Below are positions 1-64,000 of a stretch of 64,000 nucleotides of DNA, piece after piece. Location of the stretch: positions 1 to 64,000 of the IMG/VR virus record IMGVR_UViG_3300018080_008436; one strand, written 5' to 3'. The notes under the pieces were generated by a model. It had not been told where the DNA came from. It ran no database searches and saw only the letters and a program-made list of their open reading frames with translations. Within the stretch, counting starts at the first letter, position 1; every line of letters begins with the position of its first letter. The position numbers and the translations under genes were made by a program.

Positions 1-720
1 TCATCTTAGGGAACCCCTATTTTTTGGTTTTCTAACTTCAACATCAGGAAGATACATACCACCATACCCATCATCTTTACCAATTGGTTTAGATACAGAC
101 ACTATGTTCTTTAAAGGTATCCTACCTGCCGCCCTTATATAATCATCAGGATCAATCATAAATAAATCTAAACCATCTACGTCAATCGCTAAAACAACAC
201 CAATATGACCACTAGGTATATACTCAGCCGCTGTTTCAGGATAAGGAGATAAATTGATCTGCTCATCCTCTGGAACAATCGCCCCCCTACCATCTGTATC
301 TAAATAACCCTGATCTAATATCCTATGCCAATCCTCTAAAGTAACACCACGATATAAAACCCCACCCGTAATATCAACCCTATACTTAGGACCCAATTCC
401 TTAGTGTAACCTATTATGTCCTTAGTCTTCCTATGACGACGACCCGTATCTTCCATCTCACCTATTATGTTTTCTCTATAATGAGTGGGAATATTGTCAT
501 TGAGAGAATGAAGATCCTTTAAAACTTCATCACGATCTTTAAGCGTTATAGGACTATAACCCTGATTCCGTTTCCGAAACTCTAATAATCGTAATTTGCG
601 CCTGAGAGAATCATACTTCTCATAATCACCCTCTTGATAATTCTTACGTAAATCATCAATCGCTGACTTGAGTCTCTCTATTTCAACATCTAATGAAGAA
701 GCTACACGTATAATTTTCAT
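1..720 (-). CDS. putative ADP-ribosyltransferase-fold protein (Tpt1/DUF952-like C-terminal domain)
   Basis: LYRGVT..W..IL..GYL...INLS....A..Y....VVLAID...IP..I matches the ART-fold pattern. Confidence 0.5.
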   Translation of the reverse strand: MKIIRVASSLDVEIERLKSAIDDLRKNYQEGDYEKYDSLRRKLRLLEFRKRNQGYSPITLKDRDEVLKDLHSLNDNIPTHYRENIIGEMEDTGRRHRKTKDIIGYTKELGPKYRVDITGGVLYRGVTLEDWHRILDQGYLDTDGRGAIVPEDEQINLSPYPETAAEYIPSGHIGVVLAIDVDGLDLFMIDPDDYIRAAGRIPLKNIVSVSKPIGKDDGYGGMYLPDVEVRKPKNRGSLR

Positions 721-745
721 TTTTAGGGAACCCTTATTCGAGCAT

Positions 746-982
746 TTATCTATTATTTAAGGAATCCATTAAATTCTCAAAATTATCTTCTGAAAGAATA
801 GGATAATTACCATCAGGATTTTTGGATATAATACCATAAGGCTTTCTGTCACCAGACCAAACCAACTTTATTGTGTTGTCGAAGATCTTATCAAGAATAC
901 ATTGACTCATTATCTTGCCCTTGATATGAATAACTGTCTCACCCTCTTGAACATTCTGACCTAACATGTCTGTGGCTATCAT
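746..982 (-). CDS. hypothetical protein
   Basis: ORF in minus-strand gene run. Confidence 0.6.
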   Translation of the reverse strand: MIATDMLGQNVQEGETVIHIKGKIMSQCILDKIFDNTIKLVWSGDRKPYGIISKNPDGNYPILSEDNFENLMDSLNNR

Positions 983-1024
983 AAAATAAACCTATGTAAA
1001 AAATAATAAATACATAGTTCTATC

Positions 1025-1381
1025 TTATCCCATCCCTTCCCTTTCTTCCTTCTGTCTATCTGTTTCACCATGGAAAGCTTTGGCCGCATTACTGATTTCT
1101 ATTAAACCCTCATAATGAAGATCTGTTAAAAACTCTGTTCCAATAATTACACCTGGAAAACTTCCATCATCAGCTATTGAAGGATCATTGGACATAATCT
1201 CTAAATACGTATGCCCATTAGAACCAACCTGAATTGTTATATCACAATTACCTAAATTAACCCCTCCATCACTACGACAATTCTCTAAAAAATCATACTT
1301 ATTATCTGAATAACAATACTTACCCTGAGAAAACTCCTTAGTTTCCCTGATAACAGACGTTACTATCCCTACATTAGACAT
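1025..1381 (-). CDS. hypothetical protein
   Basis: ORF with GGAG SD. Confidence 0.65.
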   Translation of the reverse strand: MSNVGIVTSVIRETKEFSQGKYCYSDNKYDFLENCRSDGGVNLGNCDITIQVGSNGHTYLEIMSNDPSIADDGSFPGVIIGTEFLTDLHYEGLIEISNAAKAFHGETDRQKEEREGMG

Positions 1382-1465
1382 ACTAAATCTCCAGTTATAT
1401 AACCATAAGAATATTATACAAAAGCTCTAGGGAACCAATATTTTAGGGAACCCATATACACCTCT

Positions 1466-1510
1466 TTAGTAATTTTTACTAATTTAATATACTTTAGTAA
1501 TTTTTACTAA
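1466..1510. promoter_or_regulatory. paired 17-bp palindrome TTAGTAA-N3-TTACTAA (operator-like)
   Basis: 1466-1482 and 1494-1510, 28-bp period. Confidence 0.6.
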
Positions 1511-1944
1511 TTTAACCCCTTACATGTATACTATTGAGCGTTGCGATTTCACAAGCGAAAATCTTGTGTGGTGTGAAAAAATTTAGGGAACCCTTATTTT
1601 CCTGTGTGAAAAAATTTAGGGAACCCTTATCACCCTGATAGGGTTCAAGGTGGAACCCTTATCGAAGACAAAGAGCTTCACTTTGCCTCAAGGACAAAGA
1701 GCTTCGCAATCTAGTTTTAGGGCACCCCCTACACCTGAAAAAGGTCAAATATTCGGAGGGGGGTGGGGGTACGTTTTCCCATATATAGAACATGCGTTTT
1801 TATATAAAAAATAAAAACAGTAGTACTCTTTTCATAATGCCTGCCGCTGTCCACCTGATTCTGGCAAAAGAAAAACCCCGCCTATCTCTAAGCGGGGTCA
1901 AGTTATTATTAAGTTTGGGATATAGAATCAGGTTAGTTCATACT

Positions 1945-2499
1945 TCATCCTCGTTTGTACAGTCGATGAGCGTTGTATCCTGCTACTTCGTTGTCTTGAG
2001 CAAATTTCCAGTATTTGGTAATGACCTGAGCCGACATGTCCTCATCGTCGATATGCTGGCTCATAAGCGTTACAAACTCAAAGTTGGACTCATCTACGAC
2101 TCCTTGGTCTACTTTGCGCGAGAGGCCGCAATAACGCGCTTCTCCGACCTCTGAAATGAACATCCCAGAGTAGAACCCTGTCAACTCATGCTTGTTAACG
2201 AATTGATCGGCATTGCACCAGATATAGACCGAGTTCTTTTTGGTCTTCAGCAAGGGGACAAACTGTTTGTCAATGCAATACCCTTTCCATCCGTCTTGCC
2301 AATTGAACGCGCCGACGCTAAACAGCCCCTTAGGCGAACCATGACCCATCATCATAATACGATCATGAGAGGCGATAAGTTCTTTGAGTTCTTGAGGGGT
2401 AACGCCCCCTGTTACAACTGTCTTGTCTTGGATATCTTTGTAGATGATTTCCAAGAACTGTGTTGAGTTGTCTTTAGGATGGATGATTAGGGTTGTCAT
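1945..2499 (-). CDS. hypothetical protein, possible caspase/gingipain-like His-Cys fold
   Basis: IMMMGHGS ... YIWCNA; SD and promoter upstream. Confidence 0.6.
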   Translation of the reverse strand: MTTLIIHPKDNSTQFLEIIYKDIQDKTVVTGGVTPQELKELIASHDRIMMMGHGSPKGLFSVGAFNWQDGWKGYCIDKQFVPLLKTKKNSVYIWCNADQFVNKHELTGFYSGMFISEVGEARYCGLSRKVDQGVVDESNFEFVTLMSQHIDDEDMSAQVITKYWKFAQDNEVAGYNAHRLYKRG

Positions 2500-2553
2500 T
2501 TCTTATCTCCTGTTACTATAACATAGCATACCGAGAGAATAAGTCAAATCGAT

Positions 2554-2901
2554 TCAGAACTTAATGTTGTGTTTTTCCATCAATTCTTCCATAAACTTTA
2601 ATTCTTCAACATTCCGTTTCAATTTTTTATGTTTCCGCTTCAACTCTTTGAGATTCTTTACATCCCAATGTAAATCAAAAGCGTATGCAATAGGTCGCTC
2701 ATCCTCTGGGGTATTCGGAAAGAATTTCACATCTTCCCTTGGTTTCCAATCCTTCACTTCATCCCAAGGGACCGTCAGACAAGTTTTATCTTCAAAGACA
2801 CAATGAACGCCGTTATCCCTATGAAAGCCATAGGTCTTGACCAATTCTCCCTCTGGTGTCTCGTAGTAAATTCCCGCTACAAAGTTCTCTTTAGTATTCA
2901 T
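2554..2901 (-). CDS. hypothetical protein
   Basis: Start overlaps upstream stop (TAATG). Confidence 0.65.
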   Translation of the reverse strand: MNTKENFVAGIYYETPEGELVKTYGFHRDNGVHCVFEDKTCLTVPWDEVKDWKPREDVKFFPNTPEDERPIAYAFDLHWDVKNLKELKRKHKKLKRNVEELKFMEELMEKHNIKF

Positions 2902-3116
2902 TAGACGCATCCTCCGCAACATTGGTGACCGCAAGTCTGGCATTCGCCTGCTGTCCAGTTGTCAAGGTCAGCATTTCCGTTTTTAGTTGGTCCGTAATCC
3001 CCTCCGCATTTGGGACAGATACGATAGTTGAAACAGTTTGTATTTTCGCAGGAGACAGGACAATCATTATAATTGTTTTTGATCTCATAGTGAGGTTCGC
3101 ATAAATGGCATTTCAT
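2901..3116 (-). CDS. Cys-rich Zn-binding protein
   Basis: Multiple CxxC; SD AGGAG. Confidence 0.7.
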   Translation of the reverse strand: MKCHLCEPHYEIKNNYNDCPVSCENTNCFNYRICPKCGGDYGPTKNGNADLDNWTAGECQTCGHQCCGGCV

Positions 3117-3349
3117 AGTGTTATCTCCTTTGTTTACTATAACATAGCATACCGAGAGAATAAGTCAAGCTGTCCAGGTGCTTTTCTTTCTTTCGAAAAG
3201 AGTACTACTAAAGTGGTTCAGATCAAGATCTTGATCGATGATCAAAATCAGCAGTATTCTTTTCGGAAATGACAGAAGCCAGAAAAAGGCCCTCAACCGA
3301 AGTCAAGGGCCATTGCGCAATCCCCTCTGGATTTGGGACCTAAATTGTC

Positions 3350-3511
3350 TTAGATTGGCTTATAATGAACCTCTCCGCATTTTGAACAGACAATCTCGTT
3401 TGTCTCGCATGGATGGACATAGCTTTCAAATTCCCGAAAGCAAGTCGAACATTTGAGAACCCAGAGATTCTTTTTGTCGTCATAGCTAATGACTTCAATC
3501 GTTCCGTACAT
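3350..3511 (-). CDS. 53-aa zinc-ribbon protein (not in ORF track)
   Basis: MYGTIEVISYDDKKNLWVLKCSTC...VCSKCGEVHYKPI; SD AAGGAG. Confidence 0.7.
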   Translation of the reverse strand: MYGTIEVISYDDKKNLWVLKCSTCFREFESYVHPCETNEIVCSKCGEVHYKPI

Positions 3512-3535
3512 GGGTATCTCCTTCCGAAAAGAGTA

Positions 3536-3937
3536 CTACTGTTGTGAGTCTTCCCATTCGCGCCATTTTTTGAGGTACTCGCCAGTTTCGGCTCGAATCT
3601 CTTCGACCGTAATGTCGTACCCTTGCAAGGCGTTTACGGTATCCGTAATGTCAAGGGTAATACAAAACTCATGATTCGCCAGTTCTCGATGAATGATAGC
3701 CTTCTTGCCGTTCTCTTCCATGTCCTGAGCGATACCCGCTTTGTGGATCTTTTCCAATCCTTCAAAGAGTTGATCGGCGTTTTCCTTGGGGCAGAAAAGG
3801 CCGTTAATCATCCGAACATAGGTAACGCCCTCTTTTTGTCCTTCGTTGAATTGCTTAATGTTAAAGGCAAAGAACGCACCCATTTCCTTAAGAAGCTTCG
3901 ACTGGGGTTCTTCGATGTACTGGCTAAGATACTTCAT
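3536..3937 (-). CDS. hypothetical phage protein
   Basis: SD AGGAG; stop codon lies inside a repeat arm. Confidence 0.8.
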   Translation of the reverse strand: MKYLSQYIEEPQSKLLKEMGAFFAFNIKQFNEGQKEGVTYVRMINGLFCPKENADQLFEGLEKIHKAGIAQDMEENGKKAIIHRELANHEFCITLDITDTVNALQGYDITVEEIRAETGEYLKKWREWEDSQQ

Positions 3938-3986
3938 CGTTTTCTCCTTTTGAAAAGAGTACTACTGTTGTGAGTTTTTCCATGTT

Positions 3987-4148
3987 TTACCCCAAGTTAT
4001 AGTTATCGGGATTCGGCGGATTTTCAACGTCTCCGGTTGCATAGGCCAACAACTCGACAATGTATTCTTGATTGTCGTCGGCGGTTGTTATTCCGATCTC
4101 TCGGAACTGGAAAAGGACTTGAGCGACTTTTGCTAGGAATTGGTTCAT
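3987..4148 (-). CDS. hypothetical protein
   Basis: SD and promoter upstream. Confidence 0.65.
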   Translation of the reverse strand: MNQFLAKVAQVLFQFREIGITTADDNQEYIVELLAYATGDVENPPNPDNYNLG

Positions 4149-4359
4149 TGTCTTATCTCCTTTGTCTACTTCTAACATAGCTCAAGATAGTGAAAAGTCA
4201 AACCGGTCTCCCGAGTTTTTTCATCTTTCAAAAAGAGTACTACTGTTTCACTTCAGCAGTACTCTTTTCAGAAGGAGGAGAGGGGGAGGGGGGGCAATAA
4301 AAAACCCCCTGCTCAGAAGAACAGGGGGCGGGCTTGGGGGACGCTTGGCGCGTCTTGGG

Positions 4360-4875
4360 TTAGGTAATGGGTTCGGGGGCCATTTCCTCTTCGACTTCGT
4401 CAGCCGTTACGGTATGGAGTTTGCGCAGGTATTCTACGCGAACATTGAAGGTCAAATGACCCTCTTTTGGGGGCCGTTTCTCAGAGGCGATCATTGTATG
4501 CTCGTAGTTCTCTTTGGGGACTTCTTGACCGTTGAGGAAGTATTGCGTTACGGTCTTGACGTTGTCGAAGGTTCCCGACTCCAAACGAACGGCGAGAGTA
4601 CCCGATTTGAGATGCCGTAAGGTCGTCGGATAGTTGACCCATTCATAACCTTTCAGACCTGCATTCTCGGCGGGGAGAGAGCCGTCAACGCGACCATGCT
4701 TGACTTCAAGAATGTTGTCGTACTTGACCGCGATCCGACAGAGCATGAGCGTCCGTTTCGTCAACGGCAGACCCGTATATGCTTTCTTGACCTTGACGGG
4801 GCGTTCCCATTCGACCATGATATTTGCGCCGTTGGGGATGACTTTCAAAGCTTCGTTGAACTGTTCGATTTTCAT
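4360..4875 (-). CDS. hypothetical protein
   Basis: Own promoter and terminator. Confidence 0.8.
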   Translation of the reverse strand: MKIEQFNEALKVIPNGANIMVEWERPVKVKKAYTGLPLTKRTLMLCRIAVKYDNILEVKHGRVDGSLPAENAGLKGYEWVNYPTTLRHLKSGTLAVRLESGTFDNVKTVTQYFLNGQEVPKENYEHTMIASEKRPPKEGHLTFNVRVEYLRKLHTVTADEVEEEMAPEPIT

Positions 4876-5223
4876 TGTTGTTACCCTTTGTTTTGTTGTT
4901 CCCTTGGTAGCCCTTTTGCTGATACCCCTACAGTAGCATCTCTAAAGAGGAAGTCAAGCGCAGTTGTGCGATTTTTTTATTTTCAAAAACAATACTCCTG
5001 TTTCTGTTCAGCAGTACTCTTTTTGAAAACCAGGTGGTTTTCCGCCAGAAAAAAATCGAGAAAAAATTCGAAAAAAATCGGAAATTCTGTCACAGCCGTT
5101 CTGGAGTTATTTCTAAAAAGAGTACTACTGTTTCACTTCAGCAGTAGTCTTTTTGGAATAGCCTCCAGATACCACAAAAAAAGCCCCCGTCCGAAGACGA
5201 GGGCCAGGGCCAGGGGCCAGGGG

Positions 5224-5382
5224 TTAGTTGTTCTTCAAGGCGTTAAGCTTCTTCATTGCGTCAGCGCAGACCTGCTTGTCCTCTGCGGTTGGCTCTTCAA
5301 GACGACCTGCTTTCATGTCTTGCAAGACCTCTTCAGCAATCGCTTCGGGGTTGACGGCGTCGATGAATTCCTGTTCAGTCAT
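5224..5382 (-). CDS. hypothetical protein
   Basis: SD GGGAG, own promoter and terminator. Confidence 0.7.
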   Translation of the reverse strand: MTEQEFIDAVNPEAIAEEVLQDMKAGRLEEPTAEDKQVCADAMKKLNALKNN

Positions 5383-5838
5383 GTTTCTGCTCCCTTGATT
5401 TGTTAGACTGTACTGATAAGATAGCATCTCTGCCTGGGATGTCAAGTCAGATTTCCAAGTAAAATTTTTTGTACTAGCATAAGAAATCTTATGGCTTCGA
5501 GCTACCCCCGCATCCCTTTCAAAAACAGTACTCCTGATTTGATTGAGCAGTACTCTTTTTGTAAGCCAGGTTCAGGCGGAAGGCGATCTGCGGGACAGAA
5601 AAAAGCAAAAAAATCGGAAATCCCTGTCACAGCCGTTCTGGGGCTATTTCTAAAAAGAGTACTACTGTTTCACTTCAGCAGTAGTCTTTTTGTAATCCAG
5701 GTGCTGGAAGGCGAGGGCTTCGGTCAAAGTCATCTGGGAACAAAAAAAGCCCTCGACCAAACGGGGCCGAGGGCTTGACGACGAGGGGAGAATAACCTCG
5801 TCAGCAGAACGGAAGTAGAGAAGAAATGAACAAAGACC

Positions 5839-6120
5839 CTACTTCCGTTTGGAGTCAGCTTTAGGAGGCTTCTGGGGCAACGGAAGCCGAACGGAACATG
5901 CAAGAGCATTAAATGCTTCTCGCGCCGTAAGAGGCTTCATAGGGGTTACAGGAGCGTTGACATAATTTGTTGTTGCTCGTTGATAGAGATTAGTATGCAT
6001 GAGAAGGGGTTCGTTGACATGGTCTTGCCAGTTTGTCATTTCTTGGATCTCCTTGGTTACTGGTCCTACTATGACATAGGTTTGGAAGATGTCAAATCGA
6101 TCTGGGAGATTTTTCTTCAT
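5839..6120 (-). CDS. hypothetical protein (no clear SD; abuts 38-bp site)
   Basis: ORF followed by terminator. Confidence 0.35.
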   Translation of the reverse strand: MKKNLPDRFDIFQTYVIVGPVTKEIQEMTNWQDHVNEPLLMHTNLYQRATTNYVNAPVTPMKPLTAREAFNALACSVRLPLPQKPPKADSKRK

Positions 6121-6496
6121 TTAAAAAGAGTACTCCTAATTTTATTCAGCAGTACTCTTTTTGAAAGCCAGATGCGGGGAAGCCAGATCCGCCAGATTCA
6201 GATGAGGCTGATCTTTCTGTCATGCGCATACATCATTCAGTGGGTAGAGGCGATCCAGGATCGAGTAAGTGTTTTCAAAAAGAGTACTTCTGTTTTAATT
6301 GAGTAGTACTCTTATTGTACGAACTCGCTATCCAGATAGGCTGACCTTCATAAGATTTCTTATATAAATACAAAAATATTTGTCTTTTGCTGTCACGCCT
6401 TCCAGCGGCTCATTTCTAAAAAGAATACTACTGTTTTGATTCAGCAGTACTCTTTTTGGAATCCAGGTGGCACTCGAAGGCTTCGCGGGAACACTA

Positions 6497-6660
6497 AAAA
6501 ACCCCCGATGGGAGGTCGGGGGTTTGTGAGCGGGAGGGTGGACCGCTCTTAGGGCCGAGACGGGTGAGGGTAATCAAGGGGTGGGGAAGCCCGTCTCTAG
6601 GGTTGTCGCATTGCGCGACTGTTGAATTATGTTACCAGTTCATTGCTTGCTCCTTTGTTA
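6497..6660 (-). ncRNA. candidate small RNA / minigene (Met-Asn-Trp-stop) transcription unit
   Basis: Promoter 6666-6693, SD AAGGAG, ATGAACTGGTAA at 6643-6632, three hairpins, terminator. Confidence 0.5.
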
Positions 6661-6712
6661 CTATCAACATAGCATGTTTAGTTTGATTGTCAAATCGTTC
6701 TAGGAAATTTTC

Positions 6713-7438
6713 TTATGCGCATGATAAGTCAAGCTGATATTCCTCGGGTACGTCATCATCACATTCAGTGGGTAGCTGATCCTCAAACCATTTACCAAAC
6801 TTATCAACATGACAGAGCTTGTTTTTGTTCTGGCTTTTGTAGCTCCAGTTACAACCGTTGATGATGTAACCATTACAGTTGAGGTACATTTCTCCTTCGC
6901 TAATACCCCAGTCGTCCAATTCGATTTCTGGGATACAAACCTTTCGGTCTCCCCCATAACCATGTTCTTCTGCAAGACCTTCAATAATGGGTTCGTAGTA
7001 ATATGATTCATGGCTATGCTTCCGACTAAAGAACGTCAAGCCGTCAAGGAGTTCTGTGTCATACATTCCCTCTCCTGCATGAAACTGATCGTTGGATACA
7101 TTGACAGAGCATGAGTCTTTTTCGATACAGTAGTTATACCATTGGAGGCAAGCCACTACGAATTCCTCTGTGATTTTCGCGCCGTTGGTTGCGATGTAGA
7201 AAGAGCCTACATCGACATTATTCTGCCGACAACGAATCAAGGTTTCTTTAATGGCCTTGACATTCAAAGAGGGTTCGCCCCCAGTAAATGTGATTGTACC
7301 GATTGAGGAAACTTGATCGATCAAACTATGGATGTGTTTGATATCGATGGTTTTGTTTTGGGCTTTACCCCGAAGACAGTGGGAACATTGGAACTGACAG
7401 CGTCGGGTAACTTCGATCATCAAATCTCTAACATACAT
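6713..7438 (-). CDS. radical SAM protein
   Basis: CQFQCSHC (CxxxCxxC), TGGEP, ATNG. Confidence 0.9.
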   Translation of the reverse strand: MYVRDLMIEVTRRCQFQCSHCLRGKAQNKTIDIKHIHSLIDQVSSIGTITFTGGEPSLNVKAIKETLIRCRQNNVDVGSFYIATNGAKITEEFVVACLQWYNYCIEKDSCSVNVSNDQFHAGEGMYDTELLDGLTFFSRKHSHESYYYEPIIEGLAEEHGYGGDRKVCIPEIELDDWGISEGEMYLNCNGYIINGCNWSYKSQNKNKLCHVDKFGKWFEDQLPTECDDDVPEEYQLDLSCA

Positions 7439-7675
7439 TGTAGTATCTCCCTTTTTGATTACTTCAACATAGCACAGGTTTTGATGTTGTCAAGTTGAGT
7501 TCTTAGATTTTCTTCACATATGCAGGCGCATTCAGTGGGTAGGTGATGTGCATTCAGTGGGTAGTTCTAGAAAGAGTACTACTAATTTGATTGAGTAGTA
7601 GTCTTTTTGGAAGAGCCTCCAGACACCACAAAAAAAGCCCTCATCCGAAGACGAGGGCGTTAGAGGATTGGTTGT

Positions 7676-7825
7676 TTATGAGAACATATGATACAGATCC
7701 ACGATTTGTTTACGTTTCTTTTGTGGCATGTTATCCCAACAAAGACCAGCATGTTCACGATTCTCTTTGATTCCACCTTTTGCTTGTAGGTAGATGATTG
7801 CTGTGATTCCTTCTTCTCTATCCAT
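7676..7825 (-). CDS. hypothetical protein
   Basis: SD AGGAG. Confidence 0.6.
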   Translation of the reverse strand: MDREEGITAIIYLQAKGGIKENREHAGLCWDNMPQKKRKQIVDLYHMFS

Positions 7826-7851
7826 TGTGATCTCCTGCGCTTTTAAAAAGA

Positions 7852-8277
7852 CTACTCCTGTTTTTGTTTTGGTTTCTTGGCCCACTCGCCAAACTTAGGG
7901 TAATTGATCTTTGGCACTTCTCCATGCCACTCGATTGTTTTGATTCCGTCTTTGAGTTTATAGAACTCTCCAACTATAAAAGGAAATTGAAAATGTTCTT
8001 CATCTCCTTTTTTGCAATATCCTTGATGATGAGGAAGCCACACTAAACGATCTTCCTCAACGGAGTTGAATGCCCATGGTCCAGTATCAGTGACATAGGA
8101 CAACAAGGCTTGTACTCCTTCACCGACAAAGCCCAACATCCCATCTTCATTCCGAACAAGATAATAGTCTTTGATTCGGAATTGATCGTGAGAACATTGC
8201 ACAGGACAAAGAAGTTTCTTTCCAAAGTATTTGTCTGGGAAAGTTTTCTTATAATAACAATGTTTTCGGACTATCAT
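7852..8277 (-). CDS. hypothetical protein
   Basis: ATGA overlap; stop inside repeat arm. Confidence 0.7.
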   Translation of the reverse strand: MIVRKHCYYKKTFPDKYFGKKLLCPVQCSHDQFRIKDYYLVRNEDGMLGFVGEGVQALLSYVTDTGPWAFNSVEEDRLVWLPHHQGYCKKGDEEHFQFPFIVGEFYKLKDGIKTIEWHGEVPKINYPKFGEWAKKPKQKQE

Positions 8278-8687
8278 TTCATCCCCTTGAGCACACATTC
8301 TTCTTTGAGAACTTTGTATGTTACAAATTCGTCTTGTTTTGGTTCTGGGATGGGTTCGTTGAACTCTTCCAACTCATATTGAAATTGTTCTAACTCATCG
8401 TCAGTCCAAGGGATGGTTTTGATTTGGGCAGTCATTTCAATCGTGAAATCCCAAACCTCTCCTTCGTTTTTGCCTTCCGCTTGTTTCAAAACAAACGCAC
8501 AGAAAACTGGAAAGTCCCAGGGGTTGTGAACTTCTTCCAACGTATCTTGAGTTATGGTCTCGCCATCATCGCTAATGGCTACTCGTGCTTTCCCTTTGAA
8601 GGTTCCCAGCTTCCGAAGATGACCCCACGTATCTTCCATTATTTTTGTTTTCTTGCCCATTGCGAAGGCATCAGCAACTACACCCAT
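8274..8687 (-). CDS. hypothetical protein
   Basis: SD GGGAG. Confidence 0.7.
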   Translation of the reverse strand: MGVVADAFAMGKKTKIMEDTWGHLRKLGTFKGKARVAISDDGETITQDTLEEVHNPWDFPVFCAFVLKQAEGKNEGEVWDFTIEMTAQIKTIPWTDDELEQFQYELEEFNEPIPEPKQDEFVTYKVLKEECVLKGMK

Positions 8688-8712
8688 CTTCTTCTCCCTT
8701 TCAAAAAGAGTA

Positions 8713-8946
8713 CTACTGATCTTTTGAGACTTTGACTGTTGTTGTAATTCCCGCCAACGCTCCACATGCTATGAGACCGAAGAGGATGTATTGAGAAAGT
8801 TGATCGGCAGAGATAAGAATTGCTTTAGCTATCTCGTCTTCATAGTTGACAGCTTGTTCAGTCAATGACGGATCAGAATCTCCACAGCCAGTCAAGATTC
8901 CCGCAAAGATAATTACAGCCAGGATGATAATCATATAGCGTTTCAT
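8713..8946 (-). CDS. putative membrane lipoprotein
   Basis: Hydrophobic signal with LTGC lipobox and C-terminal TM segment. Confidence 0.6.
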   Translation of the reverse strand: MKRYMIIILAVIIFAGILTGCGDSDPSLTEQAVNYEDEIAKAILISADQLSQYILFGLIACGALAGITTTVKVSKDQ

Positions 8947-9599
8947 TGTCTTTCTTCCTCTTGTTACTATCAACATAGCATAGATATGGTTGATGTCAAT
9001 CCTATTTAGAAAAAATAAATGAGATCGAGGAGGGTCTCCAGGATCGAGGAGGTATTTCTAAAAAGAGTACTACTGTTTTAATTCTGTAGTACTCTTTTTG
9101 AAAATCCTGGTGTGTATAATCACACTTCTTCACACCTCAAAATCAGGCTTATTATAATAGAATATAATATTATAATACAGAGAGATGAGCTTGATCTTAT
9201 ATAAAAAATAGAAAGAGAGTATATAGAAAGGTATCAAAACAATGGTATCAACACATTAGACACGTAAAGATACACGTGAAGATACACGTGGGCTATTATA
9301 CCAGCACGGGGTTTTCTAAAAAGAGTACTTCTGTTTTGATTGAGTAGTACTCTTTTTGAAAGGTCTGCTGGAACTCGAAGGCGCTTGGCGGGAATGAGAA
9401 ATAAAAAAGCCCTCTCGCAGATTGAGAGGGCTTTGCGCAGAGGAGGGAGGGGCCTCTGCATTGTGGAAAATTGAGGGCCTAAGGTCGGGCCTCAGGAGGG
9501 AGAGCGACCTCCCTAACTTTTCTTGCTAGTCGCTATTGCAATTCAGTCACCTCATTGATTGTTAAATACCTGCGTCCAGCTTCCCTCGGATCAGGAATT

Positions 9600-9827
9600 T
9601 CATCCGATTCGGTCAAGCTCCACCCTGTCTGGAGAAAGTCTTATTTTTCGAACGGCCAGCCGTCCTAGCTTGACATGATCTTCTTGATGCGATCCATATG
9701 TAATGGCAGTTACAGACTTCGCCATCTGCCAATGACCGGCCTTGGGAACCGACTTTGGGAACACCTTGGCCGTCGCATCTTCTTTCGGGGCCATATAGCA
9801 GTTTGAGCCGACTATGACCCCGAACAT
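9600..9827 (-). CDS. hypothetical protein
   Basis: ORF in operon. Confidence 0.5.
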   Translation of the reverse strand: MFGVIVGSNCYMAPKEDATAKVFPKSVPKAGHWQMAKSVTAITYGSHQEDHVKLGRLAVRKIRLSPDRVELDRIG

Positions 9828-9833
9828 CTTTAG

Positions 9834-10055
9834 TTAGTAACCTCCTACTCTTTTCTTGGCGATCATCTTGTCGCCGTTGAACAATTGAAACTCTACGAAA
9901 TCCGCGCCAGGATCATCGAAGCTTGAACCCCATACTTGCATGGAGTCTGCTTGTTCAACTGTCTCCTGGTCGAACCCAGGGCCGAAAGGGGCCGACTGAG
10001 TTGCAGTCTGCTTCATCTTCGGGTCATCGTTTTGGATTGTTTCCATCAAATACAT
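9834..10055 (-). CDS. hypothetical protein
   Basis: SD and promoter upstream. Confidence 0.7.
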   Translation of the reverse strand: MYLMETIQNDDPKMKQTATQSAPFGPGFDQETVEQADSMQVWGSSFDDPGADFVEFQLFNGDKMIAKKRVGGY

Positions 10056-10282
10056 TTAAGATCTCCCATCTTGTTTATAGCATCAACATAGCATCTCTTG
10101 ATTCGATGTCAAATCGTTTTGTATGGAAATCTTCTCTTTTCTTGAGAACTTATGCATATACATGCCTGGGGGTATAGGCATTCAGTGGGTAGCCTGGGTG
10201 TATTCAGTGGGTAGTTTCAAAAAGAGTACTACTAATTTGATTGAGCAGTGGTCTTTTTGGAATGGGAGATCGAGACACTAGA

Positions 10283-10477
10283 TTAGGCTTCTTGGACTTT
10301 CTCTTTCTTCCCTCCAGTACAGAGGTTTCCTTGGATCAGAGCAATGGCAGTACGCCCATAACTACCTTGAAGCTCCCAAGCCATACCTGTGTCGATGAGT
10401 TCCTGAAAGAACTCGATTGCTTGTTCCTTACTCATCTCTCCAGATTCATAGGCGATAATTTTGTCCGAGAGTTCCAT
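10283..10477 (-). CDS. hypothetical phage protein
   Basis: FQELIDTGMAWELQGSYGRTA motif; SD. Confidence 0.75.
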   Translation of the reverse strand: MELSDKIIAYESGEMSKEQAIEFFQELIDTGMAWELQGSYGRTAIALIQGNLCTGGKKEKVQEA

Positions 10478-10669
10478 GATACTTTCTCCGTTTGTTCTAC
10501 TTCTATCTTAACTCGTTACCAACTGTTGTCAACCTTATTCGCAAAAATACTGAAGAAAAAATGATGAGTTCCATCGGAAATCCAGGAGTGTCTGGATCTG
10601 GTATTATTTTCAAAAAGAGTACTACTGTTTTATTTCAGCAGTACTCTTTTCAGAAATAGACCTGGTGGT

Positions 10670-10733
10670 CCGCCAGGCTGACCTTCTTCCGCCAGGAAGC
10701 TGACCTTCTTCCGCCAGGAAGCTGATCTTCCGC
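10670..10733. repeat. tandem ~22-bp repeat CCGCCAGGAAGCTGACCTTCTT x3 (imperfect)
   Basis: Direct reading. Confidence 0.75.
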
Positions 10734-10848
10734 AGGAATAGAAAAAGCCCCCATCGACATACGGATCGATGAGGGCTGAGCATTACATATATAAGTTCAT
10801 ATCTATGATCATTCTTCCATGGCGATCAAACCTCTAATAATGCATTGG

Positions 10849-11076
10849 TCAATCCTCCAATGATACAGTTTCTAACGTTTTGTCTAGGTCGATTTCGGAA
10901 CCGTCAAACCATCCAAACCATTTTCGATTTCCTGCTGACGTATCACCCAGGCTTCCAACGAAAATGGCATCCTTACCTCTGAAACGTGCCATGGTCATTA
11001 ACCTCATGGTTTCGCCATGTTGTCGAACTCGTTCTTTGGCTCGTTTGCTTGTTGGGATGATTTTAACAGTTCTCAT
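10849..11076 (-). CDS. hypothetical protein
   Basis: Directly downstream of promoter 11087-11114. Confidence 0.6.
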   Translation of the reverse strand: MRTVKIIPTSKRAKERVRQHGETMRLMTMARFRGKDAIFVGSLGDTSAGNRKWFGWFDGSEIDLDKTLETVSLED

Positions 11077-11343
11077 AACAGTTACTACTATAGCATGCAT
11101 ACGTATGATGTCAAGCGCGTATACAAAAAAAGTCCCCCAAGTTGTGAGTTGGGGGACTAAGCCAGAGTTTAGGGGGTACTCCGACAACCAGAGAGAAGCG
11201 TCAGTCTAGCATTATAGGAGGTGACCTTTTTGATTCATCTCTCCAGCCATCTTCATTATACAGTAAGAGAACGAATCAATAACCACATCTTGACAAATAA
11301 CCATGTCGTTCCAAGAAGAATAATGATGAGCAACGCTTTGTCT

Positions 11344-11538
11344 TTAGAGATCGTTTGGCTTACCGATACCTGGGTATCCGAAGTTACCTTTCTTGACCTC
11401 TTCGTTTTCTCGGTCAATGGCTTTCTGGAAGTCTGGGTGAGCGCGTTCTTTGGCCTTACATTCCATACAGATGGTATCAGTGTTGAAATAGCTCATGCTA
11501 TGAACGGTTACATCTTTGAAGCATCTATCGCATTTCAT
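11344..11538 (-). CDS. Zn-binding hypothetical protein
   Basis: CDRC...CMEC. Confidence 0.75.
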   Translation of the reverse strand: MKCDRCFKDVTVHSMSYFNTDTICMECKAKERAHPDFQKAIDRENEEVKKGNFGYPGIGKPNDL

Positions 11539-11678
11539 TGATCATTCTTCCATGATTTGTCTTTGCGGTTGTAGCCTCGTTTCCCTCGCTTGGTTCCTTT
11601 GACCTGGGTTTTGATAGGACCATTGGCTAAGGCCATGATTCGGAAGTTGGCTAATAGTTTTTTCTTTTTCTTCTTCAT
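11535..11678 (-). CDS. 47-aa basic protein, ArfA-like motif (not in ORF track)
   Basis: MKKKKKKLLANFRIMALANGPIKTQVKGTKRGKRGYNRKDKSWKNDQ; probably leaderless. Confidence 0.5.
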   Translation of the reverse strand: MKKKKKKLLANFRIMALANGPIKTQVKGTKRGKRGYNRKDKSWKNDQ

Positions 11679-11901
11679 GCTACCACTATAACTTATCTAA
11701 ATAAGATGTCAAGTCGATTTACAAAAAATAAATGCGCATACTATGCGCAGGCATTCAGTGCGTAGCCTGGGTGCATTCAGTGGGTAGTTCTAGAAAGAGT
11801 ACTTCTGTTTTGATTGAGTAGTACTCTTATTGAAAGGAGAGAAGGCACTAAAAAACCCCAGCCATCTCTGACTGGGGTTGATCCTCACACGGTAGAGTGG
11901 T

Positions 11902-12150
11902 TTAGAGGGAGGTTCTGTCTCCTATTAAGGTATCACATTCATCGCCTTCATATACGACTTCGACAACATCGATCTCTGTTCTGTCATAGATCATCTCATC
12001 CCCACAGACAGGACAAATAGGTATGCCAGAGTCTTGAATAGAATCAAGGTTCGCCTCGACCTCAGTTTCTGTTCCAAAGGAGGCACAGGACTTTAGGCAT
12101 TTGTCATCTACCCTCCAGAACATGTGAATCTTGTCATCAGGAATTATCAT
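11902..12150 (-). CDS. hypothetical protein
   Basis: CPVC motif; ATGA overlap. Confidence 0.65.
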   Translation of the reverse strand: MIIPDDKIHMFWRVDDKCLKSCASFGTETEVEANLDSIQDSGIPICPVCGDEMIYDRTEIDVVEVVYEGDECDTLIGDRTSL

Positions 12151-12533
12151 TGCCAATCAACGCTCCTCTCTAAATTATGTGGTTTGAAGAACAATTCCTC
12201 TCCACTTTTGACTTTGACTTTGGCCATATTTGAATTAAGACCTTCGCCAAACCCAATGAATCTTCCCTGCCATTCATCAGGGTGCTTGTAGTGTTTGACG
12301 TATTGACCTTCCTCCAAAGGGGTCATGTTCAACAAATGGTTTTCCCATTTTTTCTGAATGCGATCCATCAACTCGTTCAATTCATCCATGGAAAGATCCA
12401 TGGACTCGCATAAGGCTTCCATGTCGAGATTGTCTTGGGTTGCAATGATCTCGGAAACCAACCGAAGGGCTTGGAGTCTTGTGTCTTTCCATAACAAGAC
12501 AGTTGTAACAGGGGGCGTGTCTTGGTTATTCAT
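12147..12533 (-). CDS. hypothetical protein
   Basis: SD GGAGG. Confidence 0.65.
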   Translation of the reverse strand: MNNQDTPPVTTVLLWKDTRLQALRLVSEIIATQDNLDMEALCESMDLSMDELNELMDRIQKKWENHLLNMTPLEEGQYVKHYKHPDEWQGRFIGFGEGLNSNMAKVKVKSGEELFFKPHNLERSVDWQ

Positions 12534-12738
12534 TGGTTTCCTCCGCAGGTCTGTCTGGGCCTTCCCAGACTTCCTCAAGAACCTTCTTGGCCCCAACCTC
12601 GTTGACCTCTTGGGCTTTCTTGTATGCCCCGCAACCAACGAAGATGAGGGCAATGATAACGAACAACATGATGATGCCAATGACGATAATGACAATGGCA
12701 ACGATCAGTTCAATCAATGTGAAAAATTTGGCTTTCAT
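12526..12738 (-). CDS. prepilin-type N-terminal (FTLIEL) small membrane protein
   Basis: MKAKFFTLIELIVAIVII hydrophobic helix; SD GGAGG. Confidence 0.65.
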   Translation of the reverse strand: MKAKFFTLIELIVAIVIIVIGIIMLFVIIALIFVGCGAYKKAQEVNEVGAKKVLEEVWEGPDRPAEETNE

Positions 12739-12739
12739 G

Positions 12740-13009
12740 TTATTCCTCCATCATGCTGTCATGGCATCCATCGCAAAGCCATTCATTAGGATCATACTTG
12801 TTTGGACGACCTTCGTTTTCCTCAAAGGTTTCTCCACAGTCTTCGCAGATCATCTTGCCGATCTTATCCCGTTTACCGTTCCGCATGTCTTTAACCATGT
12901 TCGCCAGACCTGCGTAGGTCTTCATGCCTCTAGACGTTCGTACTTTCCCATCCACCATTGGCAGGTCCAGGGTATGAACTAACAACTTGCCATATTCTTC
13001 GTCAGTCAT
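12740..13009 (-). CDS. Zn-finger hypothetical protein
   Basis: CEDC...CDGC. Confidence 0.65.
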   Translation of the reverse strand: MTDEEYGKLLVHTLDLPMVDGKVRTSRGMKTYAGLANMVKDMRNGKRDKIGKMICEDCGETFEENEGRPNKYDPNEWLCDGCHDSMMEE

Positions 13010-13208
13010 TTTCAACGACCTCCAACCCATGCTTTCCCCGACAGGTGGAACAGACGGGGGCTTTCTTGTTTGTGTCAATCTGAACCATGTTCTTCTTGAC
13101 TTTGCGCGACTGGATATGATTGGCGCAAATGAAGCAGTTGCAGTTTTCGTTCTTGACTGCATGAACGTGGGCCTGGATGCGCTTTCTACGATGTCGTGAC
13201 ATTGCCAA
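13002..13208 (-). CDS. Zn-finger hypothetical protein
   Basis: CFIC...CSTC; SD. Confidence 0.6.
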   Translation of the reverse strand: MAMSRHRRKRIQAHVHAVKNENCNCFICANHIQSRKVKKNMVQIDTNKKAPVCSTCRGKHGLEVVEND

Positions 13209-13299
13209 TCTCCTTTTTGTCGAAAACGAAGTTTGAAGGCCAAACTTCTTTTTGTTTATATCATCAACATAGCACAGGTTGTGATGATGTCAAGTCGTT

Positions 13300-13662
13300 C
13301 TACAAAATAATTCCTTCTCCTTGACAGTTCTTGCATTTGGGATTGATTGCTCCATCCAGGTTACATTCCTCGCAACCATGAGTATCATGCCAAATATCCT
13401 CTGCATCGTACTCAACCTGGTTTAATGCGTCCCAGAATGCTTTCTCTGGGAAAGGGTAGGTCAAGGTCTGGATCGGGGTTGTTGCGTCTGTACCTTCAAC
13501 GATAGACCCCATCGATACTCCGTCCTCATTGAACTTGATCCATGCTCCGCAGGACGTACTTCTAAAGATGGATTTGCTGACCAGGGCTTCGATGTCTTCT
13601 CCCTTGATTGGACCTCTTCCCCTTACGAGACTGAATACATTGTTCTTGTTTCTGACATTCAT
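13300..13662 (-). CDS. hypothetical protein
   Basis: SD GGGAG; C-terminal CxxC pair. Confidence 0.75.
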   Translation of the reverse strand: MNVRNKNNVFSLVRGRGPIKGEDIEALVSKSIFRSTSCGAWIKFNEDGVSMGSIVEGTDATTPIQTLTYPFPEKAFWDALNQVEYDAEDIWHDTHGCEECNLDGAINPKCKNCQGEGIIL

Positions 13663-13683
13663 TTTGTTTCTCCCTTTTTAAGA

Positions 13684-13831
13684 TGGAGGCCCCTTCAGGA
13701 GTTCAACCTGAATCTTCTCATCTGGATCGCAATGCATGCCCTTTACGACGAGCCATTTGCAACTAACTACTTACCCTGCTGTGTCCAACAACGTAACCGT
13801 CCGAGATGCTTTATCATTAAGCTAAGGGGCT
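13684..13831 (-). ncRNA. tRNA-like RNA with ~70-nt insert in place of anticodon loop
   Basis: Acceptor GCCCCT/AGGGGC, D arm GCTT/AAGC, T arm TCAGG-TTGAACT-CCTGA, 3' CCA; first gene after promoter 13871-13898. Confidence 0.65.
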
Positions 13832-14101
13832 ATCAAATCTCCTGTTTGTTCCTGTTTCAGTTTATAAGTCACAATAGCATCTCTATTGGGGATGTCAAGC
13901 GCATTTAGAAAAAATAAATCCAGCTTGATGAACCTGGCTTCCCTGGGCCTGAACTAGTGTTTCAAAAAGAGTACTCCTGTTTTTATTCAGGAGTACTCTT
14001 TTTAGAAGATGGTCCAGAGGTCCCAGGTCCTGGCTTTCTGGGCACTAAAAAACCCCCCGCCTCGAAAGGCAGGGGGCTTGACTGGGATCTCCTATCGGAG
14101 A

Positions 14102-15025
14102 CTAGTTGGTCTCGGTTTCAGCCTCGACCTGGGTCTGGGGTTCGGGAGTCGCAGGTTCGGTCTCAGGGGCAACAGTCTTGGCGATCTGCGCCTGAGCCTT
14201 GGCCTGAGCCTTGGACTTGGCAGTCTTCTTGGCAGGAGCCTTCTTCTTGGCAGGAGCCTTCTTCTTGGCAGGCGCTTTCTTCTTGGCAGGCGCTTTCTTA
14301 GCCGTTGTCTCGGCCTTGGGCTTCGACTCGGACTTGGACTTGGCTTCCTGCGCCTTCAAGCGTTCCTGGCGCTTCTCTTCGCGTTCCTTGGCCTTCTGAG
14401 CCTTTTCCGCTTCCTTCTTGGCCTTCGCCTCTTCTCGCGCTTTCTTGCGCTCGGCAACGCCCTTCTGGCGTTCGGCTTCTGCCTCGGCGCGTTCCTTCTT
14501 CTTGGCTTCGCGTTCCTCGGCGCGTTTCTGCTTGTCGGCTTCAGCCTTCGCCTTGGCCTCTTCCTTGGCTTTCGCCTCCTGGGCCTTCTTGGCTTCCATC
14601 TTCTTGATCTGGGCAGGCGTTTTGCCGATATGGTCGCGATTCAGCTTGGGCAACGGTTCCTTGCGGAAGCGCAGGCGATAATGCTGTTCCTCCTTGACCT
14701 TTTCGCCATCGGCGTTCTTGACCATTTTGCGAGTACAACGTTCCATGTAGTACAGATGACCCTTTGCGGAGTAGTTACCCCGATTGGTCTCGGTCGGCCC
14801 CATGAGAACGTTGACGGTTGCCAGAGTCGCTTTGTCCTCGGTCCCCTCCTTGATGACATCCGCTTTGAAGGTCATGTTCTTACGAGCGAAGTCGATGACC
14901 TGTTGCTTGGTAAAGCGTTTGGCATTGGAGTTGTACCCGAAGGTCTCCATGATATGGGCCATGATCAGGTTGTAGTTTGAACCTTGGCGCGGATAGGGAT
15001 TCTGGATTTTCTGGAACTTGGGCAT
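14102..15025 (-). CDS. protein with histone H1-like Lys/Ala-rich C-terminus
   Basis: (K)KKAPA x4, KAEA-rich coil; GC-rich codons; SD AAGGAG. Confidence 0.8.
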   Translation of the reverse strand: MPKFQKIQNPYPRQGSNYNLIMAHIMETFGYNSNAKRFTKQQVIDFARKNMTFKADVIKEGTEDKATLATVNVLMGPTETNRGNYSAKGHLYYMERCTRKMVKNADGEKVKEEQHYRLRFRKEPLPKLNRDHIGKTPAQIKKMEAKKAQEAKAKEEAKAKAEADKQKRAEEREAKKKERAEAEAERQKGVAERKKAREEAKAKKEAEKAQKAKEREEKRQERLKAQEAKSKSESKPKAETTAKKAPAKKKAPAKKKAPAKKKAPAKKTAKSKAQAKAQAQIAKTVAPETEPATPEPQTQVEAETETN

Positions 15026-15473
15026 TTTGAAATGCTCCTTTGTTTGAGTTGGCTTTGAGGATTGTCCTCGATCTACCAGTTACGTTAGCATGTCTTTCGA
15101 TGTTGTCAAGTGCAATTTCGAGATTTTGTCAGCTTTTTTCGATCCTCCATTTTGTTCTCGGTTGTGCAGGTTCTTTGTTATCATGCGACTACTATGGCAC
15201 TCGAAACGGTACTTGTCAAGTGCGGTTCTCAAAAAAAGTTGAACTTTCTCATTTCAGGCACCCATTTCCCTATATACCTTATAATATACTGGCGATATGT
15301 GAGTCGAATTCGAAGACCTGGAAGACCTGGGACGGTGGCTTCTGGAGACCCTGAAAACCACTTTTCAAAAAGAGTACTACTGTTCTGATTCAGTAGTATT
15401 GTTTTTAGAAGGGGAAAAGGCACCAGGATACTTTGCGATACAAAGTACTTGGGATCTAAAACAGGTGGGGACT

Positions 15474-15518
15474 TTAGTAAAAATTACTAAAATTACACTA
15501 ATTAGTAAAAATTACCAG
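15474..15518. promoter_or_regulatory. paired TTAGTAA-N3-TTACTAA palindrome
   Basis: 15474-15490 perfect, 15502-15518 imperfect. Confidence 0.55.
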
Positions 15519-15880
15519 TGGTTTCCGATCTGATACAGATAATTGTGAGAAGTACCAAGATAATCAGAAAATTCTTTGGCCTCTTTCAATCCGATACGAA
15601 ATCGATTACGAAGTTCTTTGATGAAGGCGATCTTACCTGCGTACTGTTTGTTCCCACGCGCCTCATCATAACACTGCTCGACTGCGTCCCATGCGTATGT
15701 GTTACCATCATACTCTACGGTATGCGCAATGTCAAAGTCAACGACAGTGACATTCTTTTGTTTCTTGACCAGTTCATCGAGAGTATCTCGAAGCTGTAAC
15801 GCTTCTGATCTAATCTCTTGAGTGAGATTAGAGGCCGTTAGAATTTTGGTGAGGAAATCTCTGAGAGTATTCTTTTTCAT
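15512..15880 (-). CDS. protein with ribosomal L7/L12 C-terminal-like motif
   Basis: KIAFIKELRNRFRIGLKEAKEF. Confidence 0.65.
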   Translation of the reverse strand: MKKNTLRDFLTKILTASNLTQEIRSEALQLRDTLDELVKKQKNVTVVDFDIAHTVEYDGNTYAWDAVEQCYDEARGNKQYAGKIAFIKELRNRFRIGLKEAKEFSDYLGTSHNYLYQIGNHW

Positions 15881-16191
15881 AATTTCTTCTCTAATACCTG
15901 ATTATTTGGATCGAACTCATTCCAACCAACAAACTCACAGCGATAGTGTTTACCATCTTCATCAACAACAACATCTCCAACTGATGTCGAACGATGATCA
16001 ACTCCCATGAGAACTGTGACTTCTGGATTCTTTGTCCAAGAGTCTTCAATATGATTGGTAACTCGAAAGACTTCTTCAAATGCTTTGACTTCGACTTCAG
16101 CAACTTGACAGAAATTCAAATCGTTGAAATAGATATGAGGAGCATTGACATTGAAGTTCGGTTGAACTGCATGATAGACTTTGAGTTTCAT
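15877..16191 (-). CDS. YodL-like protein
   Basis: HRSTSVGDVVV motif. Confidence 0.6.
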   Translation of the reverse strand: MKLKVYHAVQPNFNVNAPHIYFNDLNFCQVAEVEVKAFEEVFRVTNHIEDSWTKNPEVTVLMGVDHRSTSVGDVVVDEDGKHYRCEFVGWNEFDPNNQVLEKKL

Positions 16192-16511
16192 GATCCTCTC
16201 CTTTTGTTCTTTATATACCATAACATCATATGTATGTATTTCAAGTTGACTTAGTAAAATAACTTCCCAGGTGTCTGCCTTCCTGGAAGCATTTCTGAAA
16301 AGAGTACTTCTGTTTTTATTCAGTAGTACTCTTTTTAGAAGTAGCTGGCACCGGCGGCTGGTCCGCCAGGGCTATGAACTCATTGGGGAAAAAAGGAAAG
16401 CCCCTACCCAATTAAGGATAGAGGCTTTAACGACCCTGCCAAGGTTGAGATCGCAGGGGCCTGCGTAGGCAGGCATTCAAGGACGCGCATTCAGTGGATG
16501 CGCTCAGGCAT

Positions 16512-16745
16512 TCAGTGCATGCATTCCGTGGATGGTTCTACCCATCTTGCAACTGAATCGCAATGACAACAACTATGATACTTGCCAGCGATGTTCTTGG
16601 AGCTATCAATAGCATCTCCATGTTCATCAACTGTCAACTCGACTGTAAACATTGGGTTGGACCCATTGTTGGAATCGCATTCGTCATTGGTACATTGCAG
16701 TTGCAATTCTGGTTTGAATTTCTCAGCCATGAGTTTCTCAGCCAT
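16512..16745 (-). CDS. hypothetical protein
   Basis: Cys pairs. Confidence 0.55.
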   Translation of the reverse strand: MAEKLMAEKFKPELQLQCTNDECDSNNGSNPMFTVELTVDEHGDAIDSSKNIAGKYHSCCHCDSVARWVEPSTECMH

Positions 16746-16871
16746 CGGAATTCTTTTCCAGTTCTTTGATCCTTTTATGGAGGCGTACTACATGAAGTAC
16801 AGCCCCCAGGATGATTGCGCAAAGCGCGATGATGAGTGGAATGGCGAATAGTTGATACATAATCAACCTCC

Positions 16872-17756
16872 CTACTTCATGATCTTGGGCAAGAGACGTT
16901 TCGGAACCTGCCAGATCATGTTGCTAGTTTTGGTATACGCCTTCTGGTTGTTTTCGATGTAGTTCTTGAGAGCTTTCTGAGTCCGCAAGAAATACTCGAT
17001 ACGAGAAACCCCTCCGACAGATACCTTGCGATTTGCCAGGATTTGATCGCGGAACTTGACAACGATGATGTCCTTCTGGGACCGAGAGATTCCCGAAACA
17101 AGAACCTTGATGAAACCCAGGAGGTCATTGTCAGAGACTGCCCCTGAGCAACGAGCCGCATACAGAGCCGCTTGGACATAGGAAACAGCGATACCCGAAG
17201 GAATCTTGCGTCCTCCTGCGGACTCCGTATATGCTTCCAAAATGAAGGCGACATGTTCCTGAGTTGCCTCAAGAAGGTCGAGCTTCTGATACGCCGAGGT
17301 CTTACCCCGAATGTTGTGCATCTGAAGGTAGAAACCGACAACCTGCATGGCGTTCTTGGGAACATCATCTCCGCAGGCCATCTTCGCCAACTGATTGGCA
17401 TTACGAGTCTGACCAACGTCGATGGATGCAACGGCATCCTCGTCAATGTTCCAGACAACGACAGCAGTGACAGGAATACCCGTCTCTTTGATTGCAGTCA
17501 AACGAGTCTGACCATCAGCCAGATCTCCGCTAGAATAAAAACCAATTCCATTGGAGTTGGTCTTCCAACGGCCCATCTTGATGTCGTTCTTCAACTTCGT
17601 CAAGGAGTTCCGATTGAGTCGGCGGTTCCGATTGTTCTTGGAGAGGAATTCCTCTGCCATTTCGGGGGTAATTCGAGTCAGAACAGGAACGATCATCTGT
17701 TCTTTCTTCTTCTCAACCCAAAACCCATTCTCGTAGACTGTCATTGTTTCGTTCAT
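16872..17756 (-). CDS. ParB/Srx-like N-terminal domain protein
   Basis: ITPEMAEEFL..N.RNR ... LADGQTRLTAI. Confidence 0.7.
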   Translation of the reverse strand: MNETMTVYENGFWVEKKKEQMIVPVLTRITPEMAEEFLSKNNRNRRLNRNSLTKLKNDIKMGRWKTNSNGIGFYSSGDLADGQTRLTAIKETGIPVTAVVVWNIDEDAVASIDVGQTRNANQLAKMACGDDVPKNAMQVVGFYLQMHNIRGKTSAYQKLDLLEATQEHVAFILEAYTESAGGRKIPSGIAVSYVQAALYAARCSGAVSDNDLLGFIKVLVSGISRSQKDIIVVKFRDQILANRKVSVGGVSRIEYFLRTQKALKNYIENNQKAYTKTSNMIWQVPKRLLPKIMK

Positions 17757-17774
17757 ATTCTTGCTCCTATGTAT

Positions 17775-18029
17775 TTAGTTTTGTTTGACTTCAGTCTTTC
17801 TTTTGGACTGTTGCTTTGCTTCTTCCCGCGCTCGACGCTTCTCCTCTTTCCCTTTAGACTTGTACATCTTTAACTGCTTACGAGCCGTAGTGCAGGCATC
17901 ATTCGCCTGCGATTTGGACAACCCAGGATACTTTGACATCAAGTCTTCCCGAACTTCCTTGGTCCGAAGACCTTTGTTGAAATTGTCTTTTGCGAAGGCA
18001 TGATGATCAGAAGTAACTACGTTGGCCAT
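17775..18029 (-). CDS. hypothetical basic protein
   Basis: ORF with SD. Confidence 0.65.
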   Translation of the reverse strand: MANVVTSDHHAFAKDNFNKGLRTKEVREDLMSKYPGLSKSQANDACTTARKQLKMYKSKGKEEKRRAREEAKQQSKRKTEVKQN

Positions 18030-18074
18030 AATCTTGATTCCCTTTGATTTGTTATGAGGCTAAAATAACCTCTT

Positions 18075-18380
18075 CTAGGACGTTGTCAAGTCCTTTGGTT
18101 GACTTTTGATCAACTTTTTCAATTCTGGCATTGAAAACTTCTCAACCTGAACCAAATGAGGAACGACCAGAATAAGAACATCGGGAATACCCTCAAACAA
18201 ATAGTTCACTGTTTCAGCAACCTTTTGCATATCATTCTTTGTTGCTGGCTCCTCTTTGTTACCAACAGTGAGAACAAGAAGAGATGGATTAAGATTTACT
18301 TCTTCCCCTTTGACAGGGATAGGCATGGATGCAATGACTGGCAATCCAAGCAGTGATTTGACGAATGAACCTCGTTTCAT
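18075..18380 (-). CDS. hypothetical protein
   Basis: SD GGAGG. Confidence 0.6.
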   Translation of the reverse strand: MKRGSFVKSLLGLPVIASMPIPVKGEEVNLNPSLLVLTVGNKEEPATKNDMQKVAETVNYLFEGIPDVLILVVPHLVQVEKFSMPELKKLIKSQPKDLTTS

Positions 18381-18381
18381 T

Positions 18382-18780
18382 TTACGGACCTCCATATGGA
18401 TCATAGTTGTTGGGGACATAGTAGTCATCATAATCATCATAATCGTCATAATCGTCATAATCGTCTGGGGGAGAGAAATCGTATTCCTCCTGGGCCTCTT
18501 CCCCATTCTCTTCGATCCAACAATTGATTTCATTCATCATCTTTTCTTTGACCTCTCCCAACAAGTCTTCGAATTTGACAATGGTATCACCATTCTCCAG
18601 AATTTCAATGATAGAGAAATCCGAGTCGAAATCGGCAGGAGTCCAATTATCAGGATTCCCTGAAAGACGAGCAGGAGTGTAATGCGCATAGAAGTCAAAA
18701 GTAACTTCATACGTATCGCAAGCCGATTCGTCGTTGATCAGATCCATTTCATGTTCGATGGTGATTGTTGCTTCAGGCAT
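18382..18780 (-). CDS. acidic protein with DDY repeats
   Basis: (DDY)x5 tail. Confidence 0.7.
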   Translation of the reverse strand: MPEATITIEHEMDLINDESACDTYEVTFDFYAHYTPARLSGNPDNWTPADFDSDFSIIEILENGDTIVKFEDLLGEVKEKMMNEINCWIEENGEEAQEEYDFSPPDDYDDYDDYDDYDDYYVPNNYDPYGGP

Positions 18781-19088
18781 TAGTCCCGTCCTCCCAACAA
18801 GTCTTGAAAGATTGAAATGTGTTTTTCCAGGTCATCCCGATTGTAGTCAGTTTGATATTCATGTTGATGAATGTAGATCCGATGACGATAAGCTGTTTGA
18901 CAGATCGTCTTGATCTTATGTTTCCGAGCAGGAATGGTGGTATATGCCTCATCCCCTGATTCCTTCTGATAGGAAAGGTAAAGGTCTGTTCCCAGTTCCC
19001 GTTCAATGACCTCCCAAAGACGAGTAACGTTCGTCTTATTAGTAAGGTAAGTTCCATTCAATGCGACGATGTAGACTGTTCGAACCAT
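18780..19088 (-). CDS. hypothetical protein
   Basis: SD and promoter. Confidence 0.7.
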   Translation of the reverse strand: MVRTVYIVALNGTYLTNKTNVTRLWEVIERELGTDLYLSYQKESGDEAYTTIPARKHKIKTICQTAYRHRIYIHQHEYQTDYNRDDLEKHISIFQDLLGGRD

Positions 19089-19356
19089 GGTACTGCTCCC
19101 TTGTTTATATAGTCACCTTAGCATATGTTAAATATATGTCAAGCCCATTTACAAAAAATAATTCAGACATCGATCAAAATCTCCTGAACAGCTCCTGGAC
19201 AGCGGCTCATCTTTCAAAAAGAGTACTACTGTTTTTATTCAGTAGTACTCTTTTTAGAAGTAGCTGGCACCCGGCGGCAGGCGGCGGGGCCTGAAAACAA
19301 AAAACCCCTGGCATTTCTACCAGGGGTTCTTCGGTATGGCTCGTTGCTTCGTTCGG

Positions 19357-19935
19357 TTATTGTTCTATTGTCACATACTTCTTCCAGTCATCATCGATGT
19401 TGAATCTGAATGCAACCAAATCAGTTGGATCAATTCCAAGGTTCCTGCATCTCTCAGCATAAAGAAACATTTTGATCTGACAGATAGCAACCCTTCTGTC
19501 TTTCCCATACTTGTAATATGGCAAACCTCTTTTGGTCCATCCATAGATACAAGTTCCAGTTCTCTCAAATTGTTTCCCTGCTTCAGTAGTTGTAACTGTA
19601 TTATGATTGATCCACACAATCCTATCGAAGTCTTCTTGTTTCAGATAGTGATTCCGACCAATCTTAATGACAATATCTGTCATCAAATGTTTGTTGCGAG
19701 AGGGAAGAAAGTTGCAACGATCTTTTCCACATTCTTCTGCCAACTCAGCAATCGTTCTCAGTTTGAGTTTGTCATATGCAATAGTGATATACTTCTTCGC
19801 CCATTCCTCAGGAATATAAACTCTTCCATTCTTTCGTTTGGAAGGACAATGTCCTGTTCGAACATGCATACGAACAGTATTCATTTTGACTTTGGTAAGT
19901 CTTCCGATATCAGCTATTGGTATCCACTTGCTCAT
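19357..19935 (-). CDS. MerR/excisionase-like HTH protein with tandem domains
   Basis: IADIGRLTKVKMNTVRMHVRTG..PS.RKNGRVYIP and two similar units. Confidence 0.65.
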   Translation of the reverse strand: MSKWIPIADIGRLTKVKMNTVRMHVRTGHCPSKRKNGRVYIPEEWAKKYITIAYDKLKLRTIAELAEECGKDRCNFLPSRNKHLMTDIVIKIGRNHYLKQEDFDRIVWINHNTVTTTEAGKQFERTGTCIYGWTKRGLPYYKYGKDRRVAICQIKMFLYAERCRNLGIDPTDLVAFRFNIDDDWKKYVTIEQ

Positions 19936-20075
19936 TTTTCATTCAACACTTTTTTGAGCCAGACGCAGAGCCAATGAGTGAAGGTATTAGGAGACAGTTT
20001 GCCTTCCTTGTAATCCTTTACCAATTTCTTGATCTCGTCTACTGATTCATCTGTCATTGTTTTCCTCCATAATAT

Positions 20076-20152
20076 TGGTACGCCCGACAGGATTCGAACC
20101 TGTGACCTACGGATTAGAAGTCCGTTGCTCCATCCAACTGAGCTACGAGCGC
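20076..20152 (-). tRNA. tRNA-Arg(TCT)
   Basis: Full cloverleaf, ACGGA-CTTCTAA-TCCGT, CCA. Confidence 0.95.
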
Positions 20153-20158
20153 ATTACC

Positions 20159-20470
20159 TCAATACCGTCCTCGTTTTCCACCCAGGATTATGCCAATGAA
20201 TTTGAAGACATGAACAAGGGCAAAGAAAAACCAAAAAGCCGAATAGCCCAACTGTTCTCCAATACCATTGTTCTTGACATAAGTCAAGTCATTCTCAGCA
20301 ATTGTTTTGAGCATCATGACAATGAAACAGATTGATGCAACGACAATGTAGACGACAACAATCGTCTGCCAATGCACCATAATGGGGGTCAGAATCATTT
20401 CTCCAATGTATCCCAACCCTTCCCAGGCTTCGCGTTCTCCAGGTCGATAAACTGTGATTTTGTCTTGCAT
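20159..20470 (-). CDS. membrane protein
   Basis: Two hydrophobic segments. Confidence 0.65.
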   Translation of the reverse strand: MQDKITVYRPGEREAWEGLGYIGEMILTPIMVHWQTIVVVYIVVASICFIVMMLKTIAENDLTYVKNNGIGEQLGYSAFWFFFALVHVFKFIGIILGGKRGRY

Positions 20471-20480
20471 TGGTCAACTC

Positions 20481-20864
20481 CTAACCGCAATAAACGATTT
20501 CTCCGAAACAACCCGCTTGGACAATGACATCTGCCAAGCCTGCATCAATATACCCTGCATTCCCTTCATGCACTGCTTTCAGAATATCCTTCTGGTAATC
20601 AGGGTGTACAATCTCATCAGATTCCAGGATTGCTTTGAGGCCCTTGCCGATCAGTTCGAGGGTCAACTCATGAGTGTCTTCATCGGGATCAATCTCTCCC
20701 CAGTCGGTAAGGATGTGTAACGTCCCAAACTTTTTCCCTTCCCATTTGAGTCCTTCGATCTGAGACCAGTAACCAATTCCACCTTCCAAGGCGATGCATC
20801 CAATGTCATGCAGGAACTGATCTTCGACTTTCTTCTTGGTTGTAATTTCCAATTCCAAGGCCAT
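20481..20864 (-). CDS. hypothetical phage protein
   Basis: IDA..ADVIVQ...FGEIVY motif. Confidence 0.75.
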   Translation of the reverse strand: MALELEITTKKKVEDQFLHDIGCIALEGGIGYWSQIEGLKWEGKKFGTLHILTDWGEIDPDEDTHELTLELIGKGLKAILESDEIVHPDYQKDILKAVHEGNAGYIDAGLADVIVQAGCFGEIVYCG

Positions 20865-20875
20865 TGTTCTATCTC

Positions 20876-21205
20876 CTATCGTTCGATCTCGATGTCGCCG
20901 TTCCCCATGAGAACAGCATTCTTATTCACAATTTGCTTGAAGATTTCAAAACGCGCATTGTCGCTAAGCCAATGAACCGCATCCGTAATCTCATCAATGA
21001 CATCCTCTTTGGACAAGTAGATCTTCTCCCCATGAACAGGAATGACATCGGCGGTATTGATCTTCTTCTGGCAACCTGCGCAAACAAAAACAACTGGACC
21101 TTTATTCAACAAATGGCCTGCATTGATACCTGTCTGGAAACCACAATCGCATTCGATGACTTCCATCTCCGTATGCTTACCCTGAATGTTCTCAACCCTT
21201 TTCAT
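20876..21205 (-). CDS. hypothetical protein
   Basis: CDC/CAGC. Confidence 0.6.
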   Translation of the reverse strand: MKRVENIQGKHTEMEVIECDCGFQTGINAGHLLNKGPVVFVCAGCQKKINTADVIPVHGEKIYLSKEDVIDEITDAVHWLSDNARFEIFKQIVNKNAVLMGNGDIEIER

Positions 21206-21434
21206 TTTTGTCCTCAATTGATTTAAGAAATGATGCGTTGCAAGCATGACAAAATAAACCCAGATGAACCCCATGATCGCAACAGTCCGTCAGATCTTTC
21301 TCAGCGATCTCATTGCAGGCAGACTCAACAATGTCAAGGATTCGTTCAACGCATTGAGGGCTTACATTCTCAGCCAGTTCTACTCGGATAGCGTCTCTAG
21401 CTTCATCCTTGATTGTATCCAAATCTCGTTTCAT
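21192..21434 (-). CDS. hypothetical protein
   Basis: SD and promoter. Confidence 0.65.
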   Translation of the reverse strand: MKRDLDTIKDEARDAIRVELAENVSPQCVERILDIVESACNEIAEKDLTDCCDHGVHLGLFCHACNASFLKSIEDKNEKG

Positions 21435-21573
21435 TCTCTGTCTCCGCTTTTTGTTTATACCTCAACATAGCATACCAATACATGATGTCAAATGCATTTA
21501 GAAAAAATAATTCAAAAGGACTTGCAATGCTGTGAAGACATGCCATAGTATACCTAAACCAAAGGAGCATCTC

Positions 21574-21993
21574 ATGGTTAACAAAACATTCATCCTGGCA
21601 GGGAAAGCAATCTTTACCATCAACAATAATAAAGGAGAGCATTTGACTTTTCGAATCGATGGTAAGCCAGACCGCAACAACCCTAATGCTAAGGTCTACT
21701 TCGCTAAGGTTCTGACTGGACCTGATAATCTCTCCAACTATACGTATATGGGTCTCCTTCGTCAAAAGGATCTGCGGCTCATCCTTACTAAGAACTCTCG
21801 ATTTACGAAAGAATGTCGTAGCATTCGCGTCTTCTGTTGGGCCATGCAAATCATCAATGGAACCACCAAACTTCCTGAAGGGTATGCGATCAAACATGCT
21901 GGTCGCTGTTGTCGATGCGCCAAACTGTTGACAGATCCTGAATCCATTGAAGTCGGTATCGGTCCTGAATGTCGGAAACGCATGGGTCTTTAA
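21574..21993 (+). CDS. DUF6011-like Zn-finger protein
   Basis: CCRCAKLLTDPESIEVGIGPEC; SD AAGGAG; terminator 22013-22046. Confidence 0.8.
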   Translation: MVNKTFILAGKAIFTINNNKGEHLTFRIDGKPDRNNPNAKVYFAKVLTGPDNLSNYTYMGLLRQKDLRLILTKNSRFTKECRSIRVFCWAMQIINGTTKLPEGYAIKHAGRCCRCAKLLTDPESIEVGIGPECRKRMGL

Positions 21994-22211
21994 TCTCTCT
22001 CCTCCTTAGTCGCCCCCTACTGAGCAATCGGTAGGGGGTTTTCTTTTGCCTGGACCTTTCCTGGACAGCGGCTCGCCTTTCAAAAAGAGTACTACTGTTT
22101 TAATTCTGTAGTACTCTTTTTAGAAGAGATAGGGCACACCAGGCTACCCATCAGGGCACAAAAAAAGCCCCTACCGAAGTAGGGGCCAGGGAATAAACAC
22201 GAGGAGATGGT

Positions 22212-22400
22212 TTATTTCCCTAACATATCTGCAACTGGGGCCTTAGTATTGCGAGTTTCGATCTCCTTTTCCTCATCGGTTCCGACTCGAACCTTGAGAA
22301 CCTTGAACCATTTGTCGCTTGGGATGTCTTCAGGAGTTTTGATCAACAGAGTTCGAGTGCTATTCTCGAATTGAATGAAGATTGGGAAGTACGATTTCAT
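22212..22400 (-). CDS. hypothetical protein
   Basis: ATGA overlap. Confidence 0.55.
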   Translation of the reverse strand: MKSYFPIFIQFENSTRTLLIKTPEDIPSDKWFKVLKVRVGTDEEKEIETRNTKAPVADMLGK

Positions 22401-22579
22401 GGTAAAAATCTTCCTGTTACAATTTCTTTTAAGAATATAAAACACCAACTCATCATTCCAAAAATGAAGATAAGACCTGTAGCATCTTCATTACCTCCCC
22501 AGATCCACAAAAGGAATAAACCCCAGAAGAGTGCAATTAGTACTCGTTGGTTTAATGAAAATTCCTTCCAGAAAATCAT
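22397..22579 (-). CDS. small membrane protein
   Basis: Two TM segments. Confidence 0.55.
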   Translation of the reverse strand: MIFWKEFSLNQRVLIALFWGLFLLWIWGGNEDATGLIFIFGMMSWCFIFLKEIVTGRFLP

Positions 22580-22582
22580 TTG

Positions 22583-22906
22583 TCAAATCTCTTTGTATGT
22601 TCCTTTAAATGTCTCTGGATCAAATATAGTCGCTAAACCCTCTTTGTCAATCAGAACTACAGAATTTATTTCAGTTCTTGCGGTTCCCAGATCTACCACA
22701 GGATCATCGACAGTAAATTGTCTTGCTTCAACAATATACTCTTCTTGAGTCAATGCTGTGCATTTATACTTCTTCCAACCAGAAAGTTTCTTGGCTTCTT
22801 CGAGATTGATAACCTTGGGTTTCTCTATCTTGAATTCTTCGCCTTCATCTTGCTGTGGTACTTCAACTGGTTTTCTTTTGAATAATCGTTTAAAAAATCC
22901 CATCAT
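22583..22906 (-). CDS. hypothetical protein
   Basis: SD AAGGAG. Confidence 0.7.
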   Translation of the reverse strand: MMGFFKRLFKRKPVEVPQQDEGEEFKIEKPKVINLEEAKKLSGWKKYKCTALTQEEYIVEARQFTVDDPVVDLGTARTEINSVVLIDKEGLATIFDPETFKGTYKEI

Positions 22907-22919
22907 TATCTCCTTTAAT

Positions 22920-22996
22920 TGGTGGGCCATGTAGGACTTGAACCTACGACCTGTCGATTATGAGTCGAATGCTCTGACCAACTGAGCTAATGGCCC
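22920..22996 (-). tRNA. tRNA-CAT (probably Ile2; elongator Met possible)
   Basis: Cloverleaf, GACTCATAATC anticodon arm, CCA. Confidence 0.9.
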
Positions 22997-23007
22997 TTTG
23001 CAATTTC

Positions 23008-23253
23008 TTAAGATGGAGAGTAAGATCCAAGGGGTCTTCTCACCTTGTTCCTTTCAATTCTCCACTTCTCTTGTTTCTCGAAATCTTCTTCAAAAGTGAA
23101 GCTAACAAAAGTAGCTGTGACATTCCCCCCACTTGCAATACGATAGATCAAACCATTGGGAACTCGCATAACGCTTGTTCTATCAGAGACTGTTCGAACT
23201 TCATGAAGTTCCATTGATCGAAGATCTTCATAGTTGTTAGCTTCATCATTCAT
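23008..23253 (-). CDS. hypothetical protein
   Basis: ORF in operon. Confidence 0.6.
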   Translation of the reverse strand: MNDEANNYEDLRSMELHEVRTVSDRTSVMRVPNGLIYRIASGGNVTATFVSFTFEEDFEKQEKWRIERNKVRRPLGSYSPS

Positions 23254-23476
23254 TTTTCTTTCTTCCTTTTAGCATTACTTCACAATCTTCTCGATCTGGA
23301 CAACCGTAACGACAGTACATATCTCTTAAGATTGGTCCGAACTCTTCATTGAAACTCATCAAGGCTTCTTCATCATTTTGAATGCCTCGATACCACTTAT
23401 GTTTTTCGAGATGACTTTTAATAACATCGATCTCTGCTTTTGTTAAATCGCCTACTCGCGTACAATGCTTGTGCAT
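23246..23476 (-). CDS. hypothetical protein
   Basis: ORF in operon. Confidence 0.65.
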   Translation of the reverse strand: MHKHCTRVGDLTKAEIDVIKSHLEKHKWYRGIQNDEEALMSFNEEFGPILRDMYCRYGCPDREDCEVMLKGRKKNE

Positions 23477-23699
23477 TACTGTACCCCCTAAATGACATAC
23501 TCATTATACATTCCGTGCATGTCATTCGGTTTCCTCCCTTGAAACATTTTTCCTTTTACGAACCCATGACAAGAACATATAAATGATAATCATTGTCATG
23601 GTTGAGAAAATATAGCCCCAGACCAATCCCCTCAAATAGAAGTACATCGGATCTGGATTATTCCAATCAGTTAATAACATTTTCTTTCTCCTGTTAAAT

Positions 23700-23896
23700 T
23701 GGCAGGCTGGGTTGGATTCGAACCAACGTCCCTTCGTATACTACTCTCCGCTTTCCTGTCTAGCCTCAACAGTACATATCACTTTGAGTGACTCCAGATG
23801 TTTCATTTGACTTTTGGAACTAACCGCGTATCAGTTCCTACTAACAGACTACTTTATCCTTCTGTCTAACGATGCTCTCCTATGAGCTACCAGCCC
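23700..23896 (-). ncRNA. tRNA-like RNA with ~120-nt structured insert in place of anticodon loop
   Basis: GGGCTGG/CCAGCCT acceptor, GCTC/GAGC D arm, GTTGG-TTCGAAT-CCAAC T arm, GCCA end. Confidence 0.75.
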
Positions 23897-23904
23897 GTTA
23901 AATT

Positions 23905-24108
23905 TTACTCGACCTCTTCGATTGTGATCTTAAATTTCTTTCCGACAGGTTGTTTCGCCAACCACTCATCAAATTTGTCAAGCTCCACGTGAGCCTCTTC
24001 AGTTATCGAAGGAGAACAAAGCAACAGAAGGGTTGCGTTATATCTTTCAAGAACGTCAGGACACTCCTCTTGATTGTACTCGACATGTGCTTCGGTTTCA
24101 AATTTCAT
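23905..24108 (-). CDS. hypothetical protein
   Basis: SD AGGAG. Confidence 0.6.
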   Translation of the reverse strand: MKFETEAHVEYNQEECPDVLERYNATLLLLCSPSITEEAHVELDKFDEWLAKQPVGKKFKITIEEVE

Positions 24109-24123
24109 CGCCTTTCTCCTATT

Positions 24124-24209
24124 TGGTAGCTAGGGGGGGACTCGAACCCCCAATCCCAAAGGGCGGTTGATTTTAAGTCAACTGCGTATACCAATTCCGC
24201 CACCTAGCC
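24124..24209 (-). tRNA. tRNA-Leu(TAA)
   Basis: Cloverleaf with variable arm, GTTGA-CTTAAAA-TCAAC, CCA. Confidence 0.95.
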
Positions 24210-24215
24210 ATAAAA

Positions 24216-24575
24216 TTATTCCTCATACTCCGCAATGAACTTCAATGCTTCTGCAAGTGCATCAGCAATCTGTTTGTTCGTTGGATTCTCAGGAAGAGCA
24301 TCAAATGTTGACTCCATCAAACGTTCCCGATATCTACGACGACAAAGGATGATCAACTCTTTGTCAAATGCCTTGCGCCTATCATCTGACAAATGTGAAA
24401 TTGTTTTGGGCGACGGAAGCAAAGGAATGTACACCGCTCTAGGTTGATGATACTGAGGCTTCGATTGTGGAATATAAGCCGAGATCAACATCCCAATCGC
24501 AATTCCAAGAAGTGCGCATAAAGGATATACAGTCGGAAGAAACCATTTTGGAAATGTTTTCTTTTCTTCAGACAT
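24216..24575 (-). CDS. membrane-anchored hypothetical protein
   Basis: N-terminal TM. Confidence 0.65.
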   Translation of the reverse strand: MSEEKKTFPKWFLPTVYPLCALLGIAIGMLISAYIPQSKPQYHQPRAVYIPLLPSPKTISHLSDDRRKAFDKELIILCRRRYRERLMESTFDALPENPTNKQIADALAEALKFIAEYEE

Positions 24576-24774
24576 TCGGTTCACCTTTGAGTGACATTAC
24601 ATAGGCTTCCATGCAATCATATTCTGATTGATTCGGATTGTCATACTCTGACTCTCGAAACCAAACGTAGTGTTTCTGAACCAAATCCCATAACAGATCT
24701 GTTTCCAAATCAGGATATTTGATTCGAAGGAGTTCTGCTAAACAGAACATTGAATAGTTCATTGAGCCTTTCAT
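24568..24774 (-). CDS. hypothetical protein
   Basis: SD. Confidence 0.65.
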   Translation of the reverse strand: MKGSMNYSMFCLAELLRIKYPDLETDLLWDLVQKHYVWFRESEYDNPNQSEYDCMEAYVMSLKGEPNV

Positions 24775-24793
24775 TTCCTTTCTCCGTTAGAAA

Positions 24794-24911
24794 TGGGAGC
24801 CAGCCAAAGTTCCTGAACTTCGTTCAAGAGGCGGATAACCAAGTAACCCGTAAGCTTGCCATCAAACGAATTAAAAGCTTGTCCGAAGGACATCTCCTTG
24901 GCTGACTCCCA
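24794..24911 (-). ncRNA. candidate structured ncRNA A
   Basis: 15-bp closing stem GGGAGTCAGCCAAGG/CTTTGGCTGGCTCCC, C(UUCG)G hairpin. Confidence 0.6.
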
Positions 24912-24917
24912 AAAAGA

Positions 24918-25017
24918 TGGGATTGACATCTTTTGGCAAATGCACACCTTGAATCCACTTTCAAGTTCCAGTTATCCCGCTTACCTTTTACGTGGACTTT
25001 CAGCAGGACCAATCCCA
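24918..25017 (-). ncRNA. candidate structured ncRNA B
   Basis: Closing stem TGGGATTG/CAATCCCA, internal CTTGAA/TTCAAG hairpin. Confidence 0.5.
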
Positions 25018-25022
25018 AAAAT

Positions 25023-25262
25023 TTACGCTTCCTCGGTCTCAGCCTGGATCTGTTTGACATCCGAGAACAGAGTCAGAGTGACTTCCTGGGGAACCTCATA
25101 GATGGTTGAAGGTTTCCCCTTACCATCTGCTCGACGCTTCTGACCAACTTCTTTGACCATTCCTTTGTCCTGAAGAACATTCAGAAGGTTGCTGGCCTCG
25201 GCATAGTTGTTGAAGCCTCCCATTTCCTGGAATTCTTTTTTCGTGACTTCGACTGTTTTCAT
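25023..25262 (-). CDS. small winged-helix-like protein
   Basis: LLNVLQDKGMVKEV...GKGKPSTIY. Confidence 0.6.
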   Translation of the reverse strand: MKTVEVTKKEFQEMGGFNNYAEASNLLNVLQDKGMVKEVGQKRRADGKGKPSTIYEVPQEVTLTLFSDVKQIQAETEEA

Positions 25263-25272
25263 GTCTATCTCC

Positions 25273-25590
25273 TTATGTTTTCGGATCGAATGCTACTTCT
25301 CCACACATCTTAATGAAAGCCCTAGCCATAATCATAATGAAAGAGACCTGGACTATCTCAATAAAAAACAAAACAAAAAACGCATCAATGATACCCAAAT
25401 GAGTGTACCAAAGATATCCAACAGCAATCAGGTTCCCTGGAATCCAACCAAAGAAGAAAGAAACAGATCGACGGTATTCCATCATAGGATGAGCCGCCTT
25501 AAGTATCAACATCACTATCAACGGTGGTATGAAAAGAAGGCAAACTGCTGTCGCCCAGGCCATCGTTCCTATGAATGTCGGTTCTTCCAT
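25273..25590 (-). CDS. membrane protein
   Basis: Three hydrophobic segments; promoter upstream. Confidence 0.65.
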   Translation of the reverse strand: MEEPTFIGTMAWATAVCLLFIPPLIVMLILKAAHPMMEYRRSVSFFFGWIPGNLIAVGYLWYTHLGIIDAFFVLFFIEIVQVSFIMIMARAFIKMCGEVAFDPKT

Positions 25591-25868
25591 TGTTATGCTC
25601 CAGTATCTTTACTAATCAACATAACCCCCATTAACATTAAGTCAAGGCCATTTACAAAAAATAATAACCCGCTGTCGATCCAGGAGCCGCCGCCATCTTC
25701 TAAAAAGAGTACTACTGTTTTTATTCTGTAGTACTCTTTTTGAAAATCAGGACCCCAGCCGCCACACCAGCAGACCCTGATCGGACCTGAACAACAAAAA
25801 AGACCCCTACCAATTAAGGTAGAGGCCCATATGCCTATATGTACGAGATAAGCAACTATATTATACAA

Positions 25869-26621
25869 CTAAATCCCAATAACGAAATCCATATCCCCCA
25901 TTCTTTCGCTTGGATAACCCATCGGATTACGTACAAAACGTATATCGCCTAAATATCTATCTACGAAATCATGACTGTGTCCATGTATCCATAACGACAC
26001 ATCATCACCATGCATCATGATGAACGTATCCATGTCAGCCGCGAACGCCTCATTTAACGTATGATTACGCCAATTGGAAGAAATCAAATTGAATGATGGA
26101 AGATGATGAGTTACAATTATCCTCTTGGTCTTAACATTGACCAACTTGTACATCGACTCATTCAAAAAACCACGATTCAACAAATGATACTCATTAATCT
26201 TATCAACAGTCAAACCATCGATCATATGATAATCCCCCATCGAGTTCTTAATCGAAAAGGAATTGACTGCCCCTATATGTGTCCATAATGTTGAACATAT
26301 GAAAGAAACATCTTCGATCTCAACAATTTGGTTGTTGACATAATAACATTTGTTCCCATTCTTCTCAAACACTTGACGATGAGAACCAAAACTCGGATGA
26401 TCCCATGAGTCTTCCCAAAGATCATGATTACCAGGAATCATTACAATATGTTTCCACTTCGGCAATAAATGTTCTTGAATGAACTTCTCCCTCATCGGAG
26501 TATGATTACAGAAGTCTCCTGCAATTACCAGAACATCAGCCCTTGGAATCATTCGGTTAATAACATAACCGTAGTTCTTCTTAAACTCAATATGTTGATC
26601 AGAAAGGATCTGGATTTTCAT
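25869..26621 (-). CDS. calcineurin-like metallophosphoesterase
   Basis: SDQH, AGD, PGNHD, THH, HGHSH. Confidence 0.92.
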   Translation of the reverse strand: MKIQILSDQHIEFKKNYGYVINRMIPRADVLVIAGDFCNHTPMREKFIQEHLLPKWKHIVMIPGNHDLWEDSWDHPSFGSHRQVFEKNGNKCYYVNNQIVEIEDVSFICSTLWTHIGAVNSFSIKNSMGDYHMIDGLTVDKINEYHLLNRGFLNESMYKLVNVKTKRIIVTHHLPSFNLISSNWRNHTLNEAFAADMDTFIMMHGDDVSLWIHGHSHDFVDRYLGDIRFVRNPMGYPSERMGDMDFVIGI

Positions 26622-26838
26622 CTAAGTATTTCTCTTTTTGTTCCTGAAACCAAGGACCATATAAATCCCCAAGAGCATGCCACTCTTCAAGATTCAATTC
26701 TTTAATCCTGTCTCTAACATCCGAAGACTTCTTGAACCATTTATTCAGAAACTCCTGGTTTGTTTTCATCTCAGGTTGTTTCAAAGCTAAAATGACATCT
26801 TTCATGTCCTCAAATAATTGTTTTACTTTCTCATTCAC
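26599..26838 (-). CDS. hypothetical protein
   Basis: ORF in operon. Confidence 0.6.
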   Translation of the reverse strand: MNEKVKQLFEDMKDVILALKQPEMKTNQEFLNKWFKKSSDVRDRIKELNLEEWHALGDLYGPWFQEQKEKYLDENPDPF

Positions 26839-27273
26839 ATATGCCCCCAGGCATTCAGTGCATAGTTTGCATAGCCTGCACCAATTCAGGTTAAGAATGT
26901 GCTTGCATTCGCAGACCCATTCAGTGGATGGTTACATCGTAGCTACTCTCTTATGACAATGTGGACATTTGACAATTCGAGTCTTTCGATGGTAGGCTTC
27001 CTCTGCCGCTCGTTTCAGGTTATAACGTTTCCGACAATGACGACACGTAAAATATGTGTTAAGGTCAATTGGTCTTGGCATTTTTGTTCTTTCATTGAAT
27101 GTTCCTGTCTCTCCCTTTATTATATCGCATAATTGAAGGATGTCAATCCCCTAAGGAATCTCAATCCTCCTGGAGTATGTCGCGATTATTATACTTCTTG
27201 CGGCCTGCCTTCTGAGCCTTGAACTTCCGACGCTTGTCACGAGTGTAAGGGTCCTGCTTCTTGCGATGTCTTT

Positions 27274-27609
27274 TCATATGATACCTCCTGCATCTTGTTG
27301 TAGTTTGTTCAACAGATATTCTTCACCACCCTGGTCCTTGAACATTTGATCATGCAACTTATAACGAAGACCACGAGTCTCAGTCTCTAACCGCTTGGTC
27401 AAACCTTCCCAGGACTTCATCGCCAAATCCAAACACTCTGAAGGAACATGAAAACCTTCTTGCTCCTGTGCAATGGTCTCAGATTCAACTGACATATAGA
27501 AGCTGGCCAAAGCTTCTGCAACATCATAAGCAGTTGTCTGCATATAAATATCACCATCAGCCTCTTCCAACATCTTGTCCAACTGATCATTAATTTGTTG
27601 TGGAGTCAT
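27274..27609 (-). CDS. hypothetical protein
   Basis: ORF in operon. Confidence 0.65.
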   Translation of the reverse strand: MTPQQINDQLDKMLEEADGDIYMQTTAYDVAEALASFYMSVESETIAQEQEGFHVPSECLDLAMKSWEGLTKRLETETRGLRYKLHDQMFKDQGGEEYLLNKLQQDAGGII

Positions 27610-27778
27610 CTTTCTTTCCTTCTCTCAGTTCTTTCCAGAATTTCCGCAAATCACTCAGGCTACCAATCTCAAGTATCGAGAGTGTTAAAGCAAAAAAGGA
27701 TATGAAGAGCATCACGATGATGAAAGTAATCAATATCATGATAACTACAGGAAAGAAAATGTTAAGCATGAAATTCAT
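27590..27778 (-). CDS. small membrane protein
   Basis: Hydrophobic N-terminus; SD. Confidence 0.6.
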   Translation of the reverse strand: MNFMLNIFFPVVIMILITFIIVMLFISFFALTLSILEIGSLSDLRKFWKELREGKKDDSTTN

Positions 27779-27875
27779 CCGATCTCTCCTCGTTCTCTTT
27801 TGTCCTCATACTCAGCTTGCTTAGCAAGTCCAGGCAAAGCTGGTATCAGGTAGATTAACATAATGATGAATCTGA

Positions 27876-28082
27876 TCATTCCCACTCCTTATGATCGCCA
27901 AATTCCATCGCATCTTCATAGCCTTGACGGTACTCAGCAATTTCTTCTTCTGTCATTTCTTCTTCACCAATCCGCAGACCATGATAGGTGCCTTCTGGAT
28001 ACCAATGAGGTTTCTGGCCCCTTCTATAATAAGCGTCTGCTCTTCCTCTATCATAAGGGCTACCATGTTTTACCTGATTCAT
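27876..28082 (-). CDS. hypothetical phage protein
   Basis: HGSPYDRGRADAYYRR motif; SD GGAGG. Confidence 0.75.
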   Translation of the reverse strand: MNQVKHGSPYDRGRADAYYRRGQKPHWYPEGTYHGLRIGEEEMTEEEIAEYRQGYEDAMEFGDHKEWE

Positions 28083-28112
28083 CGCCGCCTCCTAGTCCTT
28101 TCAAAAAGAGTA

Positions 28113-28589
28113 CTACTGATCCTCTTCAGGATCTTCGGGATTCAAATGCTTGAACTCCTCAACCATATCCCGTTTCCAGAGCAATTCAACATCATGAACC
28201 TTACCATCATTCATGTTAATCTGAATATAGTTGGGAAAGATCTTGAGATCCTGAATATCAAACTTGCAGATCTCAAACTCTTCGTCACAAGAGGAAATGA
28301 CCAAATCATCTCGAATGATCTCCCCCTCAGTAACATCAACAAACAAAGACATACCATCGGCAATGATAGCTTCACAATCCCGAACCATATCAAAGAACAA
28401 ATCGATATGTTTATTATATCGATGCTCGATCTCAGTGGTATACTGGACATCATCAGCCTTTACGTCTGAGAAATTTGTATTGGCCGCTTTGAACTCTGCC
28501 TTTGATCGAGCATCCTCATCACTATCAGCTTCAACATCGACAATGATGGTCTTGGCTTCGATTCGACTAACTCTAACTCGGAAATTCAT
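28113..28589 (-). CDS. hypothetical protein
   Basis: Stop inside repeat arm. Confidence 0.7.
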   Translation of the reverse strand: MNFRVRVSRIEAKTIIVDVEADSDEDARSKAEFKAANTNFSDVKADDVQYTTEIEHRYNKHIDLFFDMVRDCEAIIADGMSLFVDVTEGEIIRDDLVISSCDEEFEICKFDIQDLKIFPNYIQINMNDGKVHDVELLWKRDMVEEFKHLNPEDPEEDQ

Positions 28590-28802
28590 TTACTTCACCT
28601 TTACAACTGTTACTTGGGTTAACTTTTTGTAACGAATCTGAACGCTAGTCACTCCAGCATTCTTCAGGTCCGACTTGTTGCAAGGCTTCCCATCCCATTT
28701 GGAAAAGAAATCCGCAACAATGAAATCCTTGTCGGCCTCAAAGTCTTCCTTGACTTTCTTGGCAGAAGTGTAATCTCGGTTATAGGCTGGGGTCAATGTC
28801 AT
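28590..28802 (-). CDS. hypothetical phage protein
   Basis: LTPAYNRDY motif. Confidence 0.7.
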   Translation of the reverse strand: MTLTPAYNRDYTSAKKVKEDFEADKDFIVADFFSKWDGKPCNKSDLKNAGVTSVQIRYKKLTQVTVVKVK

Positions 28803-29179
28803 TTTTCAATCTCCTTTACTTCAATGATCTTGGTTTCTTTGTTCGTCAGAATCTTTAATGCACAAGTCAAACAGTAACGATCTGATTCATCATCCTGAGA
28901 AATGATTGTGACTGAATCATCCCCAATGTTACAAATCTTGTCGCAACCAGCACATTCAAATTCATCTTCCTGAATTGCTTTCATATCTTCATAAAGACAA
29001 CAGGTCGTTGCAACAACTTCATTCCGTCGTTCATCAAGAATGTCAACGACTACGCCTTCATCGTCTAACTTAATCTGTACTTGACCAGACGCAAGGTCCA
29101 GATAAAAATAATCATGAGGTCCAATTTTCTGGTGAGAAATTGGACGACCTCCAAGATCCGTAATTGTCATCTGAGACAT
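28799..29179 (-). CDS. hypothetical protein
   Basis: CAGC...CLTC; SD. Confidence 0.7.
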   Translation of the reverse strand: MSQMTITDLGGRPISHQKIGPHDYFYLDLASGQVQIKLDDEGVVVDILDERRNEVVATTCCLYEDMKAIQEDEFECAGCDKICNIGDDSVTIISQDDESDRYCLTCALKILTNKETKIIEVKEIEK

Positions 29180-29191
29180 AACAACTCCCCT

Positions 29192-29395
29192 TTATTCTAC
29201 CGTTCCGTTCAGTTTGTCAATCCAACCATCATCATCCGAAAAGTAAACAGCTACCTCTCCGTTGTCCCAAATATCAATCTCGACCTTGTAGCCTTTATCA
29301 AGCTCAATGGTCAACTCTTCCTTGGGAGAGCTATCAGGTCTTTCATGAGTGATCTTGTAACCATTGAAAACAACTTCCTTGGAATTATCAGACAT
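29192..29395 (-). CDS. hypothetical protein
   Basis: SD AAGGAG. Confidence 0.65.
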   Translation of the reverse strand: MSDNSKEVVFNGYKITHERPDSSPKEELTIELDKGYKVEIDIWDNGEVAVYFSDDDGWIDKLNGTVE

Positions 29396-29406
29396 AATAA
29401 CTCTCC

Positions 29407-30117
29407 TTAATGTTGGGGAACCCAGGTCTTGCTTCCCCGCTTGGAACAGCGGTCACATTTTTTGCAATTCATAGGACATTCTTTGTAACCCTTGGGGGGC
29501 TTCTCACCTTTGGGAACCATTTTGAATTCATTGATAACCCCAGCCTTTTGGAAATTTGAACCATTGACAACCAGGGTCCGAACATTCTTGAATTCCAGAT
29601 CATGACGAGAAGTGTAACAGTATACCGTAATGTCAAACTTCTTTAACAGCCGAGCAATTTTCTCAGCTTTGTCAACACATGCCTGGGAATGAAAATCCCC
29701 AGCTTCATTCAAACGAATTTTGTCAAACTTATCCCGTTTGGTTGCATTAATGATCAGGAAATGAGAAACGAATTTCTCTGGGGTGATTGTCAGCCAGTAG
29801 CCAGTTTGGCGGCGGCGGAAAGGAAGAACATTGGGCCGATACTCCCGTTCGGACTTCTTGGCATAACAAATGTTCTTGCCATCGATAACAGCCTTACAAA
29901 TGCCTCGAAGCCGAGAAGGACAGTCAGTAGCGCTAGACATATTAAATATAGCTGTGGTATTAGGGATTTTGGTATTGCCTGCGCGAAGCAATCCGTCAAG
30001 AACGGAAATGTCTTGATCCAGGAGTTTGGCGAAGCTATAAAGCAAAGACATCCCCTGAGTCTTGCCATAGGCTTCAATTGAGGTTAAAACGTTTGTGGGT
30101 ACTGATCCGGTCGCCAT
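29407..30117 (-). CDS. phage Gp88-like Cys-cluster protein
   Basis: GNTKI, DCP....C.......CYA, IRLNEAGDF, YCYT, C-terminal CP..CxxCxxC. Confidence 0.7.
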   Translation of the reverse strand: MATGSVPTNVLTSIEAYGKTQGMSLLYSFAKLLDQDISVLDGLLRAGNTKIPNTTAIFNMSSATDCPSRLRGICKAVIDGKNICYAKKSEREYRPNVLPFRRRQTGYWLTITPEKFVSHFLIINATKRDKFDKIRLNEAGDFHSQACVDKAEKIARLLKKFDITVYCYTSRHDLEFKNVRTLVVNGSNFQKAGVINEFKMVPKGEKPPKGYKECPMNCKKCDRCSKRGSKTWVPQH

Positions 30118-30602
30118 ACTAAATCCTCTGTTTAGGGTTTGCGATCTCAACAGCAACAACATAGCATCCCAATACCAGGCTGTCAAACCCATTTAGCAAA
30201 AATAATTCGAGTTTCTATTTTTACGGTCTCAAATTATTATAAGCGGTTAAACTATTAAAAGACCCCTTCGGGGCTTTTTATAGTTTACTTTTTTACTTTT
30301 TAAAAAGAGTACTACAGAATAGAAACAGGAGTACTCTTTTTGAAAATAGGAGTATCAGCCGCCAGGTCCTGGATCGAGTTCATTGCCTGAATCGCCTGGT
30401 TCGACAGCCGCCCACACCAGGCTTCTTTCAAAAAGAGTACTACAGAATTAAAACAGAAGTACTCTTTTTAAAAGGTCTGCTGGAGACCAGGCTAAAAGGT
30501 TTGCTGAAGACCATGATGGGCTGTTTATATACTACGTATATAAAAAAAATGGCTCAGGAACAAAATCCCAAGCCATTTGAATTGTTTAGAATGTATGTGA
30601 AA

Positions 30603-31037
30603 TTACTTAATTTCGTAAGTAACTCCATCAACGCATACCCTGGTGACATTCTCAAGAGGAACTGTTCTCCAGGCTCCTCTCATCCTGTTACCATTTTCGT
30701 CCAATTTATACTCACCACTGCGATCTTTGCAAACTTTGTTAACATCAAACACAGTCATTTGATTGTTCTTCTTGTTGATGGCCTTTCTGGATTGACTCGA
30801 TCCCTTAGGACGGCTGGCAGAAGAAGGATTGGTTACATGTAAGCGATAACACATCTTTCTCAGACTCTTATCACTACGCTTTGTGAAATGAACTGAGGCG
30901 ATTTTGTTACCTGCTTTCTTCATCAATGTTTCCACGTCTGAGGGGTGGACATCTTCAAGAACGACGGTTTGGCCCATTTGTTTGGCGACAGTGTGGACCT
31001 GCTCTACTGTCTGGTTTCCTACGATTGTTGCTTTCAT
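30603..31037 (-). CDS. WYL_2/SH3-like phage protein
   Basis: VHFTKRSD.SLRKM...VFDV...AWRTVPLENV. Confidence 0.6.
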   Translation of the reverse strand: MKATIVGNQTVEQVHTVAKQMGQTVVLEDVHPSDVETLMKKAGNKIASVHFTKRSDKSLRKMCYRLHVTNPSSASRPKGSSQSRKAINKKNNQMTVFDVNKVCKDRSGEYKLDENGNRMRGAWRTVPLENVTRVCVDGVTYEIK

Positions 31038-31079
31038 GGTTTTTCTCCTTTGTTGCAACGGTTTTTAGTTATTTAGTCT

Positions 31080-31496
31080 TTATCGATCATCTTCACTCGA
31101 AGTTGACTCGATCTCATATTTGAGGATCTCTTTCAATAAGTCCTGACTTTCCCTGTCTTCTTCAATATCCTGAAGCTCTTCCATCAAAGACTCAATTGTG
31201 CGATTTTCCTCATTCTCAAGGCCCTTTGAGACCTCTATTCTATTATACCTTAAAGAAGTAATTTCCCACAGAAAATGACAGATTATTTCGGCATTAGAAT
31301 AACGTACAAACATAGATGGATTGATAGCAGAATTTAACCATTCTTTTACCTCTTCATCTTCATCCTTTAAAGCTTCAAATACACTCTCAAGCTTTACGGA
31401 ATTCTTCGTGTAATCGTTACCATACAATTTCGTAAAGGGAGCCTCTAAATCCCCATACTCGAAATTGCCCATCAAATCATAAAATGTCACGTTCAT
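31080..31496 (-). CDS. hypothetical protein
   Basis: SD GAGGAG. Confidence 0.7.
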   Translation of the reverse strand: MNVTFYDLMGNFEYGDLEAPFTKLYGNDYTKNSVKLESVFEALKDEDEEVKEWLNSAINPSMFVRYSNAEIICHFLWEITSLRYNRIEVSKGLENEENRTIESLMEELQDIEEDRESQDLLKEILKYEIESTSSEDDR

Positions 31497-31599
31497 TGGT
31501 CTATTCTCCTCTGTAAGCTTTACGCTAAAGCACAACAGCTTCTTTACAAGCATTTCGAACAATATATTGTTCAAAAGACACAATGAAGATACCTGCTTG

Positions 31600-32290
31600 T
31601 TACTCTATTATTTTACCCCATAAATACCATATGTCAACATTCAAATCAAGAATTATTCTACATTCGTAGATCCATTCAGTGCATAGTATTTATCAAATTA
31701 GTAAAAATTACTAAATTATCACAAATTAGTAAAAATTACTAATGTCTACATAGATGATTCCGTGGATGGATTTGGGGGCTATTTTAAGGTATTTTGAAAA
31801 AATCTTCAAAAATTAGTGCAAAAAACTAGATAGGCAGTTTATTGCCTGGAACTCGATTCAGTGCATAATTCTAGGCAAGAAATTCACCCCGAGATATTGC
31901 CTTAACATCCCCGAATATGGTTCGCGTCATCACATTTAAATTTCATGAATTGGTGAAAAATACGGTTTAAGATTAGTAAAAATTACTAAAGTGTCAGACA
32001 TTCCGTGCGTGTTAAAAAGAACGTTTTATTGCCTGTGATGTTATTTTTCCCTATAGAGAAAAGTTACGAATCCACATTCCGTGCATATGTATCTTTTAGG
32101 GTATGTGAGAAATTTTGAAGGAAAAACTCACATACAAGAGGATCGATACCAAAGGGGGGTTTTAGTGCAAAAACTGGTCTAAAATGGTCTGAACTGGCTG
32201 ATTTTGGTCAATCTTGGTAGGACTGAGTTCAGTCCAGGTCTCCCCCAAGATAGGTCAATCTTGGTCTCCCCCCAAGATAGGTCAGCTTAT
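31600..32290. other. long non-coding repeat-rich region (possible origin or regulatory hub)
   Basis: Palindromes at 31698, 31726, 31973; five ATTCMGTGSRT motifs; direct repeat GGTCTCCCCC(C)AAGATAGGTCA x2. Confidence 0.5.
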
Positions 32291-32295
32291 GGAAA

Positions 32296-33147
32296 TCAGT
32301 TAGAAATCTCATTGTACTGACATTCAGTGCATGATATCTCATTCCCATGTGGGCAGGGTCCTCCCCAAGTACATCGATATTGAGGTGGTCCTACCCAAGT
32401 ACATCGATATTGAGGCTGACTAACGTTCGCAGTACTGGCATTAGTATTCGATTCATCTGAATGATCTGAATGATCTGAATGATCTGAATGTGAACGATTC
32501 AGTTCTTCTGAATGTGAACGATTCAGTGGATGATATACTCTTAGGTTATCTCCCCAATCATCTCCAGGTCTTATTGGTCTTATTCCTTCTTCATTTATAA
32601 CGTATACACCATTAGGATTATCTCCACTTCTTATTCTTCCTTCAATAATATTTTCCAACTGAGAGATAGAATTCTGAACATCAATTTGAAGATTATTTTC
32701 TTGTATCAGATCTCCATTTCTATTTGGATAAATATCGTTTGGTACTTCCTCTTGTGTTTCGGGGACATCATCTGAGAAAACTTCATTGTAATAATCGCAT
32801 GTATCGCAATCTAATTGCATGCAGTCTGAACATGGGTCACAATCATTATTGATTGTTGGGTCATAATCGGTATCTATAGTGTCGATATCTTGTCTATAGG
32901 ATCTACTGACTTGTGGATTATAGTTTGTTCCTCCCCCATTCAGACTCAATGAATACATACCAACGTTTAGTTCTATGTCTTCATGAAGCTTAGGAAGCGT
33001 TTTAATGGCCTTTACAGCCCTCAAAGCCTCATCATGGGTATCCCAGACCGAATCGGGCTTATTATTGATTGTGACAATGTATACGGCTTTATATTGCCCC
33101 ATAGGTTGACAATCTAATGTAAGTGTTCTTGTTCTTGTTTTCTTCAT
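32296..33147 (-). CDS. MIKPIILD-family paralog with long acidic/Cys tail
   Basis: TLTLDCQ..VYIV..DSVWDT..EA. Confidence 0.75.
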   Translation of the reverse strand: MKKTRTRTLTLDCQPMGQYKAVYIVTINNKPDSVWDTHDEALRAVKAIKTLPKLHEDIELNVGMYSLSLNGGGTNYNPQVSRSYRQDIDTIDTDYDPTINNDCDPCSDCMQLDCDTCDYYNEVFSDDVPETQEEVPNDIYPNRNGDLIQENNLQIDVQNSISQLENIIEGRIRSGDNPNGVYVINEEGIRPIRPGDDWGDNLRVYHPLNRSHSEELNRSHSDHSDHSDHSDESNTNASTANVSQPQYRCTWVGPPQYRCTWGGPCPHGNEISCTECQYNEISN

Positions 33148-33377
33148 AAGTTTTTTTGATGCTCAAATTGTGAGTACAATCTTCTTTGAATAATTTTGTA
33201 TGTGTATCCTTGAGGTTTCTTTTTAGCGTTTTCTATATATTCCTCTGCTTGTTCTTTTGTGGACCATATACATGCTATGACAGTTTCTGTTGTCAACATA
33301 TTACGAGTTCTAACCAGATATACGTATGGAGTGTCTTCTTCATATTGACAATCTAGTTTAATTGGTTTTATGCTCAT
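33144..33377 (-). CDS. MIKPIILD-family paralog
   Basis: IKPIKLDCQ..VYLV..IWSTKEQA. Confidence 0.8.
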   Translation of the reverse strand: MSIKPIKLDCQYEEDTPYVYLVRTRNMLTTETVIACIWSTKEQAEEYIENAKKKPQGYTYKIIQRRLYSQFEHQKNL

Positions 33378-33442
33378 TGGTTTTTATTAACCTAATTTAT
33401 TAACCTAATTTATTAACCCGTAGGGTTAATCCTCACTATTAT

Positions 33443-33655
33443 TTACCAATCGTCTTGCCAATTATCTTGCCAGTCTTTTTCTATCCATTGTGAGCATGCT
33501 CGACAATATTCTCCGTTATTTAATTGAACTCCTGGCCATACAGCGCCTTCAGATTCTGAATGTACTGTTGGAGTTTCTTTCTTACATTGTTCATCGACGC
33601 AGTAGACACATGTATTGCATCTTTTCTTACGCCATATGTGTTGATTTTTACCCAA
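33443..33655 (-). CDS. Cys-rich hypothetical protein
   Basis: CNTCVYC...C. Confidence 0.6.
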   Translation of the reverse strand: MGKNQHIWRKKRCNTCVYCVDEQCKKETPTVHSESEGAVWPGVQLNNGEYCRACSQWIEKDWQDNWQDDW

Positions 33656-33941
33656 TTATATATCCATCCTTATTTAGGTATTCTTTGATAGTGTGTGGGT
33701 CCATGCCCATATTTCTCATTTCTATGGCGGCTCTTAGTGCTTTTCTTTTTATTTCTATCAATGCCTCTGAGTATGTGACGATATAGTATCCTCTATGTGG
33801 GTATAGGAATCTACACATTTCTACGTAGTCTTTAGCTTCTTGTTCATTTGTCCAGACGCTTGATATAGCATCTTGTCCTGCTCCTTCGTGGCATTTGACG
33901 ATATATGTTTTTTGGCATTCTAGTGTAATAGTTTTAATCAT
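33648..33941 (-). CDS. MIKPIILD-family paralog
   Basis: MIKTITLE..YIV..SSVWTNEQEA. Confidence 0.8.
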   Translation of the reverse strand: MIKTITLECQKTYIVKCHEGAGQDAISSVWTNEQEAKDYVEMCRFLYPHRGYYIVTYSEALIEIKRKALRAAIEMRNMGMDPHTIKEYLNKDGYIIG

Positions 33942-33964
33942 TGATTATCTCATTCTTCGAATGG

Positions 33965-34435
33965 TTATCTCATTCTTCTATATACAACGCCTTCGTAAGT
34001 TATACAGTCGTCAGTTGGTCCTGTTGGTGTTGAACCAACTGGTTCAGTTGGTGTTGAACCAACAGGACTAGTTGGATCTGAAGAATATGGATGGTCTGCT
34101 GGAAGCACTAGGATATCATCTCTTGGTACAACTGTTTGTTCAGCCATATCTCTTTCATTAACTCTAATGAGTTCTTCTACAGCTTCAGCCACTCTTTGAC
34201 TATCCAATGGTACTTGTGTAACATAGTATCGTTCTGAATTATTGTATCGTTCTGAATTATTACGAGGGCTAAGTTGTTCTCTGATGTTGAGTGTCATAGC
34301 TTGTTTTGTTGCCATATGTCTTTCTGACCATACGCTTATAACTCTTACTCTTCCATCGCTTGTTTCTGCGAGGACGCTATAGGCGACTTCGTCTCTTTCA
34401 TTTGGCATTGTATCTAATATGATTGGTTTAATCAT
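33965..34435 (-). CDS. MIKPIILD-family paralog
   Basis: MIKPIILD..ISVWSE. Confidence 0.8.
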   Translation of the reverse strand: MIKPIILDTMPNERDEVAYSVLAETSDGRVRVISVWSERHMATKQAMTLNIREQLSPRNNSERYNNSERYYVTQVPLDSQRVAEAVEELIRVNERDMAEQTVVPRDDILVLPADHPYSSDPTSPVGSTPTEPVGSTPTGPTDDCITYEGVVYRRMR

Positions 34436-34668
34436 GACCTTTCTGGAGTTGGGCTATATGATTGTAATAATGAGATTCTTCTTTCTCGAATGTTCAATGT
34501 GTATCCACTAACCTGATGGAGAGTGTATAGGCTTTTAATTCTTTCGTATTCTCTGGAGGCTTCTTTTCGGTCATTATACACAGCATATGGACTTTCATTT
34601 ACCATAATGAGGTATACTTTTTGTGAGCTTCCTTTTTCTTGACAGTCTAGTGTTAAGGGTTTAATCAT
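34432..34668 (-). CDS. MIKPIILD-family paralog
   Basis: MIKPLTLDCQ..VYLI. Confidence 0.75.
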   Translation of the reverse strand: MIKPLTLDCQEKGSSQKVYLIMVNESPYAVYNDRKEASREYERIKSLYTLHQVSGYTLNIRERRISLLQSYSPTPERS

Positions 34669-34715
34669 ATGCCTGTTGCGTTATATGGACTTTCATTTAT
34701 TATAATGAGGTATAC

Positions 34716-35366
34716 TTAGTACATCTTGATTTGGCCGTTGTCTGCAAACTTACGAACCTCGCAAAGTTTGACATCGCGCACAAAAACCTCTAGCCAGCAG
34801 TCGCCTGTTTCGTCGTAAGCACACTCGACGCGCAATCCGAACACCTCATGTGCTAGTTTGGTCTCACTAACCAATCGGTCCACGCTGACTTCATTTGCTT
34901 CGTTTGCTTCGCTCATTTGCGGGTTACCTCCTTGTTTAGCTATGTGGTCTGTCCACCGCTTTGCCATCCTCCACGCCAGCGCGACTTGCCAGCACTGGGG
35001 AAACTCGATGTTGTCGGGGACAAAACCCTCTGGCCAAAATCCATACTTTTCCAGGTTCGCCCATGCTTGGATGTGCTCAACGTCTGTCTCGTCAAACCAA
35101 TCCAAGATGCTAACCACTAGTTTCTGCTGATTCGCTTCGCTCATTTGCAGGTTACCTCCTTGTTTATCTTTGATGGTATTGTATTTTTCTTTAAGCTCTT
35201 TGTATTCTTTTTTGAGCTTATTGAGTTCTTCTTGTTGTTCGATGAGTTTCTTTTTCATCTCTCTAGGAGTGCCATAGAGTTTACATGTACTGCACATTCC
35301 TGAGACATCTCCCCATGATGCTCCATACATTTGTCCGCAGTAATCGCATTTAGTAGGTGTAGACAT
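34716..35366 (-). CDS. mosaic hypothetical protein with internal SD-ATG repeats
   Basis: KQGGN(L/P)QMSEAN twice. Confidence 0.55.
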   Translation of the reverse strand: MSTPTKCDYCGQMYGASWGDVSGMCSTCKLYGTPREMKKKLIEQQEELNKLKKEYKELKEKYNTIKDKQGGNLQMSEANQQKLVVSILDWFDETDVEHIQAWANLEKYGFWPEGFVPDNIEFPQCWQVALAWRMAKRWTDHIAKQGGNPQMSEANEANEVSVDRLVSETKLAHEVFGLRVECAYDETGDCWLEVFVRDVKLCEVRKFADNGQIKMY

Positions 35367-35411
35367 AATTTTCCTCTTATTAACCTAATTTATTAACCCT
35401 ACGGGTTAATA

Positions 35412-35900
35412 TTATTCTCTTGAGCAATTAAAGCATGGACTTGGTGTTCCTTCATGGTCGAATGTAAGGTTTTTATATATGTTGGCATCTCCAGGAATAC
35501 CTGAGACTATTCCTTCTTGATGTGGGCATTCATTTTCTGTAGCGTATCTACATACAGTTAGTGAGTCGAAGCTTTGTATGTTTAACAGTCTTGATGCTTG
35601 TTTTCTTTCTTGTGCATCTACTTTTGCTTCTTCTGGCGACATTGTTCTTAGTTCTAATACCCTCATCCCTTGTGCTGTCATATTTTGTTCAGCGAGTTCT
35701 ATACCTTTGAGTATTAATTGTGGGTTAATAACTCTTTTTGTGTAATTTGGTCTGAAGTTTTCTGAGACATGGTTGATAGCTCTGATATGTCTTTGGGCAT
35801 CTTCTTCAGTATTCCAGACGACTTCGATACCGTTTCGATCTTTAACGATATAGACGTAGTTGCCATCTTCCTGGTTATCTAATGTGATATGTTTAATCAT
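35412..35900 (-). CDS. MIKPIILD-family paralog
   Basis: MIKHITLDNQ..VYIV..VVWNTEEDA. Confidence 0.8.
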   Translation of the reverse strand: MIKHITLDNQEDGNYVYIVKDRNGIEVVWNTEEDAQRHIRAINHVSENFRPNYTKRVINPQLILKGIELAEQNMTAQGMRVLELRTMSPEEAKVDAQERKQASRLLNIQSFDSLTVCRYATENECPHQEGIVSGIPGDANIYKNLTFDHEGTPSPCFNCSRE

Positions 35901-36121
35901 AGTTCTTCTGGGGTTACTCCCCCATATATAGGTTCGTTTGTTTTTAGTTTCATGTAGAAGCACTTTCCTGCTTGATCTTGTGTGAGTGTTGATCGTTCTT
36001 TTCGAACTTGAAGTATGGCATCTTCTCTTTCGCCCCATATTCCTAATATGATATCTTGATATTTGACAACATAAACAACTTTCTTATCTTCCTGACCATC
36101 TAATGTGATAGGTTTAATCAT
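35897..36121 (-). CDS. MIKPIILD-family paralog
   Basis: MIKPITLDGQ..GIWGEREDA. Confidence 0.8.
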   Translation of the reverse strand: MIKPITLDGQEDKKVVYVVKYQDIILGIWGEREDAILQVRKERSTLTQDQAGKCFYMKLKTNEPIYGGVTPEEL

Positions 36122-36420
36122 TATTGTGTCTCTTCTGAGGCTTCGTTCAGTCTTTGTATTCGTTCAATTCTTTCTCTTTTTTCTTGACTATTGATAGGTG
36201 TTGCTTTAACATGGTAGTATCTTTTTAGCATAGGGAATCTATACATAAGATATTCCAGGTGTTCTTCTGCGAGTTCTTCAGTATCCCATATTCCAATGAC
36301 CACATCGACCACATCATAAATGATTTCATCTTCTATTACATCCACTGTTACGACTCTATGCTGATATACTATGTATACCATTCTTTCTTCATGTTGCTGT
36401 AGGACGACAGGTTTAATCAT
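36121..36420 (-). CDS. MIKPIILD-family paralog
   Basis: MIKPVVLQQ..GIWDTEELA. Confidence 0.8.
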   Translation of the reverse strand: MIKPVVLQQHEERMVYIVYQHRVVTVDVIEDEIIYDVVDVVIGIWDTEELAEEHLEYLMYRFPMLKRYYHVKATPINSQEKRERIERIQRLNEASEETQ

Positions 36421-36637
36421 TGTTTTCCCATTCATGGATTTCTTTGATCCATGCTTCGTCATTGACCATCCTTTTGGAATACCAGTAATCGTCTGGTGGA
36501 TTTGAGTTAGTTTTTCTCAAATACTCTACGTGTTTTTTGGCTTTTTCTTCTTTATCCCATGCGCCGAGTATGAATGACCTTCTATGTACGATGAAGATAT
36601 TTCCTTCTTGGTGATCTAATAAGATTGTTTTAATCAT
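36413..36637 (-). CDS. MIKPIILD-family paralog
   Basis: MIKTILLDHQ..GAWDKEEKA. Confidence 0.8.
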   Translation of the reverse strand: MIKTILLDHQEGNIFIVHRRSFILGAWDKEEKAKKHVEYLRKTNSNPPDDYWYSKRMVNDEAWIKEIHEWENND

Positions 36638-36873
36638 TGGGTCTGTTTCAATGTGTTTTTAATCAATTTAGATATGAGTGTATTATCTAATGTTCTTCTT
36701 ACCACTTCCATTGGTATTTTTGATCCTGCGAGACTGCATGCTTTTACATAATCTTTTGCCTGTTCTTCATTAGACCACACTGTATCAATTTTCATTGTAT
36801 CCATATTCTGTACGAGATATATGTCTGAATCTCTTGTATTCAGTTGGTGATCAAATATGATTTTTCTAATCAT
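36634..36873 (-). CDS. MIKPIILD-family paralog
   Basis: MIRKIIFDHQ..TVWSNEEQA. Confidence 0.8.
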   Translation of the reverse strand: MIRKIIFDHQLNTRDSDIYLVQNMDTMKIDTVWSNEEQAKDYVKACSLAGSKIPMEVVRRTLDNTLISKLIKNTLKQTQ

Positions 36874-36880
36874 TGGATTC

Positions 36881-37294
36881 TTATACTTCTTCCATTATTC
36901 CGACAAATTCTTGTCGAATTTCTTCTTCAACTCTGATTCTTTCTCTAAGATGTCTATGTAGTGATCTTGATCTATCGTCCCTCTGTATCGCTGTAATAAT
37001 AGGTCTATCTATGCCGTATGCATCAGAGTTTGGATCTTGATGTTGCAATAATCTAATTGATCCATCGCTTCTTCTTTCGAGTGTTCCATTCTCGAATCTT
37101 TCTTGTATAACCCAATTACCATCTGAATGTCTTACAGAGATTTGGCGTCCTTCTTCATTGAAATCGAACAATGAATCACCAAGTTTTTCAGTATAATGGG
37201 TTGTTTCTTTGATAAACTTGAAACCCTTCCATTTTGAAAGGTCATCTGTTTCAGGTGCTTCAGGTGTTGTATCTAATATGATAGGTTTAATCAT
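36881..37294 (-). CDS. MIKPIILD leader fused to unrelated body
   Basis: MIKPIILDTTP, no SVW domain. Confidence 0.75.
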   Translation of the reverse strand: MIKPIILDTTPEAPETDDLSKWKGFKFIKETTHYTEKLGDSLFDFNEEGRQISVRHSDGNWVIQERFENGTLERRSDGSIRLLQHQDPNSDAYGIDRPIITAIQRDDRSRSLHRHLRERIRVEEEIRQEFVGIMEEV

Positions 37295-37634
37295 TTTGGT
37301 AAACCCTTATATTTTCTCGATATTGTTCGCAATTAATATGGCAGTATCTTGAGCCTGTTCTTTCGCAGTTGACACATGGTAGTTGTGATATATTATCTTC
37401 AGCTTGCAAACTTTCTTGAGCTTTTATTGCTATCAGCAACAAATTAGAATCAAGGGTAGTTCGAGTATACATTGCCTGTCTCTGGGGATTGAGTTTATTT
37501 ATTGCCGCAACATGTCTATCAGCATCTTCTCGTCTCATCCATACGCCATCTATGACTCTATGTTTTGTATGAACGACGTATACGCTGACATTCTTGCCTT
37601 CTGGCTGGTTATTTAATATGATTGTTTTAATCAT
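37287..37634 (-). CDS. MIKPIILD-family paralog, Cys tail
   Basis: MIKTIILNNQ..GVWMRREDA. Confidence 0.8.
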   Translation of the reverse strand: MIKTIILNNQPEGKNVSVYVVHTKHRVIDGVWMRREDADRHVAAINKLNPQRQAMYTRTTLDSNLLLIAIKAQESLQAEDNISQLPCVNCERTGSRYCHINCEQYRENIRVYQND

Positions 37635-38038
37635 CTTTCTTGACACCTTTCGCATTGGCAATCAGTATTCAGTTCTGGTGCTACTTTTTGGTCATTGTAT
37701 TGACATCTATAGCAATCAGTTGCTTCGAAGCAATCTTGAGGGTATTGACAACCATGTTTCTTTGAGTATTCGCAGATACCTCTAAGGTCTTTTTGATTGA
37801 GGATTTCTTGTGATTGATTTTTCAATGCCTGTTCATCGATTGATCTCATAACAGTATATAGTGTTATTCCTGGGACATCTATTTGGGATGATTTTACATA
37901 GAGTTCCGCATCTTCTTTTCTTGTCCAGACGGATAACATCTCATCAACTCTTTGACCGTTGTATCTTTGTGTTACTTTCATAACAATATAGATACATTCC
38001 AACCTTTCTTGTTGGTTGAGTATGAGTGTTTTAATCAT
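37631..38038 (-). CDS. MIKPIILD-family paralog, Cys tail
   Basis: MIKTLILNQQ..SVWTRKEDA. Confidence 0.8.
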   Translation of the reverse strand: MIKTLILNQQERLECIYIVMKVTQRYNGQRVDEMLSVWTRKEDAELYVKSSQIDVPGITLYTVMRSIDEQALKNQSQEILNQKDLRGICEYSKKHGCQYPQDCFEATDCYRCQYNDQKVAPELNTDCQCERCQER

Positions 38039-38214
38039 TGCTCACCATTTCTATCTGTATAGATTGGTCCGCATGGTCCTCCGAAGTCTGTTTCAGAGCT
38101 ACCGTCTTCATATTCGGTTTGTTCATATGGGGCATCTTGCCAAGTGCCTTTAGTCTTTTTGACCTTGACCCTTTTGCCATCTTTCCATTCGTATGTCCAT
38201 TCTTCTTCTTTCAT
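38035..38214 (-). CDS. 59-aa hypothetical protein (not in ORF track)
   Basis: ATGA overlaps at both ends. Confidence 0.6.
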   Translation of the reverse strand: MKEEEWTYEWKDGKRVKVKKTKGTWQDAPYEQTEYEDGSSETDFGGPCGPIYTDRNGEQ

Positions 38215-38306
38215 CTGTTACCTGGAATTAGTTTTCCGCATTTTGGACATATAAGTGACCAAGCTGGAATTTTCTTCTTACAATGTGGACATCTTTCTTT
38301 TTTCAT
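38211..38306 (-). CDS. 31-aa zinc-ribbon peptide (not in ORF track)
   Basis: CPHC...CPKCG; ATGA overlaps. Confidence 0.6.
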   Translation of the reverse strand: MKKERCPHCKKKIPAWSLICPKCGKLIPGNR

Positions 38307-38602
38307 TTATCCCATCCCATTAAGTATCTTGCTACTTTGTGTTCTACCTTTCTTTGTTCTTTCTCTGCGAGTTGTTGTGTTATGAGACCGTTGACATGTT
38401 CCCTCATATGTGGAGGATTCATAACTCTTTCGCAGTAATATACCTCTCGTCTTCCCTGCCATGTATATGCCTCTACTTGTTGTTTAGCATCATGTTTATT
38501 ATCCCATACCGAGATGATTTCATCACCTTGAAAGACGATGTAGACCATAACTCCATCACTTGACTGTCCATCTAAAGTAATTTGTTTGACATCTGTTTTC
38601 AC
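38303..38602 (-). CDS. MIKPIILD-family paralog
   Basis: VKQITLDGQ..ISVWDNKHDA. Confidence 0.8.
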   Translation of the reverse strand: MKTDVKQITLDGQSSDGVMVYIVFQGDEIISVWDNKHDAKQQVEAYTWQGRREVYYCERVMNPPHMREHVNGLITQQLAEKEQRKVEHKVARYLMGWDK

Positions 38603-39282
38603 ATGATACCTTCGTTGACAAACGGTTTAATGATATCTGCTTTTTTCAGTTCTTCCTCATGCTCATCGTGGCATTTATCTGAGCAGAACCAGAGCCAAAT
38701 TCTTTCTCTTGGACTTTCTTTTATATGTGTAAATGTACTAGCAGTCTTTCTGGAGTTTACATCTTTCATTTCTTTGCATTGGCATCGGTAGCATACAAGT
38801 TCGGGCAATTTGTCGAGTGTATCAAGTGTTTCTTGTCTATAGATCTCAGATATCCTTATCGCTTCATCGTATTCTTTTGCAACAGCTAGAATCTCATAGG
38901 GAACCCACTTTATATCTGGATCATGTCTTCCTCTAAACATCCATATTCCATCAATTATCCTTAAAATTGCTCTTGCGTATATATGATTAAACCATCCAGT
39001 ATGATTGTCATAAACATGGTCTTCTTCATCAATAACAGATCTTTCGACTTCGACTACATCACCAGTAGTTAAGTTCATCATCACTTCATATCCGACAATA
39101 ACTGGTCTGTTGTTGATTTTTTTCTTTACAATAACTGCATTTGGATATGAAATTTTTAATTTCTCCAACATTTCTTCAGCCACATGTATTTGAGACCATA
39201 CCGAATGTGGACATGTATATTCGGGGCCTTCCCATAGTTCGTAAACAACATTTTGGTTTTCTAATATAATTGGCTTAACCAT
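38599..39282 (-). CDS. MIKPIILD-family paralog with C-terminal FCS/TRASH-like Zn finger
   Basis: MVKPIILE..HSVW; CYRC..WFCSDKC. Confidence 0.8.
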   Translation of the reverse strand: MVKPIILENQNVVYELWEGPEYTCPHSVWSQIHVAEEMLEKLKISYPNAVIVKKKINNRPVIVGYEVMMNLTTGDVVEVERSVIDEEDHVYDNHTGWFNHIYARAILRIIDGIWMFRGRHDPDIKWVPYEILAVAKEYDEAIRISEIYRQETLDTLDKLPELVCYRCQCKEMKDVNSRKTASTFTHIKESPRERIWLWFCSDKCHDEHEEELKKADIIKPFVNEGIM

Positions 39283-39824
39283 CAGAATGGAATCTCTATG
39301 TTTATCCAATCATTATTGGACTCAGTTACTGTTTCATTAGTGTCTACGTAAGGTTCTTCCTCTTTCGATTCTTGAAACTCTTCAGGGTGAGTATATTTTC
39401 TTACCATATTTTTTCTTGCCATCAGATGACCATATTTGTAGCAGAACTCCGTCATTGAGATTTCCAAATCAACTGACAGGATGAGGTGACATCTTACATG
39501 ACTTCCGTTAGATAGTTTGTAATCAACATCTATCATAACATATTGATTGTCATCTGGGAACCTATTTGACACAGCTAAGTGTCTACAGGATTGAGGGATG
39601 ATCATGTATTCTACAGGGAACGATCCCTCTTGTAGATCTTGTTTTGTATAGAGGAATGACTCATTCATACACCATGGTCTTCCTATTTTTGGAAGGATGT
39701 AGTGTCTGAGTTGTTTGTCAAAACATCTGACAATCAGATCCAGGGAATCTTCATGAAACCCTAAGACCTTTTCCAAAGTATCAAAGTGTTTATCTTGAAA
39801 TGGTAATGTAACAGTGTTTTTCAT
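39282..39824 (-). CDS. hypothetical protein (divergent leader)
   Basis: ORF in array. Confidence 0.7.
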   Translation of the reverse strand: MKNTVTLPFQDKHFDTLEKVLGFHEDSLDLIVRCFDKQLRHYILPKIGRPWCMNESFLYTKQDLQEGSFPVEYMIIPQSCRHLAVSNRFPDDNQYVMIDVDYKLSNGSHVRCHLILSVDLEISMTEFCYKYGHLMARKNMVRKYTHPEEFQESKEEEPYVDTNETVTESNNDWINIEIPF

Positions 39825-40249
39825 TATCTTAGGTTCACATCGCAGGGGACGTATCTATCTTTAAAAACTCTCAATGTTAATCGGTTTTCTACTTTGAAGA
39901 TGAATGAAGTTGTTAGTCCCTGGTAATTTACTTCAAACAGGGAGTATCCTTCGACAGTCATCCCATTCTCTCTTCTTGCTCCAGTAGGCGTTTGGGTCAT
40001 TTCTTCCCTGATTTTATATTTTTGGGTTGAGACATATAAATAGTTAGAATCTACATATGCCACATATTCTCTTCCATGACACCAGATTTCATCTTCAAAA
40101 ATCTTTATTCTTGGCAATCCTGAACTTGGGATTCTGAACTTTGATATCACCAATTGTTGAAAGAACAAATAGTTTTCCAAGGCATCACCCAATTCGATTT
40201 GAGTTGGCCTTCTTTTTGGTGTACTGCTCAATATAATTGGCTTAATCAT
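39824..40249 (-). CDS. MIKPIILS leader fused to unrelated body
   Basis: MIKPIILSSTP. Confidence 0.75.
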   Translation of the reverse strand: MIKPIILSSTPKRRPTQIELGDALENYLFFQQLVISKFRIPSSGLPRIKIFEDEIWCHGREYVAYVDSNYLYVSTQKYKIREEMTQTPTGARRENGMTVEGYSLFEVNYQGLTTSFIFKVENRLTLRVFKDRYVPCDVNLR

Positions 40250-40641
40250 CCTTGAAGATTTACCAAGTTATATTTATCTTTATATTCTTCTGGATTCATC
40301 CGCTTGTTGATTGGACCAACAAAAGTTCTCAATGCTTGTTGATAATTAACTGATCCAAAAGACATGTCGCAGATGAAGTACCCATGTCTTTGCATCCTGT
40401 TTCTTTGATCTCTGATCCTGCCATAATACGATCCTGTTCTTGATCTTGCATCAGCCCAGTGAATTCCACTCCCATATATTGTCCAATCAGAAACAGGCAT
40501 CAACATACAATATTTGAATCTTCTTCCGAAGCATTCTTCTAATGCCATTGATGTTCTGTTGTGAACTTTCAGAGTTTTTTCAATCTGAGTGAAATCTGGT
40601 ATAAACTCATTCATACTTTCTAATGTGATTATTTTAATCAT
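40246..40641 (-). CDS. MIKIITLE leader fused to unrelated body
   Basis: MIKIITLES. Confidence 0.75.
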   Translation of the reverse strand: MIKIITLESMNEFIPDFTQIEKTLKVHNRTSMALEECFGRRFKYCMLMPVSDWTIYGSGIHWADARSRTGSYYGRIRDQRNRMQRHGYFICDMSFGSVNYQQALRTFVGPINKRMNPEEYKDKYNLVNLQG

Positions 40642-41533
40642 CGGATTCTTCTCTTTGGATTTCTTGCCATGTGAGATCTTCCATGACTGTTCTGAATGTT
40701 TCCATCATCTCCCTGTCCAATTCATATTTGATTTGATCAGAGCTAGACTGTTGATCGAAATTCATCAGATATGGGGAATAATCTACGTGGTTAATATTGA
40801 TATTCATTTTGCTAAATCTTTTAATGTCATTGTAGATCTTATCATATCTTGACTGATATTCTTGATCTTTTTTCTTTGATTTAGCTCGTCTCACTTTCTC
40901 TTGATATCGTCTAAAGCATTCATCAGAGCAGAACCAGACATATTGTTCTTTGTCGGGTGATTCAAGAGTATAAATATATGCCTCTGGTCTCTCATATTTC
41001 TTTATGTCTTTGTACTCATTGGCCTTACAGTTTTTACACTCAAGTTCTGGAAGGTTTTCCAGTTCTTCGATCTGAGCAGGGATTAAAGCTCTAGCTTCTT
41101 CTATAGCTCTGTCAGCATCGACATGGATGTAGGATATCATACAATCAATCCATCCTTTTGAAAAAGCACTGGCATTAGCTCTACATTTCCAATCTCCATC
41201 TTTTTTATAGTAATTGGCTTTGGGGAAGTTTGAAGGGATGTTTAAAGCCGCTCTGTATGACATCTCCACTGTTTCCAGTTCTGGATCATAAACAATTGCT
41301 CTGGTTTCCTCAACTTCTCCAGAAAGTTTCACCCAAACTTTGTAGGCAATAACAACAGGATTGTTATTCGCTTCTTCTTCGAGGATATAAGCATCTGGTT
41401 TAGCTATAAGAAGTCTTTCCAGGTTCTCTTCTGCCAAATTTTTACTTGTCCAGATTGAGTGAATTACTCTTCCTCCTGATGAAAGAAGCTTATAGATTTT
41501 ATTATGTTCATCAAGTGTGATTGTTTTGATCAT
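40634..41533 (-). CDS. MIKPIILD-family paralog with FCS-like Zn finger
   Basis: MIKTITLDE..IHSIWTS; CKNC..WFCSDEC. Confidence 0.8.
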   Translation of the reverse strand: MIKTITLDEHNKIYKLLSSGGRVIHSIWTSKNLAEENLERLLIAKPDAYILEEEANNNPVVIAYKVWVKLSGEVEETRAIVYDPELETVEMSYRAALNIPSNFPKANYYKKDGDWKCRANASAFSKGWIDCMISYIHVDADRAIEEARALIPAQIEELENLPELECKNCKANEYKDIKKYERPEAYIYTLESPDKEQYVWFCSDECFRRYQEKVRRAKSKKKDQEYQSRYDKIYNDIKRFSKMNININHVDYSPYLMNFDQQSSSDQIKYELDREMMETFRTVMEDLTWQEIQREESDD

Positions 41534-41546
41534 TTTTAAAATTCCT

Positions 41547-42353
41547 TTAGTAATCGTCTGAGTCATCCCATCTCAATGATTCTGGGAGGTCTTCATATTC
41601 TTCATCTGAGGTTGATGCTGATTCTTCTGATGAGGACTCTTCTTCTGATTCTTCTGAAGATGATGAGGTGCCATATTCATAATTTCCTGAAGAGGTCATA
41701 TTACGGAAAGTTTGATTATTTTCCGCAAATTCAGCATGACATTCGTCTGAACAGAACCAAATGAATCTACCTCCGACAAAATTCCCCATAGTGTTTTGGC
41801 TATCCCAGTCCTTAACTTCTTTTGATCCACAGTTTCTACATGGGATATCATTAACAATTGATGGCAATACTTCTAACAGTTCTTGCCTAAAGCTCTCTAA
41901 TTTTGCAAGAGTGATTTCTCTATCCAGGTCAATTGCTTGCATGACTATTGGTCTTATGAACAACGATCCTGCGTAGATGTATCTAAACATCCACTCTTCA
42001 TTCATATATCTAACTCTTACTGGAGAGAACGTGTCATCAATATGGATTTCTTCTGTTTCAATCTTTGGTGTATTGACCCTATCTTCTCCCATTACAGTCA
42101 TCCAAACACGTTCGTCATTAAGAATATTCCCTTTAAGGTCCATTCTGATTTTACTAACCAATTTTGTATCGAAGTCTGGATTAATCTTAATTTCTTCAAT
42201 ATATGTCTCACCATACTTAGGAGTAATCAATTCAACAACTTTCTGCGCTCTTTCTTTTGAGGTCCATCTTGAGTGGATTGCTCCACCTCTTTGATGAGTC
42301 CAAACATTGTACAGTGTGTTTTGCTGTTCTAAAATGATTGGTTTAATAGTCAT
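41547..42353 (-). CDS. MIKPIILD-family paralog with FCS-like Zn finger and acidic tail
   Basis: IKPIILEQQ..IHSRWTS; CRNC..WFCSDEC. Confidence 0.8.
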   Translation of the reverse strand: MTIKPIILEQQNTLYNVWTHQRGGAIHSRWTSKERAQKVVELITPKYGETYIEEIKINPDFDTKLVSKIRMDLKGNILNDERVWMTVMGEDRVNTPKIETEEIHIDDTFSPVRVRYMNEEWMFRYIYAGSLFIRPIVMQAIDLDREITLAKLESFRQELLEVLPSIVNDIPCRNCGSKEVKDWDSQNTMGNFVGGRFIWFCSDECHAEFAENNQTFRNMTSSGNYEYGTSSSSEESEEESSSEESASTSDEEYEDLPESLRWDDSDDY

Positions 42354-43042
42354 CGCCCGAGTGATTCTCTATATTGCTTGTCATATGTCCTTTGGCAGTT
42401 AAGACTACAAAAGAACATGTTTTCTACTCCATTGCCACCGAAGACTCTGAATTCTCGTCCCATCGTCATTCCACAATCCAGATCTTTAATATAATCTGCC
42501 TTACATATACGACATTCGAGTGGCGGCATGGCTTCAAGTCTTTGTATTTCACGTACCCTTTCTTTCATCGCCTCTTCCAGAGCGAGTTCTCTTGTTTCAT
42601 GGATAGAAGTGAGAACCAACTTAAAGAATCTCATCATACCTGAGCCATCATTGTATTCTCTTTTTCTCCATTCTCCGTTCTCATTTTGAACGAAGACTGC
42701 TCTGGGGATGGGATAGATATAGGTGTCAATATTATAATGTGAGAAAACTTCTGTACGATTTTTCCATTCTCCATTTGGCCATTCGATTTGAGCACATCTT
42801 CTATCAGAGACCATTTCACATGTTGAAATATCCATTTCAAGTAGATGCCCCTCTTTCACAGAGGCTTCGTCTGCATGTATTCTAAAGCTATAGATAGAGT
42901 TATTTAAGTCTCTCTCCAAATTAAGAACGTTACAGATTCTTTCTGCTTCTTCACGAGTTGCGACTCTTATGGTCCTATCAGCTCCACTTCTCACTTCATA
43001 GATATGATCTATGCATCCCACCATAATTGATTTGACATTCAT
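42350..43042 (-). CDS. divergent paralog with FCS-like Zn finger
   Basis: CRIC..FFCSLNC. Confidence 0.75.
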   Translation of the reverse strand: MNVKSIMVGCIDHIYEVRSGADRTIRVATREEAERICNVLNLERDLNNSIYSFRIHADEASVKEGHLLEMDISTCEMVSDRRCAQIEWPNGEWKNRTEVFSHYNIDTYIYPIPRAVFVQNENGEWRKREYNDGSGMMRFFKLVLTSIHETRELALEEAMKERVREIQRLEAMPPLECRICKADYIKDLDCGMTMGREFRVFGGNGVENMFFCSLNCQRTYDKQYRESLGR

Positions 43043-43044
43043 TG

Positions 43045-43353
43045 TTATTCTCTATAATCGTCATAAATTTCTAATGTGGGGAATCCACCTACTGTTTGTG
43101 GAGGGGAGATAACAATGTTCCCCCATTCATCGATAAAATCCATTAGTTCTTTCAAAGAACCGAACTCTTTAATATCACCTTCGCAAAGTTTATGAAAATT
43201 ATCTTGGGAACCAACACTCCCTAATTTAGTTTCCTCAAAATTGAATCCAAGCTTTTCCATTTCTTTGGCTTCATCTTCAGTATAGTATGAACCCGCAGAG
43301 TTTATATGGAAGGTGTAAGAGGACTCTTCTAAAATGAGATTTACTACTTGCAT
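43045..43353 (-). CDS. hypothetical phage protein
   Basis: LEIYDDYRE C-terminus. Confidence 0.7.
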   Translation of the reverse strand: MQVVNLILEESSYTFHINSAGSYYTEDEAKEMEKLGFNFEETKLGSVGSQDNFHKLCEGDIKEFGSLKELMDFIDEWGNIVISPPQTVGGFPTLEIYDDYRE

Positions 43354-43598
43354 CTGATATCGATAACTTTTACATTGGGTGTTCTTTTGGTTATACTTTC
43401 TTTGCCAGCGAGTATTTTCATTGATTCCATAAAGTGAGCTTGTTCTTTATGTTTATAGAAGACTTGAATATATTCGCCTCTATTCTCCAATTCCCACTTA
43501 AGTACTTTAATGAGCTTAATAGCTTCTTCGCGTTTCATCCTCATGCCGATAGGATCTTTTCTTGCATCAAAGACTTTACTTCCAGCCAGGATTTTCAT
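43344..43598 (-). CDS. hypothetical protein
   Basis: ORF in operon. Confidence 0.6.
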   Translation of the reverse strand: MKILAGSKVFDARKDPIGMRMKREEAIKLIKVLKWELENRGEYIQVFYKHKEQAHFMESMKILAGKESITKRTPNVKVIDIRCK

Positions 43599-43975
43599 AG
43601 ATCAATTACCTTAACGTTTTTAGAGCGTTTAACAACTTTTGCCTCTGACGTAGGTCTGGGTCTAGGTTTGGGAATTGGTCGCGGTTCTACGTTCTCTGAC
43701 GCTCTTATATCGGACTTCTCTTGCGATTCGTTGTTTGGCAATTCCCAATATGCCATAAACAGTTCTTTCAGAATCAAAAGTGGCCAGATAAGACATTTTA
43801 GGAACCACATGTTCATGGCTTTCTTATTTCTGAAAAACGGGTCTTTGTCTTCTCCTAGAGATCCAATAACAAATGCCATGAATCCTAATACACATCCTAT
43901 ACCAGAGATGATTCCCCAAAACATGAGAATCATCTTTCCAAGTTGTTTAAGCACAATAATGTGTTCTGGATTCAT
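43595..43975 (-). CDS. membrane protein
   Basis: Two TM segments. Confidence 0.65.
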   Translation of the reverse strand: MNPEHIIVLKQLGKMILMFWGIISGIGCVLGFMAFVIGSLGEDKDPFFRNKKAMNMWFLKCLIWPLLILKELFMAYWELPNNESQEKSDIRASENVEPRPIPKPRPRPTSEAKVVKRSKNVKVIDL

Positions 43976-44295
43976 TTTTCTTCTCCGAGTATTTCATCTA
44001 ACATTCCTGGGACAGCAACTTTAATCGCTTCCTTGATATCTTCTTTTAGCCTTCCTTGGGATGCATTAAGACCTTCTCGCAAAGCTTTGATGTAACCTTT
44101 TTTAAGCTGTGTAGGATTCAAGACACATGGTTTTACAACAATCTCTGTATTTGGAGCGCATATCTTCATGGTAACGAAAATAAGATTAGCGTCCTCCATA
44201 TGTTCCCATGATGAGTGTATTTCTCCATCCATCATAATTACCCATATGTGTTCGCATTCAGGGATTTTATCTAGAATGATTGATTTTGTTGTCAT
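43972..44295 (-). CDS. MIKPIILD-family paralog
   Basis: TKSIILD..IHSSWE. Confidence 0.8.
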   Translation of the reverse strand: MTTKSIILDKIPECEHIWVIMMDGEIHSSWEHMEDANLIFVTMKICAPNTEIVVKPCVLNPTQLKKGYIKALREGLNASQGRLKEDIKEAIKVAVPGMLDEILGEEK

Positions 44296-44310
44296 TAGGA
44301 GCTAAAAGTA

Positions 44311-44565
44311 TTAGAAACTGAAAGTTGGCTCACCAGTCATCGTATCGATTCCTGGAATCAGTTCAATTTTCGGTCCAGTGGGAGTGATTTTGATGATTTC
44401 ATGGTTGCTATCATCTTTAATCATCCTTTCTTCTGGATGGGGTTTAAAATCCAGTGGTTTTGTTCTTGGGTCTGGCGGATTAGACAGAATGTAGGCAAGA
44501 AATCCGCAAAAGACCAAGATGATTAACAAAAACATGTGTTCAATTCTGAATTCAAAATTGTGCAT
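44311..44565 (-). CDS. membrane-anchored hypothetical protein
   Basis: TM segment; SD AGGAG. Confidence 0.6.
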   Translation of the reverse strand: MHNFEFRIEHMFLLIILVFCGFLAYILSNPPDPRTKPLDFKPHPEERMIKDDSNHEIIKITPTGPKIELIPGIDTMTGEPTFSF

Positions 44566-44575
44566 TGATTTTCTC

Positions 44576-45031
44576 CTAACTAATGATTTTCTCACATATT
44601 ATTAAAACGATGATCATAGAGACCCAGGCCATCAGGATTGTTGTGGCAACTTTTTCTGAGTGATTGTGGAGGAATTCTTTTATCCACTTCTTAATTTTAT
44701 AAGACCTTTTTACTTTTTCCGTTCTATCAAATTGACAATAGATGTTCATGTCCCTTTCATCAGGGAAAGTTCTTTTAAGGTTATTTTTGAAGTAATGGGC
44801 ATCCCAGTTATGAGGATTCAAATCGTTGATCCTTATCCTCTCAACATATCCTCTATCTTCACATTCATCGATATTGCGACACATATCATTGAATAACATT
44901 TCTGCATCCCACGCCGTATCCCTGATTCCAACGATTCTATCATTAAAGACGATGACATAGACAGATGCTCCACCATAACTTCTTCTGGGGGTACTGGCCA
45001 GTATGATTGGTTTGATTGTTTGGTCTTTCAT
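44576..45031 (-). CDS. MIKPIILD-family paralog with C-terminal TM
   Basis: IKPIILAS..VYVIV. Confidence 0.75.
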   Translation of the reverse strand: MKDQTIKPIILASTPRRSYGGASVYVIVFNDRIVGIRDTAWDAEMLFNDMCRNIDECEDRGYVERIRINDLNPHNWDAHYFKNNLKRTFPDERDMNIYCQFDRTEKVKRSYKIKKWIKEFLHNHSEKVATTILMAWVSMIIVLIICEKIIS

Positions 45032-45330
45032 GATATCATCTCTCTTGCCAGTGTTTCTCCTTCTTCATCAGGGATGAATCTGGCGACAATATCTCCATCT
45101 TCAAAGAAGTGAGGATCAAGTTCCTTACTACTTGGAAGTATGGCGAACTTTCTGGTTACAAGTATTTTGACCCCATCGAATGTTGTACAATGAGGATACT
45201 TGACTTTTAACATATCATACCGCTTCCCCCTAATAATTTCAAGTATCTCGAAGACAAATTTATTAGGGTTTGGCGTAGTATTCGTTTCAACTACGTAGGT
45301 AGTGTCTTTTGAGAATAATGAAAGCCCCAT
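45028..45330 (-). CDS. hypothetical phage protein
   Basis: PNP..F ... YP.C..FDG.KIL ... LDPHF. Confidence 0.7.
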   Translation of the reverse strand: MGLSLFSKDTTYVVETNTTPNPNKFVFEILEIIRGKRYDMLKVKYPHCTTFDGVKILVTRKFAILPSSKELDPHFFEDGDIVARFIPDEEGETLAREMIS

Positions 45331-45333
45331 AAA

Positions 45334-47364
45334 TCATACCCGAAATGCATTTGCAAGTTCTTGTTCCTCAAGCCATTCATTGAACTTGTGTTCATAACCT
45401 TCAATAATGCTTGACCCCATGCTCTTTTTTGTGATTTGGTATCCACATTCTCTAAAGATTTCAACCATTCTGTCTTGACTGATCTCTTTGGTTTCATTCA
45501 ACTCTTTGGCAACGACTTTGTAGAGATCGGTGTTTTCCTTAAGAAGTCTCATCGCAGTCTTCTTAGACTCTTCGATCAGACTCTCCAACTCTTCATTGGT
45601 CTCTCCTAGAGCCGTATTGTAAGAGCATGAACCGTTGGTTGTCTCTGAGACTACTTTTGATAATGTAGACCCCATAGCGTTCCTCCTAATATATCTAGCG
45701 AGGGCTACGGTTGCATTATCAACATCCAGATAACAACCTGAGGATCTTGACGACTTTCCAAAGACCATTTCTTCTGCACAAAGTCCAGCAAGCCAAACAG
45801 CGCACTGTTTCTTTATATTGTCTTCTGAGTCGATAATTTGATGAGGCATAACATATCCACCCATTTTACCAGAAAGAAGTGAGACAGTATACAATGGAGC
45901 ATGTCCAAAGAGTAATCCATAGACAACTGCATGCCCTGCTTCATGAACTGAAACATGAGTGATGAAATCATACTTTTGGAGCTTTTCCCATTTGATGAAG
46001 TCAATTTCTCCAACATGATTTTTCTCATATGAGAATTTACGACCAGTCAGAACAATCTGCTTATCTTCATAAGAGACCTTAGCCTTTCTGAATTTTTCAC
46101 CAGCGATAAGTGCTTTCAGGATGAGTTCTGTTACACCTGATTCCAGAATGGATTTGATCTCTGAGAAGACTGGTCTTGTCCCTTGAGTTGGATAAACACC
46201 ATTTCTATAGATCAAATCATAGATGGAGTCCTCAATAGTCAGAGTAATTTTAAAATCTTTTTTGATATTCTGTACATACTCATCACATTTCATCTTGATG
46301 ATTGTTCTAAAGTTAGCTTCAGACAATGCAGGATAAATCACATGATTGTTCCCAAGACGAGCAATCTGTTCTGGTAAGAAGACATCCCCCAATGATCTTT
46401 TGATCGTATGGATATTGATGTGTTTGCAAAGTTCATGGTAGTAATCAGCAGGGATGTCATTTCCGAACTGAGTTGAAACATTATAAGCGTTGTCCAAATT
46501 TCCACTTACGAAAACCAACAGCTTACTGTAGTCATGTTCGGTATGAGTGAATTTCTCTTTGTCGTCTTTGAATTCTTTGACCAGATCGATCAGTTTCTCT
46601 TTGGGCCAGTTGGCGATCTCGTAAGCTGACTCAGTCAGTTTGAGTACTCTTTTGATTCTTCTGGCATTGTAAAGACATCCACTTCTGAAGGCATATGAAC
46701 TAAGAGTAGGGGGTTTTGATTCTTCTTCTTCATCATCATCATCTTCATCATCTGTGAGAGGGACCTCACGCTTGTCAAGAATTGTATCAACAAATTTTTT
46801 ACTTGAGCTTTTCTTTGGAATCTTCCCTTCTTTCTGTCTTTCGTTATACTCTTTGAGACGTTTGAGATAGTCCTCATAATCAAGTGTCATCTCATAGAGC
46901 ATGTCGATTGAGACGGTAGATCTGATCTTTCCATCTGAGAGCAGTTCCCAAGTGTCCATATAAGGAAGGTTACGCATCTTGCGTCCAGATTCATCCTTAC
47001 ATCTAAACCGTTGCATTTCGTCAAGCAGAAGGATTCCAGGTTTACCCTCATCGATAACGCCTTCCAGTTTGTCGATGAGCATTTTGGATGCAAGTGAGGA
47101 CTCATCGAATGTAACTTCGCAATAGTCCTCTTTCATATGAAGAAGGTCTCTGAGTGTTCTGACCAGATCTGTTTTACCAACCCCAGTCATACCCCAGAGA
47201 CAAATGATAGTAGGATGGTTGACGATCTCAGGTACGCAGTACCATGCCTCCATCTCACTAATGATTCTATCTATAACCTCGTCTAACCCAACAAACTTTT
47301 TCTTGAGTTCTTCGCCTGCGTTAGCGAGTTCGTTTTTTCTTTTCTCAATAACTTTGAGGTCCAT
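45334..47364 (-). CDS. AAA+ ATPase fused to peptidase M41 (soluble FtsH-like protease)
   Basis: Walker A GMTGVGKT, Walker B LLLDE, HEAGH zinc motif, LAG..AEE..FG. Confidence 0.85.
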   Translation of the reverse strand: MDLKVIEKRKNELANAGEELKKKFVGLDEVIDRIISEMEAWYCVPEIVNHPTIICLWGMTGVGKTDLVRTLRDLLHMKEDYCEVTFDESSLASKMLIDKLEGVIDEGKPGILLLDEMQRFRCKDESGRKMRNLPYMDTWELLSDGKIRSTVSIDMLYEMTLDYEDYLKRLKEYNERQKEGKIPKKSSSKKFVDTILDKREVPLTDDEDDDDEEEESKPPTLSSYAFRSGCLYNARRIKRVLKLTESAYEIANWPKEKLIDLVKEFKDDKEKFTHTEHDYSKLLVFVSGNLDNAYNVSTQFGNDIPADYYHELCKHINIHTIKRSLGDVFLPEQIARLGNNHVIYPALSEANFRTIIKMKCDEYVQNIKKDFKITLTIEDSIYDLIYRNGVYPTQGTRPVFSEIKSILESGVTELILKALIAGEKFRKAKVSYEDKQIVLTGRKFSYEKNHVGEIDFIKWEKLQKYDFITHVSVHEAGHAVVYGLLFGHAPLYTVSLLSGKMGGYVMPHQIIDSEDNIKKQCAVWLAGLCAEEMVFGKSSRSSGCYLDVDNATVALARYIRRNAMGSTLSKVVSETTNGSCSYNTALGETNEELESLIEESKKTAMRLLKENTDLYKVVAKELNETKEISQDRMVEIFRECGYQITKKSMGSSIIEGYEHKFNEWLEEQELANAFRV

Positions 47365-47376
47365 GTATATAATTCC

Positions 47377-47613
47377 TTATTCGAAGCGGATTTTACTTTT
47401 CTTTCTAGTATGGCCACAAGCAGGACAAGTTTCTTCGTCGTTTAGCTCCTTTAGTTCACTTAGGTCTGGTTGATTAACAACTCTTTTCGGGAGGTCACTT
47501 GATGGGACATCATTACAGATGGCAACTTTGTCGCAAATTTCGCATTTTCCTTTACTGGTCATGAATGATGCAGGCCAGTCTTTTTCTCTTCGACAATCCT
47601 CGCAGTAAAACAT
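47377..47613 (-). CDS. Zn-binding hypothetical protein
   Basis: Three CxxC. Confidence 0.65.
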   Translation of the reverse strand: MFYCEDCRREKDWPASFMTSKGKCEICDKVAICNDVPSSDLPKRVVNQPDLSELKELNDEETCPACGHTRKKSKIRFE

Positions 47614-47622
47614 GTTCCCTCC

Positions 47623-47880
47623 TTATTTCAACACTCTTTTCAGAACCTTGTCGATATCCTCGCTCTTCACTCTTTCCCAAATAATTTCTCTATCCAGATG
47701 TTTCTCATCTTCAACGACAGGGGAGTATGCTGTTGGCCCCCATTTCTTCATAAGAAACTTCACTTTATTTCCATTTCTTTCAAGAATGGCTCCCCCATTA
47801 ATAAACTCCATGGAAGTTCCAGGTAGTGACTTGTTGATCAAGTTCCTGATCATTGTATTGATCATTGTTTTGTCATTCAT
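47623..47880 (-). CDS. hypothetical protein
   Basis: ORF in operon. Confidence 0.6.
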   Translation of the reverse strand: MNDKTMINTMIRNLINKSLPGTSMEFINGGAILERNGNKVKFLMKKWGPTAYSPVVEDEKHLDREIIWERVKSEDIDKVLKRVLK

Positions 47881-48254
47881 TTTATGACCTTAAAAAATGG
47901 GGTTACTTTGACAAAGACTTCCTCATCATCTGCTGGCAAACTCAGCCATCCAGCACATAATGAATCTGAGTACAGTTCCCAGAGTCTTTGGGCTTGTGAT
48001 TCTGTAATCGTAATTCCTTTTTCATCAAAGATACTCATGATGCGAGAGATATCTTTGTCATCAGTGTAGAACCTCTGTCTTTTGCTCTTGTTTATTTCAA
48101 TCTTTACAAGAGGTTGACTGTTGGTCAAAATATCAATCTCGCTATCTCCGCACTTACAATCTGGCAATTCATCGTATGGAATGCATGGAGATGAGAAATC
48201 CCCTGCCAGGGACAACCTAATATCTTCGTATTGCCGTCTTGTTATTTTCTTCAT
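47877..48254 (-). CDS. hypothetical protein
   Basis: ATGA overlap. Confidence 0.65.
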   Translation of the reverse strand: MKKITRRQYEDIRLSLAGDFSSPCIPYDELPDCKCGDSEIDILTNSQPLVKIEINKSKRQRFYTDDKDISRIMSIFDEKGITITESQAQRLWELYSDSLCAGWLSLPADDEEVFVKVTPFFKVIK

Positions 48255-49000
48255 CGTTCTTCTTTGTTTGTAATGATTGAGATTGGTGTTTCTTCATCCT
48301 CATCTTCTAGGGGTATAAGCTTCAACCTTCTTCTAATCTCATCAGTGTTTAATAGCTGGGCCTTGTTGCCTTGAGTCACAAGGAAATCAAACCAAGATAT
48401 TTTATCATAGAACTCATCTACTACATCAGCACCAATATTTTTATTATTAGAAAGACGAAGCCAATTAATCTTGTCCTGAAATTCTCTAATGAACTCAACG
48501 CTGAGTGTCTGACTAGATGAGATCATCCCCCAGTCCAGTTTTTCATGGTATTTGCGCATTAAGTCTTCGCCCATTTTTTGATATCGACTTGCACACTTCC
48601 AATCAATTCTTTTACTGAATTTGTCCATGAACTCATCACTAAGCTCTTGGTAATTTACAATACTGTACCAAGCCATTTTTTCTTTGTTCTCTTCGATGAA
48701 CCTCTCGCTCAAAATCTGATAACGACATATGATCCAAAATTCATCGTCCCCCAAAGAATCTTTAACTTTATCGAGTAATTCCTCTGAGACTTTATTATTC
48801 TTAAGAACAGTAGGAAGATTAAGGTGATCCAGGAACTCAATGATAAATTCCTCACTCAGCTTAAGCAGACTGATATGCTTCCAATGAACTTTTTCAATGA
48901 ACTTCTTAATGTCCTTTTTGCGGAGCTTTGTTTTCCTGTAACTCCACAGTCCCTTTTGGTTACCAAGTTCAAGTATTTCATTTTTGAGTTTTCTTTTCAT
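48251..49000 (-). CDS. tryptophan-repeat protein
   Basis: ~23-aa repeats W..IS.YQ.LSE.FI..F.DKI.W. Confidence 0.8.
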   Translation of the reverse strand: MKRKLKNEILELGNQKGLWSYRKTKLRKKDIKKFIEKVHWKHISLLKLSEEFIIEFLDHLNLPTVLKNNKVSEELLDKVKDSLGDDEFWIICRYQILSERFIEENKEKMAWYSIVNYQELSDEFMDKFSKRIDWKCASRYQKMGEDLMRKYHEKLDWGMISSSQTLSVEFIREFQDKINWLRLSNNKNIGADVVDEFYDKISWFDFLVTQGNKAQLLNTDEIRRRLKLIPLEDEDEETPISIITNKEER

Positions 49001-49248
49001 ATCTCATCCAAACATTCGCCGTCGAGGTTAAAATCATCCCAGGCCCATCGGCATGTATCTTTCTTATCGCATTTGTAACAAGTAAATTTCTTTCGAGATG
49101 GTTCACTGTCTTCACCAAGAAACAGTTCCTGTATACGTTCCTGGCAGAAGTTACACCCTTCTACAAACGCTTTAACCCAAAGATCCTTTTGTTCTTTGGT
49201 TAGATCTTTGGGGGCGGTTTCTTGTGCTATCTTTTTGATATTTTTCAT
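48997..49248 (-). CDS. hypothetical protein
   Basis: Cys cluster. Confidence 0.65.
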   Translation of the reverse strand: MKNIKKIAQETAPKDLTKEQKDLWVKAFVEGCNFCQERIQELFLGEDSEPSRKKFTCYKCDKKDTCRWAWDDFNLDGECLDEI

Positions 49249-49757
49249 GGGTTTGGAGTAAACTTCATTCCATCATCAATTGGGTTTCTGGTTTTGACTT
49301 CTGCTGATCTGAGCGTGTCGAAATATCCGCGCCAGAACGCATTAACCCTAACGAGTTCTCCTTCATCGTTAGGTACAAAGAGATAGGATTCAGGCATCCC
49401 TTCAGTGTCGTCGTACCAAGGTTCCTTCTTGGCTTCTTCTTTCATATTCTCGATTTCTTCATCGTCAAACTCGAATCTACCATACCCTTTGATATTCTCA
49501 AAGAAAGTGTGATGAGCTTCAATACACTTTATGGCTTCTTTTGCTTTCTCAACATAATCCCAATAAATCTCTTCAACCATCTCAACCTGATCAGTTTCTC
49601 GGTGGAATGAGTCACCAGTATCATAGATGATTTCGATGTAGTATCTCTTACTGTTTTGGGACTCACGCCATTTCTTCCAACAGGCTTCGCAACCACAGAC
49701 TGGCTTTCTGGTTGCCTTATATTTACTGGCATATGAACATTTCTTTTTCATTTGCAA
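49245..49757 (-). CDS. hypothetical phage protein
   Basis: IEIIYDTGDSF...FWRGYFDTL. Confidence 0.7.
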   Translation of the reverse strand: MQMKKKCSYASKYKATRKPVCGCEACWKKWRESQNSKRYYIEIIYDTGDSFHRETDQVEMVEEIYWDYVEKAKEAIKCIEAHHTFFENIKGYGRFEFDDEEIENMKEEAKKEPWYDDTEGMPESYLFVPNDEGELVRVNAFWRGYFDTLRSAEVKTRNPIDDGMKFTPNP

Positions 49758-49972
49758 TGTCTCTCGAATAGTTCTCGTTCTTCATCTGTCAGAAGACTCT
49801 TGAAAACAAGGATTGATCCGTTGCCAGGATTACCTTCAGCACCATATCCATAACCAGTTAGTTCATACATATCGCCTCTAACTGATTCCACTTTGAAGTC
49901 AATCCCAGGAGGTATTCCCATCCAGACAGAATGCTCCATGCCGAACTTGATTTTATTAGGTTCCAATCTCAT
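49748..49972 (-). CDS. hypothetical protein
   Basis: ORF in operon. Confidence 0.6.
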   Translation of the reverse strand: MRLEPNKIKFGMEHSVWMGIPPGIDFKVESVRGDMYELTGYGYGAEGNPGNGSILVFKSLLTDEERELFERHCK

Positions 49973-49975
49973 TGG

Positions 49976-50257
49976 TTACTCCCATGGGTCAAAATCACCA
50001 ACTGATTCAAGAATCTCTTTGGCTTCTTCGATTAATTCTTCTGTGACGAATGCTCCATCTGTTGCAATATGGTCAATAATTCTGAGCATACGCTCTGCAT
50101 TGACAAACAGTTTAGCATCTCTCTCCCATTGTTCATCAGAAACAAATTTTGGAGCTTTAGCTACACAATATGCGTGACCAGGGAATTTTTCAAAGAAGAT
50201 TGATCCATTGTTTGTCCCGTCATCATTGCGACTTTTGTGATATTGAAGCTTTCTCAC
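49976..50257 (-). CDS. hypothetical protein
   Basis: ORF in operon. Confidence 0.6.
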   Translation of the reverse strand: MRKLQYHKSRNDDGTNNGSIFFEKFPGHAYCVAKAPKFVSDEQWERDAKLFVNAERMLRIIDHIATDGAFVTEELIEEAKEILESVGDFDPWE

Positions 50258-50594
50258 TTTCTTCGATCCTTTCTTTGCATCTTGGGCATCGTTCGCAGAG
50301 ATCTTTTAATGAGATATTGATATCAACTCTTGCGTTGATTACCTCATTGCCATAATGATCGATTCTAGGCTGTTCGTAAGGACTTTTATGGTTCATCCCT
50401 CTACGCAACATCTCTTCTGCCAATTCGTCATGTCTTTGTCCCATTTTAGAGGGTTCTATTTGAACAACAGGATTCAACCTGCCATGCATACGATGTCCTT
50501 TGACGAAGTTATGTTTATGTTTATGGATCTCTCCGTGCTCACCACATAAGTGTTGATTGCATAGCAACTTAGGATTTACCATCCACATTCTCAT
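50223..50594 (-). CDS. pyrimidine dimer DNA glycosylase (DenV-like)
   Basis: MRMWMVNPKLLCNQHLCGEHGEIH ... RHDELAEEMLRRG.NH.SP. Confidence 0.8.
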   Translation of the reverse strand: MRMWMVNPKLLCNQHLCGEHGEIHKHKHNFVKGHRMHGRLNPVVQIEPSKMGQRHDELAEEMLRRGMNHKSPYEQPRIDHYGNEVINARVDINISLKDLCERCPRCKERIEESEKASISQKSQ

Positions 50595-51097
50595 TGAGAA
50601 TCTCCCAATCCAAAAAGTCCGCCGATTGCTTCCACGTCTTGATCTGATGGCCTGAAAATCCCCTCACTATCAAGATTGTTTATTGTACGAGACAAAACGG
50701 CTTGGGCTATCTCTAAAGATCCAATATAATCCTGATCATCATCCAATAAAAAACTAGCCATAACTCTGGTGTCTTCTTGACACTTTATAAACATGTCAAC
50801 AGCGTCCTTATGTCCTGCCAGAATGTAACCAGTAGAAAGAGCCTGTGACTGTTGTGAAGCTTGAACCCACTCTATCAAAGCAGGTTTATTATTCTCTCTG
50901 AACTCCTGGAAAAGTTCTCTGATTCTTCGTACAGCAATTGTCGCGACAGCTTTGATTTGCGCATCATCTTCGGCCTCTTGCCTTTCCTTCTCATATTCTA
51001 TGATGATAGCACTATGCTCCAAAGCAACTTTCGACATAGCCTGCATACGACTTTGTCTAGTTCCAATCTCATTTGCCATTTTTTCCAAGCTACTCAC
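50591..51097 (-). CDS. hypothetical protein
   Basis: ORF in operon. Confidence 0.65.
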   Translation of the reverse strand: MSSLEKMANEIGTRQSRMQAMSKVALEHSAIIIEYEKERQEAEDDAQIKAVATIAVRRIRELFQEFRENNKPALIEWVQASQQSQALSTGYILAGHKDAVDMFIKCQEDTRVMASFLLDDDQDYIGSLEIAQAVLSRTINNLDSEGIFRPSDQDVEAIGGLFGLGDSQ

Positions 51098-51401
51098 TCT
51101 TTTTCTCCTCGATAGGTTTGATCAGTTCATACAGTTCCTCGACATCTTTCTGAGTAACAGTCATGGTCTTGAGTGTTTCAAGCATGTCTTCAGAGATATC
51201 CTTTCTACGACGATGCTTGTCTTTGTATGGATCAAGTAGGCCATTGCCGATCCACATCTCATGAGTGAGATACATCTTGCCCTTCTGGTCTTTGGCGACT
51301 GCCAGTTTCCCCATCTCCAGAACTACATCTTCTTTATGAGTCCCATAATGAATGAACTCATCTACTCTTTCAGCTTTTGTCTTTTGTGATTTTCTGCCCA
51401 T
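51090..51401 (-). CDS. hypothetical protein
   Basis: ORF in operon. Confidence 0.65.
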   Translation of the reverse strand: MGRKSQKTKAERVDEFIHYGTHKEDVVLEMGKLAVAKDQKGKMYLTHEMWIGNGLLDPYKDKHRRRKDISEDMLETLKTMTVTQKDVEELYELIKPIEEKKSE

Positions 51402-51573
51402 TTTGTGCCCCTTTGATACTCTGCTAGTATCCTTCTGTAAGTGCTTTGTAAACTACATAGATTAAAACGACAGCAACGACTCCGACGATAACAATAGTAT
51501 TCATGGTAGCCTCCTGCTTTTACTAAATATAGCTTGGTTCTTGGGCTTATCAAGCCGTAATAAGAAAATATTT

Positions 51574-51915
51574 TCAGAAAGGGATCTCGTCATAAATTTG
51601 GATTGTCATACGACTTTCCATGACCAATCCATCTGGCAAGATGATCTCTCTATGATTATAGGAATTTCGATATCCCAACACTGCTTCTGTATCATCAGTA
51701 CCCATGCCCTGAGTGATATCCTGGTTGATATAAATTTTATCGATTCTCAACTCATCTTTGAGATCTGGCATTCGCTCTTCCAACTCTTTGAGCATCTTGT
51801 TTGCATCATCTAATGATGTCCAGAGAGAATGGACAGCGGCTCCTGACATAAGGAAATAAATATGTTTTTCCAGAAGTCCACTCAAAGTAATTGTTTTTGT
51901 ATTAGTCGAAGTCAA
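51574..51915 (-). CDS. MIKPIILD-family paralog
   Basis: TKTITLS..VHSLWTSLDDA. Confidence 0.8.
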   Translation of the reverse strand: MTSTNTKTITLSGLLEKHIYFLMSGAAVHSLWTSLDDANKMLKELEERMPDLKDELRIDKIYINQDITQGMGTDDTEAVLGYRNSYNHREIILPDGLVMESRMTIQIYDEIPF

Positions 51916-52123
51916 GGTATGTCACCATTTTTCCTACTGGTATTGAATAAAGTTTGGCATCTTTATGATACTTTTCAACATGGCCCAACATTAATAAAGC
52001 TTCTTCTTTGTCAAACCATATAGAGTGAATTTCGACTGACGATTTCCCCCATCTTACTCCATTAAATGTCACAACATAAACTCGTTGGTTTTGTCGATCT
52101 AATATTATTGGTTTTACTTCCAT
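51902..52123 (-). CDS. MIKPIILD-family paralog
   Basis: MEVKPIILDRQ..IHSIWFDKEEA. Confidence 0.8.
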   Translation of the reverse strand: MEVKPIILDRQNQRVYVVTFNGVRWGKSSVEIHSIWFDKEEALLMLGHVEKYHKDAKLYSIPVGKMVTYLDFD

Positions 52124-52578
52124 CAAGTCACCATAAATAAAAACATCATCAAAACAATAACAATCACTGCAATTGGGATGAACGCAAATATACCGAAAAG
52201 TTCCAAACAAATACTAGTAGCGATTGCCAATGCTGTTGAAAAAGTGATTACAACAGTTAACATAAATGAGAGTACTGAATTGGGGTATTTTCTTGCCAAC
52301 TCTCTGGCTTTCATTTTAGTGACTCTACAGATGTATTTCCATCTACTCTCTCGTCTCTCATCCTGTATGTAGGTCTGAGAAAATCCACGCTCTATGATCT
52401 CGTCCAGCGCAATTATTTTTACATAAGAGTCGTGACGGGAGCAGTCCGTATATTCATCCAAAGCGGCTCTTGCTCTATCCATTGTACTCCAGATAGAATG
52501 CATACAATTATGTCGGATCACTGCATATACTTGCTGAACCTCTTGATCATCCATACAAATTGTTTTGACATTACTCAT
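52123..52578 (-). CDS. MIKPIILD-family paralog with two C-terminal TMs
   Basis: VKTICMDDQ..HSIWSTMDRA. Confidence 0.8.
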   Translation of the reverse strand: MSNVKTICMDDQEVQQVYAVIRHNCMHSIWSTMDRARAALDEYTDCSRHDSYVKIIALDEIIERGFSQTYIQDERRESRWKYICRVTKMKARELARKYPNSVLSFMLTVVITFSTALAIATSICLELFGIFAFIPIAVIVIVLMMFLFMVT

Positions 52579-52741
52579 GATACAATGATTATTCTCTTTG
52601 CTTTCTTGCAGATCTTACACTCTTGATCTTCGGTAAACACCTGGATGTCTCCAGTATCAGTGTCAATAGTAGCTACAGATCTCTCCTTGGCTGTCCAAGT
52701 ATGCCAGCCCAAAGAACATAAGATCTCTTGTAGCCTTCTGA

Positions 52742-52936
52742 TCATTTCAGATCTTTTTCACTTACCCAGGTTGTCATGTAAATTTCCAGATGTTTAATCT
52801 GAAATCTTACTTTGCGCATTTGTTCATTCGTCTCAAGAACCTTGCCAACTGATCCTCTCATAACAGTGAATTCAGTTCCGCCACCAACATGAATGATGAT
52901 GTTGTTCTTCAATGTGACTTGATCTTCTGCTTTCAT
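52742..52936 (-). CDS. hypothetical protein
   Basis: SD GGGAG. Confidence 0.6.
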   Translation of the reverse strand: MKAEDQVTLKNNIIIHVGGGTEFTVMRGSVGKVLETNEQMRKVRFQIKHLEIYMTTWVSEKDLK

Positions 52937-52948
52937 TTTCTTATCTCC

Positions 52949-53407
52949 CTAGATAATTTGTAGTGCATGTAAAACCCAATACAATGTTGCCCCTATAATA
53001 GTGATATCTAATATTAACGCTACAGGCAACCATTTTTGTATCTTTCTCATCCTTTCAAGTCGAAAAGCTTCCTCATGCTTTTCCGCAAACTGACATTCTC
53101 TTATCGACTCTTCTCCTTCAGTCAACTCAAAATCTATAAAAGGAATTAGAGATCCAATAGGTGCTTCATGTATCCTAGCCTTCGGATATGTAGAAATGAT
53201 GTTATCCAAAATATATTCAGCCTCTTCTCTCGTCTTCCAAATGGAATGGATCTCTAAATGAGGTGGATAATCCGTACATGATGTTCTATCAAATGGATAG
53301 CTCTTATGGACTCTGAATTCTGGGGGAGGAAGATATACACTCCTGACAATAACATAAACATTGGGGGTGACTATCTGATCTTCTAATACAATTTGTTTAA
53401 CGTTCAT
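52949..53407 (-). CDS. MIKPIILD-family paralog with C-terminal TM
   Basis: VKQIVLEDQ..IHSIWKTREEA. Confidence 0.8.
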   Translation of the reverse strand: MNVKQIVLEDQIVTPNVYVIVRSVYLPPPEFRVHKSYPFDRTSCTDYPPHLEIHSIWKTREEAEYILDNIISTYPKARIHEAPIGSLIPFIDFELTEGEESIRECQFAEKHEEAFRLERMRKIQKWLPVALILDITIIGATLYWVLHALQII

Positions 53408-53691
53408 GACCTTGTCGCTCTAGTAGTTATTTCAGCCATAACTTCTTGGATCTGATCCCTGACGCTCAAATGGGTACATAAATGGGGAGTCGGATTTACA
53501 TCTAACTCAACGGTAACGACACTACCTTCTGTCAGTTCTGAACCACTAGTAAGTTGGTTGACTATTCTTGAGGCATGCTCTCTTCTTGTCCATATAGAAT
53601 GAACAGCGCCCTCCCAAATAACAACACAAACTTGCAACGGGACTTTTACTTTATCAGGTGTACTATCAAGAATTATCTTCTTCGTTGACAT
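53404..53691 (-). CDS. MIKPIILD-family paralog
   Basis: TKKIILDSTP..VHSIWTRREHA. Confidence 0.8.
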   Translation of the reverse strand: MSTKKIILDSTPDKVKVPLQVCVVIWEGAVHSIWTRREHASRIVNQLTSGSELTEGSVVTVELDVNPTPHLCTHLSVRDQIQEVMAEITTRATRS

Positions 53692-54031
53692 CGTTTCTCT
53701 CATGTTGATAATGATTTGGCATGTCATAATCCCATACAGAAGAATCAAAGTTATCTTCAGGGATTGTCCTGGCAGAGTTTAAAGCAACACCGTTATGGAC
53801 TACAACAGATCTTCTTTCATTTTCTCGAATATTGATTGCAATCTTTTTTATAAACACTAAGTTGAATTGATGCCCATGCCTTGTCTCATGATCAATTAGT
53901 GCTTTGACTTCGCAGGCAGTGTCTTCACTTGTCCAGATAGAATCAACAACATTGTTGTGTATAACAACATAAACATATTCTCGCTCTTCTATCGGAGTTC
54001 TATCCAGTACAATTGTTGCTGATTCCGACAT
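53666..54031 (-). CDS. MIKPIILD-family paralog
   Basis: ATIVLDRTP..VDSIWTSEDTA. Confidence 0.8.
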   Translation of the reverse strand: MSESATIVLDRTPIEEREYVYVVIHNNVVDSIWTSEDTACEVKALIDHETRHGHQFNLVFIKKIAINIRENERRSVVVHNGVALNSARTIPEDNFDSSVWDYDMPNHYQHERNDVNEEDNS

Positions 54032-54345
54032 TAAAAACCCTCATTGAAACCACTATCTGAAAACACATCCATCAAAGTTCTTCCCCTTCCTCTGCCATAC
54101 CGTCTTTCATCTTGTTCTCTTGCTCTTCTAACAACATGATCAGTTCCAGGGCAATTTGTGTTTTCATTAAGGTATACTCTTTGGAGTATCCCACTCCCGT
54201 TTTCTTCAACAATCTGACCAAAGACTTCCTGAGCCTCAAATGGGTCTGTCCAGGCAGAATGCACCACATTACCGACTACGATAAGGTGAAGTAAGATCCC
54301 GCTTTCTACAGTATCTTCCAGATTAAATATGCGAACTTTAGCCAT
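54031..54345 (-). CDS. MIKPIILD-family paralog
   Basis: VRIFNLED..VHSAWTDPFEA. Confidence 0.75.
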   Translation of the reverse strand: MAKVRIFNLEDTVESGILLHLIVVGNVVHSAWTDPFEAQEVFGQIVEENGSGILQRVYLNENTNCPGTDHVVRRAREQDERRYGRGRGRTLMDVFSDSGFNEGF

Positions 54346-54392
54346 AGCCTTACTCTTATACAAAGGTTACTTGAATTAATATAGACGCAAGA

Positions 54393-55202
54393 TCAGTCTA
54401 ATCCAAGAATTATCCTCTGTTTTTTGCAACAATTCTCAGAGCAGGCCCAAAGATGGTCATGTTCGAATATGTTGGTAAATTGATGAAGAACTCTGACTTC
54501 GCTGATATCTGCCCCCGCTGGCTTAAAACCTATGATCCATACGTCCTTAGAGTTTCTTGCAATGCTTTTGCCACAATTCTGACAATATCTTGGTGGAAGT
54601 GATCTAAATAATTGACAGATTTCATTTTTGTATGCCAATGCTCTTTCATATGCCAATACAGCAGTGACATCACTGGCCATGACTTCAGGTTCTACTTCAT
54701 AGCGGCTCTCTTTCCACATCCAAATTCTTCTATCAAAAAATGTCTTCCTTTTCAAGCGACGATACATTTCATGATTCATTTTGAAATTAGCGGGAGAGGC
54801 AGAGGCGGGAAAGTCATTTTCGATAATCACTTTATTAACCAGGTCTGGTCTCTGTTCCAAGACCTTTTTCACCTTTTCGGGATCATTTAAGTCTTCAGCA
54901 GTATAGAGTGATTTGAGAGTTTCATTACGAGATGGGTCAATGATCGCTGAAAAAAGTTCAACGGGAAGGCCGTTATTGACGTTAATGCTAATCTCATAGC
55001 CTCTCTGATCGCTTACAACGGGGTTTGTAGGCATTTCGATGATATGAGCGTCATTGTATGCATGTCGAAGTAATTCGAGCGTTTCCTGGGCTTTCTGAGG
55101 GTCCGTCCAAAAAGAGTGTATATCATCGACATAGTCCCCCATAGAGGCCATGACAATATAGATGGTCTCTTGTGGTTTTAGGATAATAGGTTTGGTCTTC
55201 AT
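54393..55202 (-). CDS. MIKPIILD-family paralog with FCS-like Zn finger
   Basis: TKPIILKPQ..IHSFWTD; CQNC..WACSENC. Confidence 0.8.
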   Translation of the reverse strand: MKTKPIILKPQETIYIVMASMGDYVDDIHSFWTDPQKAQETLELLRHAYNDAHIIEMPTNPVVSDQRGYEISINVNNGLPVELFSAIIDPSRNETLKSLYTAEDLNDPEKVKKVLEQRPDLVNKVIIENDFPASASPANFKMNHEMYRRLKRKTFFDRRIWMWKESRYEVEPEVMASDVTAVLAYERALAYKNEICQLFRSLPPRYCQNCGKSIARNSKDVWIIGFKPAGADISEVRVLHQFTNIFEHDHLWACSENCCKKQRIILGLD

Positions 55203-55232
55203 GGTTTGTCTCTTTACGAACCTCGGACCTAT

Positions 55233-55568
55233 TTACCAATACTTCTTGGCTTTTTCCTGCTTACTTTCAAGTTTGTAAATCTCTTCACCCAATTTCTTAA
55301 AGACTTCAGCATAATGTGTTTCAAAAGCTTTATAATTATTCTTGATGAAAACCATCAGAACAATGTTAATACCACCAAACATCCAAGATACACCAATTGC
55401 CATCCATTCAATAGTTTCTCCACTTAAAAACTTCCCCCATGCATCATAGGCACTAAAAGAATGCACTGTAGTCAGGAAAACTATCATAAAGAAGTTCAAG
55501 TAGTAGCCGAACAAATAAGTTCTAGAGAGAATTTTGTGAATTTCCTTACAGGACTCAAGTTCACTCAT
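55233..55568 (-). CDS. membrane protein
   Basis: Two TM segments; SD GGAGG. Confidence 0.65.
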   Translation of the reverse strand: MSELESCKEIHKILSRTYLFGYYLNFFMIVFLTTVHSFSAYDAWGKFLSGETIEWMAIGVSWMFGGINIVLMVFIKNNYKAFETHYAEVFKKLGEEIYKLESKQEKAKKYW

Positions 55569-55866
55569 CTTCTTCCTCCTTGGGATACGTCTTGTACTTG
55601 ACACCATATTTCTCAGAGATTTGACATCGGTTTGGTGCCAAGTAGTTCCATTGTTCAATAGTTGGCATCCCATCCAGTTCTTGAAAAAGTTCTTCACTGT
55701 ATTGTCGGGTAATTCCACAACAGAGAAATTGCTCTCCTGTTTCCTCGTCCTCAACCACAGGAATTCTCTCTTGGAAAAGTTTGGCCACTTTCCCAACGAG
55801 TAATTCGTCATCGGGTTCATTCGAGACTGTAATGACTCTATCGCCAACTTTGATATCTTCTTTCAA
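55561..55866 (-). CDS. hypothetical protein
   Basis: SD AAGGAG. Confidence 0.65.
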   Translation of the reverse strand: MKEDIKVGDRVITVSNEPDDELLVGKVAKLFQERIPVVEDEETGEQFLCCGITRQYSEELFQELDGMPTIEQWNYLAPNRCQISEKYGVKYKTYPKEEEDE

Positions 55867-55867
55867 T

Positions 55868-56203
55868 TTACCACTCCTTGTTTTCGACTGGTGTAACAGA
55901 TTCTGTTTCTGTAGAAGTCTTCAGAGTGTTGATCGCCCTAGTCTTAACTGCCTGCTCTTTTTCTCTGTTAATTTCGTGATATTCGCTTAAGATGATTTTA
56001 TCATCCTCCAAAGCTTTCTGGACAACAGGGAGGATCTCAGGATACTCTTCAGCGAGACGATGAACCTTACCATATTCCTGGGTAGTGATCTCTTTCTTAC
56101 CAACTGATTTGATTGCCATGACAAAAAAGAAAATAGTAAGTCCGACGACAAAAGCTATTGCTGTATGACAAGCAGTTCTTGATTCACAATTTGAACAACC
56201 CAT
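55868..56203 (-). CDS. membrane-anchored hypothetical protein
   Basis: N-terminal TM; SD GGAGG. Confidence 0.7.
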   Translation of the reverse strand: MGCSNCESRTACHTAIAFVVGLTIFFFVMAIKSVGKKEITTQEYGKVHRLAEEYPEILPVVQKALEDDKIILSEYHEINREKEQAVKTRAINTLKTSTETESVTPVENKEW

Positions 56204-56214
56204 GGTAAGCCTCC

Positions 56215-56952
56215 TTAACCAATACAGAAACGTTGCCGATTCAATGCCTTGCCATCCTCAAGCCCTTCAAGAACGACTTCGGCAATTCGAGGGTCAACAT
56301 CGTTATCAGGATGTTCGGGATCTTGAAGAATCTCCTTGAGGCGTTTTACGCGCCCTTGACGAATTTGCTCATCCAACTGGGACCGTTTCTCCTTCAGAGC
56401 CTGGATCTGCTTTTCAACCTCATCCAACTCTTTTGTTACTCCTGGGGCATCCAATCCATCAATCCATTCTTTTTGATATGAATTGACATTGCAATAGAAT
56501 TGTTTCCCCTCTCTACACACTTTGTCATTCTGGGTCATAATGAAAGTGTCAATCCGATAGTTAAGTGCTTCCAGGCCGTCATCAATGAACTGCTCAAGAT
56601 TGTCAGCAATCTTTTCAGTGACCTCTCCGACTACTCTATTAAACTTTTTGACTCGTCCTTCCCACCCTCTACAACCGTTGAATTTGAGATATTCGAGGAT
56701 CTGTTTAAGAGTACCTTCGATTTTTACTTCCCCACTCCAACCAATGATGAATTTGCTTTTCTCAAAGAACTCTCGAAGAGATGGATGCAGAGCCTTGTAG
56801 TCAACTGTCCCGATAACACAATGGGGCAAAAGAGTTTCAACCCCTTCTGAAACTTTTTCAGTTACGTTGGTTGTGAATTCCAGGTCATCGCGAGTAATGT
56901 CTCTAGTCTTCTTGTAGAGATTGCCAAAGCGGGTTTCTGTAATTTCGATCAT
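56215..56952 (-). CDS. hypothetical coiled-coil protein
   Basis: SD AAGGAG; promoter upstream. Confidence 0.75.
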   Translation of the reverse strand: MIEITETRFGNLYKKTRDITRDDLEFTTNVTEKVSEGVETLLPHCVIGTVDYKALHPSLREFFEKSKFIIGWSGEVKIEGTLKQILEYLKFNGCRGWEGRVKKFNRVVGEVTEKIADNLEQFIDDGLEALNYRIDTFIMTQNDKVCREGKQFYCNVNSYQKEWIDGLDAPGVTKELDEVEKQIQALKEKRSQLDEQIRQGRVKRLKEILQDPEHPDNDVDPRIAEVVLEGLEDGKALNRQRFCIG

Positions 56953-56993
56953 TGTTGCCTCTCCTTAGTTGGTTTTATTTAGATTATAGAACC

Positions 56994-57021
56994 AACATAG
57001 CCTGTAATTTCAAAATGTCAA
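56994..57021 (-). promoter_or_regulatory. sigma70-type promoter
   Basis: TTGACA-N16-TATGTT. Confidence 0.75.
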
Positions 57022-57036
57022 GCTATAAAAGAAAAT

Positions 57037-57687
57037 TTATTCTTCGACAACGTCAATATGATCGCCTTTGGCTGAATTACAATGCTGACACATAGTTTGC
57101 ATGTTACTAAGACAGTCCTTACCGCCCTTTGATCTTGGCATGATATGATCTTTTGTAATCAAAACCTTTTCACCATCCTTCATGCCATAAAGATTGAAAT
57201 GCCATCTATTGTCGCCTGGGTTTTTAACCTTCAAGAAGAACGTTCCTTCCAGACCGCAGATGGTACAGACACAACCTTTCTCTTTGAACGTCCTGAGTCT
57301 CAAGGAATTCATTTTGATGTCATCACCATCAAACTCTTTGAGTTGTGGTTTCATGCCATATCGTTTCTTGACATGTTGAAGAACCTCATCAACTGAGTAC
57401 TTCTTTTCACCATACAAAATTCTTGAAGGTTTCTTCTTATTCTGTCTCTTTCTTCTTTGGGTCTTCGAAGGGGTGCTGAATCCTTTTGACGAAACCGTAA
57501 AAAGATATGTGCCTCGGTTGTCGATGATTTTGATATTGAAACCTTGCTCCAAAACAAATGCACCAACAGCATTCAGCATGATCTCATTAGTCCAATTGTC
57601 GAAAAACATCCCACTTTTCCAACCGAAGTCATCGAAAGCTTCTTGAACCTTTTTATCCCCCTGTTTACAAATTACTCTAACTCTCAT
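57037..57687 (-). CDS. HNH endonuclease domain protein
   Basis: CTIC...TKDHIMPRSKGG....N....C..CNSAKG. Confidence 0.88.
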   Translation of the reverse strand: MRVRVICKQGDKKVQEAFDDFGWKSGMFFDNWTNEIMLNAVGAFVLEQGFNIKIIDNRGTYLFTVSSKGFSTPSKTQRRKRQNKKKPSRILYGEKKYSVDEVLQHVKKRYGMKPQLKEFDGDDIKMNSLRLRTFKEKGCVCTICGLEGTFFLKVKNPGDNRWHFNLYGMKDGEKVLITKDHIMPRSKGGKDCLSNMQTMCQHCNSAKGDHIDVVEE

Positions 57688-57688
57688 A

Positions 57689-58153
57689 TCAGGCATAAGT
57701 CTCCATCTTAAGCACTTCCAATGCTTTTCTGAGTGCTCCCATAACAGGAACATCAATGTTGTCAATATCGAACCATTTCAGTTCTGAGCACTTATCGTGC
57801 TCCATGATATTCGGAACTCCCCGCCAATCTGTTGCTTTGAAGAAGAGAGTGATGTAATGAAGACCTTCTTTTTCGAAGATGACATTCTCGAAGCAAACCT
57901 TCTTTATGTTGATCAGATCGACTCCGATCTCTTCTTTGACTTCTCTCTGGCAACAGGTCAGGAAGTCTTCTCCAATGTCCATATGTCCACCAGGGCAGGC
58001 CCATTTCTCTGACTGGTGAGATCCTTTCCTCTTCATTAGAAGGATCTTTCTGACATGATAGGGGTCATGTTGGACATGGTGTATGAACATGATACCAACT
58101 CCAACCTTGGGGGTATCCTGTTTCTTCTTCATCGGACTGAAATCAACGCTCAT
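57689..58153 (-). CDS. Nudix hydrolase (MutT/NUDT15-like)
   Basis: PGGHMDIGE....CCQREVKEEIG; HYITLF; EHDKC. Confidence 0.9.
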   Translation of the reverse strand: MSVDFSPMKKKQDTPKVGVGIMFIHHVQHDPYHVRKILLMKRKGSHQSEKWACPGGHMDIGEDFLTCCQREVKEEIGVDLINIKKVCFENVIFEKEGLHYITLFFKATDWRGVPNIMEHDKCSELKWFDIDNIDVPVMGALRKALEVLKMETYA

Positions 58154-58175
58154 TGTTCTAACCCATCGATAAATT

Positions 58176-58694
58176 TTAGCGGTTAATGTAAGAGATTCTT
58201 GTGTCATCACTTATTGTTTTTGGGGAAAGCCAGATCAGTTTGGCACATTCTTCATTGGCCACCTTCACAGCAAGATCAACTACCTCGTCATGGTCGAATG
58301 CCATGTCGTCTGGGTGCAGGTCATCTATTTTGACCCATTCCGCTTTTTGAACCTCTTCTGGATTTACATTTAATTCTGGCTTCTCACTTAAGAGGAAATA
58401 GTACACAACAGTGACATATCTACCTCTTGGGTCTCTCCCCTTAGTGCTGATTGCCCCAGCTTGACCGAACATGACAATCCTTTCGTCATGAGGATGAATA
58501 CCCGTTTCTTCCTGAAGCTCCCTCAATGCAGTATCATCTGTATTGAGATCGGTCTCGTCCAAATGTCCACCAGGAACAGCGTATTTGCCCCTGAAAGGTT
58601 CGTTATTCCGTTTGATCAAAAGAATCTCATCTCCGCAGATTACAACTGCATCTGCTGTGACCGATTGCATCGGCCAATCATAAGTATAGGACAT
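58176..58694 (-). CDS. Nudix hydrolase (ADP-ribose pyrophosphatase/NrtR-like)
   Basis: PGGH...ALRELQEETG; RDPRGR; MAFDH. Confidence 0.9.
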   Translation of the reverse strand: MSYTYDWPMQSVTADAVVICGDEILLIKRNNEPFRGKYAVPGGHLDETDLNTDDTALRELQEETGIHPHDERIVMFGQAGAISTKGRDPRGRYVTVVYYFLLSEKPELNVNPEEVQKAEWVKIDDLHPDDMAFDHDEVVDLAVKVANEECAKLIWLSPKTISDDTRISYINR

Positions 58695-58695
58695 G

Positions 58696-58920
58696 TTATA
58701 GTTCCTTCCATTTTTGGATTGCGTGAGGAATTAAGAGTATGGGCCATAGAAATACCCAAATGATAAATATTTTAGCCTCATCTCTCGATGAGAAAAAGGC
58801 TGAGCTTCCTTTTTTGGATAGTGCAAGAAATACTAAAAAGGTGGGAATGCCAAATGTAATCCCAGATACATATGACATGAACAAAATGAAGACAATTATT
58901 CTCAAAGTCATCTCAAGCAT
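58696..58920 (-). CDS. small membrane protein
   Basis: Two TM segments. Confidence 0.6.
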   Translation of the reverse strand: MLEMTLRIIVFILFMSYVSGITFGIPTFLVFLALSKKGSSAFFSSRDEAKIFIIWVFLWPILLIPHAIQKWKEL

Positions 58921-58963
58921 TTCCTACATTCCTTATTGGCCAAATTCAAACTCTTCATCATCT

Positions 58964-59338
58964 TCAACACTCTTCTTCTAGATCTTCATGTTCATACAGT
59001 TCTGGATTTAGATCAGTGTCTTTGATGATCTTTTCGCAAGCATCCTTGACTATATACTCAAGAGTTTGAATTCTATCTGATACACAGTTCATCTTTCTTT
59101 CAAGAAGTTCTTGAGCCTTTTCTCTAATCAATCGATTTCGATCTGCATGGAACTTCCGTATCAATTCAGAGAATTTAACCTCATGCCCATTAATCTTTAG
59201 TTCGATCTCATAGACACCATCTTTAGATTCACTTACTAATTGTTTAAATTCTTCTCTTGAAAGAGTTGTAGTGAGAGTAACCAAAGCCCAATGCTCTGGT
59301 GTATCTCTTTTTTCTGCCCTGAAATTGAACAGTTCCAT
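58964..59338 (-). CDS. hypothetical protein
   Basis: SD GGAG. Confidence 0.7.
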   Translation of the reverse strand: MELFNFRAEKRDTPEHWALVTLTTTLSREEFKQLVSESKDGVYEIELKINGHEVKFSELIRKFHADRNRLIREKAQELLERKMNCVSDRIQTLEYIVKDACEKIIKDTDLNPELYEHEDLEEEC

Positions 59339-59436
59339 TATTCAAACTCCGCTTTGAGTTTCTCGTATTCCAGACGGCGTTACGATAACCGTTTAAATTA
59401 AACATTACGATGAATATAACATGTTTACTGGCAATG

Positions 59437-59655
59437 TCAAGTCTTCTTGCCCCATTTTATCCAGTTGATTACATTGAAGGTAAAATAGGTTATTTGAAGG
59501 AGCAATAGTCCCCATAGTTGATTGGTAATCGCCACATATGTTAATAGAAAATTCGATATGGAGAAAAGCACAAAACAGGAACGATTCTTCTCTCCTATCA
59601 AATATATGGCGGGAAGTGTTATAAGGAAGGCTGATATATCAACCCAGTTAATCAT
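59437..59655 (-). CDS. PnuC-like small 3-TM protein
   Basis: Three TMs, LLQ..Y......W..W pattern. Confidence 0.6.
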   Translation of the reverse strand: MINWVDISAFLITLPAIYLIGEKNRSCFVLFSISNFLLTYVAITNQLWGLLLLQITYFTFNVINWIKWGKKT

Positions 59656-59858
59656 TGGTCATCCATCTTCTGAAGGATGATCGAGAAGTAGCCTTCGTCT
59701 GACACCACTTTTTGATAACTATTGCCACTTGATACAGATACGTTTTTCCAGACAGCAACATGAGTATCTGGGACTGGATACCATCCATCCTTAAGATGTG
59801 TATTGACTTCATTTTGAAATTTCCATGGTTCCTCTTCGTAAATCATTTTGAACTGCAT
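59652..59858 (-). CDS. DUF1737-like protein
   Basis: FQNEVN.HLKDGW.P. Confidence 0.55.
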   Translation of the reverse strand: MQFKMIYEEEPWKFQNEVNTHLKDGWYPVPDTHVAVWKNVSVSSGNSYQKVVSDEGYFSIILQKMDDQ

Positions 59859-59870
59859 TGTGTTTCTCCA

Positions 59871-60464
59871 TTAAATGTTGTTAATACGATCTAAGTTATC
59901 CTCAAGGATCTGAATCATTTCATCTTTGTATTCTCTTGCCCTCCTGAGCGCTTCTTCTTTTGTTGGTCCTAAGGCTCCAATAAGGCATTCTTTGGTCATG
60001 TCTCTCCAATCGGGATACTCAAAAAATGTTGACCAGTTATCGTCTGTATGTTGAACAACCCACTTATTGTCTATCTTCCTGGGAAGCTCTCCATCTACAA
60101 TGAGTGCCTCTGGAATACCAATTCTTGAGAAGTAGGCTTCTGGAGTTATGAAGTTATATGGATAGGCGGGAGGATCTGTTCTAAGATAAACGCAACGATA
60201 GTCCATGCTAATCAAATCATCGGCAACTTGTTCGCCATTATTTAAGTTAACTAAGACTTCATATCCTGCAACTTCAGGCATCTTTCTGTCCAACTCAATG
60301 TTAAGAAAGAAAGCGTTTGAATGTTGGTCATTAGTCAAGATATCCACCATTCTTTGAGCGTCTTCTTCGGTTGACCATAATGAATGAGCATAATCATTCT
60401 GGGTGCTACCCTCAAAAACTAAATAGTATACATGTTGACTTTCGAGTATGATCGTATTGTTCAT
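59871..60464 (-). CDS. MIKPIILD-family paralog
   Basis: NTIILESQ.VYYLV..AHSLWSTEEDA. Confidence 0.8.
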   Translation of the reverse strand: MNNTIILESQHVYYLVFEGSTQNDYAHSLWSTEEDAQRMVDILTNDQHSNAFFLNIELDRKMPEVAGYEVLVNLNNGEQVADDLISMDYRCVYLRTDPPAYPYNFITPEAYFSRIGIPEALIVDGELPRKIDNKWVVQHTDDNWSTFFEYPDWRDMTKECLIGALGPTKEEALRRAREYKDEMIQILEDNLDRINNI

Positions 60465-61012
60465 CTCATCCAGTGTTGTCTTCTATTCCTTGGATCAAGT
60501 CTATTATACCATGGTTCTTGAGAGTTTGCTCTTTCTCTGCGTCTAAATTCTCGGTTAAATTCAGGATGAACTCCTTCTGACATCTCACTGATGATGTATC
60601 TTGGAGTTGAGTCTGTTGGTTTCTTACAAGAGGTCACTCTTCGCTCTTGATGTCTTTCTTGATCTCTTCGTAATCGATCTTGATCCTCCCGCTCCAAGGC
60701 TCTTCCTTCTGCACGAGCTTCTCTTCTAATCTCTGCCATTTTGGTCATATGGTTATAGACCACTTTTAAATTAACACAACGATCATAAGAGAATGAGATC
60801 AGACGATCATCAACTAATTCTTCATCAAGGATTACCTCTTCACCATAAAGATCTACGATCCCTTTGTACCATCCGTTCAACCAGTTGGAAGCTGTTTGCC
60901 CAGTTTTTTCATCAATGATAACAGTCACAACTCCCATATATGAGTAAGGACCTTCTGTCATCCTTCCCATAGTGCAAACTTCAGGCTTTATGTCTAAGAT
61001 CGCAACATTCAT
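60461..61012 (-). CDS. hypothetical protein
   Basis: ATGA overlaps. Confidence 0.7.
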   Translation of the reverse strand: MNVAILDIKPEVCTMGRMTEGPYSYMGVVTVIIDEKTGQTASNWLNGWYKGIVDLYGEEVILDEELVDDRLISFSYDRCVNLKVVYNHMTKMAEIRREARAEGRALEREDQDRLRRDQERHQERRVTSCKKPTDSTPRYIISEMSEGVHPEFNREFRRRERANSQEPWYNRLDPRNRRQHWMR

Positions 61013-61404
61013 CTTCCCAGAAACTTCCTTGTTGCTGAAACACTCATCTTGTTCAGGTTCTTGAGATCAGGCATTTGAATAACAAAACCTTCTTTGTCTC
61101 TCATAGTCTCGATCTCTTTCCAAGCCCCTGCTGAGACAGTATTTGTTTTTGCTGTTGAAAAGGCAAGACCATCACATGTCTTTACAATTCTGACAAAGAA
61201 CTTCATAATATAAGCACTGTCTTTGCCTCTTGCCTTCATCTTTTGAACATGCTTTTCAAATTTTGGATGACCAGGATCAATTACTTCAAAACCCATATCC
61301 TTCAACATTTGGACATGCATCTTGGATCTTTTCGATCCGTAGTGCTTCATGCAGTAAGCGTAATAAACTCTAGGCTTCGCCTTCGTTTTCTTCGACGTAT
61401 TCAT
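61009..61404 (-). CDS. nucleoside 2-deoxyribosyltransferase-like fold protein
   Basis: VYYAY..VIDP..VKTCDGLAF..SAGAWKEI. Confidence 0.55.
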   Translation of the reverse strand: MNTSKKTKAKPRVYYAYCMKHYGSKRSKMHVQMLKDMGFEVIDPGHPKFEKHVQKMKARGKDSAYIMKFFVRIVKTCDGLAFSTAKTNTVSAGAWKEIETMRDKEGFVIQMPDLKNLNKMSVSATRKFLGR

Positions 61405-61936
61405 TTGTTGCCTCTCCCCATCTTTTGTTAAGGTCATGCATCATGTCATAAAATAGATCAAAGAATTTGTTTTTGTCACCAAATTCTTTGTTAATTTTAT
61501 GATACTTCTCGGCAATGTCGCACATAAGTTCATCCCTTACCCTTCTGGCGATATTTTGTGCAGTTCCTGAGTCTCCTTTCCCAGGTCTAACCCAAGCAAT
61601 ATCATGAGTGGATGCTAATGTCATAGCCGAATCTCTTTCCTCGTCACTTCGAAATCCCCCCAACTTAAAAGACCAGACGCAATATCTTGGCTTCTTAAGC
61701 ATATGGTGGACTCTGACCTTCATCTCATCATAGCTTTTCTTCTTGAGGTAGTCTTGGGCTTTCTGGTCAGCACCATAGTAGTCTCCGACAACAAAGATCG
61801 CTCCCTCTTTGATCCCTTGGTCAATCTTAGGTATGTAGTGCTCTGCGAATTCTTCGTCTGTAATATTCCTGTGCCCACTAATGAAATAAACAAGCGTTGT
61901 CAATCCTCGAACTCTTTCCGTTACCATCTTGGCCAT
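61370..61936 (-). CDS. SLOG-superfamily-like protein
   Basis: FISGHR..VGDYYGAD..RDSAMT..SGTAQNI. Confidence 0.65.
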   Translation of the reverse strand: MAKMVTERVRGLTTLVYFISGHRNITDEEFAEHYIPKIDQGIKEGAIFVVGDYYGADQKAQDYLKKKSYDEMKVRVHHMLKKPRYCVWSFKLGGFRSDEERDSAMTLASTHDIAWVRPGKGDSGTAQNIARRVRDELMCDIAEKYHKINKEFGDKNKFFDLFYDMMHDLNKRWGEATNEYVEENEGEA

Positions 61937-61940
61937 GACA

Positions 61941-62552
61941 TCACCTTTCAAATTGTTCAATCATCTTTTCAATGGCTTTGATTCGGCTTGGAGCCTCCCC
62001 ATTGTAATGAATGACTTGTGGATGCTTAAAGTCCTTGTTCCAAGGTCTCAACGGCATAATTCCCAAACCTCTTGGTCTTTTATCCAACCAACTGAGCATG
62101 TAGTCAGGATAGTCATCGATCAAAATCCTGCCATACACAAGGCTTTTGTCTTGGGTAATGGTTACTCCTACGTTTGGTGGAAGATGCTTTGCACACCACT
62201 CTACTTTCTGAGTCCATGCAGTTTTGGTGGTTCTTGGTCCTTTGGTCAAGACATGAATCTCGAACCCAACACCAATTGCAGATTTAACAAGATCAAAGCC
62301 ATCTTCAAGTCTTGGCAGGTTTAGCCACCAATCCTTACTGTTTTTGATCATATCAATTCTGTTCTGCAAGTATTCAGGATACTTTGTGTCGTGATTCATG
62401 TCAAATTCGGGTTCATTGGGGGATCTCAACCTTTCGAGATCTTTCTCCAACTGACCAGTGTAATCAGCGACAGTACCATCCATATCGAGTAGACAGATCT
62501 TCTCGCCTGTAGTGGATTCGGGGCCATTCGTCCTTTGATCGACTTGTATCAT
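61941..62552 (-). CDS. 5'(3')-deoxyribonucleotidase (NT5C, HAD)
   Basis: LDMDGTVAD; K.EW; DKSLV.G.ILIDD; PWN. Confidence 0.88.
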   Translation of the reverse strand: MIQVDQRTNGPESTTGEKICLLDMDGTVADYTGQLEKDLERLRSPNEPEFDMNHDTKYPEYLQNRIDMIKNSKDWWLNLPRLEDGFDLVKSAIGVGFEIHVLTKGPRTTKTAWTQKVEWCAKHLPPNVGVTITQDKSLVYGRILIDDYPDYMLSWLDKRPRGLGIMPLRPWNKDFKHPQVIHYNGEAPSRIKAIEKMIEQFER

Positions 62553-62767
62553 CACTTACCTCTATATACAATTCGACCTTTGCTCAGATCATAAGGTGAC
62601 ATTTCAACTCTGACTTTGTCACCTGTCATGATCTTGATGAAGTTCATTCTCATTTTGCCCGAAATGTGGGCAAGGATCTCATGATCATTGTCAAGTTTGA
62701 CTTTGAACATGGTGTTTGGGAGGACTTGCGTAACAACGCCCTCAACTCGAATTGTGTCTTTCGCCAT
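62552..62767 (-). CDS. infA: translation initiation factor IF-1
   Basis: EGVV...[42 protein letters not shown]. Confidence 0.97.
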
Positions 62768-62784
62768 TTCTGGTCTCCTTTTGT

Positions 62785-63078
62785 TTACGTTAAGTCTGTG
62801 TCTTCATGCCAGTCTTCTGGATCTTTGAAGGCAAACTGAAATAGTTCTCGAACATCCCCTTTAATATACTCCTGTTTCTTCTTATCCTCAATATTTGAGA
62901 CATACTCTTCAAGACTAGAAGCTACCTCTGAGAGGAATTCCTCAAACTCACTATGATACCCCCAACGATTAAGGGAGCAACGCATGATCTCTGCAACCAA
63001 CTTGTCAGTTTTTAGCTCCACAGAGACTTTAATTTCATTGTCAGAATCTTCGAATTCCAAATCAATAGTTTGCATCAC
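62785..63078 (-). CDS. hypothetical protein
   Basis: ORF in operon. Confidence 0.65.
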
Positions 63079-63958
63079 AAAAACCTATCTTTTGCCACAG
63101 TTTGTTGTAATCAACATTTGCCGCAACCTTATCCATACCCATGGGATCAGTTCCCCATCCACCATCTCTTCGATAAGGTCTTCCTTCTACCCAACCGAAT
63201 ATCTCTGGATGGAAATGACTCACTGCCGCCGCTGGATCGTGGAACTTCTTCTCACTATGCTTTGCAAGATACATGTCCATAGCTTCAACAAACAGTTCTC
63301 CTGCTCTGTCTCTGACCTTGAGCGTAGGAGCAACCTGTTCATGAACATCCTGGTTGTAAAGAATCGTATGGCATACGTTCTTGCCGACGAATCTTCTATC
63401 ACCAATAAGCGCATTGACGAATTCAATCGTTCCCTTAACATCACCATTCATATTGAAGGTCGGGACAGTGATTTTATCTCTGAACTTGTCAAGAACGGGA
63501 ACCTTGTGCTTCCCATGCAGATTGTATGACAGGAACCCTCCCTGCATAGTTGCCTTGGGGATTGTTGAATTTGAATAAGGGTAATACTCTTTTAGGTAAT
63601 TACCCGTACTGATTGGAGGTCCACAGATAAAAAGATGGCAATCAGGGTCTTTATCTCTAGCTTCCTTCATCAATTCTGCACCATCACCATCATGGGTATG
63701 TTCCAAAGGATATCCGTACTTCTTGAGCATCTTGTAGTGAATGCTTCCTGAAGATCTTTTGTTCCTGTCAAGCTTTCCAACTCCGATAGGAAAGTCTAAG
63801 TCAAGTTGATCTCGAATCAAGTGACAAACAGCAACTTGATCTGCATCTCCAGGTGAGATGTTGACGAGCTTAATGTCTACTCCTGACGAGATAAACCAAA
63901 GCAGAGCAAAAAAATCATCGGGGTCTCTTCCGATATCAGTATCAATTATCATTTTCAT
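63062..63958 (-). CDS. nucleoside hydrolase (IU-NH family-like)
   Basis: IIDTDIGRDPDD; GP; QGG; FN; FHDP. Confidence 0.85.
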   Translation of the reverse strand: MKMIIDTDIGRDPDDFFALLWFISSGVDIKLVNISPGDADQVAVCHLIRDQLDLDFPIGVGKLDRNKRSSGSIHYKMLKKYGYPLEHTHDGDGAELMKEARDKDPDCHLFICGPPISTGNYLKEYYPYSNSTIPKATMQGGFLSYNLHGKHKVPVLDKFRDKITVPTFNMNGDVKGTIEFVNALIGDRRFVGKNVCHTILYNQDVHEQVAPTLKVRDRAGELFVEAMDMYLAKHSEKKFHDPAAAVSHFHPEIFGWVEGRPYRRDGGWGTDPMGMDKVAANVDYNKLWQKIGFCDANY

Positions 63959-64000
63959 TGTATTTCTCCAATTTATATAAACATAGCATGTTGTTTGGGG

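What the first reader, a model, noticed from the sequence alone, without database searches (positions are those of the whole stretch)
1818..30468. Array of self-contained gene cassettes delimited by a loxP-like 38-bp element
Seen: 22 full copies of AAAAGAGTACTNCTG-[8 bp]-CAGNAGTACTCTTTT (perfect arms at 13965 and 19217), always intergenic. Spacer length is constant while spacer sequence is asymmetric and T-rich (TTTCACTT, TTTTGATT, TTTTTATT, TTTTAATT). Sites typically lie between one operon's terminator and the next operon's promoter, so the region reads promoter > 1-several small genes > terminator > site, repeated. I saw none after 30.5 kb. Known: inverted arms around a 6-8 bp asymmetric spacer is the geometry of tyrosine-recombinase sites (loxP, FRT, dif), and T4-type PeSL promoter/stem-loop repeats are implicated in module shuffling. 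Inference: an integron-like cassette shuffling system for early genes, or a high-copy binding lattice for a phage protein. No recombinase is visible in this window.
Basis: partly seen in the sequence, partly recalled or inferred. Interest (0 to 1): 0.92.

Follow-up and report, generated by a model that had tools for sequence, protein, structure and literature searches.

The report
Conserved palindrome punctuating megaphage early genes
A 48-base palindrome repeated 22 times sits just after the terminators in the early-gene region of a 524-kb uncultivated phage; it is most likely a protein-recognised boundary element that has also served as a crossover point for swapping gene units, and no dedicated loxP/integron-type recombination system was found.

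Summary
The window holds 22 full copies, one split copy and 6 half copies of the palindrome (chance expectation 0). All lie in window 1.8-30.5 kb. Word scans of the whole 524-kb contig found only one more half copy.

The genes run on the minus strand. The repeating unit is promoter, 1-9 small unique genes, G+C-rich terminator, element, next promoter. The element goes with terminators (16 of 17) more than with promoters (15 of 26).

It is conserved as sequence, not as structure. There is no compensatory change, hairpin energies range from -3.8 to -17.8 kcal/mol, the loop has invariant A's, and one arm is better kept. The half copies keep only that arm.

Homology between copies always stops inside the element. 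Three copies have different partners on their two sides, and two of three upstream tracts end in an arm, before the spacer.

The best reading is a protein-recognised unit-boundary element in a PeSL-like terminator/promoter cassette. It has been used as a linker for homologous recombination.

The integron/tyrosine-recombinase reading has no support beyond the site geometry. No recombinase domain lies within -10 to +67 kb, the spacers are heterogeneous, and the cassettes carry their own promoters. It cannot be excluded, because no raw reads, no diverged relatives and no full-genome protein scan were available.

The parts
4231..4268 (-). element, full copy
   Evidence: 0 mismatches; minus-strand spacer AAGTGAAA; core hairpin -15.6 kcal/mol
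4986..5023 (-). element, full copy (second of a tandem pair)
   Evidence: 2 mismatches; spacer AACAGAAA; -9.5; 28 nt before the -35 at 4957
5116..5153 (-). element, full copy; mosaic
   Evidence: 1 mismatch; AAGTGAAA; upstream flank like 7570, downstream flank like 5653
5522..5559 (-). element, full copy
   Evidence: 2 mismatches; AATCAAAT; -7.7
5653..5690 (-). element, full copy
   Evidence: 1 mismatch; 38/38 identical to 5116, upstream flank unrelated
6124..6161 (-). element, full copy (third of a run of three)
   Evidence: 1 mismatch; AATAAAAT; -13.0
6278..6315 (-). element, full copy
   Evidence: 2 mismatches; AATTAAAA; -6.8
6419..6456 (-). element, full copy
   Evidence: 1 mismatch; AATCAAAA; -13.3
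7570..7607 (-). element, degenerate full copy; mosaic
   Evidence: more than 3 mismatches; -5.4; upstream like 5116, downstream like 10220 and 11793
9061..9098 (-). element, full copy
   Evidence: 1 mismatch; AATTAAAA; -10.6
9319..9356 (-). element, full copy
   Evidence: 1 mismatch; AATCAAAA; shares 16 nt upstream with 30431
10220..10257 (-). element, degenerate full copy
   Evidence: weakest hairpin, -3.8; 44 nt downstream homology with 11793
10613..10650 (-). element, full copy
   Evidence: 0 mismatches; AAATAAAA; -15.6
11793..11830 (-). element, full copy
   Evidence: 3 mismatches; AATCAAAA; -6.8
13965..14002 (-). element, perfect palindrome
   Evidence: 0 mismatches, complementary N; AATAAAAA; -17.8
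15368..15405 (-). element, full copy
   Evidence: 2 mismatches; AATCAGAA; no canonical terminator upstream
16298..16335 (-). element, full copy
   Evidence: 0 mismatches; AATAAAAA; shares 17 nt upstream with 19217
19217..19254 (-). element, perfect palindrome; mosaic
   Evidence: 0 mismatches; upstream like 16298, downstream like 22083
22083..22120 (-). element between two convergent terminators
   Evidence: 1 mismatch; no promoter follows
25703..25740 (-). element, full copy
   Evidence: 1 mismatch; AATAAAAA; 57 nt before the -35 at 25645
30303..30340 (+). element, loop flipped
   Evidence: 1 mismatch; loop A-rich on the + strand
30431..30468 (+). element, loop flipped; first of the array
   Evidence: 1 mismatch; upstream flank homologous to 9319 although the loop is inverted
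3196..3264 (-). split copy: two arms 38 bp apart
   Evidence: the inserted stretch holds its own GATC-rich palindrome; the -35 at 3168 follows 27 nt later
3527..3541 (-). half copy (3' arm) inside an operon
   Evidence: its TAG is the stop of gene 3536-3937; ribosome site and ATG follow
3953..3967 (-). half copy (3' arm)
   Evidence: family D15: 86% identical junction to 3527
7846..7860 (-). half copy (3' arm, AGTAGT variant)
   Evidence: its TAG ends gene 7852-8277
8704..8718 (-). half copy (3' arm)
   Evidence: its TAG ends gene 8713-8946
28104..28118 (-). half copy (3' arm)
   Evidence: its TAG ends gene 28113-28589
1818..1833 (+). single arm at the downstream end of the array
   Evidence: 40 nt after terminator 1899-1874
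5747..5776 (-). G+C-rich terminator
   Evidence: -22.1 kcal/mol; element 56 nt downstream
10746..10777 (-). G+C-rich terminator
   Evidence: -21.6; gap of 95 nt to the element
4304..4329 (-). G+C-rich terminator
   Evidence: -21.4; gap 35
5182..5205 (-). G+C-rich terminator
   Evidence: -18.5; gap 28
16397..16428 (-). G+C-rich terminator
   Evidence: -20.0; gap 61
11854..11879 (-). G+C-rich terminator
   Evidence: -18.4; gap 23
9406..9434 (-). G+C-rich terminator
   Evidence: -17.9; gap 49
6499..6525 (-). G+C-rich terminator
   Evidence: -15.6; gap 42
7637..7658 (-). G+C-rich terminator
   Evidence: -16.0; gap 29; paralogue of 5182-5205
14052..14070 (-). G+C-rich terminator
   Evidence: gap 49
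19303..19329 (-). G+C-rich terminator missed by the scan
   Evidence: fold; gap 48
22166..22187 (-). G+C-rich terminator
   Evidence: -16.8; gap 45
25801..25828 (-). G+C-rich terminator
   Evidence: -18.1; gap 60
30547..30578 (-). terminator of the first unit
   Evidence: -17.9; gap 78
3288..3311 (-). G+C-rich terminator before the split copy
   Evidence: -16.2; gap 23
1874..1899 (-). last terminator of the array
   Evidence: -18.3; gap 40 to the single arm
2519..31637 (-). about 26 sigma-70-like promoters, typically TTGACA-16-TATGTT; about 8 carry the A/T-rich block upstream
   Evidence: (families D9, D10); 15 have an element 27-116 nt upstream of the -35

Best explanation
The element is the conserved core of a repeated intergenic module: terminator, element, then usually a promoter. 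This module partitions a 29-kb early-gene region of a 524-kb phage into about 18 independently transcribed units of unique small genes.

Shown:
- It sits 23-95 nt after nearly every terminator.
- It is conserved as a double-stranded sequence rather than as a hairpin.
- It is asymmetric: one arm and the A-rich centre are better kept, in a fixed direction relative to transcription.
- It marks the point where homology between different intergenic regions switches partner.

Inferred:
- It is recognised by a sequence-specific protein, probably a dimer or two dimers on the two AGTACT-centred arms 22 bp apart.
- That protein acts at unit boundaries as an insulator or roadblock, or as a co-ordinate regulator of the early region, in the manner of multi-copy 'stoperator' sites.
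- Because 48 bp of near-identity recurs at every boundary, the phage's general recombination machinery has used it as a linker. This reassorts flanking modules and gene units, as described for PeSL cassettes of T4-type phages.
For: - Copy number and confinement.
- Layout: 16 of 17 strong minus-strand terminators are followed by an element. Only 15 of 26 promoters are preceded by one. Copy 22083 lies between convergent terminators with no promoter.
- Sequence, not structure: 87.3% of cells pair, against 87.9% in shuffles, with no excess of compensatory change. Core hairpins range from -3.8 to -17.8 kcal/mol, whereas neighbouring real terminators are about -16 to -22 with unrelated sequences. 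There are 23 invariant columns, including loop A's.
- Asymmetry: the 3' arm has 10 departures from consensus, the 5' arm 22.
- Half copies keep only the 3' arm, so no hairpin is possible there.
- CCWGG is about 12-fold enriched in the 30 bp on either side.
- No paralogous genes, so the repeats are not by-products of gene duplication.
- Recombination junction: of 231 copy pairs, 3 share upstream and 5 share downstream homology, and none shares both. Copies 5116, 7570 and 19217 have different partners on each side.
- The PeSL precedent is PMC2839356 and PMC4122927; the stoperator precedent is PMC9283540.
Against: - No binding protein is identified. Nearly all neighbouring proteins lack any family assignment.
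- No transcript data exist for this phage.
- Sequence conservation could in part be kept up by gene conversion among copies rather than by selection for binding.
- The distance to promoters and terminators is variable, so no fixed geometry with RNA polymerase is implied.
- The PeSL stem-loop is itself the terminator, whereas here a separate terminator is present.
- No diverged relative was found, so cassette turnover between genomes is not shown.
Confidence: 0.5

Rival explanations
1. Site-specific recombination site. A phage tyrosine recombinase, or another dedicated recombinase, binds the two arms and exchanges strands in the 8-bp spacer. It thereby excises, inserts or reorders early-gene cassettes.
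For: - The geometry matches loxP/FRT: inverted arms of at least 15 bp around a constant 8-bp asymmetric spacer.
- The sites are nearly all in direct orientation at cassette boundaries.
- Groups of 3-4 sites share identical spacers.
- Flank homologies switch partner at the element.
- The tract shared by 16298 and 19217 ends just past the spacer.
Against: - No integrase, recombinase, resolvase or transposase domain lies within -10 to +67 kb.
- There are ten spacer variants, so most site pairs would be incompatible.
- Two of three upstream tracts end at arm position 11/12, before the spacer.
- The element cores have a history different from both flanks.
- Every assembly is colinear.
- Half copies are fused to gene ends in a way a precise exchange would not produce.
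- The rest of the genome and raw reads could not be examined.
Confidence: 0.08
2. Structural RNA or DNA hairpin. The element would be a back-up bidirectional intrinsic terminator, or an RNase III-type processing or stabilising hairpin for read-through transcripts.
For: - A stem of up to 20 pairs is followed by a run of T's on both strands. Individual copies fold at -23 to -28 kcal/mol, z about -8.
- It always lies at unit ends.
- At 15368 and 10220 no canonical terminator precedes it.
Against: - There is no compensatory covariation.
- A third of the copies have weak cores, -3.8 to -7.7 kcal/mol.
- The loop sequence is conserved.
- Half copies are conserved without any partner arm.
- 16 elements sit behind a strong terminator and would seldom be transcribed.
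- Genuine terminators in the same region show the opposite pattern: structure kept, sequence free.
Confidence: 0.14
3. Selfish or neutral palindrome. A long palindrome that is prone to breakage and is repaired from other copies would spread and homogenise by gene conversion, with no function for the phage.
For: - Element cores reassort relative to both flanks. The core of 11793 is like that of 9319 while its downstream flank is like that of 10220.
- Spacer classes cluster by position.
- The loop of 30431 is flipped inside unchanged flanks.
- The family is lineage-restricted.
Against: - Placement is strict, after terminators and in one genome region only.
- One arm is consistently better kept, and the orientation is consistent.
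- There are no target-site duplications.
- Half copies are kept at gene junctions.
- Adjacent terminators are not homogenised.
Confidence: 0.15
4. Promoter or upstream activator site. The better-kept arm would be recognised by a phage-encoded or virion-delivered RNA polymerase or activator. In the half copies that arm lies 15-22 nt before a start codon.
For: - The arm has a directional, roughly 20-nt conserved sequence.
- Half copies lie directly before ribosome sites.
- The half copy at 146.9 kb and three array copies lie 27-29 nt before a -35.
Against: - Consensus host-type promoters, some with upstream A/T-rich blocks, already serve these units.
- Distances to the -35 vary from 27 to 116 nt without helical phasing.
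- Seven elements have no promoter or gene start after them.
- Internal promoters lack the element.
- It is absent from the other 490 kb.
Confidence: 0.08

Closest known systems
PeSL (promoter-early stem-loop) cassettes of T4-type phages (PMC2839356, PMC4122927)
   Same: - A repeated composite of stem-loop, A/T-rich block, sigma-70-like promoter and ribosome site, lying between small orphan early genes.
- The units are transcriptionally self-contained.
- The repeats act as linkers for recombination, and degraded or half motifs occur.
   Different: - Here a separate, sequence-variable G+C-rich terminator is present.
- The repeated palindrome is much longer (48 bp), A/T-rich and almost invariant in sequence.
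- It goes with terminators rather than promoters.
- The host phage is a 524-kb uncultivated phage of unknown affiliation.
- Mini-circles and differences between genomes are not shown here.
Stoperators of cluster A mycobacteriophages (PMC9283540)
   Same: - More than twenty copies of one conserved site lie in short intergenic spaces.
- Their orientation correlates with the direction of transcription.
- The proposed action is on elongating polymerase at unit boundaries.
   Different: - Stoperators are asymmetric 13-mers bound by a monomeric immunity repressor and are spread over the whole genome of temperate phages.
- This element is a 38-48-bp palindrome confined to 5% of the genome, and no repressor is known.
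loxP / FRT / dif-type tyrosine-recombinase sites (established knowledge)
   Same: Inverted arms around a 6-8-bp asymmetric spacer of constant length.
   Different: - The arms are longer.
- The spacer sequence varies among sites.
- No recombinase was found nearby.
- Mapped homology switches are not confined to the spacer.
Integron attC cassette arrays (established knowledge)
   Same: A one-directional array of small gene units, each followed by an imperfect palindrome.
   Different: - attC sites are conserved in folded structure, not sequence.
- Integron cassettes are promoterless and need intI, attI and Pc.
- Here every unit has its own promoter and terminator, and the site is conserved in sequence.
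REP/BIME extragenic palindromes of enterobacteria (recalled, not tested)
   Same: Imperfect palindromes of 35-40 bp lie after the 3' ends of transcription units, often in clusters, and are protein-bound in the bacterial case.
   Different: These are bacterial, occur genome-wide in hundreds of copies, and are associated with RAYT transposases. None of this was seen or tested here.

Membership tests
PeSL-type regulatory cassette | Composite of a stem-loop just upstream of an A/T-rich block and a sigma-70-like early promoter | tested here: met
   15 elements lie 27-116 nt upstream of a TTGACA-16-TATGTT-type promoter; about 8 of these promoters carry the conserved A/T-rich block
PeSL-type regulatory cassette | Lies between small orphan genes of a plastic early region | tested here: met
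   About 18 units of unique genes, nearly all without family hits and with no paralogues
PeSL-type regulatory cassette | The stem-loop is the transcription terminator | tested here: inconclusive
   A separate strong terminator precedes 16 elements. The element's own hairpin is often weak and shows no covariation. No transcript data exist
PeSL-type regulatory cassette | Recombination break-points coincide with the motif | tested here: met
   Tested within the genome only: all 8 extended flank homologies end in the element, and there are 3 mosaics. Between genomes this was not testable, because all relatives are at least 99.9% identical
PeSL-type regulatory cassette | Mini-circles formed by exchange between neighbouring motifs | not testable with these tools
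   Only assembler contigs were available, and they break at the repeat
Tyrosine-recombinase core site (loxP/FRT-like) | Inverted arms around a 6-8-bp asymmetric spacer | tested here: met
Tyrosine-recombinase core site (loxP/FRT-like) | Cognate recombinase encoded by the element's genome | tested here: inconclusive
   None in precomputed Pfam hits from -10 to +67 kb. The other roughly 450 kb were not examined
Tyrosine-recombinase core site (loxP/FRT-like) | Partner sites share the spacer sequence | tested here: not met
   Ten spacer variants in 22 sites; the largest classes have 4 members
Tyrosine-recombinase core site (loxP/FRT-like) | Exchange confined to the spacer | tested here: inconclusive
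   Two of three upstream tracts end at arm position 11/12 and one ends just past the spacer. The extant copies may not be the true parents
Integron | intI integrase, attI and a common promoter with promoterless cassettes | tested here: not met
   No integrase was seen, and each unit has its own promoter and terminator
Integron | attC conserved as folded structure with variable sequence | tested here: not met
   The sequence is conserved and there is no covariation
Stoperator-type multi-copy operator | Many copies in intergenic spaces, oriented with transcription | tested here: met
   22 copies, 20 in one orientation, with unequal conservation of the arms
Stoperator-type multi-copy operator | Bound by a phage repressor that blocks elongation | not testable with these tools
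   No candidate was identified; this needs a pull-down or gel shift
Intrinsic terminator | Stable stem kept by compensatory change, followed by a U run | tested here: not met
   The U run is present, but pairing is no better than in shuffles and core stability is very uneven
Rfam RNA families | Match to a curated covariance model | tested here: not met
   Only tRNAs reach threshold in 1-34 kb

The most novel reading that the evidence does not exclude
The palindromes are the sites of a dedicated phage-encoded recombination system, with a loxP-like site and a recombinase encoded elsewhere in the 524-kb genome. This system would excise, capture and reorder promoter-bearing early-gene cassettes: a phage counterpart of an integron for host-takeover genes.
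Probability: 0.08. Interest if true: 0.9.

Novelty: new variant of a known kind. Interest (0 to 1): 0.55.

Why it matters
Huge phages carry hundreds of small early genes of unknown function, and little is known about how that repertoire is regulated and renewed. This genome shows an unusually clean architecture. Every early unit is closed by a terminator followed by one nearly invariant 48-bp palindrome, and the homology between intergenic regions switches partner in that palindrome.

If the element is a protein-bound insulator, it offers a defined bait for finding a new early-phase regulator of a megaphage.

If it is mainly a recombination linker, it extends the PeSL idea of regulatory cassettes that drive modular gene shuffling. 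So far that idea is documented in T4-type phages (PMC2839356, PMC4122927). This case would extend it to a 524-kb phage with no close relatives in the collections searched. It would also give a concrete prediction of where related genomes will differ.

Tried and rejected
- **Collection scans with scattered N's.** These returned nothing even for the window's own contig, so they are false negatives. I replaced them with contiguous words.
- **Relatives.**
  - Megablast against phage records found nothing.
  - tblastn of a 294-aa array protein found only remote hits, and its best homologue is 41% identical on a 1.2-kb contig.
  - The FtsH-like protein has a 51% relative on a 23-kb contig without any such palindrome.
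  - Every other contig carrying array proteins is 99.9-100% identical and colinear.
- **Reads.** No RNA run was listed. The DNA runs are kept only as contigs, which break at the repeat. The listed 'joints' have 29-65 nt on the short side and are cross-matches between copies.
- **Rfam.** Nothing relevant.
- **Binding-protein candidates.**
  - Pfam and PHROG scans of 26 window proteins and 6 proteins at 146.9 kb found no helix-turn-helix or recombinase domain.
  - The 144-aa first-operon protein resembles WYL_2/SH3-like phage proteins, as a lead only.
  - The N-terminal domain of the 307-aa lysine-rich protein has no homologues. It has only weak winged-helix look-alikes and an unusable model with pLDDT 46, so no fold search was run.
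- **Considered by eye and dropped.**
  - A LexA-type box: the TACTG/CAGTA halves are 8 bp apart, not 10 (recalled consensus).
  - IHF and Fis consensus sequences.
  - A sigma-54 promoter in the GTGCC flank.
  - A -35/-10 pair inside the element.
  - A MITE with target-site duplication: the flanks are inverted, not direct.
  - AGTACT avoidance elsewhere in the window: 7 sites in 32-64 kb, about the number expected.

Full report
**Where the window comes from.** The window is the first 64 kb of IMG/VR contig IMGVR_UViG_3300018080_008436 (476,248 bp). That record is JGI contig Ga0180433_10000003 (524,692 bp) with its first 48,444 bp removed. The same phage, at 99.9-100% identity and colinear over the whole window, is present in other assemblies. 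These are ENA ERZ27256796 (523,871 bp), ERZ27256783, JGI 3300028840 and 3300017963, and a Logan assembly. The runs holding it are sediment and seawater metagenomes. No isolate phage is close.

**The observation.**
- The 38-mer occurs 20 times at up to 3 mismatches, all between 4231 and 30468, against 0 in shuffles.
- Aligned, the copies show a palindrome of about 48 bp: TTTCA, then AAAAGAGTACTNCTG, 8 bp, CAGNAGTACTCTTTT, then TGAAA. It has 23 invariant and 11 nearly invariant columns out of 50.
- There is also one split copy (3196-3264, arms 38 bp apart), five half copies inside operons and one single arm at 1818.
- Exact-word scans (a 15-mer in IMG/VR, an 18-mer in the JGI metagenome contigs) find multiple copies only in this phage's own contigs. 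Within the 524-kb genome they find only the array plus one half copy at about 146.9 kb.
- The 10 kb beyond the window start has none.
- My first three collection scans, with scattered N's, were false negatives and are disregarded.

**Anatomy.**
- Genes, promoters and terminators are on the minus strand, so the units read from 31.6 kb down to 1.8 kb.
- Each unit starts with a sigma-70-like promoter, typically TTGACA, 16 nt ending in TGC, then TATGTT. About 8 of them carry a conserved A/T-rich block upstream.
- One to about nine small genes follow, then a G+C-rich intrinsic terminator.
- The element lies 23-95 nt after the terminator stem for 16 of the 17 strong terminators. The exception is 11158-11131, which abuts the next promoter.
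- Only 15 of 26 promoters have an element within 120 nt upstream, at 27-116 nt with no phasing. Internal promoters without a preceding terminator have none.
- Copy 22083 lies between two convergent terminators with no promoter after it.
- So the element belongs to the ends of units. Five gaps hold two or three elements 128-154 bp apart with no gene between them.
- The array holds no paralogous genes. Almost no protein has a family assignment.

**Sequence or structure.**
- Single copies fold well as RNA on either strand, at -23 to -28 kcal/mol.
- Across the 22 copies, however, pairing is no better than when the 3' letters are shuffled among copies: 87.3% against 87.9%, with 465 of 500 shuffles as high. 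Double changes are not enriched.
- Substitutions simply break pairs. The 11-pair core ranges from -3.8 to -17.8 kcal/mol.
- The real terminators a few dozen bases away are uniformly stable, about -16 to -22 kcal/mol, and have unrelated sequences.
- The loop is not free: four of its A positions are invariant or nearly so.
- The arm nearer the next promoter has half as many departures from consensus as the other, 10 against 22.
- The five intra-operon half copies keep exactly that arm plus an A-rich remnant of the loop. In all five, the TAG inside the arm is the stop codon of the upstream gene, and a ribosome site and ATG follow within 15-22 nt.
- A hairpin cannot form at the half copies, yet the arm is conserved.
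- This pattern indicates recognition of the sequence, most simply by a DNA-binding protein, rather than a structural terminator or processing hairpin.
- CCWGG is about 12-fold enriched in the 30 bp on each side, often at fixed offsets. That fits a larger nucleoprotein site.

**Recombination.** No diverged relative exists in the collections, so I used the copies themselves.
- Of 231 copy pairs, three share homology that extends upstream of the element: 5116/7570 for 51 nt, 16298/19217 for 17 nt and 9319/30431 for 16 nt.
- Five pairs share homology extending downstream: 10220/11793 for 44 nt, 5116/5653 for 29, 19217/22083 for 24, and 7570 with 11793 and with 10220 for 22 each.
- No pair shares both sides.
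- Copies 5116, 7570 and 19217 have different partners on their two sides.
- The element cores also have their own affinities. For example, the core of 11793 resembles that of 9319, while its downstream flank resembles that of 10220.
- The element is therefore a historical crossover point.
- Two of the three upstream tracts end at arm position 11/12, before the spacer. The third runs through the spacer into the other arm.
- This looks like homologous exchange within a patch of identity, as proposed for PeSLs (PMC2839356), more than like Cre-type exchange confined to the spacer. Extant copies need not be the true parents, so this is suggestive only.
- Copy 30431 has a flipped loop inside an upstream flank homologous to that of 9319. 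The flip is therefore internal to the palindrome.

**The recombinase idea.**
- The geometry fits loxP and FRT.
- Against it: no integrase, recombinase, resolvase or transposase domain is on record from -10 to +67 kb. An HNH nuclease is the only nuclease-type hit.
- There are ten spacer variants among 22 sites, and the cassettes carry their own promoters.
- The site is conserved in sequence, unlike attC.
- All assemblies are colinear.
- Reads could not settle it. Only contigs are kept, they break at the repeat, and the apparent joints are cross-matches of 29-65 nt.
- The remaining roughly 450 kb of the genome was not scanned for recombinases.

**Conclusion.** The best-supported reading is a sequence-specific, probably protein-bound boundary element within a PeSL-like terminator/promoter cassette (PMC2839356, PMC4122927).
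- Its likely role is in insulating or co-ordinately controlling about 18 strongly transcribed early units. The nearest functional precedent is the stoperator (PMC9283540).
- Its documented side role is as a linker for recombination between units.
- The boundary placement, the sequence-level conservation, the asymmetry and the mosaic flanks are shown. The protein, its effect on transcription and ongoing shuffling are inferred.
- Confidence is about 0.5.
- The rivals are a structural hairpin (0.14), a selfish gene-converting palindrome (0.15), a dedicated site-specific system (0.08) and a promoter or activator site (0.08).

Noticed in passing
window 1466-1510, 15474-15519, 31698-31742, 31973-31989: There is a second palindrome family, TTAGTAA-WWW-TTACTAA, with seven copies. 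Three pairs are spaced 28 bp apart and one copy is single. The pairs lie just outside the two ends of the element array and once in its middle, and the pair at 31.7 kb lies about 60-100 nt upstream of the first promoter. It looks like an operator of a different regulator.
   Followed up: partly
window 6231-32326, minus strand only: A non-palindromic motif, CAC(T/G)GAATG with a Y-A-Y-S prefix, occurs in 17 copies, all on the transcribed strand. Several occur as pairs 22 nt apart, and several lie 33-66 nt upstream of a -35 (7493, 10112, 11712, 31637, 6693). It is probably another regulator's site.
   Followed up: partly
window 31600-32300: A 700-bp non-coding stretch lies ahead of the first early unit. 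It is packed with repeats: four copies of the CACKGAATG motif, three TTAGTAA palindromes and a direct repeat TTGACCTATCTTGGGGG(G)AGACC. It is a possible master control region or origin.
   Followed up: no
flanks of the elements, window 4-31 kb: CCWGG is about 12-fold enriched within 30 bp on each side of the elements. It is often at fixed offsets, ending 6 nt before the 38-mer or starting 18 nt after it. Runs such as CCAGG repeated every 9-11 bp also occur.
   Followed up: partly
window 14102-15025 (-): A 307-aa early protein has a long Lys/Glu/Ala-rich middle and a histone-H1-like tail with four KKAPAK repeats. Assemblies differ by one 18-bp repeat unit, giving 301 or 307 aa. Its N-terminal 140 aa have no homologues. 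It is a candidate DNA-binding protein, but its link to the element is untested.
   Followed up: partly
window 20076-20152, 22920-22996, 24124-24209 (-): Three tRNA genes, Arg(TCT), Met(CAT) and Leu(TAA), are embedded among the early units.
   Followed up: no
window 45334-47364 (-), 57037-57765 (-), 59-64 kb: Downstream of the array lies a long, tightly packed gene block without elements. It encodes an FtsH-like AAA+/M41 protease (676 aa, best relatives 51% and 40% identical on short contigs). It also encodes an HNH nuclease, two NUDIX proteins, an IF1/eIF-1a-like protein, an NT5C nucleotidase, a nucleoside hydrolase and a pyrimidine-dimer excision enzyme.
   Followed up: partly
L032:1581-1595 (IMG/VR contig about 146.9 kb): The only copy outside the array is a single 3' arm. 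It lies between a 176-aa gene that follows a RecJ-like gene and a promoter serving two small unknown genes of 103 and 70 aa.
   Followed up: partly
window 5468-5483 and 6345-6360: A further small palindrome, ATAAGA-WWW-TCTTAT, occurs in two intergenic regions near elements.
   Followed up: no
window 1800-30500 versus 30501-64000: The array is richer in G+C (43.2%) than the rest of the window (38.8%).
   Followed up: no
JGI contig Ga0180433_10000003, first 48,444 bp (before window position 1): IMG/VR trimmed 48 kb off the original contig. The 10 kb next to the window (L061) carries larger genes on both strands, including a PAP2 phosphatase and an EF-Tu-like GTPase, and has no elements.
   Followed up: partly
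window 21532-21993 (+): This is the one clear plus-strand gene in the array (DUF6011). It has its own plus-strand terminator at 22012-22039, convergent with the unit ending at 22166.
   Followed up: no

What the first reader, a model, noticed from the sequence alone, without database searches (positions are those of the whole stretch)
3527..28118. Single arms of the 38-bp element supply gene stop codons and lead into the next RBS
Seen: lone arms at 3527, 8704 and 28104 read CAG-TAG-TACTCTTTT on the coding strand and give the Gln-stop of ORFs ending at 3536, 8713 and 28113; the arm at 7846 gives CAG-GAG-TAG for the ORF ending at 7852. Each is followed within about 30 nt by the SD and ATG of the next gene. 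The arm at 3953 also sits just before an SD and shares 23 bp with 3527. It is always the same arm, with coding sequence replacing the spacer and other arm. Inference: hybrid attL/attR-like scars of genes captured at the element, or intra-operon binding sites.
Basis: partly seen in the sequence, partly recalled or inferred. Interest (0 to 1): 0.75.

Follow-up and report, generated by a model that had tools for sequence, protein, structure and literature searches.

The report
Half-palindromes at phage operon gene junctions
In the early-gene region of a half-megabase phage, a few single halves of a repeated 48-bp palindrome sit between neighbouring genes and supply the upstream gene's stop codon; they look like seams left by rearrangements at a regulatory repeat, and this remains unproven.

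Summary
Whole single arms (CAGTAGTACTCTTTT on the coding strand) lie at 3527, 3953, 7846, 8704 and 28104. Four give the TAG of real ORFs, and each is followed 15-21 nt later by an ATG preceded by an SD.

The parent element is a sharply bounded ~48-bp palindrome. It has 22 full copies, all within 1.8-30.5 kb of a ~0.5-Mb phage genome. It sits between a GC-rich terminator and a sigma70-type promoter, in an ORFan-rich early region.

The arms vary independently, with no covariation and no G.U bias. They therefore behave as sequence-specific DNA units, not as an RNA hairpin.

Every rearranged copy keeps a whole arm and is broken at an edge of, or within, the 8-bp spacer. For the one gene with close homologs (DUF7659), family similarity runs to the arm boundary. 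That gene is flanked by 32-nt direct repeats containing its own 3' end.

No tyrosine or serine recombinase and no Y1 transposase is encoded, and no reciprocal 5'-arm hybrids exist. An att-like mechanism is therefore unsupported.

Best reading: PeSL-like regulatory cassettes, with lone arms as recombination seams that may keep half-site function. The built-in TAG is used opportunistically. No diverged relatives exist to test this.

The parts
3527..3541 (-). Lone arm, 15/15. Its CAG-TAG (3541-3536) ends ORF 3536-3937. SD AAGGAG lies at 3523-3518 and the next ATG at 3511.
3953..3967 (-). Lone arm, 15/15. It is not used as a stop, because the upstream ORF ends at TAA 3987-3989 in another frame. 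SD lies at 3949-3944 and the ATG of the DUF7659 gene at 3937.
7846..7860 (-). Lone arm with 2 mismatches (CAGGAGTAGTCTTTT). CAG-GAG-TAG ends ORF 7852-8298. The upstream 8 nt, AACAAAAA, resemble the spacer. The next ATG is at 7825.
8704..8718 (-). Lone arm, 15/15, with outer flank TGAAAGG. GAT-CAG-TAG ends ORF 8713-8976. The next ATG is at 8687.
28104..28118 (-). Lone arm, 15/15, with outer flank TGAAAGG. GAT-CAG-TAG ends ORF 28113-28589. The next ATG is at 28082. It shares 25 nt with the junction at 8704.
1818..1832 (+). Lone arm of a flipped copy (spacer AATAAAAA plus CAGTAGTACTCTTTT on the + strand). The other arm is replaced by AT-rich sequence. It lies after the terminator of gene 1945-2499.
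3196..3263 (-). Split element: two arms (3249-3263 and 3196-3210) separated by 38 nt instead of 8. The insert is GATC-rich and palindromic.
3526..3557 (-). Right copy of the 32-nt direct repeat: the last 16 coding nt of the DUF7659 gene (W-E-D-S-Q), then the arm, then C.
3952..3983 (-). Left copy of the 32-nt direct repeat (30/32). Here the 16 coding-derived nt are non-coding and out of frame.
3536..3937 (-). DUF7659 gene, 133 aa. It ends REWEDSQQ*, and the family motif W-E-E-x-Q-E aligns to its last residues.
3350..3511 (-). 53-aa ORF with weak zinc-ribbon matches, downstream of lone arm 3527. It is in frame with the TAG of the DUF7659 gene.
3987..4148 (-). Small ORF (53-63 aa) upstream of lone arm 3953, with no family match.
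7852..8298 (-). 148-aa ORFan whose stop lies in arm 7846.
7676..7825 (-). 49-aa ORF downstream of lone arm 7846.
8713..8976 (-). 87-aa ORF whose stop lies in arm 8704.
8274..8687 (-). 137-aa ORF downstream of lone arm 8704.
28113..28589 (-). 158-aa ORF whose stop lies in arm 28104. It has only remote homologs (E 3e-8), which end about 10 residues earlier.
27876..28082 (-). 68-aa ORF downstream of lone arm 28104.
4231..4268 (-). Full 38-bp element.
4986..5023 (-). Full element, second of the pair with 5116.
5116..5153 (-). Full element.
5522..5559 (-). Full element, second of the pair with 5653.
5653..5690 (-). Full element.
6124..6161 (-). Full element.
6278..6315 (-). Full element.
6419..6456 (-). 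Full element.
7570..7607 (-). Full element.
9061..9098 (-). Full element.
9319..9356 (-). Full element.
10220..10257 (-). Full element with a degenerate 5' arm.
10613..10650 (-). Full element.
11793..11830 (-). Full element.
13965..14002 (-). Full element.
15368..15405 (-). Full element.
16298..16335 (-). Full element.
19217..19254 (-). Full element, the only copy with both arms perfect. It lies just after the terminator of the HTH_17 gene.
22083..22120 (-). Full element, lying between convergent terminators.
25703..25740 (-). Full element.
30303..30340 (+). Full element with the spacer flipped.
30431..30468 (+). Full element with the spacer flipped.
19357..19935 (-). 192-aa HTH_17/MerR-like protein. 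It is the only recognisable DNA-binding protein among 69 early-region ORFs and is a candidate binder only.

Best explanation
The 38-bp element is the core of a sharply bounded ~48-bp palindrome (TTnCA-AAAAGAGTACTnCTG-AATnAAAA-CAGnAGTACTCTTTT-TnnAA). It is the most conserved part of about 22 regulatory cassettes, each ordered GC-rich terminator, palindrome, then UP-like tract plus TTGACA-N16-(TG)TATGTT promoter. These cassettes punctuate a 29-kb, ORFan-rich, mosaic early region of a ~0.5-Mb phage. No RNA polymerase gene was detected, the promoters are sigma70-type, and four sigma-family genes are present, so I infer transcription by the host RNA polymerase.

Each arm behaves as an independent, sequence-specific double-stranded DNA unit. 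I infer that it is a half-site for a regulatory protein and not half of an RNA hairpin.

The lone arms are whole single units left at seams. Rearrangements broke the palindrome at an edge of, or within, its 8-bp spacer and joined the 3' arm to the 3' end of an upstream gene. Terminator, 5' arm and usually the spacer were lost, and a transcription-unit boundary became an intercistronic junction. These rearrangements were probably homologous or microhomology-mediated recombination among the repeats, as proposed for T4-type PeSL cassettes. Palindrome-centred breakage is an alternative.

The arm's built-in TAG is used because it is the first clean in-frame stop, and the outer flank TGAAAGG merges into the next gene's SD. 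So the stop-codon role is opportunistic.

Shown: the anatomy, the restricted distribution, the independent variation of the arms, the breakpoint positions, the end of DUF7659 homology at the arm, and the direct repeats. Inferred: protein binding, the recombination mechanism, and whether lone arms still act.
For: - Cassette anatomy comes from the sequence and from the promoter and terminator scans. Strong sigma70-type promoters are concentrated in 0-30 kb on the minus strand.
- Information content is high from -4 to +43 of the element and falls to background outside. In contrast, the neighbouring terminators differ in sequence from cassette to cassette.
- There is no covariation: 89.0% of cells are paired against 88.9% in shuffles. 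Mismatches comprise 15 G.U-type, 12 A.C-type and 34 transversions.
- Self-comparison shows that only the 60-190-bp intergenic cassettes repeat; the genes between them are unique. Only a handful of 69 early-region ORFs match any Pfam family at E<=0.001 (10 family hits), and gene GC ranges from 33 to 60%.
- All rearranged copies keep a whole arm. There are no truncated arms and no 5'-arm remnants.
- Lone-arm junctions have 24-49-nt gaps, whereas most other operon junctions overlap or have gaps of 0-12 nt.
- DUF7659 homology runs to the arm, and 32-nt direct repeats flank that gene.
- The lone arm at genome position 146,924 has lost its 5' side but keeps the downstream promoter. It looks like an intermediate form.
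- For the PeSL precedent, see PMC2839356 and PMC4122927.
Against: - Each in-operon junction needs two breakpoints: the 5' side, and the promoter between arm and SD. No intermediate lacking only the promoter was found.
- Six of seven lone arms are perfect 15-mers, against 9 of 20 3' arms in full copies. That fits continued function, or very recent origin, better than a passive scar.
- No protein is shown to bind the element.
- All available assemblies are >=99.98% identical, and no other phage carries the element. Neither recombination at the cassettes nor selection on lone arms could therefore be observed.
- The conserved, polar spacer is not needed by a simple symmetric operator.
Confidence: 0.45

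Rival explanations
1. Stoperator-like half-operators. The lone arms are maintained binding sites for the same protein that binds the full palindromes. Placed in one orientation just upstream of an SD inside operons, they would block or pause elongating RNA polymerase, or occlude the start region, to shut off distal early genes.
For: - All 5 in-operon lone arms have the same orientation relative to transcription, lie in short intercistronic gaps and overlap stop codons.
- This is the layout described for L5-type stoperators (PMC9283540).
- Six of seven lone arms are perfect 15-mers, although the flanks of the 3527/3953 pair differ at 7 of 33 positions.
- The arms vary independently.
- An HTH_17 protein is encoded next to the only perfect palindrome.
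Against: - There are only about 3 independent origins, so the orientation and perfection statistics are weak (p about 0.03-0.1).
- Only three operons carry lone arms.
- No integrase was found by the PF00589 search, and no repressor family was specifically searched for.
Confidence: 0.22
2. Site-specific recombination sites. The element would be a lox/FRT-like core site with 15-bp inverted arms around an 8-bp polar spacer. The early region would then be a cassette array, and the lone arms would be hybrid sites from recombination with secondary sites at gene ends.
For: - The geometry fits: 15-8-15 with a conserved asymmetric spacer, and 20 of 22 copies in one orientation.
- Every rearranged copy is broken at an edge of, or within, the spacer.
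- Unique small genes lie between the sites.
- The DUF7659 gene is flanked by direct repeats.
Against: - No tyrosine recombinase, serine recombinase or Y1 transposase was found in the 476-kb record. Of the ~48 kb trimmed from the record, only ~6.5 kb (the part within L002) was fetched; that part has no arm and no integrase-type Pfam hit on its called genes, and the whole 524-kb contig could not be searched.
- Spacers fall into several classes.
- Reciprocal 5'-arm hybrids are absent.
- The left repeat of DUF7659 includes 16 nt of the gene's own coding end, which points to duplication and not to a site-specific crossover.
- Each cassette has its own promoter and terminator, unlike integron cassettes.
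Confidence: 0.1
3. RNA-level role. The full element would be a hairpin in read-through transcripts, acting as a back-up bidirectional terminator or an RNase III site. In a lone arm, the CUCUUUU end would pair with the downstream SD, or the arm's UAG would be a conditional stop read by the phage's tRNA(CUA).
For: - Full copies fold at -25 to -26 kcal/mol with z about -7 to -8.
- In 4 of 5 lone-arm junctions the MFE structure pairs CUCUU(U) with the SD.
- The genome encodes a tRNA with anticodon CUA.
- Read-through at 3527 would run in frame into the next ORF.
Against: - There is no covariation and no wobble bias.
- Most cassettes already have a GC-rich terminator upstream of the element.
- The SD accessibility of the five genes ranks at the 15th-67th percentile, so it is not extreme.
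- Folds of the lone-arm junctions are no better than shuffles.
- There is no sign of genome-wide TAG recoding or of back-up stops after TAG.
- Three of four arm TAGs are followed by a second in-frame stop 2-3 codons later.
Confidence: 0.1
4. Coincidence. The lone arms would be chance 15-mers or meaningless debris, and the stop-codon use would be accidental.
For: Use of the TAG frame is only modestly significant once duplicate junctions are collapsed (p about 0.01-0.04).
Against: Only 0.18 arm matches are expected by chance in 64 kb, and 50 are seen. Five exact 15-mers lie in 357 nt of short intercistronic gaps, and the genome outside the region holds only one copy.
Confidence: 0.02

Closest known systems
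PeSL (promoter-early stem-loop) regulatory cassettes of T4-type phages (Arbiol et al. 2010, PMC2839356; Comeau et al. 2014, PMC4122927)
   Same: Both are repeated composite terminator plus sigma70-like early-promoter cassettes with an AT-rich upstream tract. Both are concentrated in a hyperplastic, ORFan-rich region. In both, only the cassettes repeat while the genes between them are unique, and no dedicated recombinase is encoded. Some genes are flanked by repeats, and sometimes only one cassette remains beside an ORF.
   Different: Here the most conserved part is an extra ~48-bp palindrome, distinct from the GC-rich terminator. Whole single arms occur inside operons and overlap stop codons. 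Mini-circles and indels between relatives could not be tested. The phage is a ~0.5-Mb metagenomic genome and is not shown to be T4-like.
Stoperators of cluster A mycobacteriophages (L5 gp71-type repressor sites; PMC9283540)
   Same: Both are short conserved sites in short intergenic gaps. Both keep one orientation relative to transcription and coexist with related sites at promoters.
   Different: Stoperators are asymmetric 13-mers bound by a monomeric immunity repressor. They are spread over the whole genome of temperate phages. Here the unit is half of a palindrome, with only 6-7 lone copies almost all in one 29-kb region. No repressor or integrase is recognised, and binding is untested.
Tyrosine-recombinase core sites (loxP/FRT type) and integron attC arrays (from general knowledge)
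   Same: Both have inverted arms around an 8-bp asymmetric spacer and form arrays in one orientation between small genes. Rearranged copies here are broken at the spacer edges.
   Different: No recombinase gene was found, the spacers are not uniform, and there are no reciprocal hybrid sites. The cassettes here carry their own promoters and terminators.
Start-associated sequences (SAS/ESAS) of cluster K mycobacteriophages (recalled from Pope et al. 2011; not checked here)
   Same: Both are conserved short sequences placed immediately upstream of the start codons and SD of a subset of genes, sometimes with inverted-repeat companions.
   Different: SAS includes the RBS itself and has no stop-codon role. 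This comparison rests on memory only.

Membership tests
PeSL-type regulatory cassettes | Repeated composite of a stem-loop terminator and a sigma70-like early promoter with an AT-rich upstream tract | tested here: met
   A GC-rich hairpin plus T-run, then the palindrome, then ttattttttgtaaat-TTGACA-N16-(TG)TATGTT, is seen in most of the cassettes. Some (for example 15368, 10220 and the second elements of pairs) lack their own GC-rich terminator, and 22083 lacks a downstream promoter.
PeSL-type regulatory cassettes | Location in a hyperplastic region of non-conserved small genes | tested here: met
   Ten Pfam families are hit by a handful of the 69 ORFs. Two of the three ORFs searched are ORFans. 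Gene GC is heterogeneous, and only the cassettes repeat.
PeSL-type regulatory cassettes | Recombination between cassettes produces indels between relatives, or mini-circles | not testable with these tools
   All assemblies are >=99.98% identical. Logan contigs simply break at the repeats. No other phage carries the element.
Stoperator (L5-type) | Sites in short intergenic gaps in one orientation relative to transcription | tested here: met
   Five of 5 in-operon lone arms meet this, but they represent only about 3 independent origins.
Stoperator (L5-type) | More than 20 asymmetric sites distributed across the genome of a temperate phage that has an immunity repressor and an integrase | tested here: not met
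   There are 6-7 lone arms, all but one within 29 kb. No integrase was found.
Stoperator (L5-type) | Repressor binding that blocks elongation in an orientation-dependent way | not testable with these tools
lox/FRT/attC-type recombination site | Inverted-repeat arms flanking a 6-8-bp asymmetric spacer | tested here: met
   The element has 15-bp arms and an 8-bp spacer, AATnAAAA, conserved and polar.
lox/FRT/attC-type recombination site | A cognate tyrosine or serine recombinase is encoded | tested here: not met
   PF00589 and PF00239 gave no match in the 476 kb. The 524-kb contig could not be searched.
lox/FRT/attC-type recombination site | Reciprocal hybrid sites, one of each arm type, flank the captured DNA | tested here: not met
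   By spacer orientation, only 3'-arm lone copies exist. There are no 5'-arm remnants.
REP/BIME or IS200/IS605-type hairpin elements | An associated Y1 (HUH) transposase or RAYT | tested here: not met
   PF01797 gave no match.
Structured RNA hairpin (terminator or RNase III site) | Base pairs maintained by compensatory or wobble changes in the transcribed strand | tested here: not met
   Observed pairing equals the shuffle control. G.U-type and A.C-type mismatches number 15 and 12, with 34 transversions. No Rfam family matched.
Gammaproteobacterial LexA (SOS) box, TACTG-(TA)5-CAGTA (recalled) | CTG and CAG separated by 10 bp | tested here: not met
   The element reads TACTG-N8-CAGTA, so the spacing is 8 and not 10. 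This is a resemblance only.

The most novel reading that the evidence does not exclude
The ~48-bp palindrome is a lox/FRT-like crossover site (15-bp arms, 8-bp polar spacer) for an unrecognised phage or host recombinase. The 29-kb early region of this half-megabase phage would then be a self-contained gene-cassette array. The lone arms would be products of recombination with secondary sites at gene ends, which is consistent with every rearranged copy being cut at an edge of, or within, the spacer.
Probability: 0.1. Interest if true: 0.8.

Novelty: new variant of a known kind. Interest (0 to 1): 0.4.

Why it matters
Huge phages carry large blocks of small genes of unknown function, and how such blocks are assembled and regulated is poorly understood.

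This locus gives an unusually clean picture. About 22 near-identical terminator-palindrome-promoter cassettes are present, together with a handful of half-palindromes that mark where transcription units appear to have been fused.

If the arms are protein-binding units, they define a regulon for the phage's immediate-early genes and offer a simple synthetic test system. If they are recombination seams or crossover sites, they show how ORFan genes such as DUF7659 are moved between phages.

The stop-codon use itself is a side effect of compaction. It mainly matters for annotation: these 3' ends are real.

Tried and rejected
1. Read laying on 3101-9100 with three DNA metagenomes. The sequence is identical in all three and the contigs break at the repeats. 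The reported joints are cross-mapping of other copies, so nothing was learned about variants or circles.
2. Searches for relatives carrying the element: megablast against phages, exact-pattern scans of viral contigs and of metagenome contigs. Only this phage's own contigs carry it; single hits elsewhere are unrelated.
3. RNA-structure support: no covariation, no wobble bias and no Rfam family.
4. SD sequestration by the arm. It appears in MFE folds, but junction folds are no better than shuffles, and SD accessibility is unremarkable against 338 genes.
5. Degenerate second arms further upstream and truncated arms: none found.
6. Mobile-element enzymes: tyrosine recombinase, serine recombinase and Y1 transposase are all absent. 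Searching the longer 524-kb contig was not possible.
7. Homolog tests for ORFs 28113-28589 and 7852-8298. They are ORFans, or have only remote homologs with non-comparable tails.
8. Candidate binder, the HTH_17 protein 19357-19935. The complex prediction was not run by the tool and no relatives exist in viral contigs.
9. Amber recoding as an explanation for CAG-TAG. A tRNA(CUA) exists, but no genome-wide TAG recoding or back-up-stop signal was found.
10. LexA-box and IHF-site resemblances. The spacing, or the consensus, is not met when read directly.

Full report
**Setting**

The window is the first 64 kb of a 476,248-bp single-contig virus record with 39% GC. The record comes from sediment and seawater metagenomes. 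Two independent assemblies give contigs of 524,692 and 523,871 bp that are >=99.98% identical over the shared part and extend past window position 1. The record is labelled a trimmed 'provirus', so the window start is an artificial boundary.

Standard code 11 fits the genome. It has about 59 tRNAs and a tmRNA and four sigma70-family genes. No RNA polymerase beta subunit was detected; a T7-type polymerase search also found nothing, but its controls did not ring, so that absence is not established. I infer that the host polymerase transcribes it.

The arm AAAAGAGTACTACTG at <=2 mismatches occurs 50 times in the window, against 0.18 expected. In the whole record it is confined to 1.8-30.5 kb, apart from one lone copy at 146,924. 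The ~6.5 kb fetched beyond the trim point (part of the ~48 kb cut from the record) contain no further arm.

There are 22 full copies (arm, 8 nt, arm), one split copy at 3196-3263 with 38 nt between its arms, and lone arms at 3527, 3953, 7846, 8704, 28104 and 1818.

Genes in this region run on the minus strand. Read on that strand, the lone arms are CAGTAGTACTCTTTT. ORFs 3536-3937, 8713-8976 and 28113-28589 end CAG-TAG inside the arm, and ORF 7852-8298 ends CAG-GAG-TAG. Gene calls made by others on the sister assemblies place the stops of the three ORFs they cover (all but 28113-28589) at the same positions.

The next ATG follows 15-21 nt after the arm, with a good SD between them.

There are two corrections to the finding:
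- The arm at 3953 does not terminate an ORF. The upstream ORF ends at a TAA 22 nt earlier, in another frame.
- 3527/3953 and 8704/28104 are pairs of copies, sharing a 32-nt core (30/32) and 25 nt respectively. Only about three origins are therefore independent. In-frame use of the TAG has p about 0.01-0.04, and the 'always the same arm' bias is not significant by itself.

**What the parent element is**

Twenty-two copies were aligned with their flanks. Information content is high from position -4 to +43 and drops to background outside. The element is thus a ~48-bp unit: TTnCA, a 15-nt arm, the spacer AATnAAAA, a 15-nt arm, then TnnAA. The spacer is conserved and asymmetric.

In most of the cassettes the order on the coding strand is:
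1. gene stop;
2. a GC-rich hairpin with a T-run, whose sequence differs from cassette to cassette;
3. 30-40 nt;
4. the palindrome;
5. 28-80 nt;
6. an AT-rich tract and a TTGACA-N16-(TG)TATGTT promoter;
7. SD and ATG.

Exceptions exist. Some copies, such as 15368, 10220 and the second elements of pairs, have no GC-rich terminator of their own, and 22083 lies between convergent terminators with no downstream promoter.

Five cassettes carry two palindromes 128-154 bp apart. Strong sigma70-type promoters are several-fold denser in 0-30 kb than elsewhere.

Self-comparison shows that only these 60-190-bp cassettes repeat, while the genes between them are unique. Only a handful of 69 ORFs match any Pfam family at E<=0.001 (10 family hits). 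Gene GC ranges from 33 to 60%, with a region mean of 43% against 39% for the genome. This is the picture of a hyperplastic early region.

**DNA unit or RNA hairpin?**

Full copies would fold well as RNA, at -25 to -26 kcal/mol. But the arms change independently:
- 89.0% of cells pair, against 88.9% after shuffling partners among copies.
- Mismatches comprise 15 G.U-type, 12 A.C-type and 34 transversions, so there is no strand-specific wobble preference.

Most cassettes already have their own terminator upstream. The uniform palindrome, set beside diverse terminators and random flanks, argues for sequence-specific recognition of double-stranded DNA. Each arm appears to be a unit of its own, and the AGTACT cores are 22 bp apart.

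Which protein binds is unknown. The only recognisable DNA-binding protein in the region is a 192-aa HTH_17/MerR-like protein at 19357-19935. Its terminator is followed by the one perfect palindrome. That is a lead only, and the complex predictor did not run the protein-plus-DNA job.

**What the lone arms are**

- They are truly lone. No 5'-arm remnant better than background lies within 300 nt upstream.
- They are always whole. No truncated arms exist in the region.
- In every rearranged copy, similarity to the element stops at an edge of, or within, the 8-bp spacer. This holds for the five in-operon arms, the copy at 146,924, the flipped copy at 1818 and the split copy.
- Their outer flank (TGAAAGG at 8704, 28104 and 146,924) is still the palindrome's own flank, and it runs directly into the SD.
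- Lone-arm junctions have gaps of 24-49 nt, whereas most other operon junctions in the region overlap or have gaps of 0-12 nt. They therefore look like seams and not co-evolved junctions.
- Two operons carry two lone arms each, and a third carries one.

ORF 3536-3937 is a DUF7659 protein with more than 350 homologs. Two fetched examples lie in unrelated 50-60-kb phage contigs.

In the alignment, the family motif W-E-E-x-Q-E matches the window's W-E-D-S-Q-Q-stop. The nearest homologs (59-63% identity) then continue for 1-13 more residues. Two members (P0018, P0024) stop at the same column. The DNA of two homologs shows the conserved GAATGGGAAG and no arm.

So coding similarity runs through the 'spacer' position to the arm boundary, and the variable tail is replaced by the arm's CAG-TAG. 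The resulting C-terminus is still within the family's natural range.

The gene is also bracketed by 32-nt direct repeats. The left copy contains 16 nt of the gene's own coding end, now non-coding and out of frame. This is a duplication or recombination footprint and is not expected from a site-specific crossover.

The other arm-terminated ORFs gave no usable comparison.

**Mechanism**

I favour the following (confidence about 0.45). The region is built from PeSL-like regulatory cassettes (PMC2839356, PMC4122927) whose core palindrome is a protein-binding site. Lone arms are seams where recombination among these repeats, or breakage at the centre of the palindrome, joined a 3' arm to the end of an upstream gene and removed terminator, 5' arm and spacer. 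The copy at 146,924 has lost its 5' side but keeps its downstream promoter, so it looks like an intermediate.

The TAG is used because, of the three frames through the arm, only that one ends the protein cleanly before the next RBS. One other frame runs into the next gene, and the third overlaps its start.

The weak points are these:
- A second breakpoint is needed to remove the promoter, and no intermediate lacking only the promoter was found.
- Six of seven lone arms are perfect, which hints at retained function.

This leads to the stoperator-like rival (0.22; PMC9283540), which is compatible with a seam origin.

The lox/att-like rival (0.10) fits the geometry and the spacer-edge breakpoints. 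It lacks any recombinase and any reciprocal hybrid site.

The RNA-level rival (0.10) is weakened by the covariation results. It is also weakened by unremarkable SD accessibility, which ranks at the 15th-67th percentile of 338 genes.

**A side issue bearing on the stops**

The genome encodes a tRNA with anticodon CUA. If it is active, three of the four arm TAGs are backed by a second in-frame stop 2-3 codons later (TTT-TGA or TTT-TAA). At 3527 the frame runs in phase into the zinc-ribbon-like ORF. I found no sign of general TAG recoding or of back-up stops after TAG, so I treat this as a curiosity.

**Limits**

All available copies of this phage are nearly identical, and no other phage carries the element. 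Neither selection on the lone arms nor recombination at the cassettes could be observed, and no RNA data could be laid. The verdict on function is therefore an inference from anatomy.

**Verdict**

The 'capture scar' idea is partly supported, in a recombination-seam form without an att mechanism. The stop-codon supply is an opportunistic consequence. The system is a new variant of known repeated regulatory cassettes, of moderate interest.

Noticed in passing
genome 409748-409822 (outside the window; locus L032:449-523, minus strand): A well-formed tRNA with anticodon CUA, the amber-suppressor type (Rfam tRNA, 62 bits). It is one of about 59 tRNAs, alongside a tmRNA. No genome-wide TAG recoding or back-up-stop signal was found.
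   Followed up: partly
window 6233-31686, e.g. 7528-7564, 10178-10214, 11751-11787: A second repeat family, CTACCCACTGAATGC. It has 13 copies, all on the minus strand, against 1.25 expected. The clearest copies are pairs 22 nt apart, immediately downstream of elements 7570, 10220 and 11793. It may be another operator.
   Followed up: no
window 3196-3263: A split copy of the palindrome. Its arms are separated by 38 nt instead of 8, and the insert is GATC-rich and itself palindromic (GATCAAGATCTTGATC). The breakpoint again lies at the boundary of spacer and arm.
   Followed up: partly
window 19357-19935 (minus strand): A 192-aa HTH_17/MerR/excisionase-like protein. It is the only recognisable DNA-binding protein among 69 early-region ORFs, and its terminator is followed by the one perfect palindrome (19217). 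No relatives were found in viral contigs.
   Followed up: partly
window position 1 and loci L001/L002: The 476-kb record is a 'provirus'-trimmed piece of contigs of about 524 kb that were assembled twice independently. The window starts at the trim point, and genes continue beyond it, for example a PAP2 protein.
   Followed up: partly
genome 73.1, 73.9, 133.4 and 163.8 kb (loci L026-L029): Four sigma70-family genes are present, and no RNA polymerase beta subunit was detected (the T7-type polymerase search was uninformative, as its controls did not ring). This suggests a temporal programme driven by sigma replacement on the host polymerase.
   Followed up: no
whole genome, minus strand: Thirty-two pairs of open segments of >=100 codons are separated by a single in-frame TAA, against 3 for TAG and 2 for TGA. 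With TAA read as sense, the longest open frame grows from 2641 to 4370 codons. This may be only gene packing, but it is unexplained.
   Followed up: no
window 34018-34068: A 51-bp near-perfect palindrome (24-nt arms, 3-nt centre), unrelated to the 38-bp element and apparently inside an ORF.
   Followed up: no
window 20076-24209: Three tRNA genes (Arg-TCT, Met-CAT, Leu-TAA) are embedded among the early-region cassettes.
   Followed up: no
window 45334-47364 (minus strand): A 676-aa protein with AAA+ domains and a Peptidase_M41 domain, so it is FtsH-like.
   Followed up: no
window 4986-5153, 5522-5690, 6124-6456, 30303-30468: Palindromes occur in pairs or triplets 128-154 bp apart. Two of these roughly 190-bp double-element modules are 81% identical to each other.
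   Followed up: partly

What the first reader, a model, noticed from the sequence alone, without database searches (positions are those of the whole stretch)
6497..6693. Cassette whose only cargo is a 3-codon minigene plus hairpins
Seen: consensus promoter, SD AAGGAG, ATG-AAC-TGG-TAA (6643-6632), then hairpins GTCGC/GCGAC, GAGACGGG/CCCGTCTC and GAGCGG/CCGCTC, then a terminator: a ~165-nt unit. Known: lambda bar minigenes sequester tRNA by peptidyl-tRNA drop-off. Inference: an sRNA or tRNA-Trp-sequestering minigene; a decayed gene is the alternative.
Basis: partly seen in the sequence, partly recalled or inferred. Interest (0 to 1): 0.6.

Follow-up and report, generated by a model that had tools for sequence, protein, structure and literature searches.

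The report
Gene-less early cassette in giant phage
A strong early promoter in a ~0.5-Mb environmental phage drives only a 3-codon gene stump, three C-rich RNA hairpins and a terminator; it looks like the leftover of cassette shuffling, and no available data can test whether the short RNA has a job of its own.

Summary
The window is the start of a 476-kb virus record. Its first 30 kb is an array of small early-gene cassettes, each bounded by a repeated promoter and a repeated 34-nt palindrome.

The unit is built from these standard parts:
- **5' end:** its promoter, ribosome-binding site and first codons resemble the next cassette downstream, whose ORF starts MTNWQ. The minigene's TAA aligns with that gene's CAA.
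- **3' end:** its terminator, linker and palindrome match other cassettes' ends.
- **Unique part:** about 95 nt of C-rich, strongly folded RNA (z = -4.3).

The upstream radical-SAM gene has no terminator of its own, so its mRNA must also end here.

My best reading is a cassette that lost its ORF through PeSL-like modular shuffling, with the minigene as a stump. It is probably still transcribed as a ~164-nt RNA.

A genuine small RNA with C-rich loops, like sX13, remains possible (about 0.2). A bar-like tRNA-Trp trap is unlikely (about 0.05).

No diverged relatives and no RNA-seq runs were found, so neither conservation nor expression could be tested.

The parts
6666..6693 (-). Early sigma-70-type promoter: TTGACA, 16-nt spacer with TGn, then TATGTT. 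It belongs to a phage promoter family.
   Evidence: The upstream and -35 part is 88% identical over 24 nt to the promoter at 6095 (family D8). The -10 part is identical over 20 nt to the promoter at 8999.
6650..6655 (-). Shine-Dalgarno sequence AAGGAG, 6 nt upstream of the ATG.
   Evidence: Sequence. The predicted fold pairs it with GCCCU at 6556-6552, with P(unpaired) about 0.
6632..6643 (-). Three-codon ORF ATG AAC TGG TAA. It is interpreted as the stump of a duplicated gene start.
   Evidence: In an anchored alignment to the ORF start at 6039, 15 of 21 bases match. That pair scores 10, against a maximum of 7 for 1899 other ORF starts. TAA aligns with CAA.
6605..6619 (-). Hairpin H1: 5-bp stem, GCAAU loop.
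6557..6597 (-). Hairpin H2: 8-bp stem and a 25-nt C-rich loop (CUUCCCCACCCCUUGAUUACCCUCA).
   Evidence: The C-runs in the loop have P(unpaired) of at least 0.99.
6528..6548 (-). Hairpin H3: 6-bp stem and a 9-nt loop UCCACCCUC. It lies just before the terminator, and the same arrangement occurs in two other cassettes.
   Evidence: Analogous pre-terminator hairpins occur at about 9468-9446 and 5822-5800.
6496..6525 (-). Intrinsic terminator: 10-bp stem, loop CCUCCCA, six U.
   Evidence: It aligns with the terminators of other cassettes.
6421..6495 (-). Standard cassette end: the linker (GTTCCC..GAAGCC.TCG..CACCTGGATT) followed by the 34-nt palindrome AAGAATACT..AGTACTCTT.
   Evidence: Alignment A4. 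The palindrome has 19 copies, all within the first 30.5 kb.
6713..7438 (-). Upstream radical-SAM gene (241 aa). It has no terminator of its own, and its last ~17 codons run into the module that precedes the promoter.
   Evidence: Only 20 nt separate its stop codon from the -35 box.
5839..6095 (-). Next cassette downstream: promoter at 6095-6068 and a 66-aa ORFan at 6039-5839 (MTNWQDH...). Its 5' module is the closest match to that of the unit.
   Evidence: (D8). The ORF has no homologues.

Best explanation
This is an early-gene cassette that has lost its gene.

The first ~30 kb of this ~0.5-Mb phage is a hyperplastic array of small ORFan cassettes. Each cassette is framed by repeated regulatory modules: a 34-nt palindrome, an upstream motif, a sigma-70-type promoter with an SD, and at the far end a GC-rich terminator and a linker. 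This is functionally like the PeSL cassettes of T4-type phages, where recombination between the repeats inserts, swaps and deletes cargo (inferred).

In this unit a copy of the neighbouring cassette's 5' module (promoter, SD and first few codons) sits almost directly on a standard 3' module. Only a 3-codon stump, MNW-stop, and about 95 nt of C-rich hairpins lie between them.

How it probably works now (inferred, not shown):
- Host RNA polymerase fires the promoter early in infection and makes a ~164-nt stable, highly structured RNA.
- The same hairpins and terminator also end and protect the read-through mRNA of the upstream radical-SAM gene, which has no terminator of its own.
- The minigene is a by-product. 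It is not the reason the unit exists.
For: 1. The promoter belongs to a family of about 20 promoters confined to the early region.
2. The 5' module matches the next cassette:
   - 88% identity upstream of the -35 box (D8);
   - the same AGTAAC.AAGGAG;
   - AACTGG TAA CAT AAT-TCAAC against AACTGG CAA GAC CATGTCAAC, a score of 10 against a maximum of 7 for 1899 other ORF starts.
3. The terminator, linker and palindrome align with the 3' ends of seven other cassettes. The palindrome has 19 copies, all in the first 30.5 kb.
4. The next 350 nt downstream hold three palindromes and a promoter-upstream module with no promoter or ORF. These look like further cassette debris.
5. The radical-SAM gene carries a ~17-aa C-terminal extension absent from 8 homologues, and only 20 nt separate its stop from the -35 box.
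6. Multi-hairpin GC-rich 3' UTRs ahead of terminators occur in other cassettes.
7. Neither the read-through frame nor any other frame has protein relatives.
8. PeSLs are described as repeats comprising a promoter, stem-loop, SD and start codon that mediate indels among ORFans (PMC2839356; PMC4122927).
Against: - The match to the neighbouring gene start is short, and a free local-alignment shuffle test does not support it (721 of 5000 shuffles score as high). Only the anchored test supports it.
- After 6621 there is no similarity to that gene, so the deleted body cannot be identified.
- A 65%-GC, strongly folded stretch (z = -4.3) in a 39%-GC genome suggests the structure is maintained by selection. 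That fits a functional RNA as well as it fits a 3'-end module.
- No second genome was available to show the deletion event.
- Transcription has not been observed.
Confidence: 0.5

Rival explanations
1. It is a genuine phage-encoded small regulatory RNA of the C-rich-loop kind. The ~164-nt early transcript would expose CCCC, CCCUCC and CCUCCC motifs in three apical loops. These would pair with G-rich Shine-Dalgarno regions (GGGAG/GGAGG) of host or phage mRNAs and block their translation, as sX13, RsaE and RNAIII do. The stump ORF would be irrelevant or would help the 5' end.
For: - It is an independent promoter-to-terminator unit.
- It folds strongly, with z = -3.9 for the unit and -4.3 for the hairpins.
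- The loop C-runs are predicted unpaired, P about 1.0.
- The best full-length Rfam alignment is to sX13, with its loops 2 and 3 aligned to H3 and the terminator loop.
- Many early genes of this phage have GGGAG-type SDs.
- 22 of 33 CCUCC/CUCCC motifs on the sense strand of the early region are intergenic and clustered at three cassette ends.
- sX13 biology is described in PMC3771888.
Against: - The sX13 score is 14.8 bits against a gathering score of 50, with E = 0.85-3.6.
- There is no paralogue in the genome.
- There is no relative anywhere, so no covariation can be measured.
- A duplex scan against 778 start regions showed no enrichment over internal controls, mean -20.1 against -19.5 kcal/mol.
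- Once the standard modules are removed, only H1 and H2 are unique to this unit.
- H3-type hairpins sit in the ordinary 3' UTRs of other cassettes.
Confidence: 0.2
2. The hairpins and terminator are simply the 3' UTR of the radical-SAM mRNA, serving as exonuclease protection, terminator and insulator. A copy of a promoter module then recombined in between the gene's stop codon and that UTR.
For: - The radical-SAM gene has no other terminator, and its C-terminus reads into the promoter-upstream module.
- The motif CTACCCACTGAATG at its 3' end recurs in the intergenic promoter-upstream modules at 6249-6262, about 7529-7569 and about 11790 (D6, 32, 51). This gives a plausible recombination site.
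- Similar GC-rich multi-hairpin UTRs follow other ORFs.
Against: - This overlaps heavily with the best explanation and differs only in the order of events.
- It cannot be told apart from it without a relative.
- Radical-SAM homologues in other phages (L008, L027) have unrelated downstream sequence.
Confidence: 0.2
3. It is a functional bar-like minigene. Strong transcription and the good SD would drive repeated translation of fMet-Asn-Trp. Peptidyl-tRNA-Trp would drop off and tie up the host's tRNA-Trp, slowing host translation early in infection.
For: - The SD lies at 6 nt, followed by ATG, two sense codons and TAA, behind a strong family promoter.
- Shorter minigenes give more drop-off and more toxicity (PMC2490762).
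Against: - The ORF looks like a stump of the neighbouring gene's start.
- The SD is predicted to be paired.
- In E. coli, minigene toxicity is seen in pth-defective cells, not in wild-type cells.
- There is no second minigene behind any other family promoter.
- No conservation data exist.
Confidence: 0.05
4. It is a Trp-sensing transcription attenuator: a leader peptide with a Trp codon in front of a terminator.
For: A short ORF ending in UGG lies 107 nt upstream of an intrinsic terminator.
Against: - There is only one Trp codon.
- No alternative anti-terminator pairing is predicted. The terminator stem has P(unpaired) about 0.
- Downstream lie three terminator-like palindromes and a separate promoter, not a regulated gene.
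Confidence: 0.02

Closest known systems
PeSL (promoter-early stem-loop) regulatory cassettes of T4-type phages (Arbiol et al. 2010, PMC2839356; Comeau et al. 2014, PMC4122927)
   Same: Both are repeated composite motifs combining a sigma-70-like early promoter, an AT-rich upstream region, a terminator-like stem-loop and the SD and start of the next gene. Both are concentrated in an ORFan-rich region, and both show signs of recombination between copies (mosaic modules, empty cassettes).
   Different: - This phage is not T4-like. Its terminase's best match among named phages is 25% identity, to Microcystis phage Ma-LMM01-type phages.
- The stem-loop is a separate 34-nt A5-stem-T5 palindrome lying 60-130 nt upstream of the promoter. 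It does not overlap the promoter.
- Each cassette also has its own GC-rich terminator and linker.
- Indels between sister genomes could not be shown.
sX13 and other small RNAs with C-rich apical loops (RF02232; PMC3771888; also RsaE/RNAIII UCCC loops and the cuckoo RNA family, PMC4615179)
   Same: About 110-160 nt long, with three stem-loops whose apical loops carry runs of C. The last stem-loop is the terminator. The loops are complementary to G-rich ribosome-binding sites.
   Different: - It scores 14.8 bits against a gathering score of 50, so it is not a member.
- It is phage-borne.
- It has a 25-nt loop in H2 and a 5' SD with a 3-codon ORF.
- No target has been identified and expression has not been shown.
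Lambda bar minigenes (AUG AUA UAA/UGA; cited in PMC2490762, reference 20)
   Same: A phage-borne ORF of very few codons behind a Shine-Dalgarno sequence, on a transcribed non-coding stretch.
   Different: - The codons differ (Asn-Trp rather than Ile), and there is no sequence homology.
- It appears to be a stump of a duplicated gene start.
- Its function is untested.

Membership tests
PeSL-type mobile regulatory cassettes | A repeated composite motif with a sigma-70-like early promoter, an AT-rich upstream region, and the SD and start of the downstream gene | tested here: met
   About 20 promoters of the form TTGAC(A/T)..TGCTATGTT with an SD and ATG downstream. AT-rich ATTTTTTCTAAAT-type upstream regions are present.
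PeSL-type mobile regulatory cassettes | A stem-loop or terminator that forms part of the repeated motif | tested here: met
   The 34-nt palindrome occurs 19 times, all in the first 30.5 kb. Its position differs from PeSLs: it is separate and upstream of the promoter, not overlapping it.
PeSL-type mobile regulatory cassettes | Concentration in hyperplastic, ORFan-rich regions | tested here: met
   Eight of 9 neighbouring ORFs have no confident Pfam or PHROG match. The 77-aa ORF has only weak PHROG hits of unknown function, E about 0.002. The 66-aa neighbour has no homologue among 5.8 billion proteins.
PeSL-type mobile regulatory cassettes | Indels or replacements between closely related genomes that are bounded by the motifs | not testable with these tools
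   Every other copy of this phage found is 99.98-100% identical. No diverged relative carries the palindrome.
PeSL-type mobile regulatory cassettes | Occurrence in T4-like myoviruses | tested here: not met
   The best terminase hits among named phages have 25% identity, to Ma-LMM01-type phages. This is therefore an analogue, not a member.
Rfam sX13 (RF02232) | A covariance-model score at or above the gathering score (50 bits) | tested here: not met
   14.8 bits, E = 0.85-3.6.
Rfam sX13 (RF02232) | Three stem-loops with apical 4C/5C motifs | tested here: met
   Predicted only. CCCC occurs twice in the H2 loop, CCC in the H3 loop and CCUCCC in the terminator loop, all with P(unpaired) of at least 0.99.
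bar-like toxic minigene | An SD, a start codon, a few sense codons (in the cited work, 2 to 8 codons in all) and a stop, on a transcribed RNA | tested here: met
   Transcription is only predicted, from the promoter.
bar-like toxic minigene | Peptidyl-tRNA accumulation and growth arrest in pth-defective cells, relieved by the cognate tRNA or by Pth | not testable with these tools
   This needs an experiment. The criterion comes from PMC2490762.
bar-like toxic minigene | The mini-ORF is maintained (conserved) rather than incidental | tested here: inconclusive
   No relatives exist to compare. Within the genome it aligns as a stump of the neighbouring gene's start, which argues for incidental.
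Trp-type leader-peptide attenuator | Regulatory codons in a leader ORF, alternative terminator and anti-terminator folds, and regulated genes downstream | tested here: not met
   There is one UGG. The terminator is paired with probability about 1 and no competing helix appears. Palindromes and a new promoter follow downstream.

The most novel reading that the evidence does not exclude
The ~164-nt early transcript is a true small RNA of a giant phage. Its exposed C-rich loops (CCCC, CCCUCC, CCUCCC) would mask G-rich ribosome-binding sites of host or phage mRNAs, in the manner of sX13 or RsaE. It may be one of several C-rich 3'-end elements with the same role (also at 9530-9400 and 4300-4270). 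It would have been born from a cassette that lost its gene.
Probability: 0.2. Interest if true: 0.6.

Novelty: new member of a known kind. Interest (0 to 1): 0.3.

Why it matters
If the main reading holds, the unit is a clear example of how repeat-bounded early cassettes in a non-T4 giant phage gain and lose cargo. It would extend PeSL-type modular shuffling to an unrelated ~0.5-Mb environmental phage. It would also show how an orphan promoter-terminator pair, a raw small-RNA gene, can arise as a by-product.

If the small-RNA reading holds, it would be an early regulatory RNA of a jumbo phage that acts on ribosome-binding sites. In either case it warns against reading function into minigenes that sit behind modular promoters.

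Tried and rejected
- **Rfam.** The gathering search of the whole window found only three tRNAs. Permissive scans of the region gave only sub-threshold noise; the best full-length hit was sX13 at 14.8 bits.
- **DNA searches of the phage collection.** Both near and distant modes found nothing.
- **Paralogues in the genome.** blastn-short and nhmmer found none.
- **Exact-pattern scans.**
  - A 21-mer of the RNA in IMG/VR gave no hit.
  - The palindrome pattern in IMG/VR gave no hit.
  - In JGI metagenomes the palindrome pattern found only the same phage plus chance hits with no other similarity.
  - A 20-mer in 185,579 prokaryote genomes gave one hit, a 23-nt match in a Gammaproteobacteria MAG with no flanking similarity. 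About one hit is expected by chance.
- **Synteny through the radical-SAM gene.** Homologues of 50-59% identity lie in unrelated phages with different downstream sequence.
- **Covariance model of the RNA.** It found nothing in four fragmentary records of terminase relatives or in ten other loci. This is weak, because those records are only 12-22% complete.
- **Public reads.** Three DNA runs hold identical sequence, so there is no variation to exploit. No RNA run was listed.
- **Read-through ORF** (MNW-stop-HNST...GVF). It has no PHROG match, no similarity to the neighbouring ORF and no word-sharing protein among 5.8 billion. I rejected it as a coding gene.
- **Duplex-energy target scan.** It showed no enrichment at start sites and is uninformative.
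- **Free local-alignment shuffle test of the stump homology.** Not significant, 721 of 5000. Only the anchored test supports the homology.
- **Plus-strand ORFs** of 38 and 40 aa. They have no SD or promoter context, so I did not pursue them.

No alternative genetic code was used.

Full report
**Setting**

The window is bases 1-64000 of a 476,248-bp IMG/VR virus record with 39% GC. The same sequence sits inside a 524,692-bp JGI contig and in several ENA and Logan assemblies at 99.98-100% identity. Three DNA runs from three studies, of sediment and seawater metagenomes, hold it without a single difference across 5663-7577.

The record encodes a portal protein and a large terminase. The terminase's best matches among named phages have only 25% identity, to Microcystis Ma-LMM01-type phages. 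Long ORFs read normally under table 11, so I invoked no alternative genetic code.

Read on the minus strand, the unit contains:
- the promoter TTGACA (6693-6688), a 16-nt spacer ending in TGC, and TATGTT (6671-6666);
- AAGGAG at 6655-6650;
- ATG AAC TGG TAA at 6643-6632;
- hairpin H1, GTCGC/GCGAC, at 6619-6605;
- hairpin H2, GAGACGGG/CCCGTCTC, at 6597-6557, with a 25-nt loop;
- hairpin H3, GAGCGG/CCGCTC, at 6548-6528, with a 9-nt loop;
- a 10-bp terminator at 6525-6499 followed by six U.

The fold is far more stable than composition predicts. The unit has z = -3.9 and hairpins H1-H3 alone have z = -4.3, with 0 of 200 shuffles folding as well in either case. The stretch is one of only seven islands of at least 62% GC in the genome, and it is C-rich on the transcribed sense. 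No ORF other than the three codons has a start and an SD on this strand.

**The surroundings explain most of it**

The first ~30 kb, on the minus strand, is an array of small genes. Most have no family match. The genes are separated by repeated regulatory modules:
- **Promoter family.** About 20 promoters have the form TTGAC(A/T)-N-TGCTATGTT followed by an SD. Nearly all lie in this region.
- **Palindrome.** The 34-nt AAGAGTACTnCTG...CAGnAGTACTCTT, flanked by A and T runs, occurs 19 times. All copies lie before 30.5 kb.
- **Cassette end.** Each cassette closes with a GC-rich intrinsic terminator and a linker (GTTCCC..GAAGCC.TCG..CACCTGGATT) that leads into the palindrome.
- **Upstream motif.** (C)CACTGAATG recurs between palindrome and promoter (D6, 32, 51).

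This is functionally the PeSL arrangement described for T4-type phages. There, repeats of promoter, stem-loop, SD and start codon mediate insertion, deletion and swapping of ORFans (PMC2839356; PMC4122927).

**The unit is built from those modules**

Its 3' end, comprising the terminator, linker and palindrome at 6454-6421, aligns with seven other cassette ends. Its 5' end is a mosaic:
- The -10 region and initial transcribed bases are identical over 20 nt to the promoter at 8999.
- The region upstream of and including the -35 box is 88% identical over 24 nt to the very next promoter downstream, at 6095 (D8).

The similarity to the 6095 cassette continues through AGTAAC.AAGGAG into the coding start. 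AAC TGG TAA CAT AAT-TCAAC (6640-6621) aligns with AAC TGG CAA GAC CATGTCAAC (6033-6013), which lies in an ORF starting MTNWQDH at 6039.

I compared this 20-nt stretch with the equivalent positions of every ORF start. The neighbour scores 10, and the best of 1899 other ORF starts scores 7. An unanchored shuffle test is not significant, with 721 of 5000 shuffles scoring as high. The homology is therefore probable, not proven.

If it is real, the minigene's TAA corresponds to a Gln codon, and the minigene is the stump of a duplicated gene start. Beyond 6621 nothing resembles that gene at the DNA or protein level.

**More debris lies next door**

The 350 nt after the unit contain three palindromes and no ORF. 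They also contain a promoter-upstream module, CTACCCACTGAATGATGTATGCGCAT at 6262-6237, that runs straight into a linker without any promoter.

Upstream, the radical-SAM gene (7438-6713) carries about 17 extra C-terminal residues that eight homologues lack. It stops only 20 nt before the -35 box and has no terminator or palindrome of its own. Transcripts from its promoter at 7493 must therefore run through the unit and end at 6499. This is an inference from the sequence.

**What is unique**

About 95 nt (6620-6526) remain after the shared modules are removed. Even H3 has counterparts. A 6-7-bp stem with a 9-nt pyrimidine-rich loop, placed 2-3 nt before the terminator, also occurs at about 9468-9446 (loop CCCCUCCCU) and about 5822-5800 (loop UUAUUCUCC).

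The 3' UTR at 9530-9400 is a second C-rich multi-hairpin element, with z = -3.3.

On the sense strand of the early region, 22 of 33 CCUCC or CUCCC pentamers are intergenic. They cluster at three cassette ends, near 4.28, 6.52 and 9.47 kb. Overlapping motifs inflate this count, so I treat it as descriptive only.

**Is it a small RNA?**

The predicted loops expose CCCC twice, CCC and CCUCCC, each with an unpaired probability of about 1. Rfam's best full-length alignment is to sX13, with sX13 loops 2 and 3 aligned to H3 and the terminator loop. sX13 represses mRNAs through C-rich loops that pair with G-rich motifs at start sites (PMC3771888).

Against this reading:
- The score is 14.8 bits against a gathering score of 50, so the unit is at most an analogue.
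- A crude duplex scan against 778 start regions showed no enrichment.
- The genome holds no paralogue.

Conservation could not be tested, because I found no diverged relative. The searches were:
- phage database DNA, near and distant modes;
- exact-pattern scans of IMG/VR;
- a palindrome scan of JGI metagenomes;
- a 20-mer scan of GTDB genomes, which gave one chance-level 23-nt match;
- synteny through radical-SAM homologues;
- a covariance model run on fragmentary records of terminase relatives.

No RNA run was listed.

**Is it a bar-like minigene?**

The form fits: a good SD, three codons and a strong promoter. Shorter minigenes cause more peptidyl-tRNA drop-off (PMC2490762).

Several points count against it:
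- The ORF looks like a stump.
- Its SD is predicted to pair with GCCCU at 6556-6552.
- No other family promoter is followed by a minigene.
- In E. coli the toxicity needs a Pth defect.

I put this reading at about 0.05. A Trp attenuator is less likely still, because there is one UGG, no competing fold, and no regulated gene downstream.

**Is it a broken small gene?**

The frame stays open after TAA for 48 codons, as far as the terminator's U-run. That is expected in C-rich sequence. The peptide has no PHROG match, no similarity to the neighbouring ORF, and no word-sharing protein among 5.8 billion. I reject this reading.

**Verdict**

The most likely account, at about 0.5, is an ORF-less cassette left by modular shuffling. 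It is probably still transcribed, and it serves as the 3' end of the radical-SAM mRNA. A variant with the same content but a different order of events, in which a promoter module inserted into the radical-SAM 3' UTR, takes about 0.2. A real small RNA with C-rich loops also takes about 0.2.

The finding is a new member of a known kind, and its interest is modest. The main value lies in documenting a PeSL-like cassette system in an unrelated giant phage, and a plausible birthplace for a small-RNA gene.

Noticed in passing
window 4233-30466 (19 sites; for example 6126-6159, 6280-6313, 6421-6454): A 34-nt palindrome, AAGAGTACTnCTG..CAGnAGTACTCTT, flanked by A5 and T5. It looks like a bidirectional terminator. 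It occurs 19 times, all in the first 30.5 kb, often as pairs separated by a conserved 'GGCTGTGACAG' spacer. No other virus record carries it.
   Followed up: partly
window 6234-6252, 6762-6780, 7529-7569, about 11760-11800, about 16480-16540, about 26850-26940 (minus strand): The motif (C)CACTGAATG(C) recurs between palindromes and promoters, often doubled. It looks like an operator. One copy forms the codons LPTE at the radical-SAM C-terminus.
   Followed up: partly
window 6713-6765 (minus): The radical-SAM protein has about 17 extra C-terminal residues (ECDDDVPEEYQLDLSCA) that 8 homologues lack. They are encoded by the module upstream of the next promoter. The gene has no terminator of its own.
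   Followed up: yes
window 6160-6279 (minus): A promoter-upstream module (CTACCCACTGAATGATGTATGCGCAT) joins directly to a post-terminator linker between two palindromes. It appears to be a cassette that lost its promoter, ORF and terminator.
   Followed up: partly
window 9398-9545 (minus): A second GC-rich, C-rich multi-hairpin element lies in the 3' UTR of a 75-aa ORF, with z = -3.3. It includes a GGGAG/CUCCC hairpin and a loop CCCCUCCCU just before the terminator.
   Followed up: partly
window 4270-4300 (minus): A C/U-rich tract, CCCCCCCUCCCCCUCUCCUCCUUCUG, sits directly after a terminator's U-run and before a palindrome.
   Followed up: no
window 13684-13831 (minus), downstream of the promoter at 13898: The leader looks like a tRNA split by a large (roughly 75-100 nt) insert. 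It has a 7-bp acceptor stem (GCCCCTT/AAGGGGC), a D-arm-like helix and a T-arm-like helix. ARAGORN calls it tRNA-Trp(CCA) with a 74-nt intron, but only at a relaxed score. Default ARAGORN and Rfam do not call it. The D and T loops are non-canonical.
   Followed up: partly
window 6552-6581 (+ strand): A canonical G-quadruplex motif lies on the template strand of the unit. It is one of only three in the 476-kb genome on either strand.
   Followed up: no
window 14102-15025 (minus): A 307-aa ORF whose C-terminal part (about 14130-14600) is a GC-rich, Lys/Ala/Glu-rich low-complexity stretch with repeats (KKAPAKK). It accounts for two of the seven GC islands.
   Followed up: no
window 1440-1760 (minus): Direct repeats of about 27 nt (ATAAGGGTTCCCTAAATTTTTTCACAC), further GGGTTCCCTA copies and AAAAATTACTAAAG repeats lie in a 565-nt ORF-free gap. 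They look like iterons.
   Followed up: no
whole record (G000) and loci L004, L005: IMG/VR classes the 476-kb record as a 'provirus', but it is cut from a 524,692-bp contig. Near-identical sequence also lies on a 523,871-bp ENA contig, and nearly identical sequence occurs in sediment and seawater runs from three studies. The provirus call may be an artefact.
   Followed up: no
genome about 303090-303175 (minus): A tRNA-like sequence outside the window (TAGCTCAGATGG...GGTTCAAGTCCC). A 14-nt stretch of it is complementary to the 5' arm of the unit's terminator, which is a chance-level match (E = 0.2).
   Followed up: no
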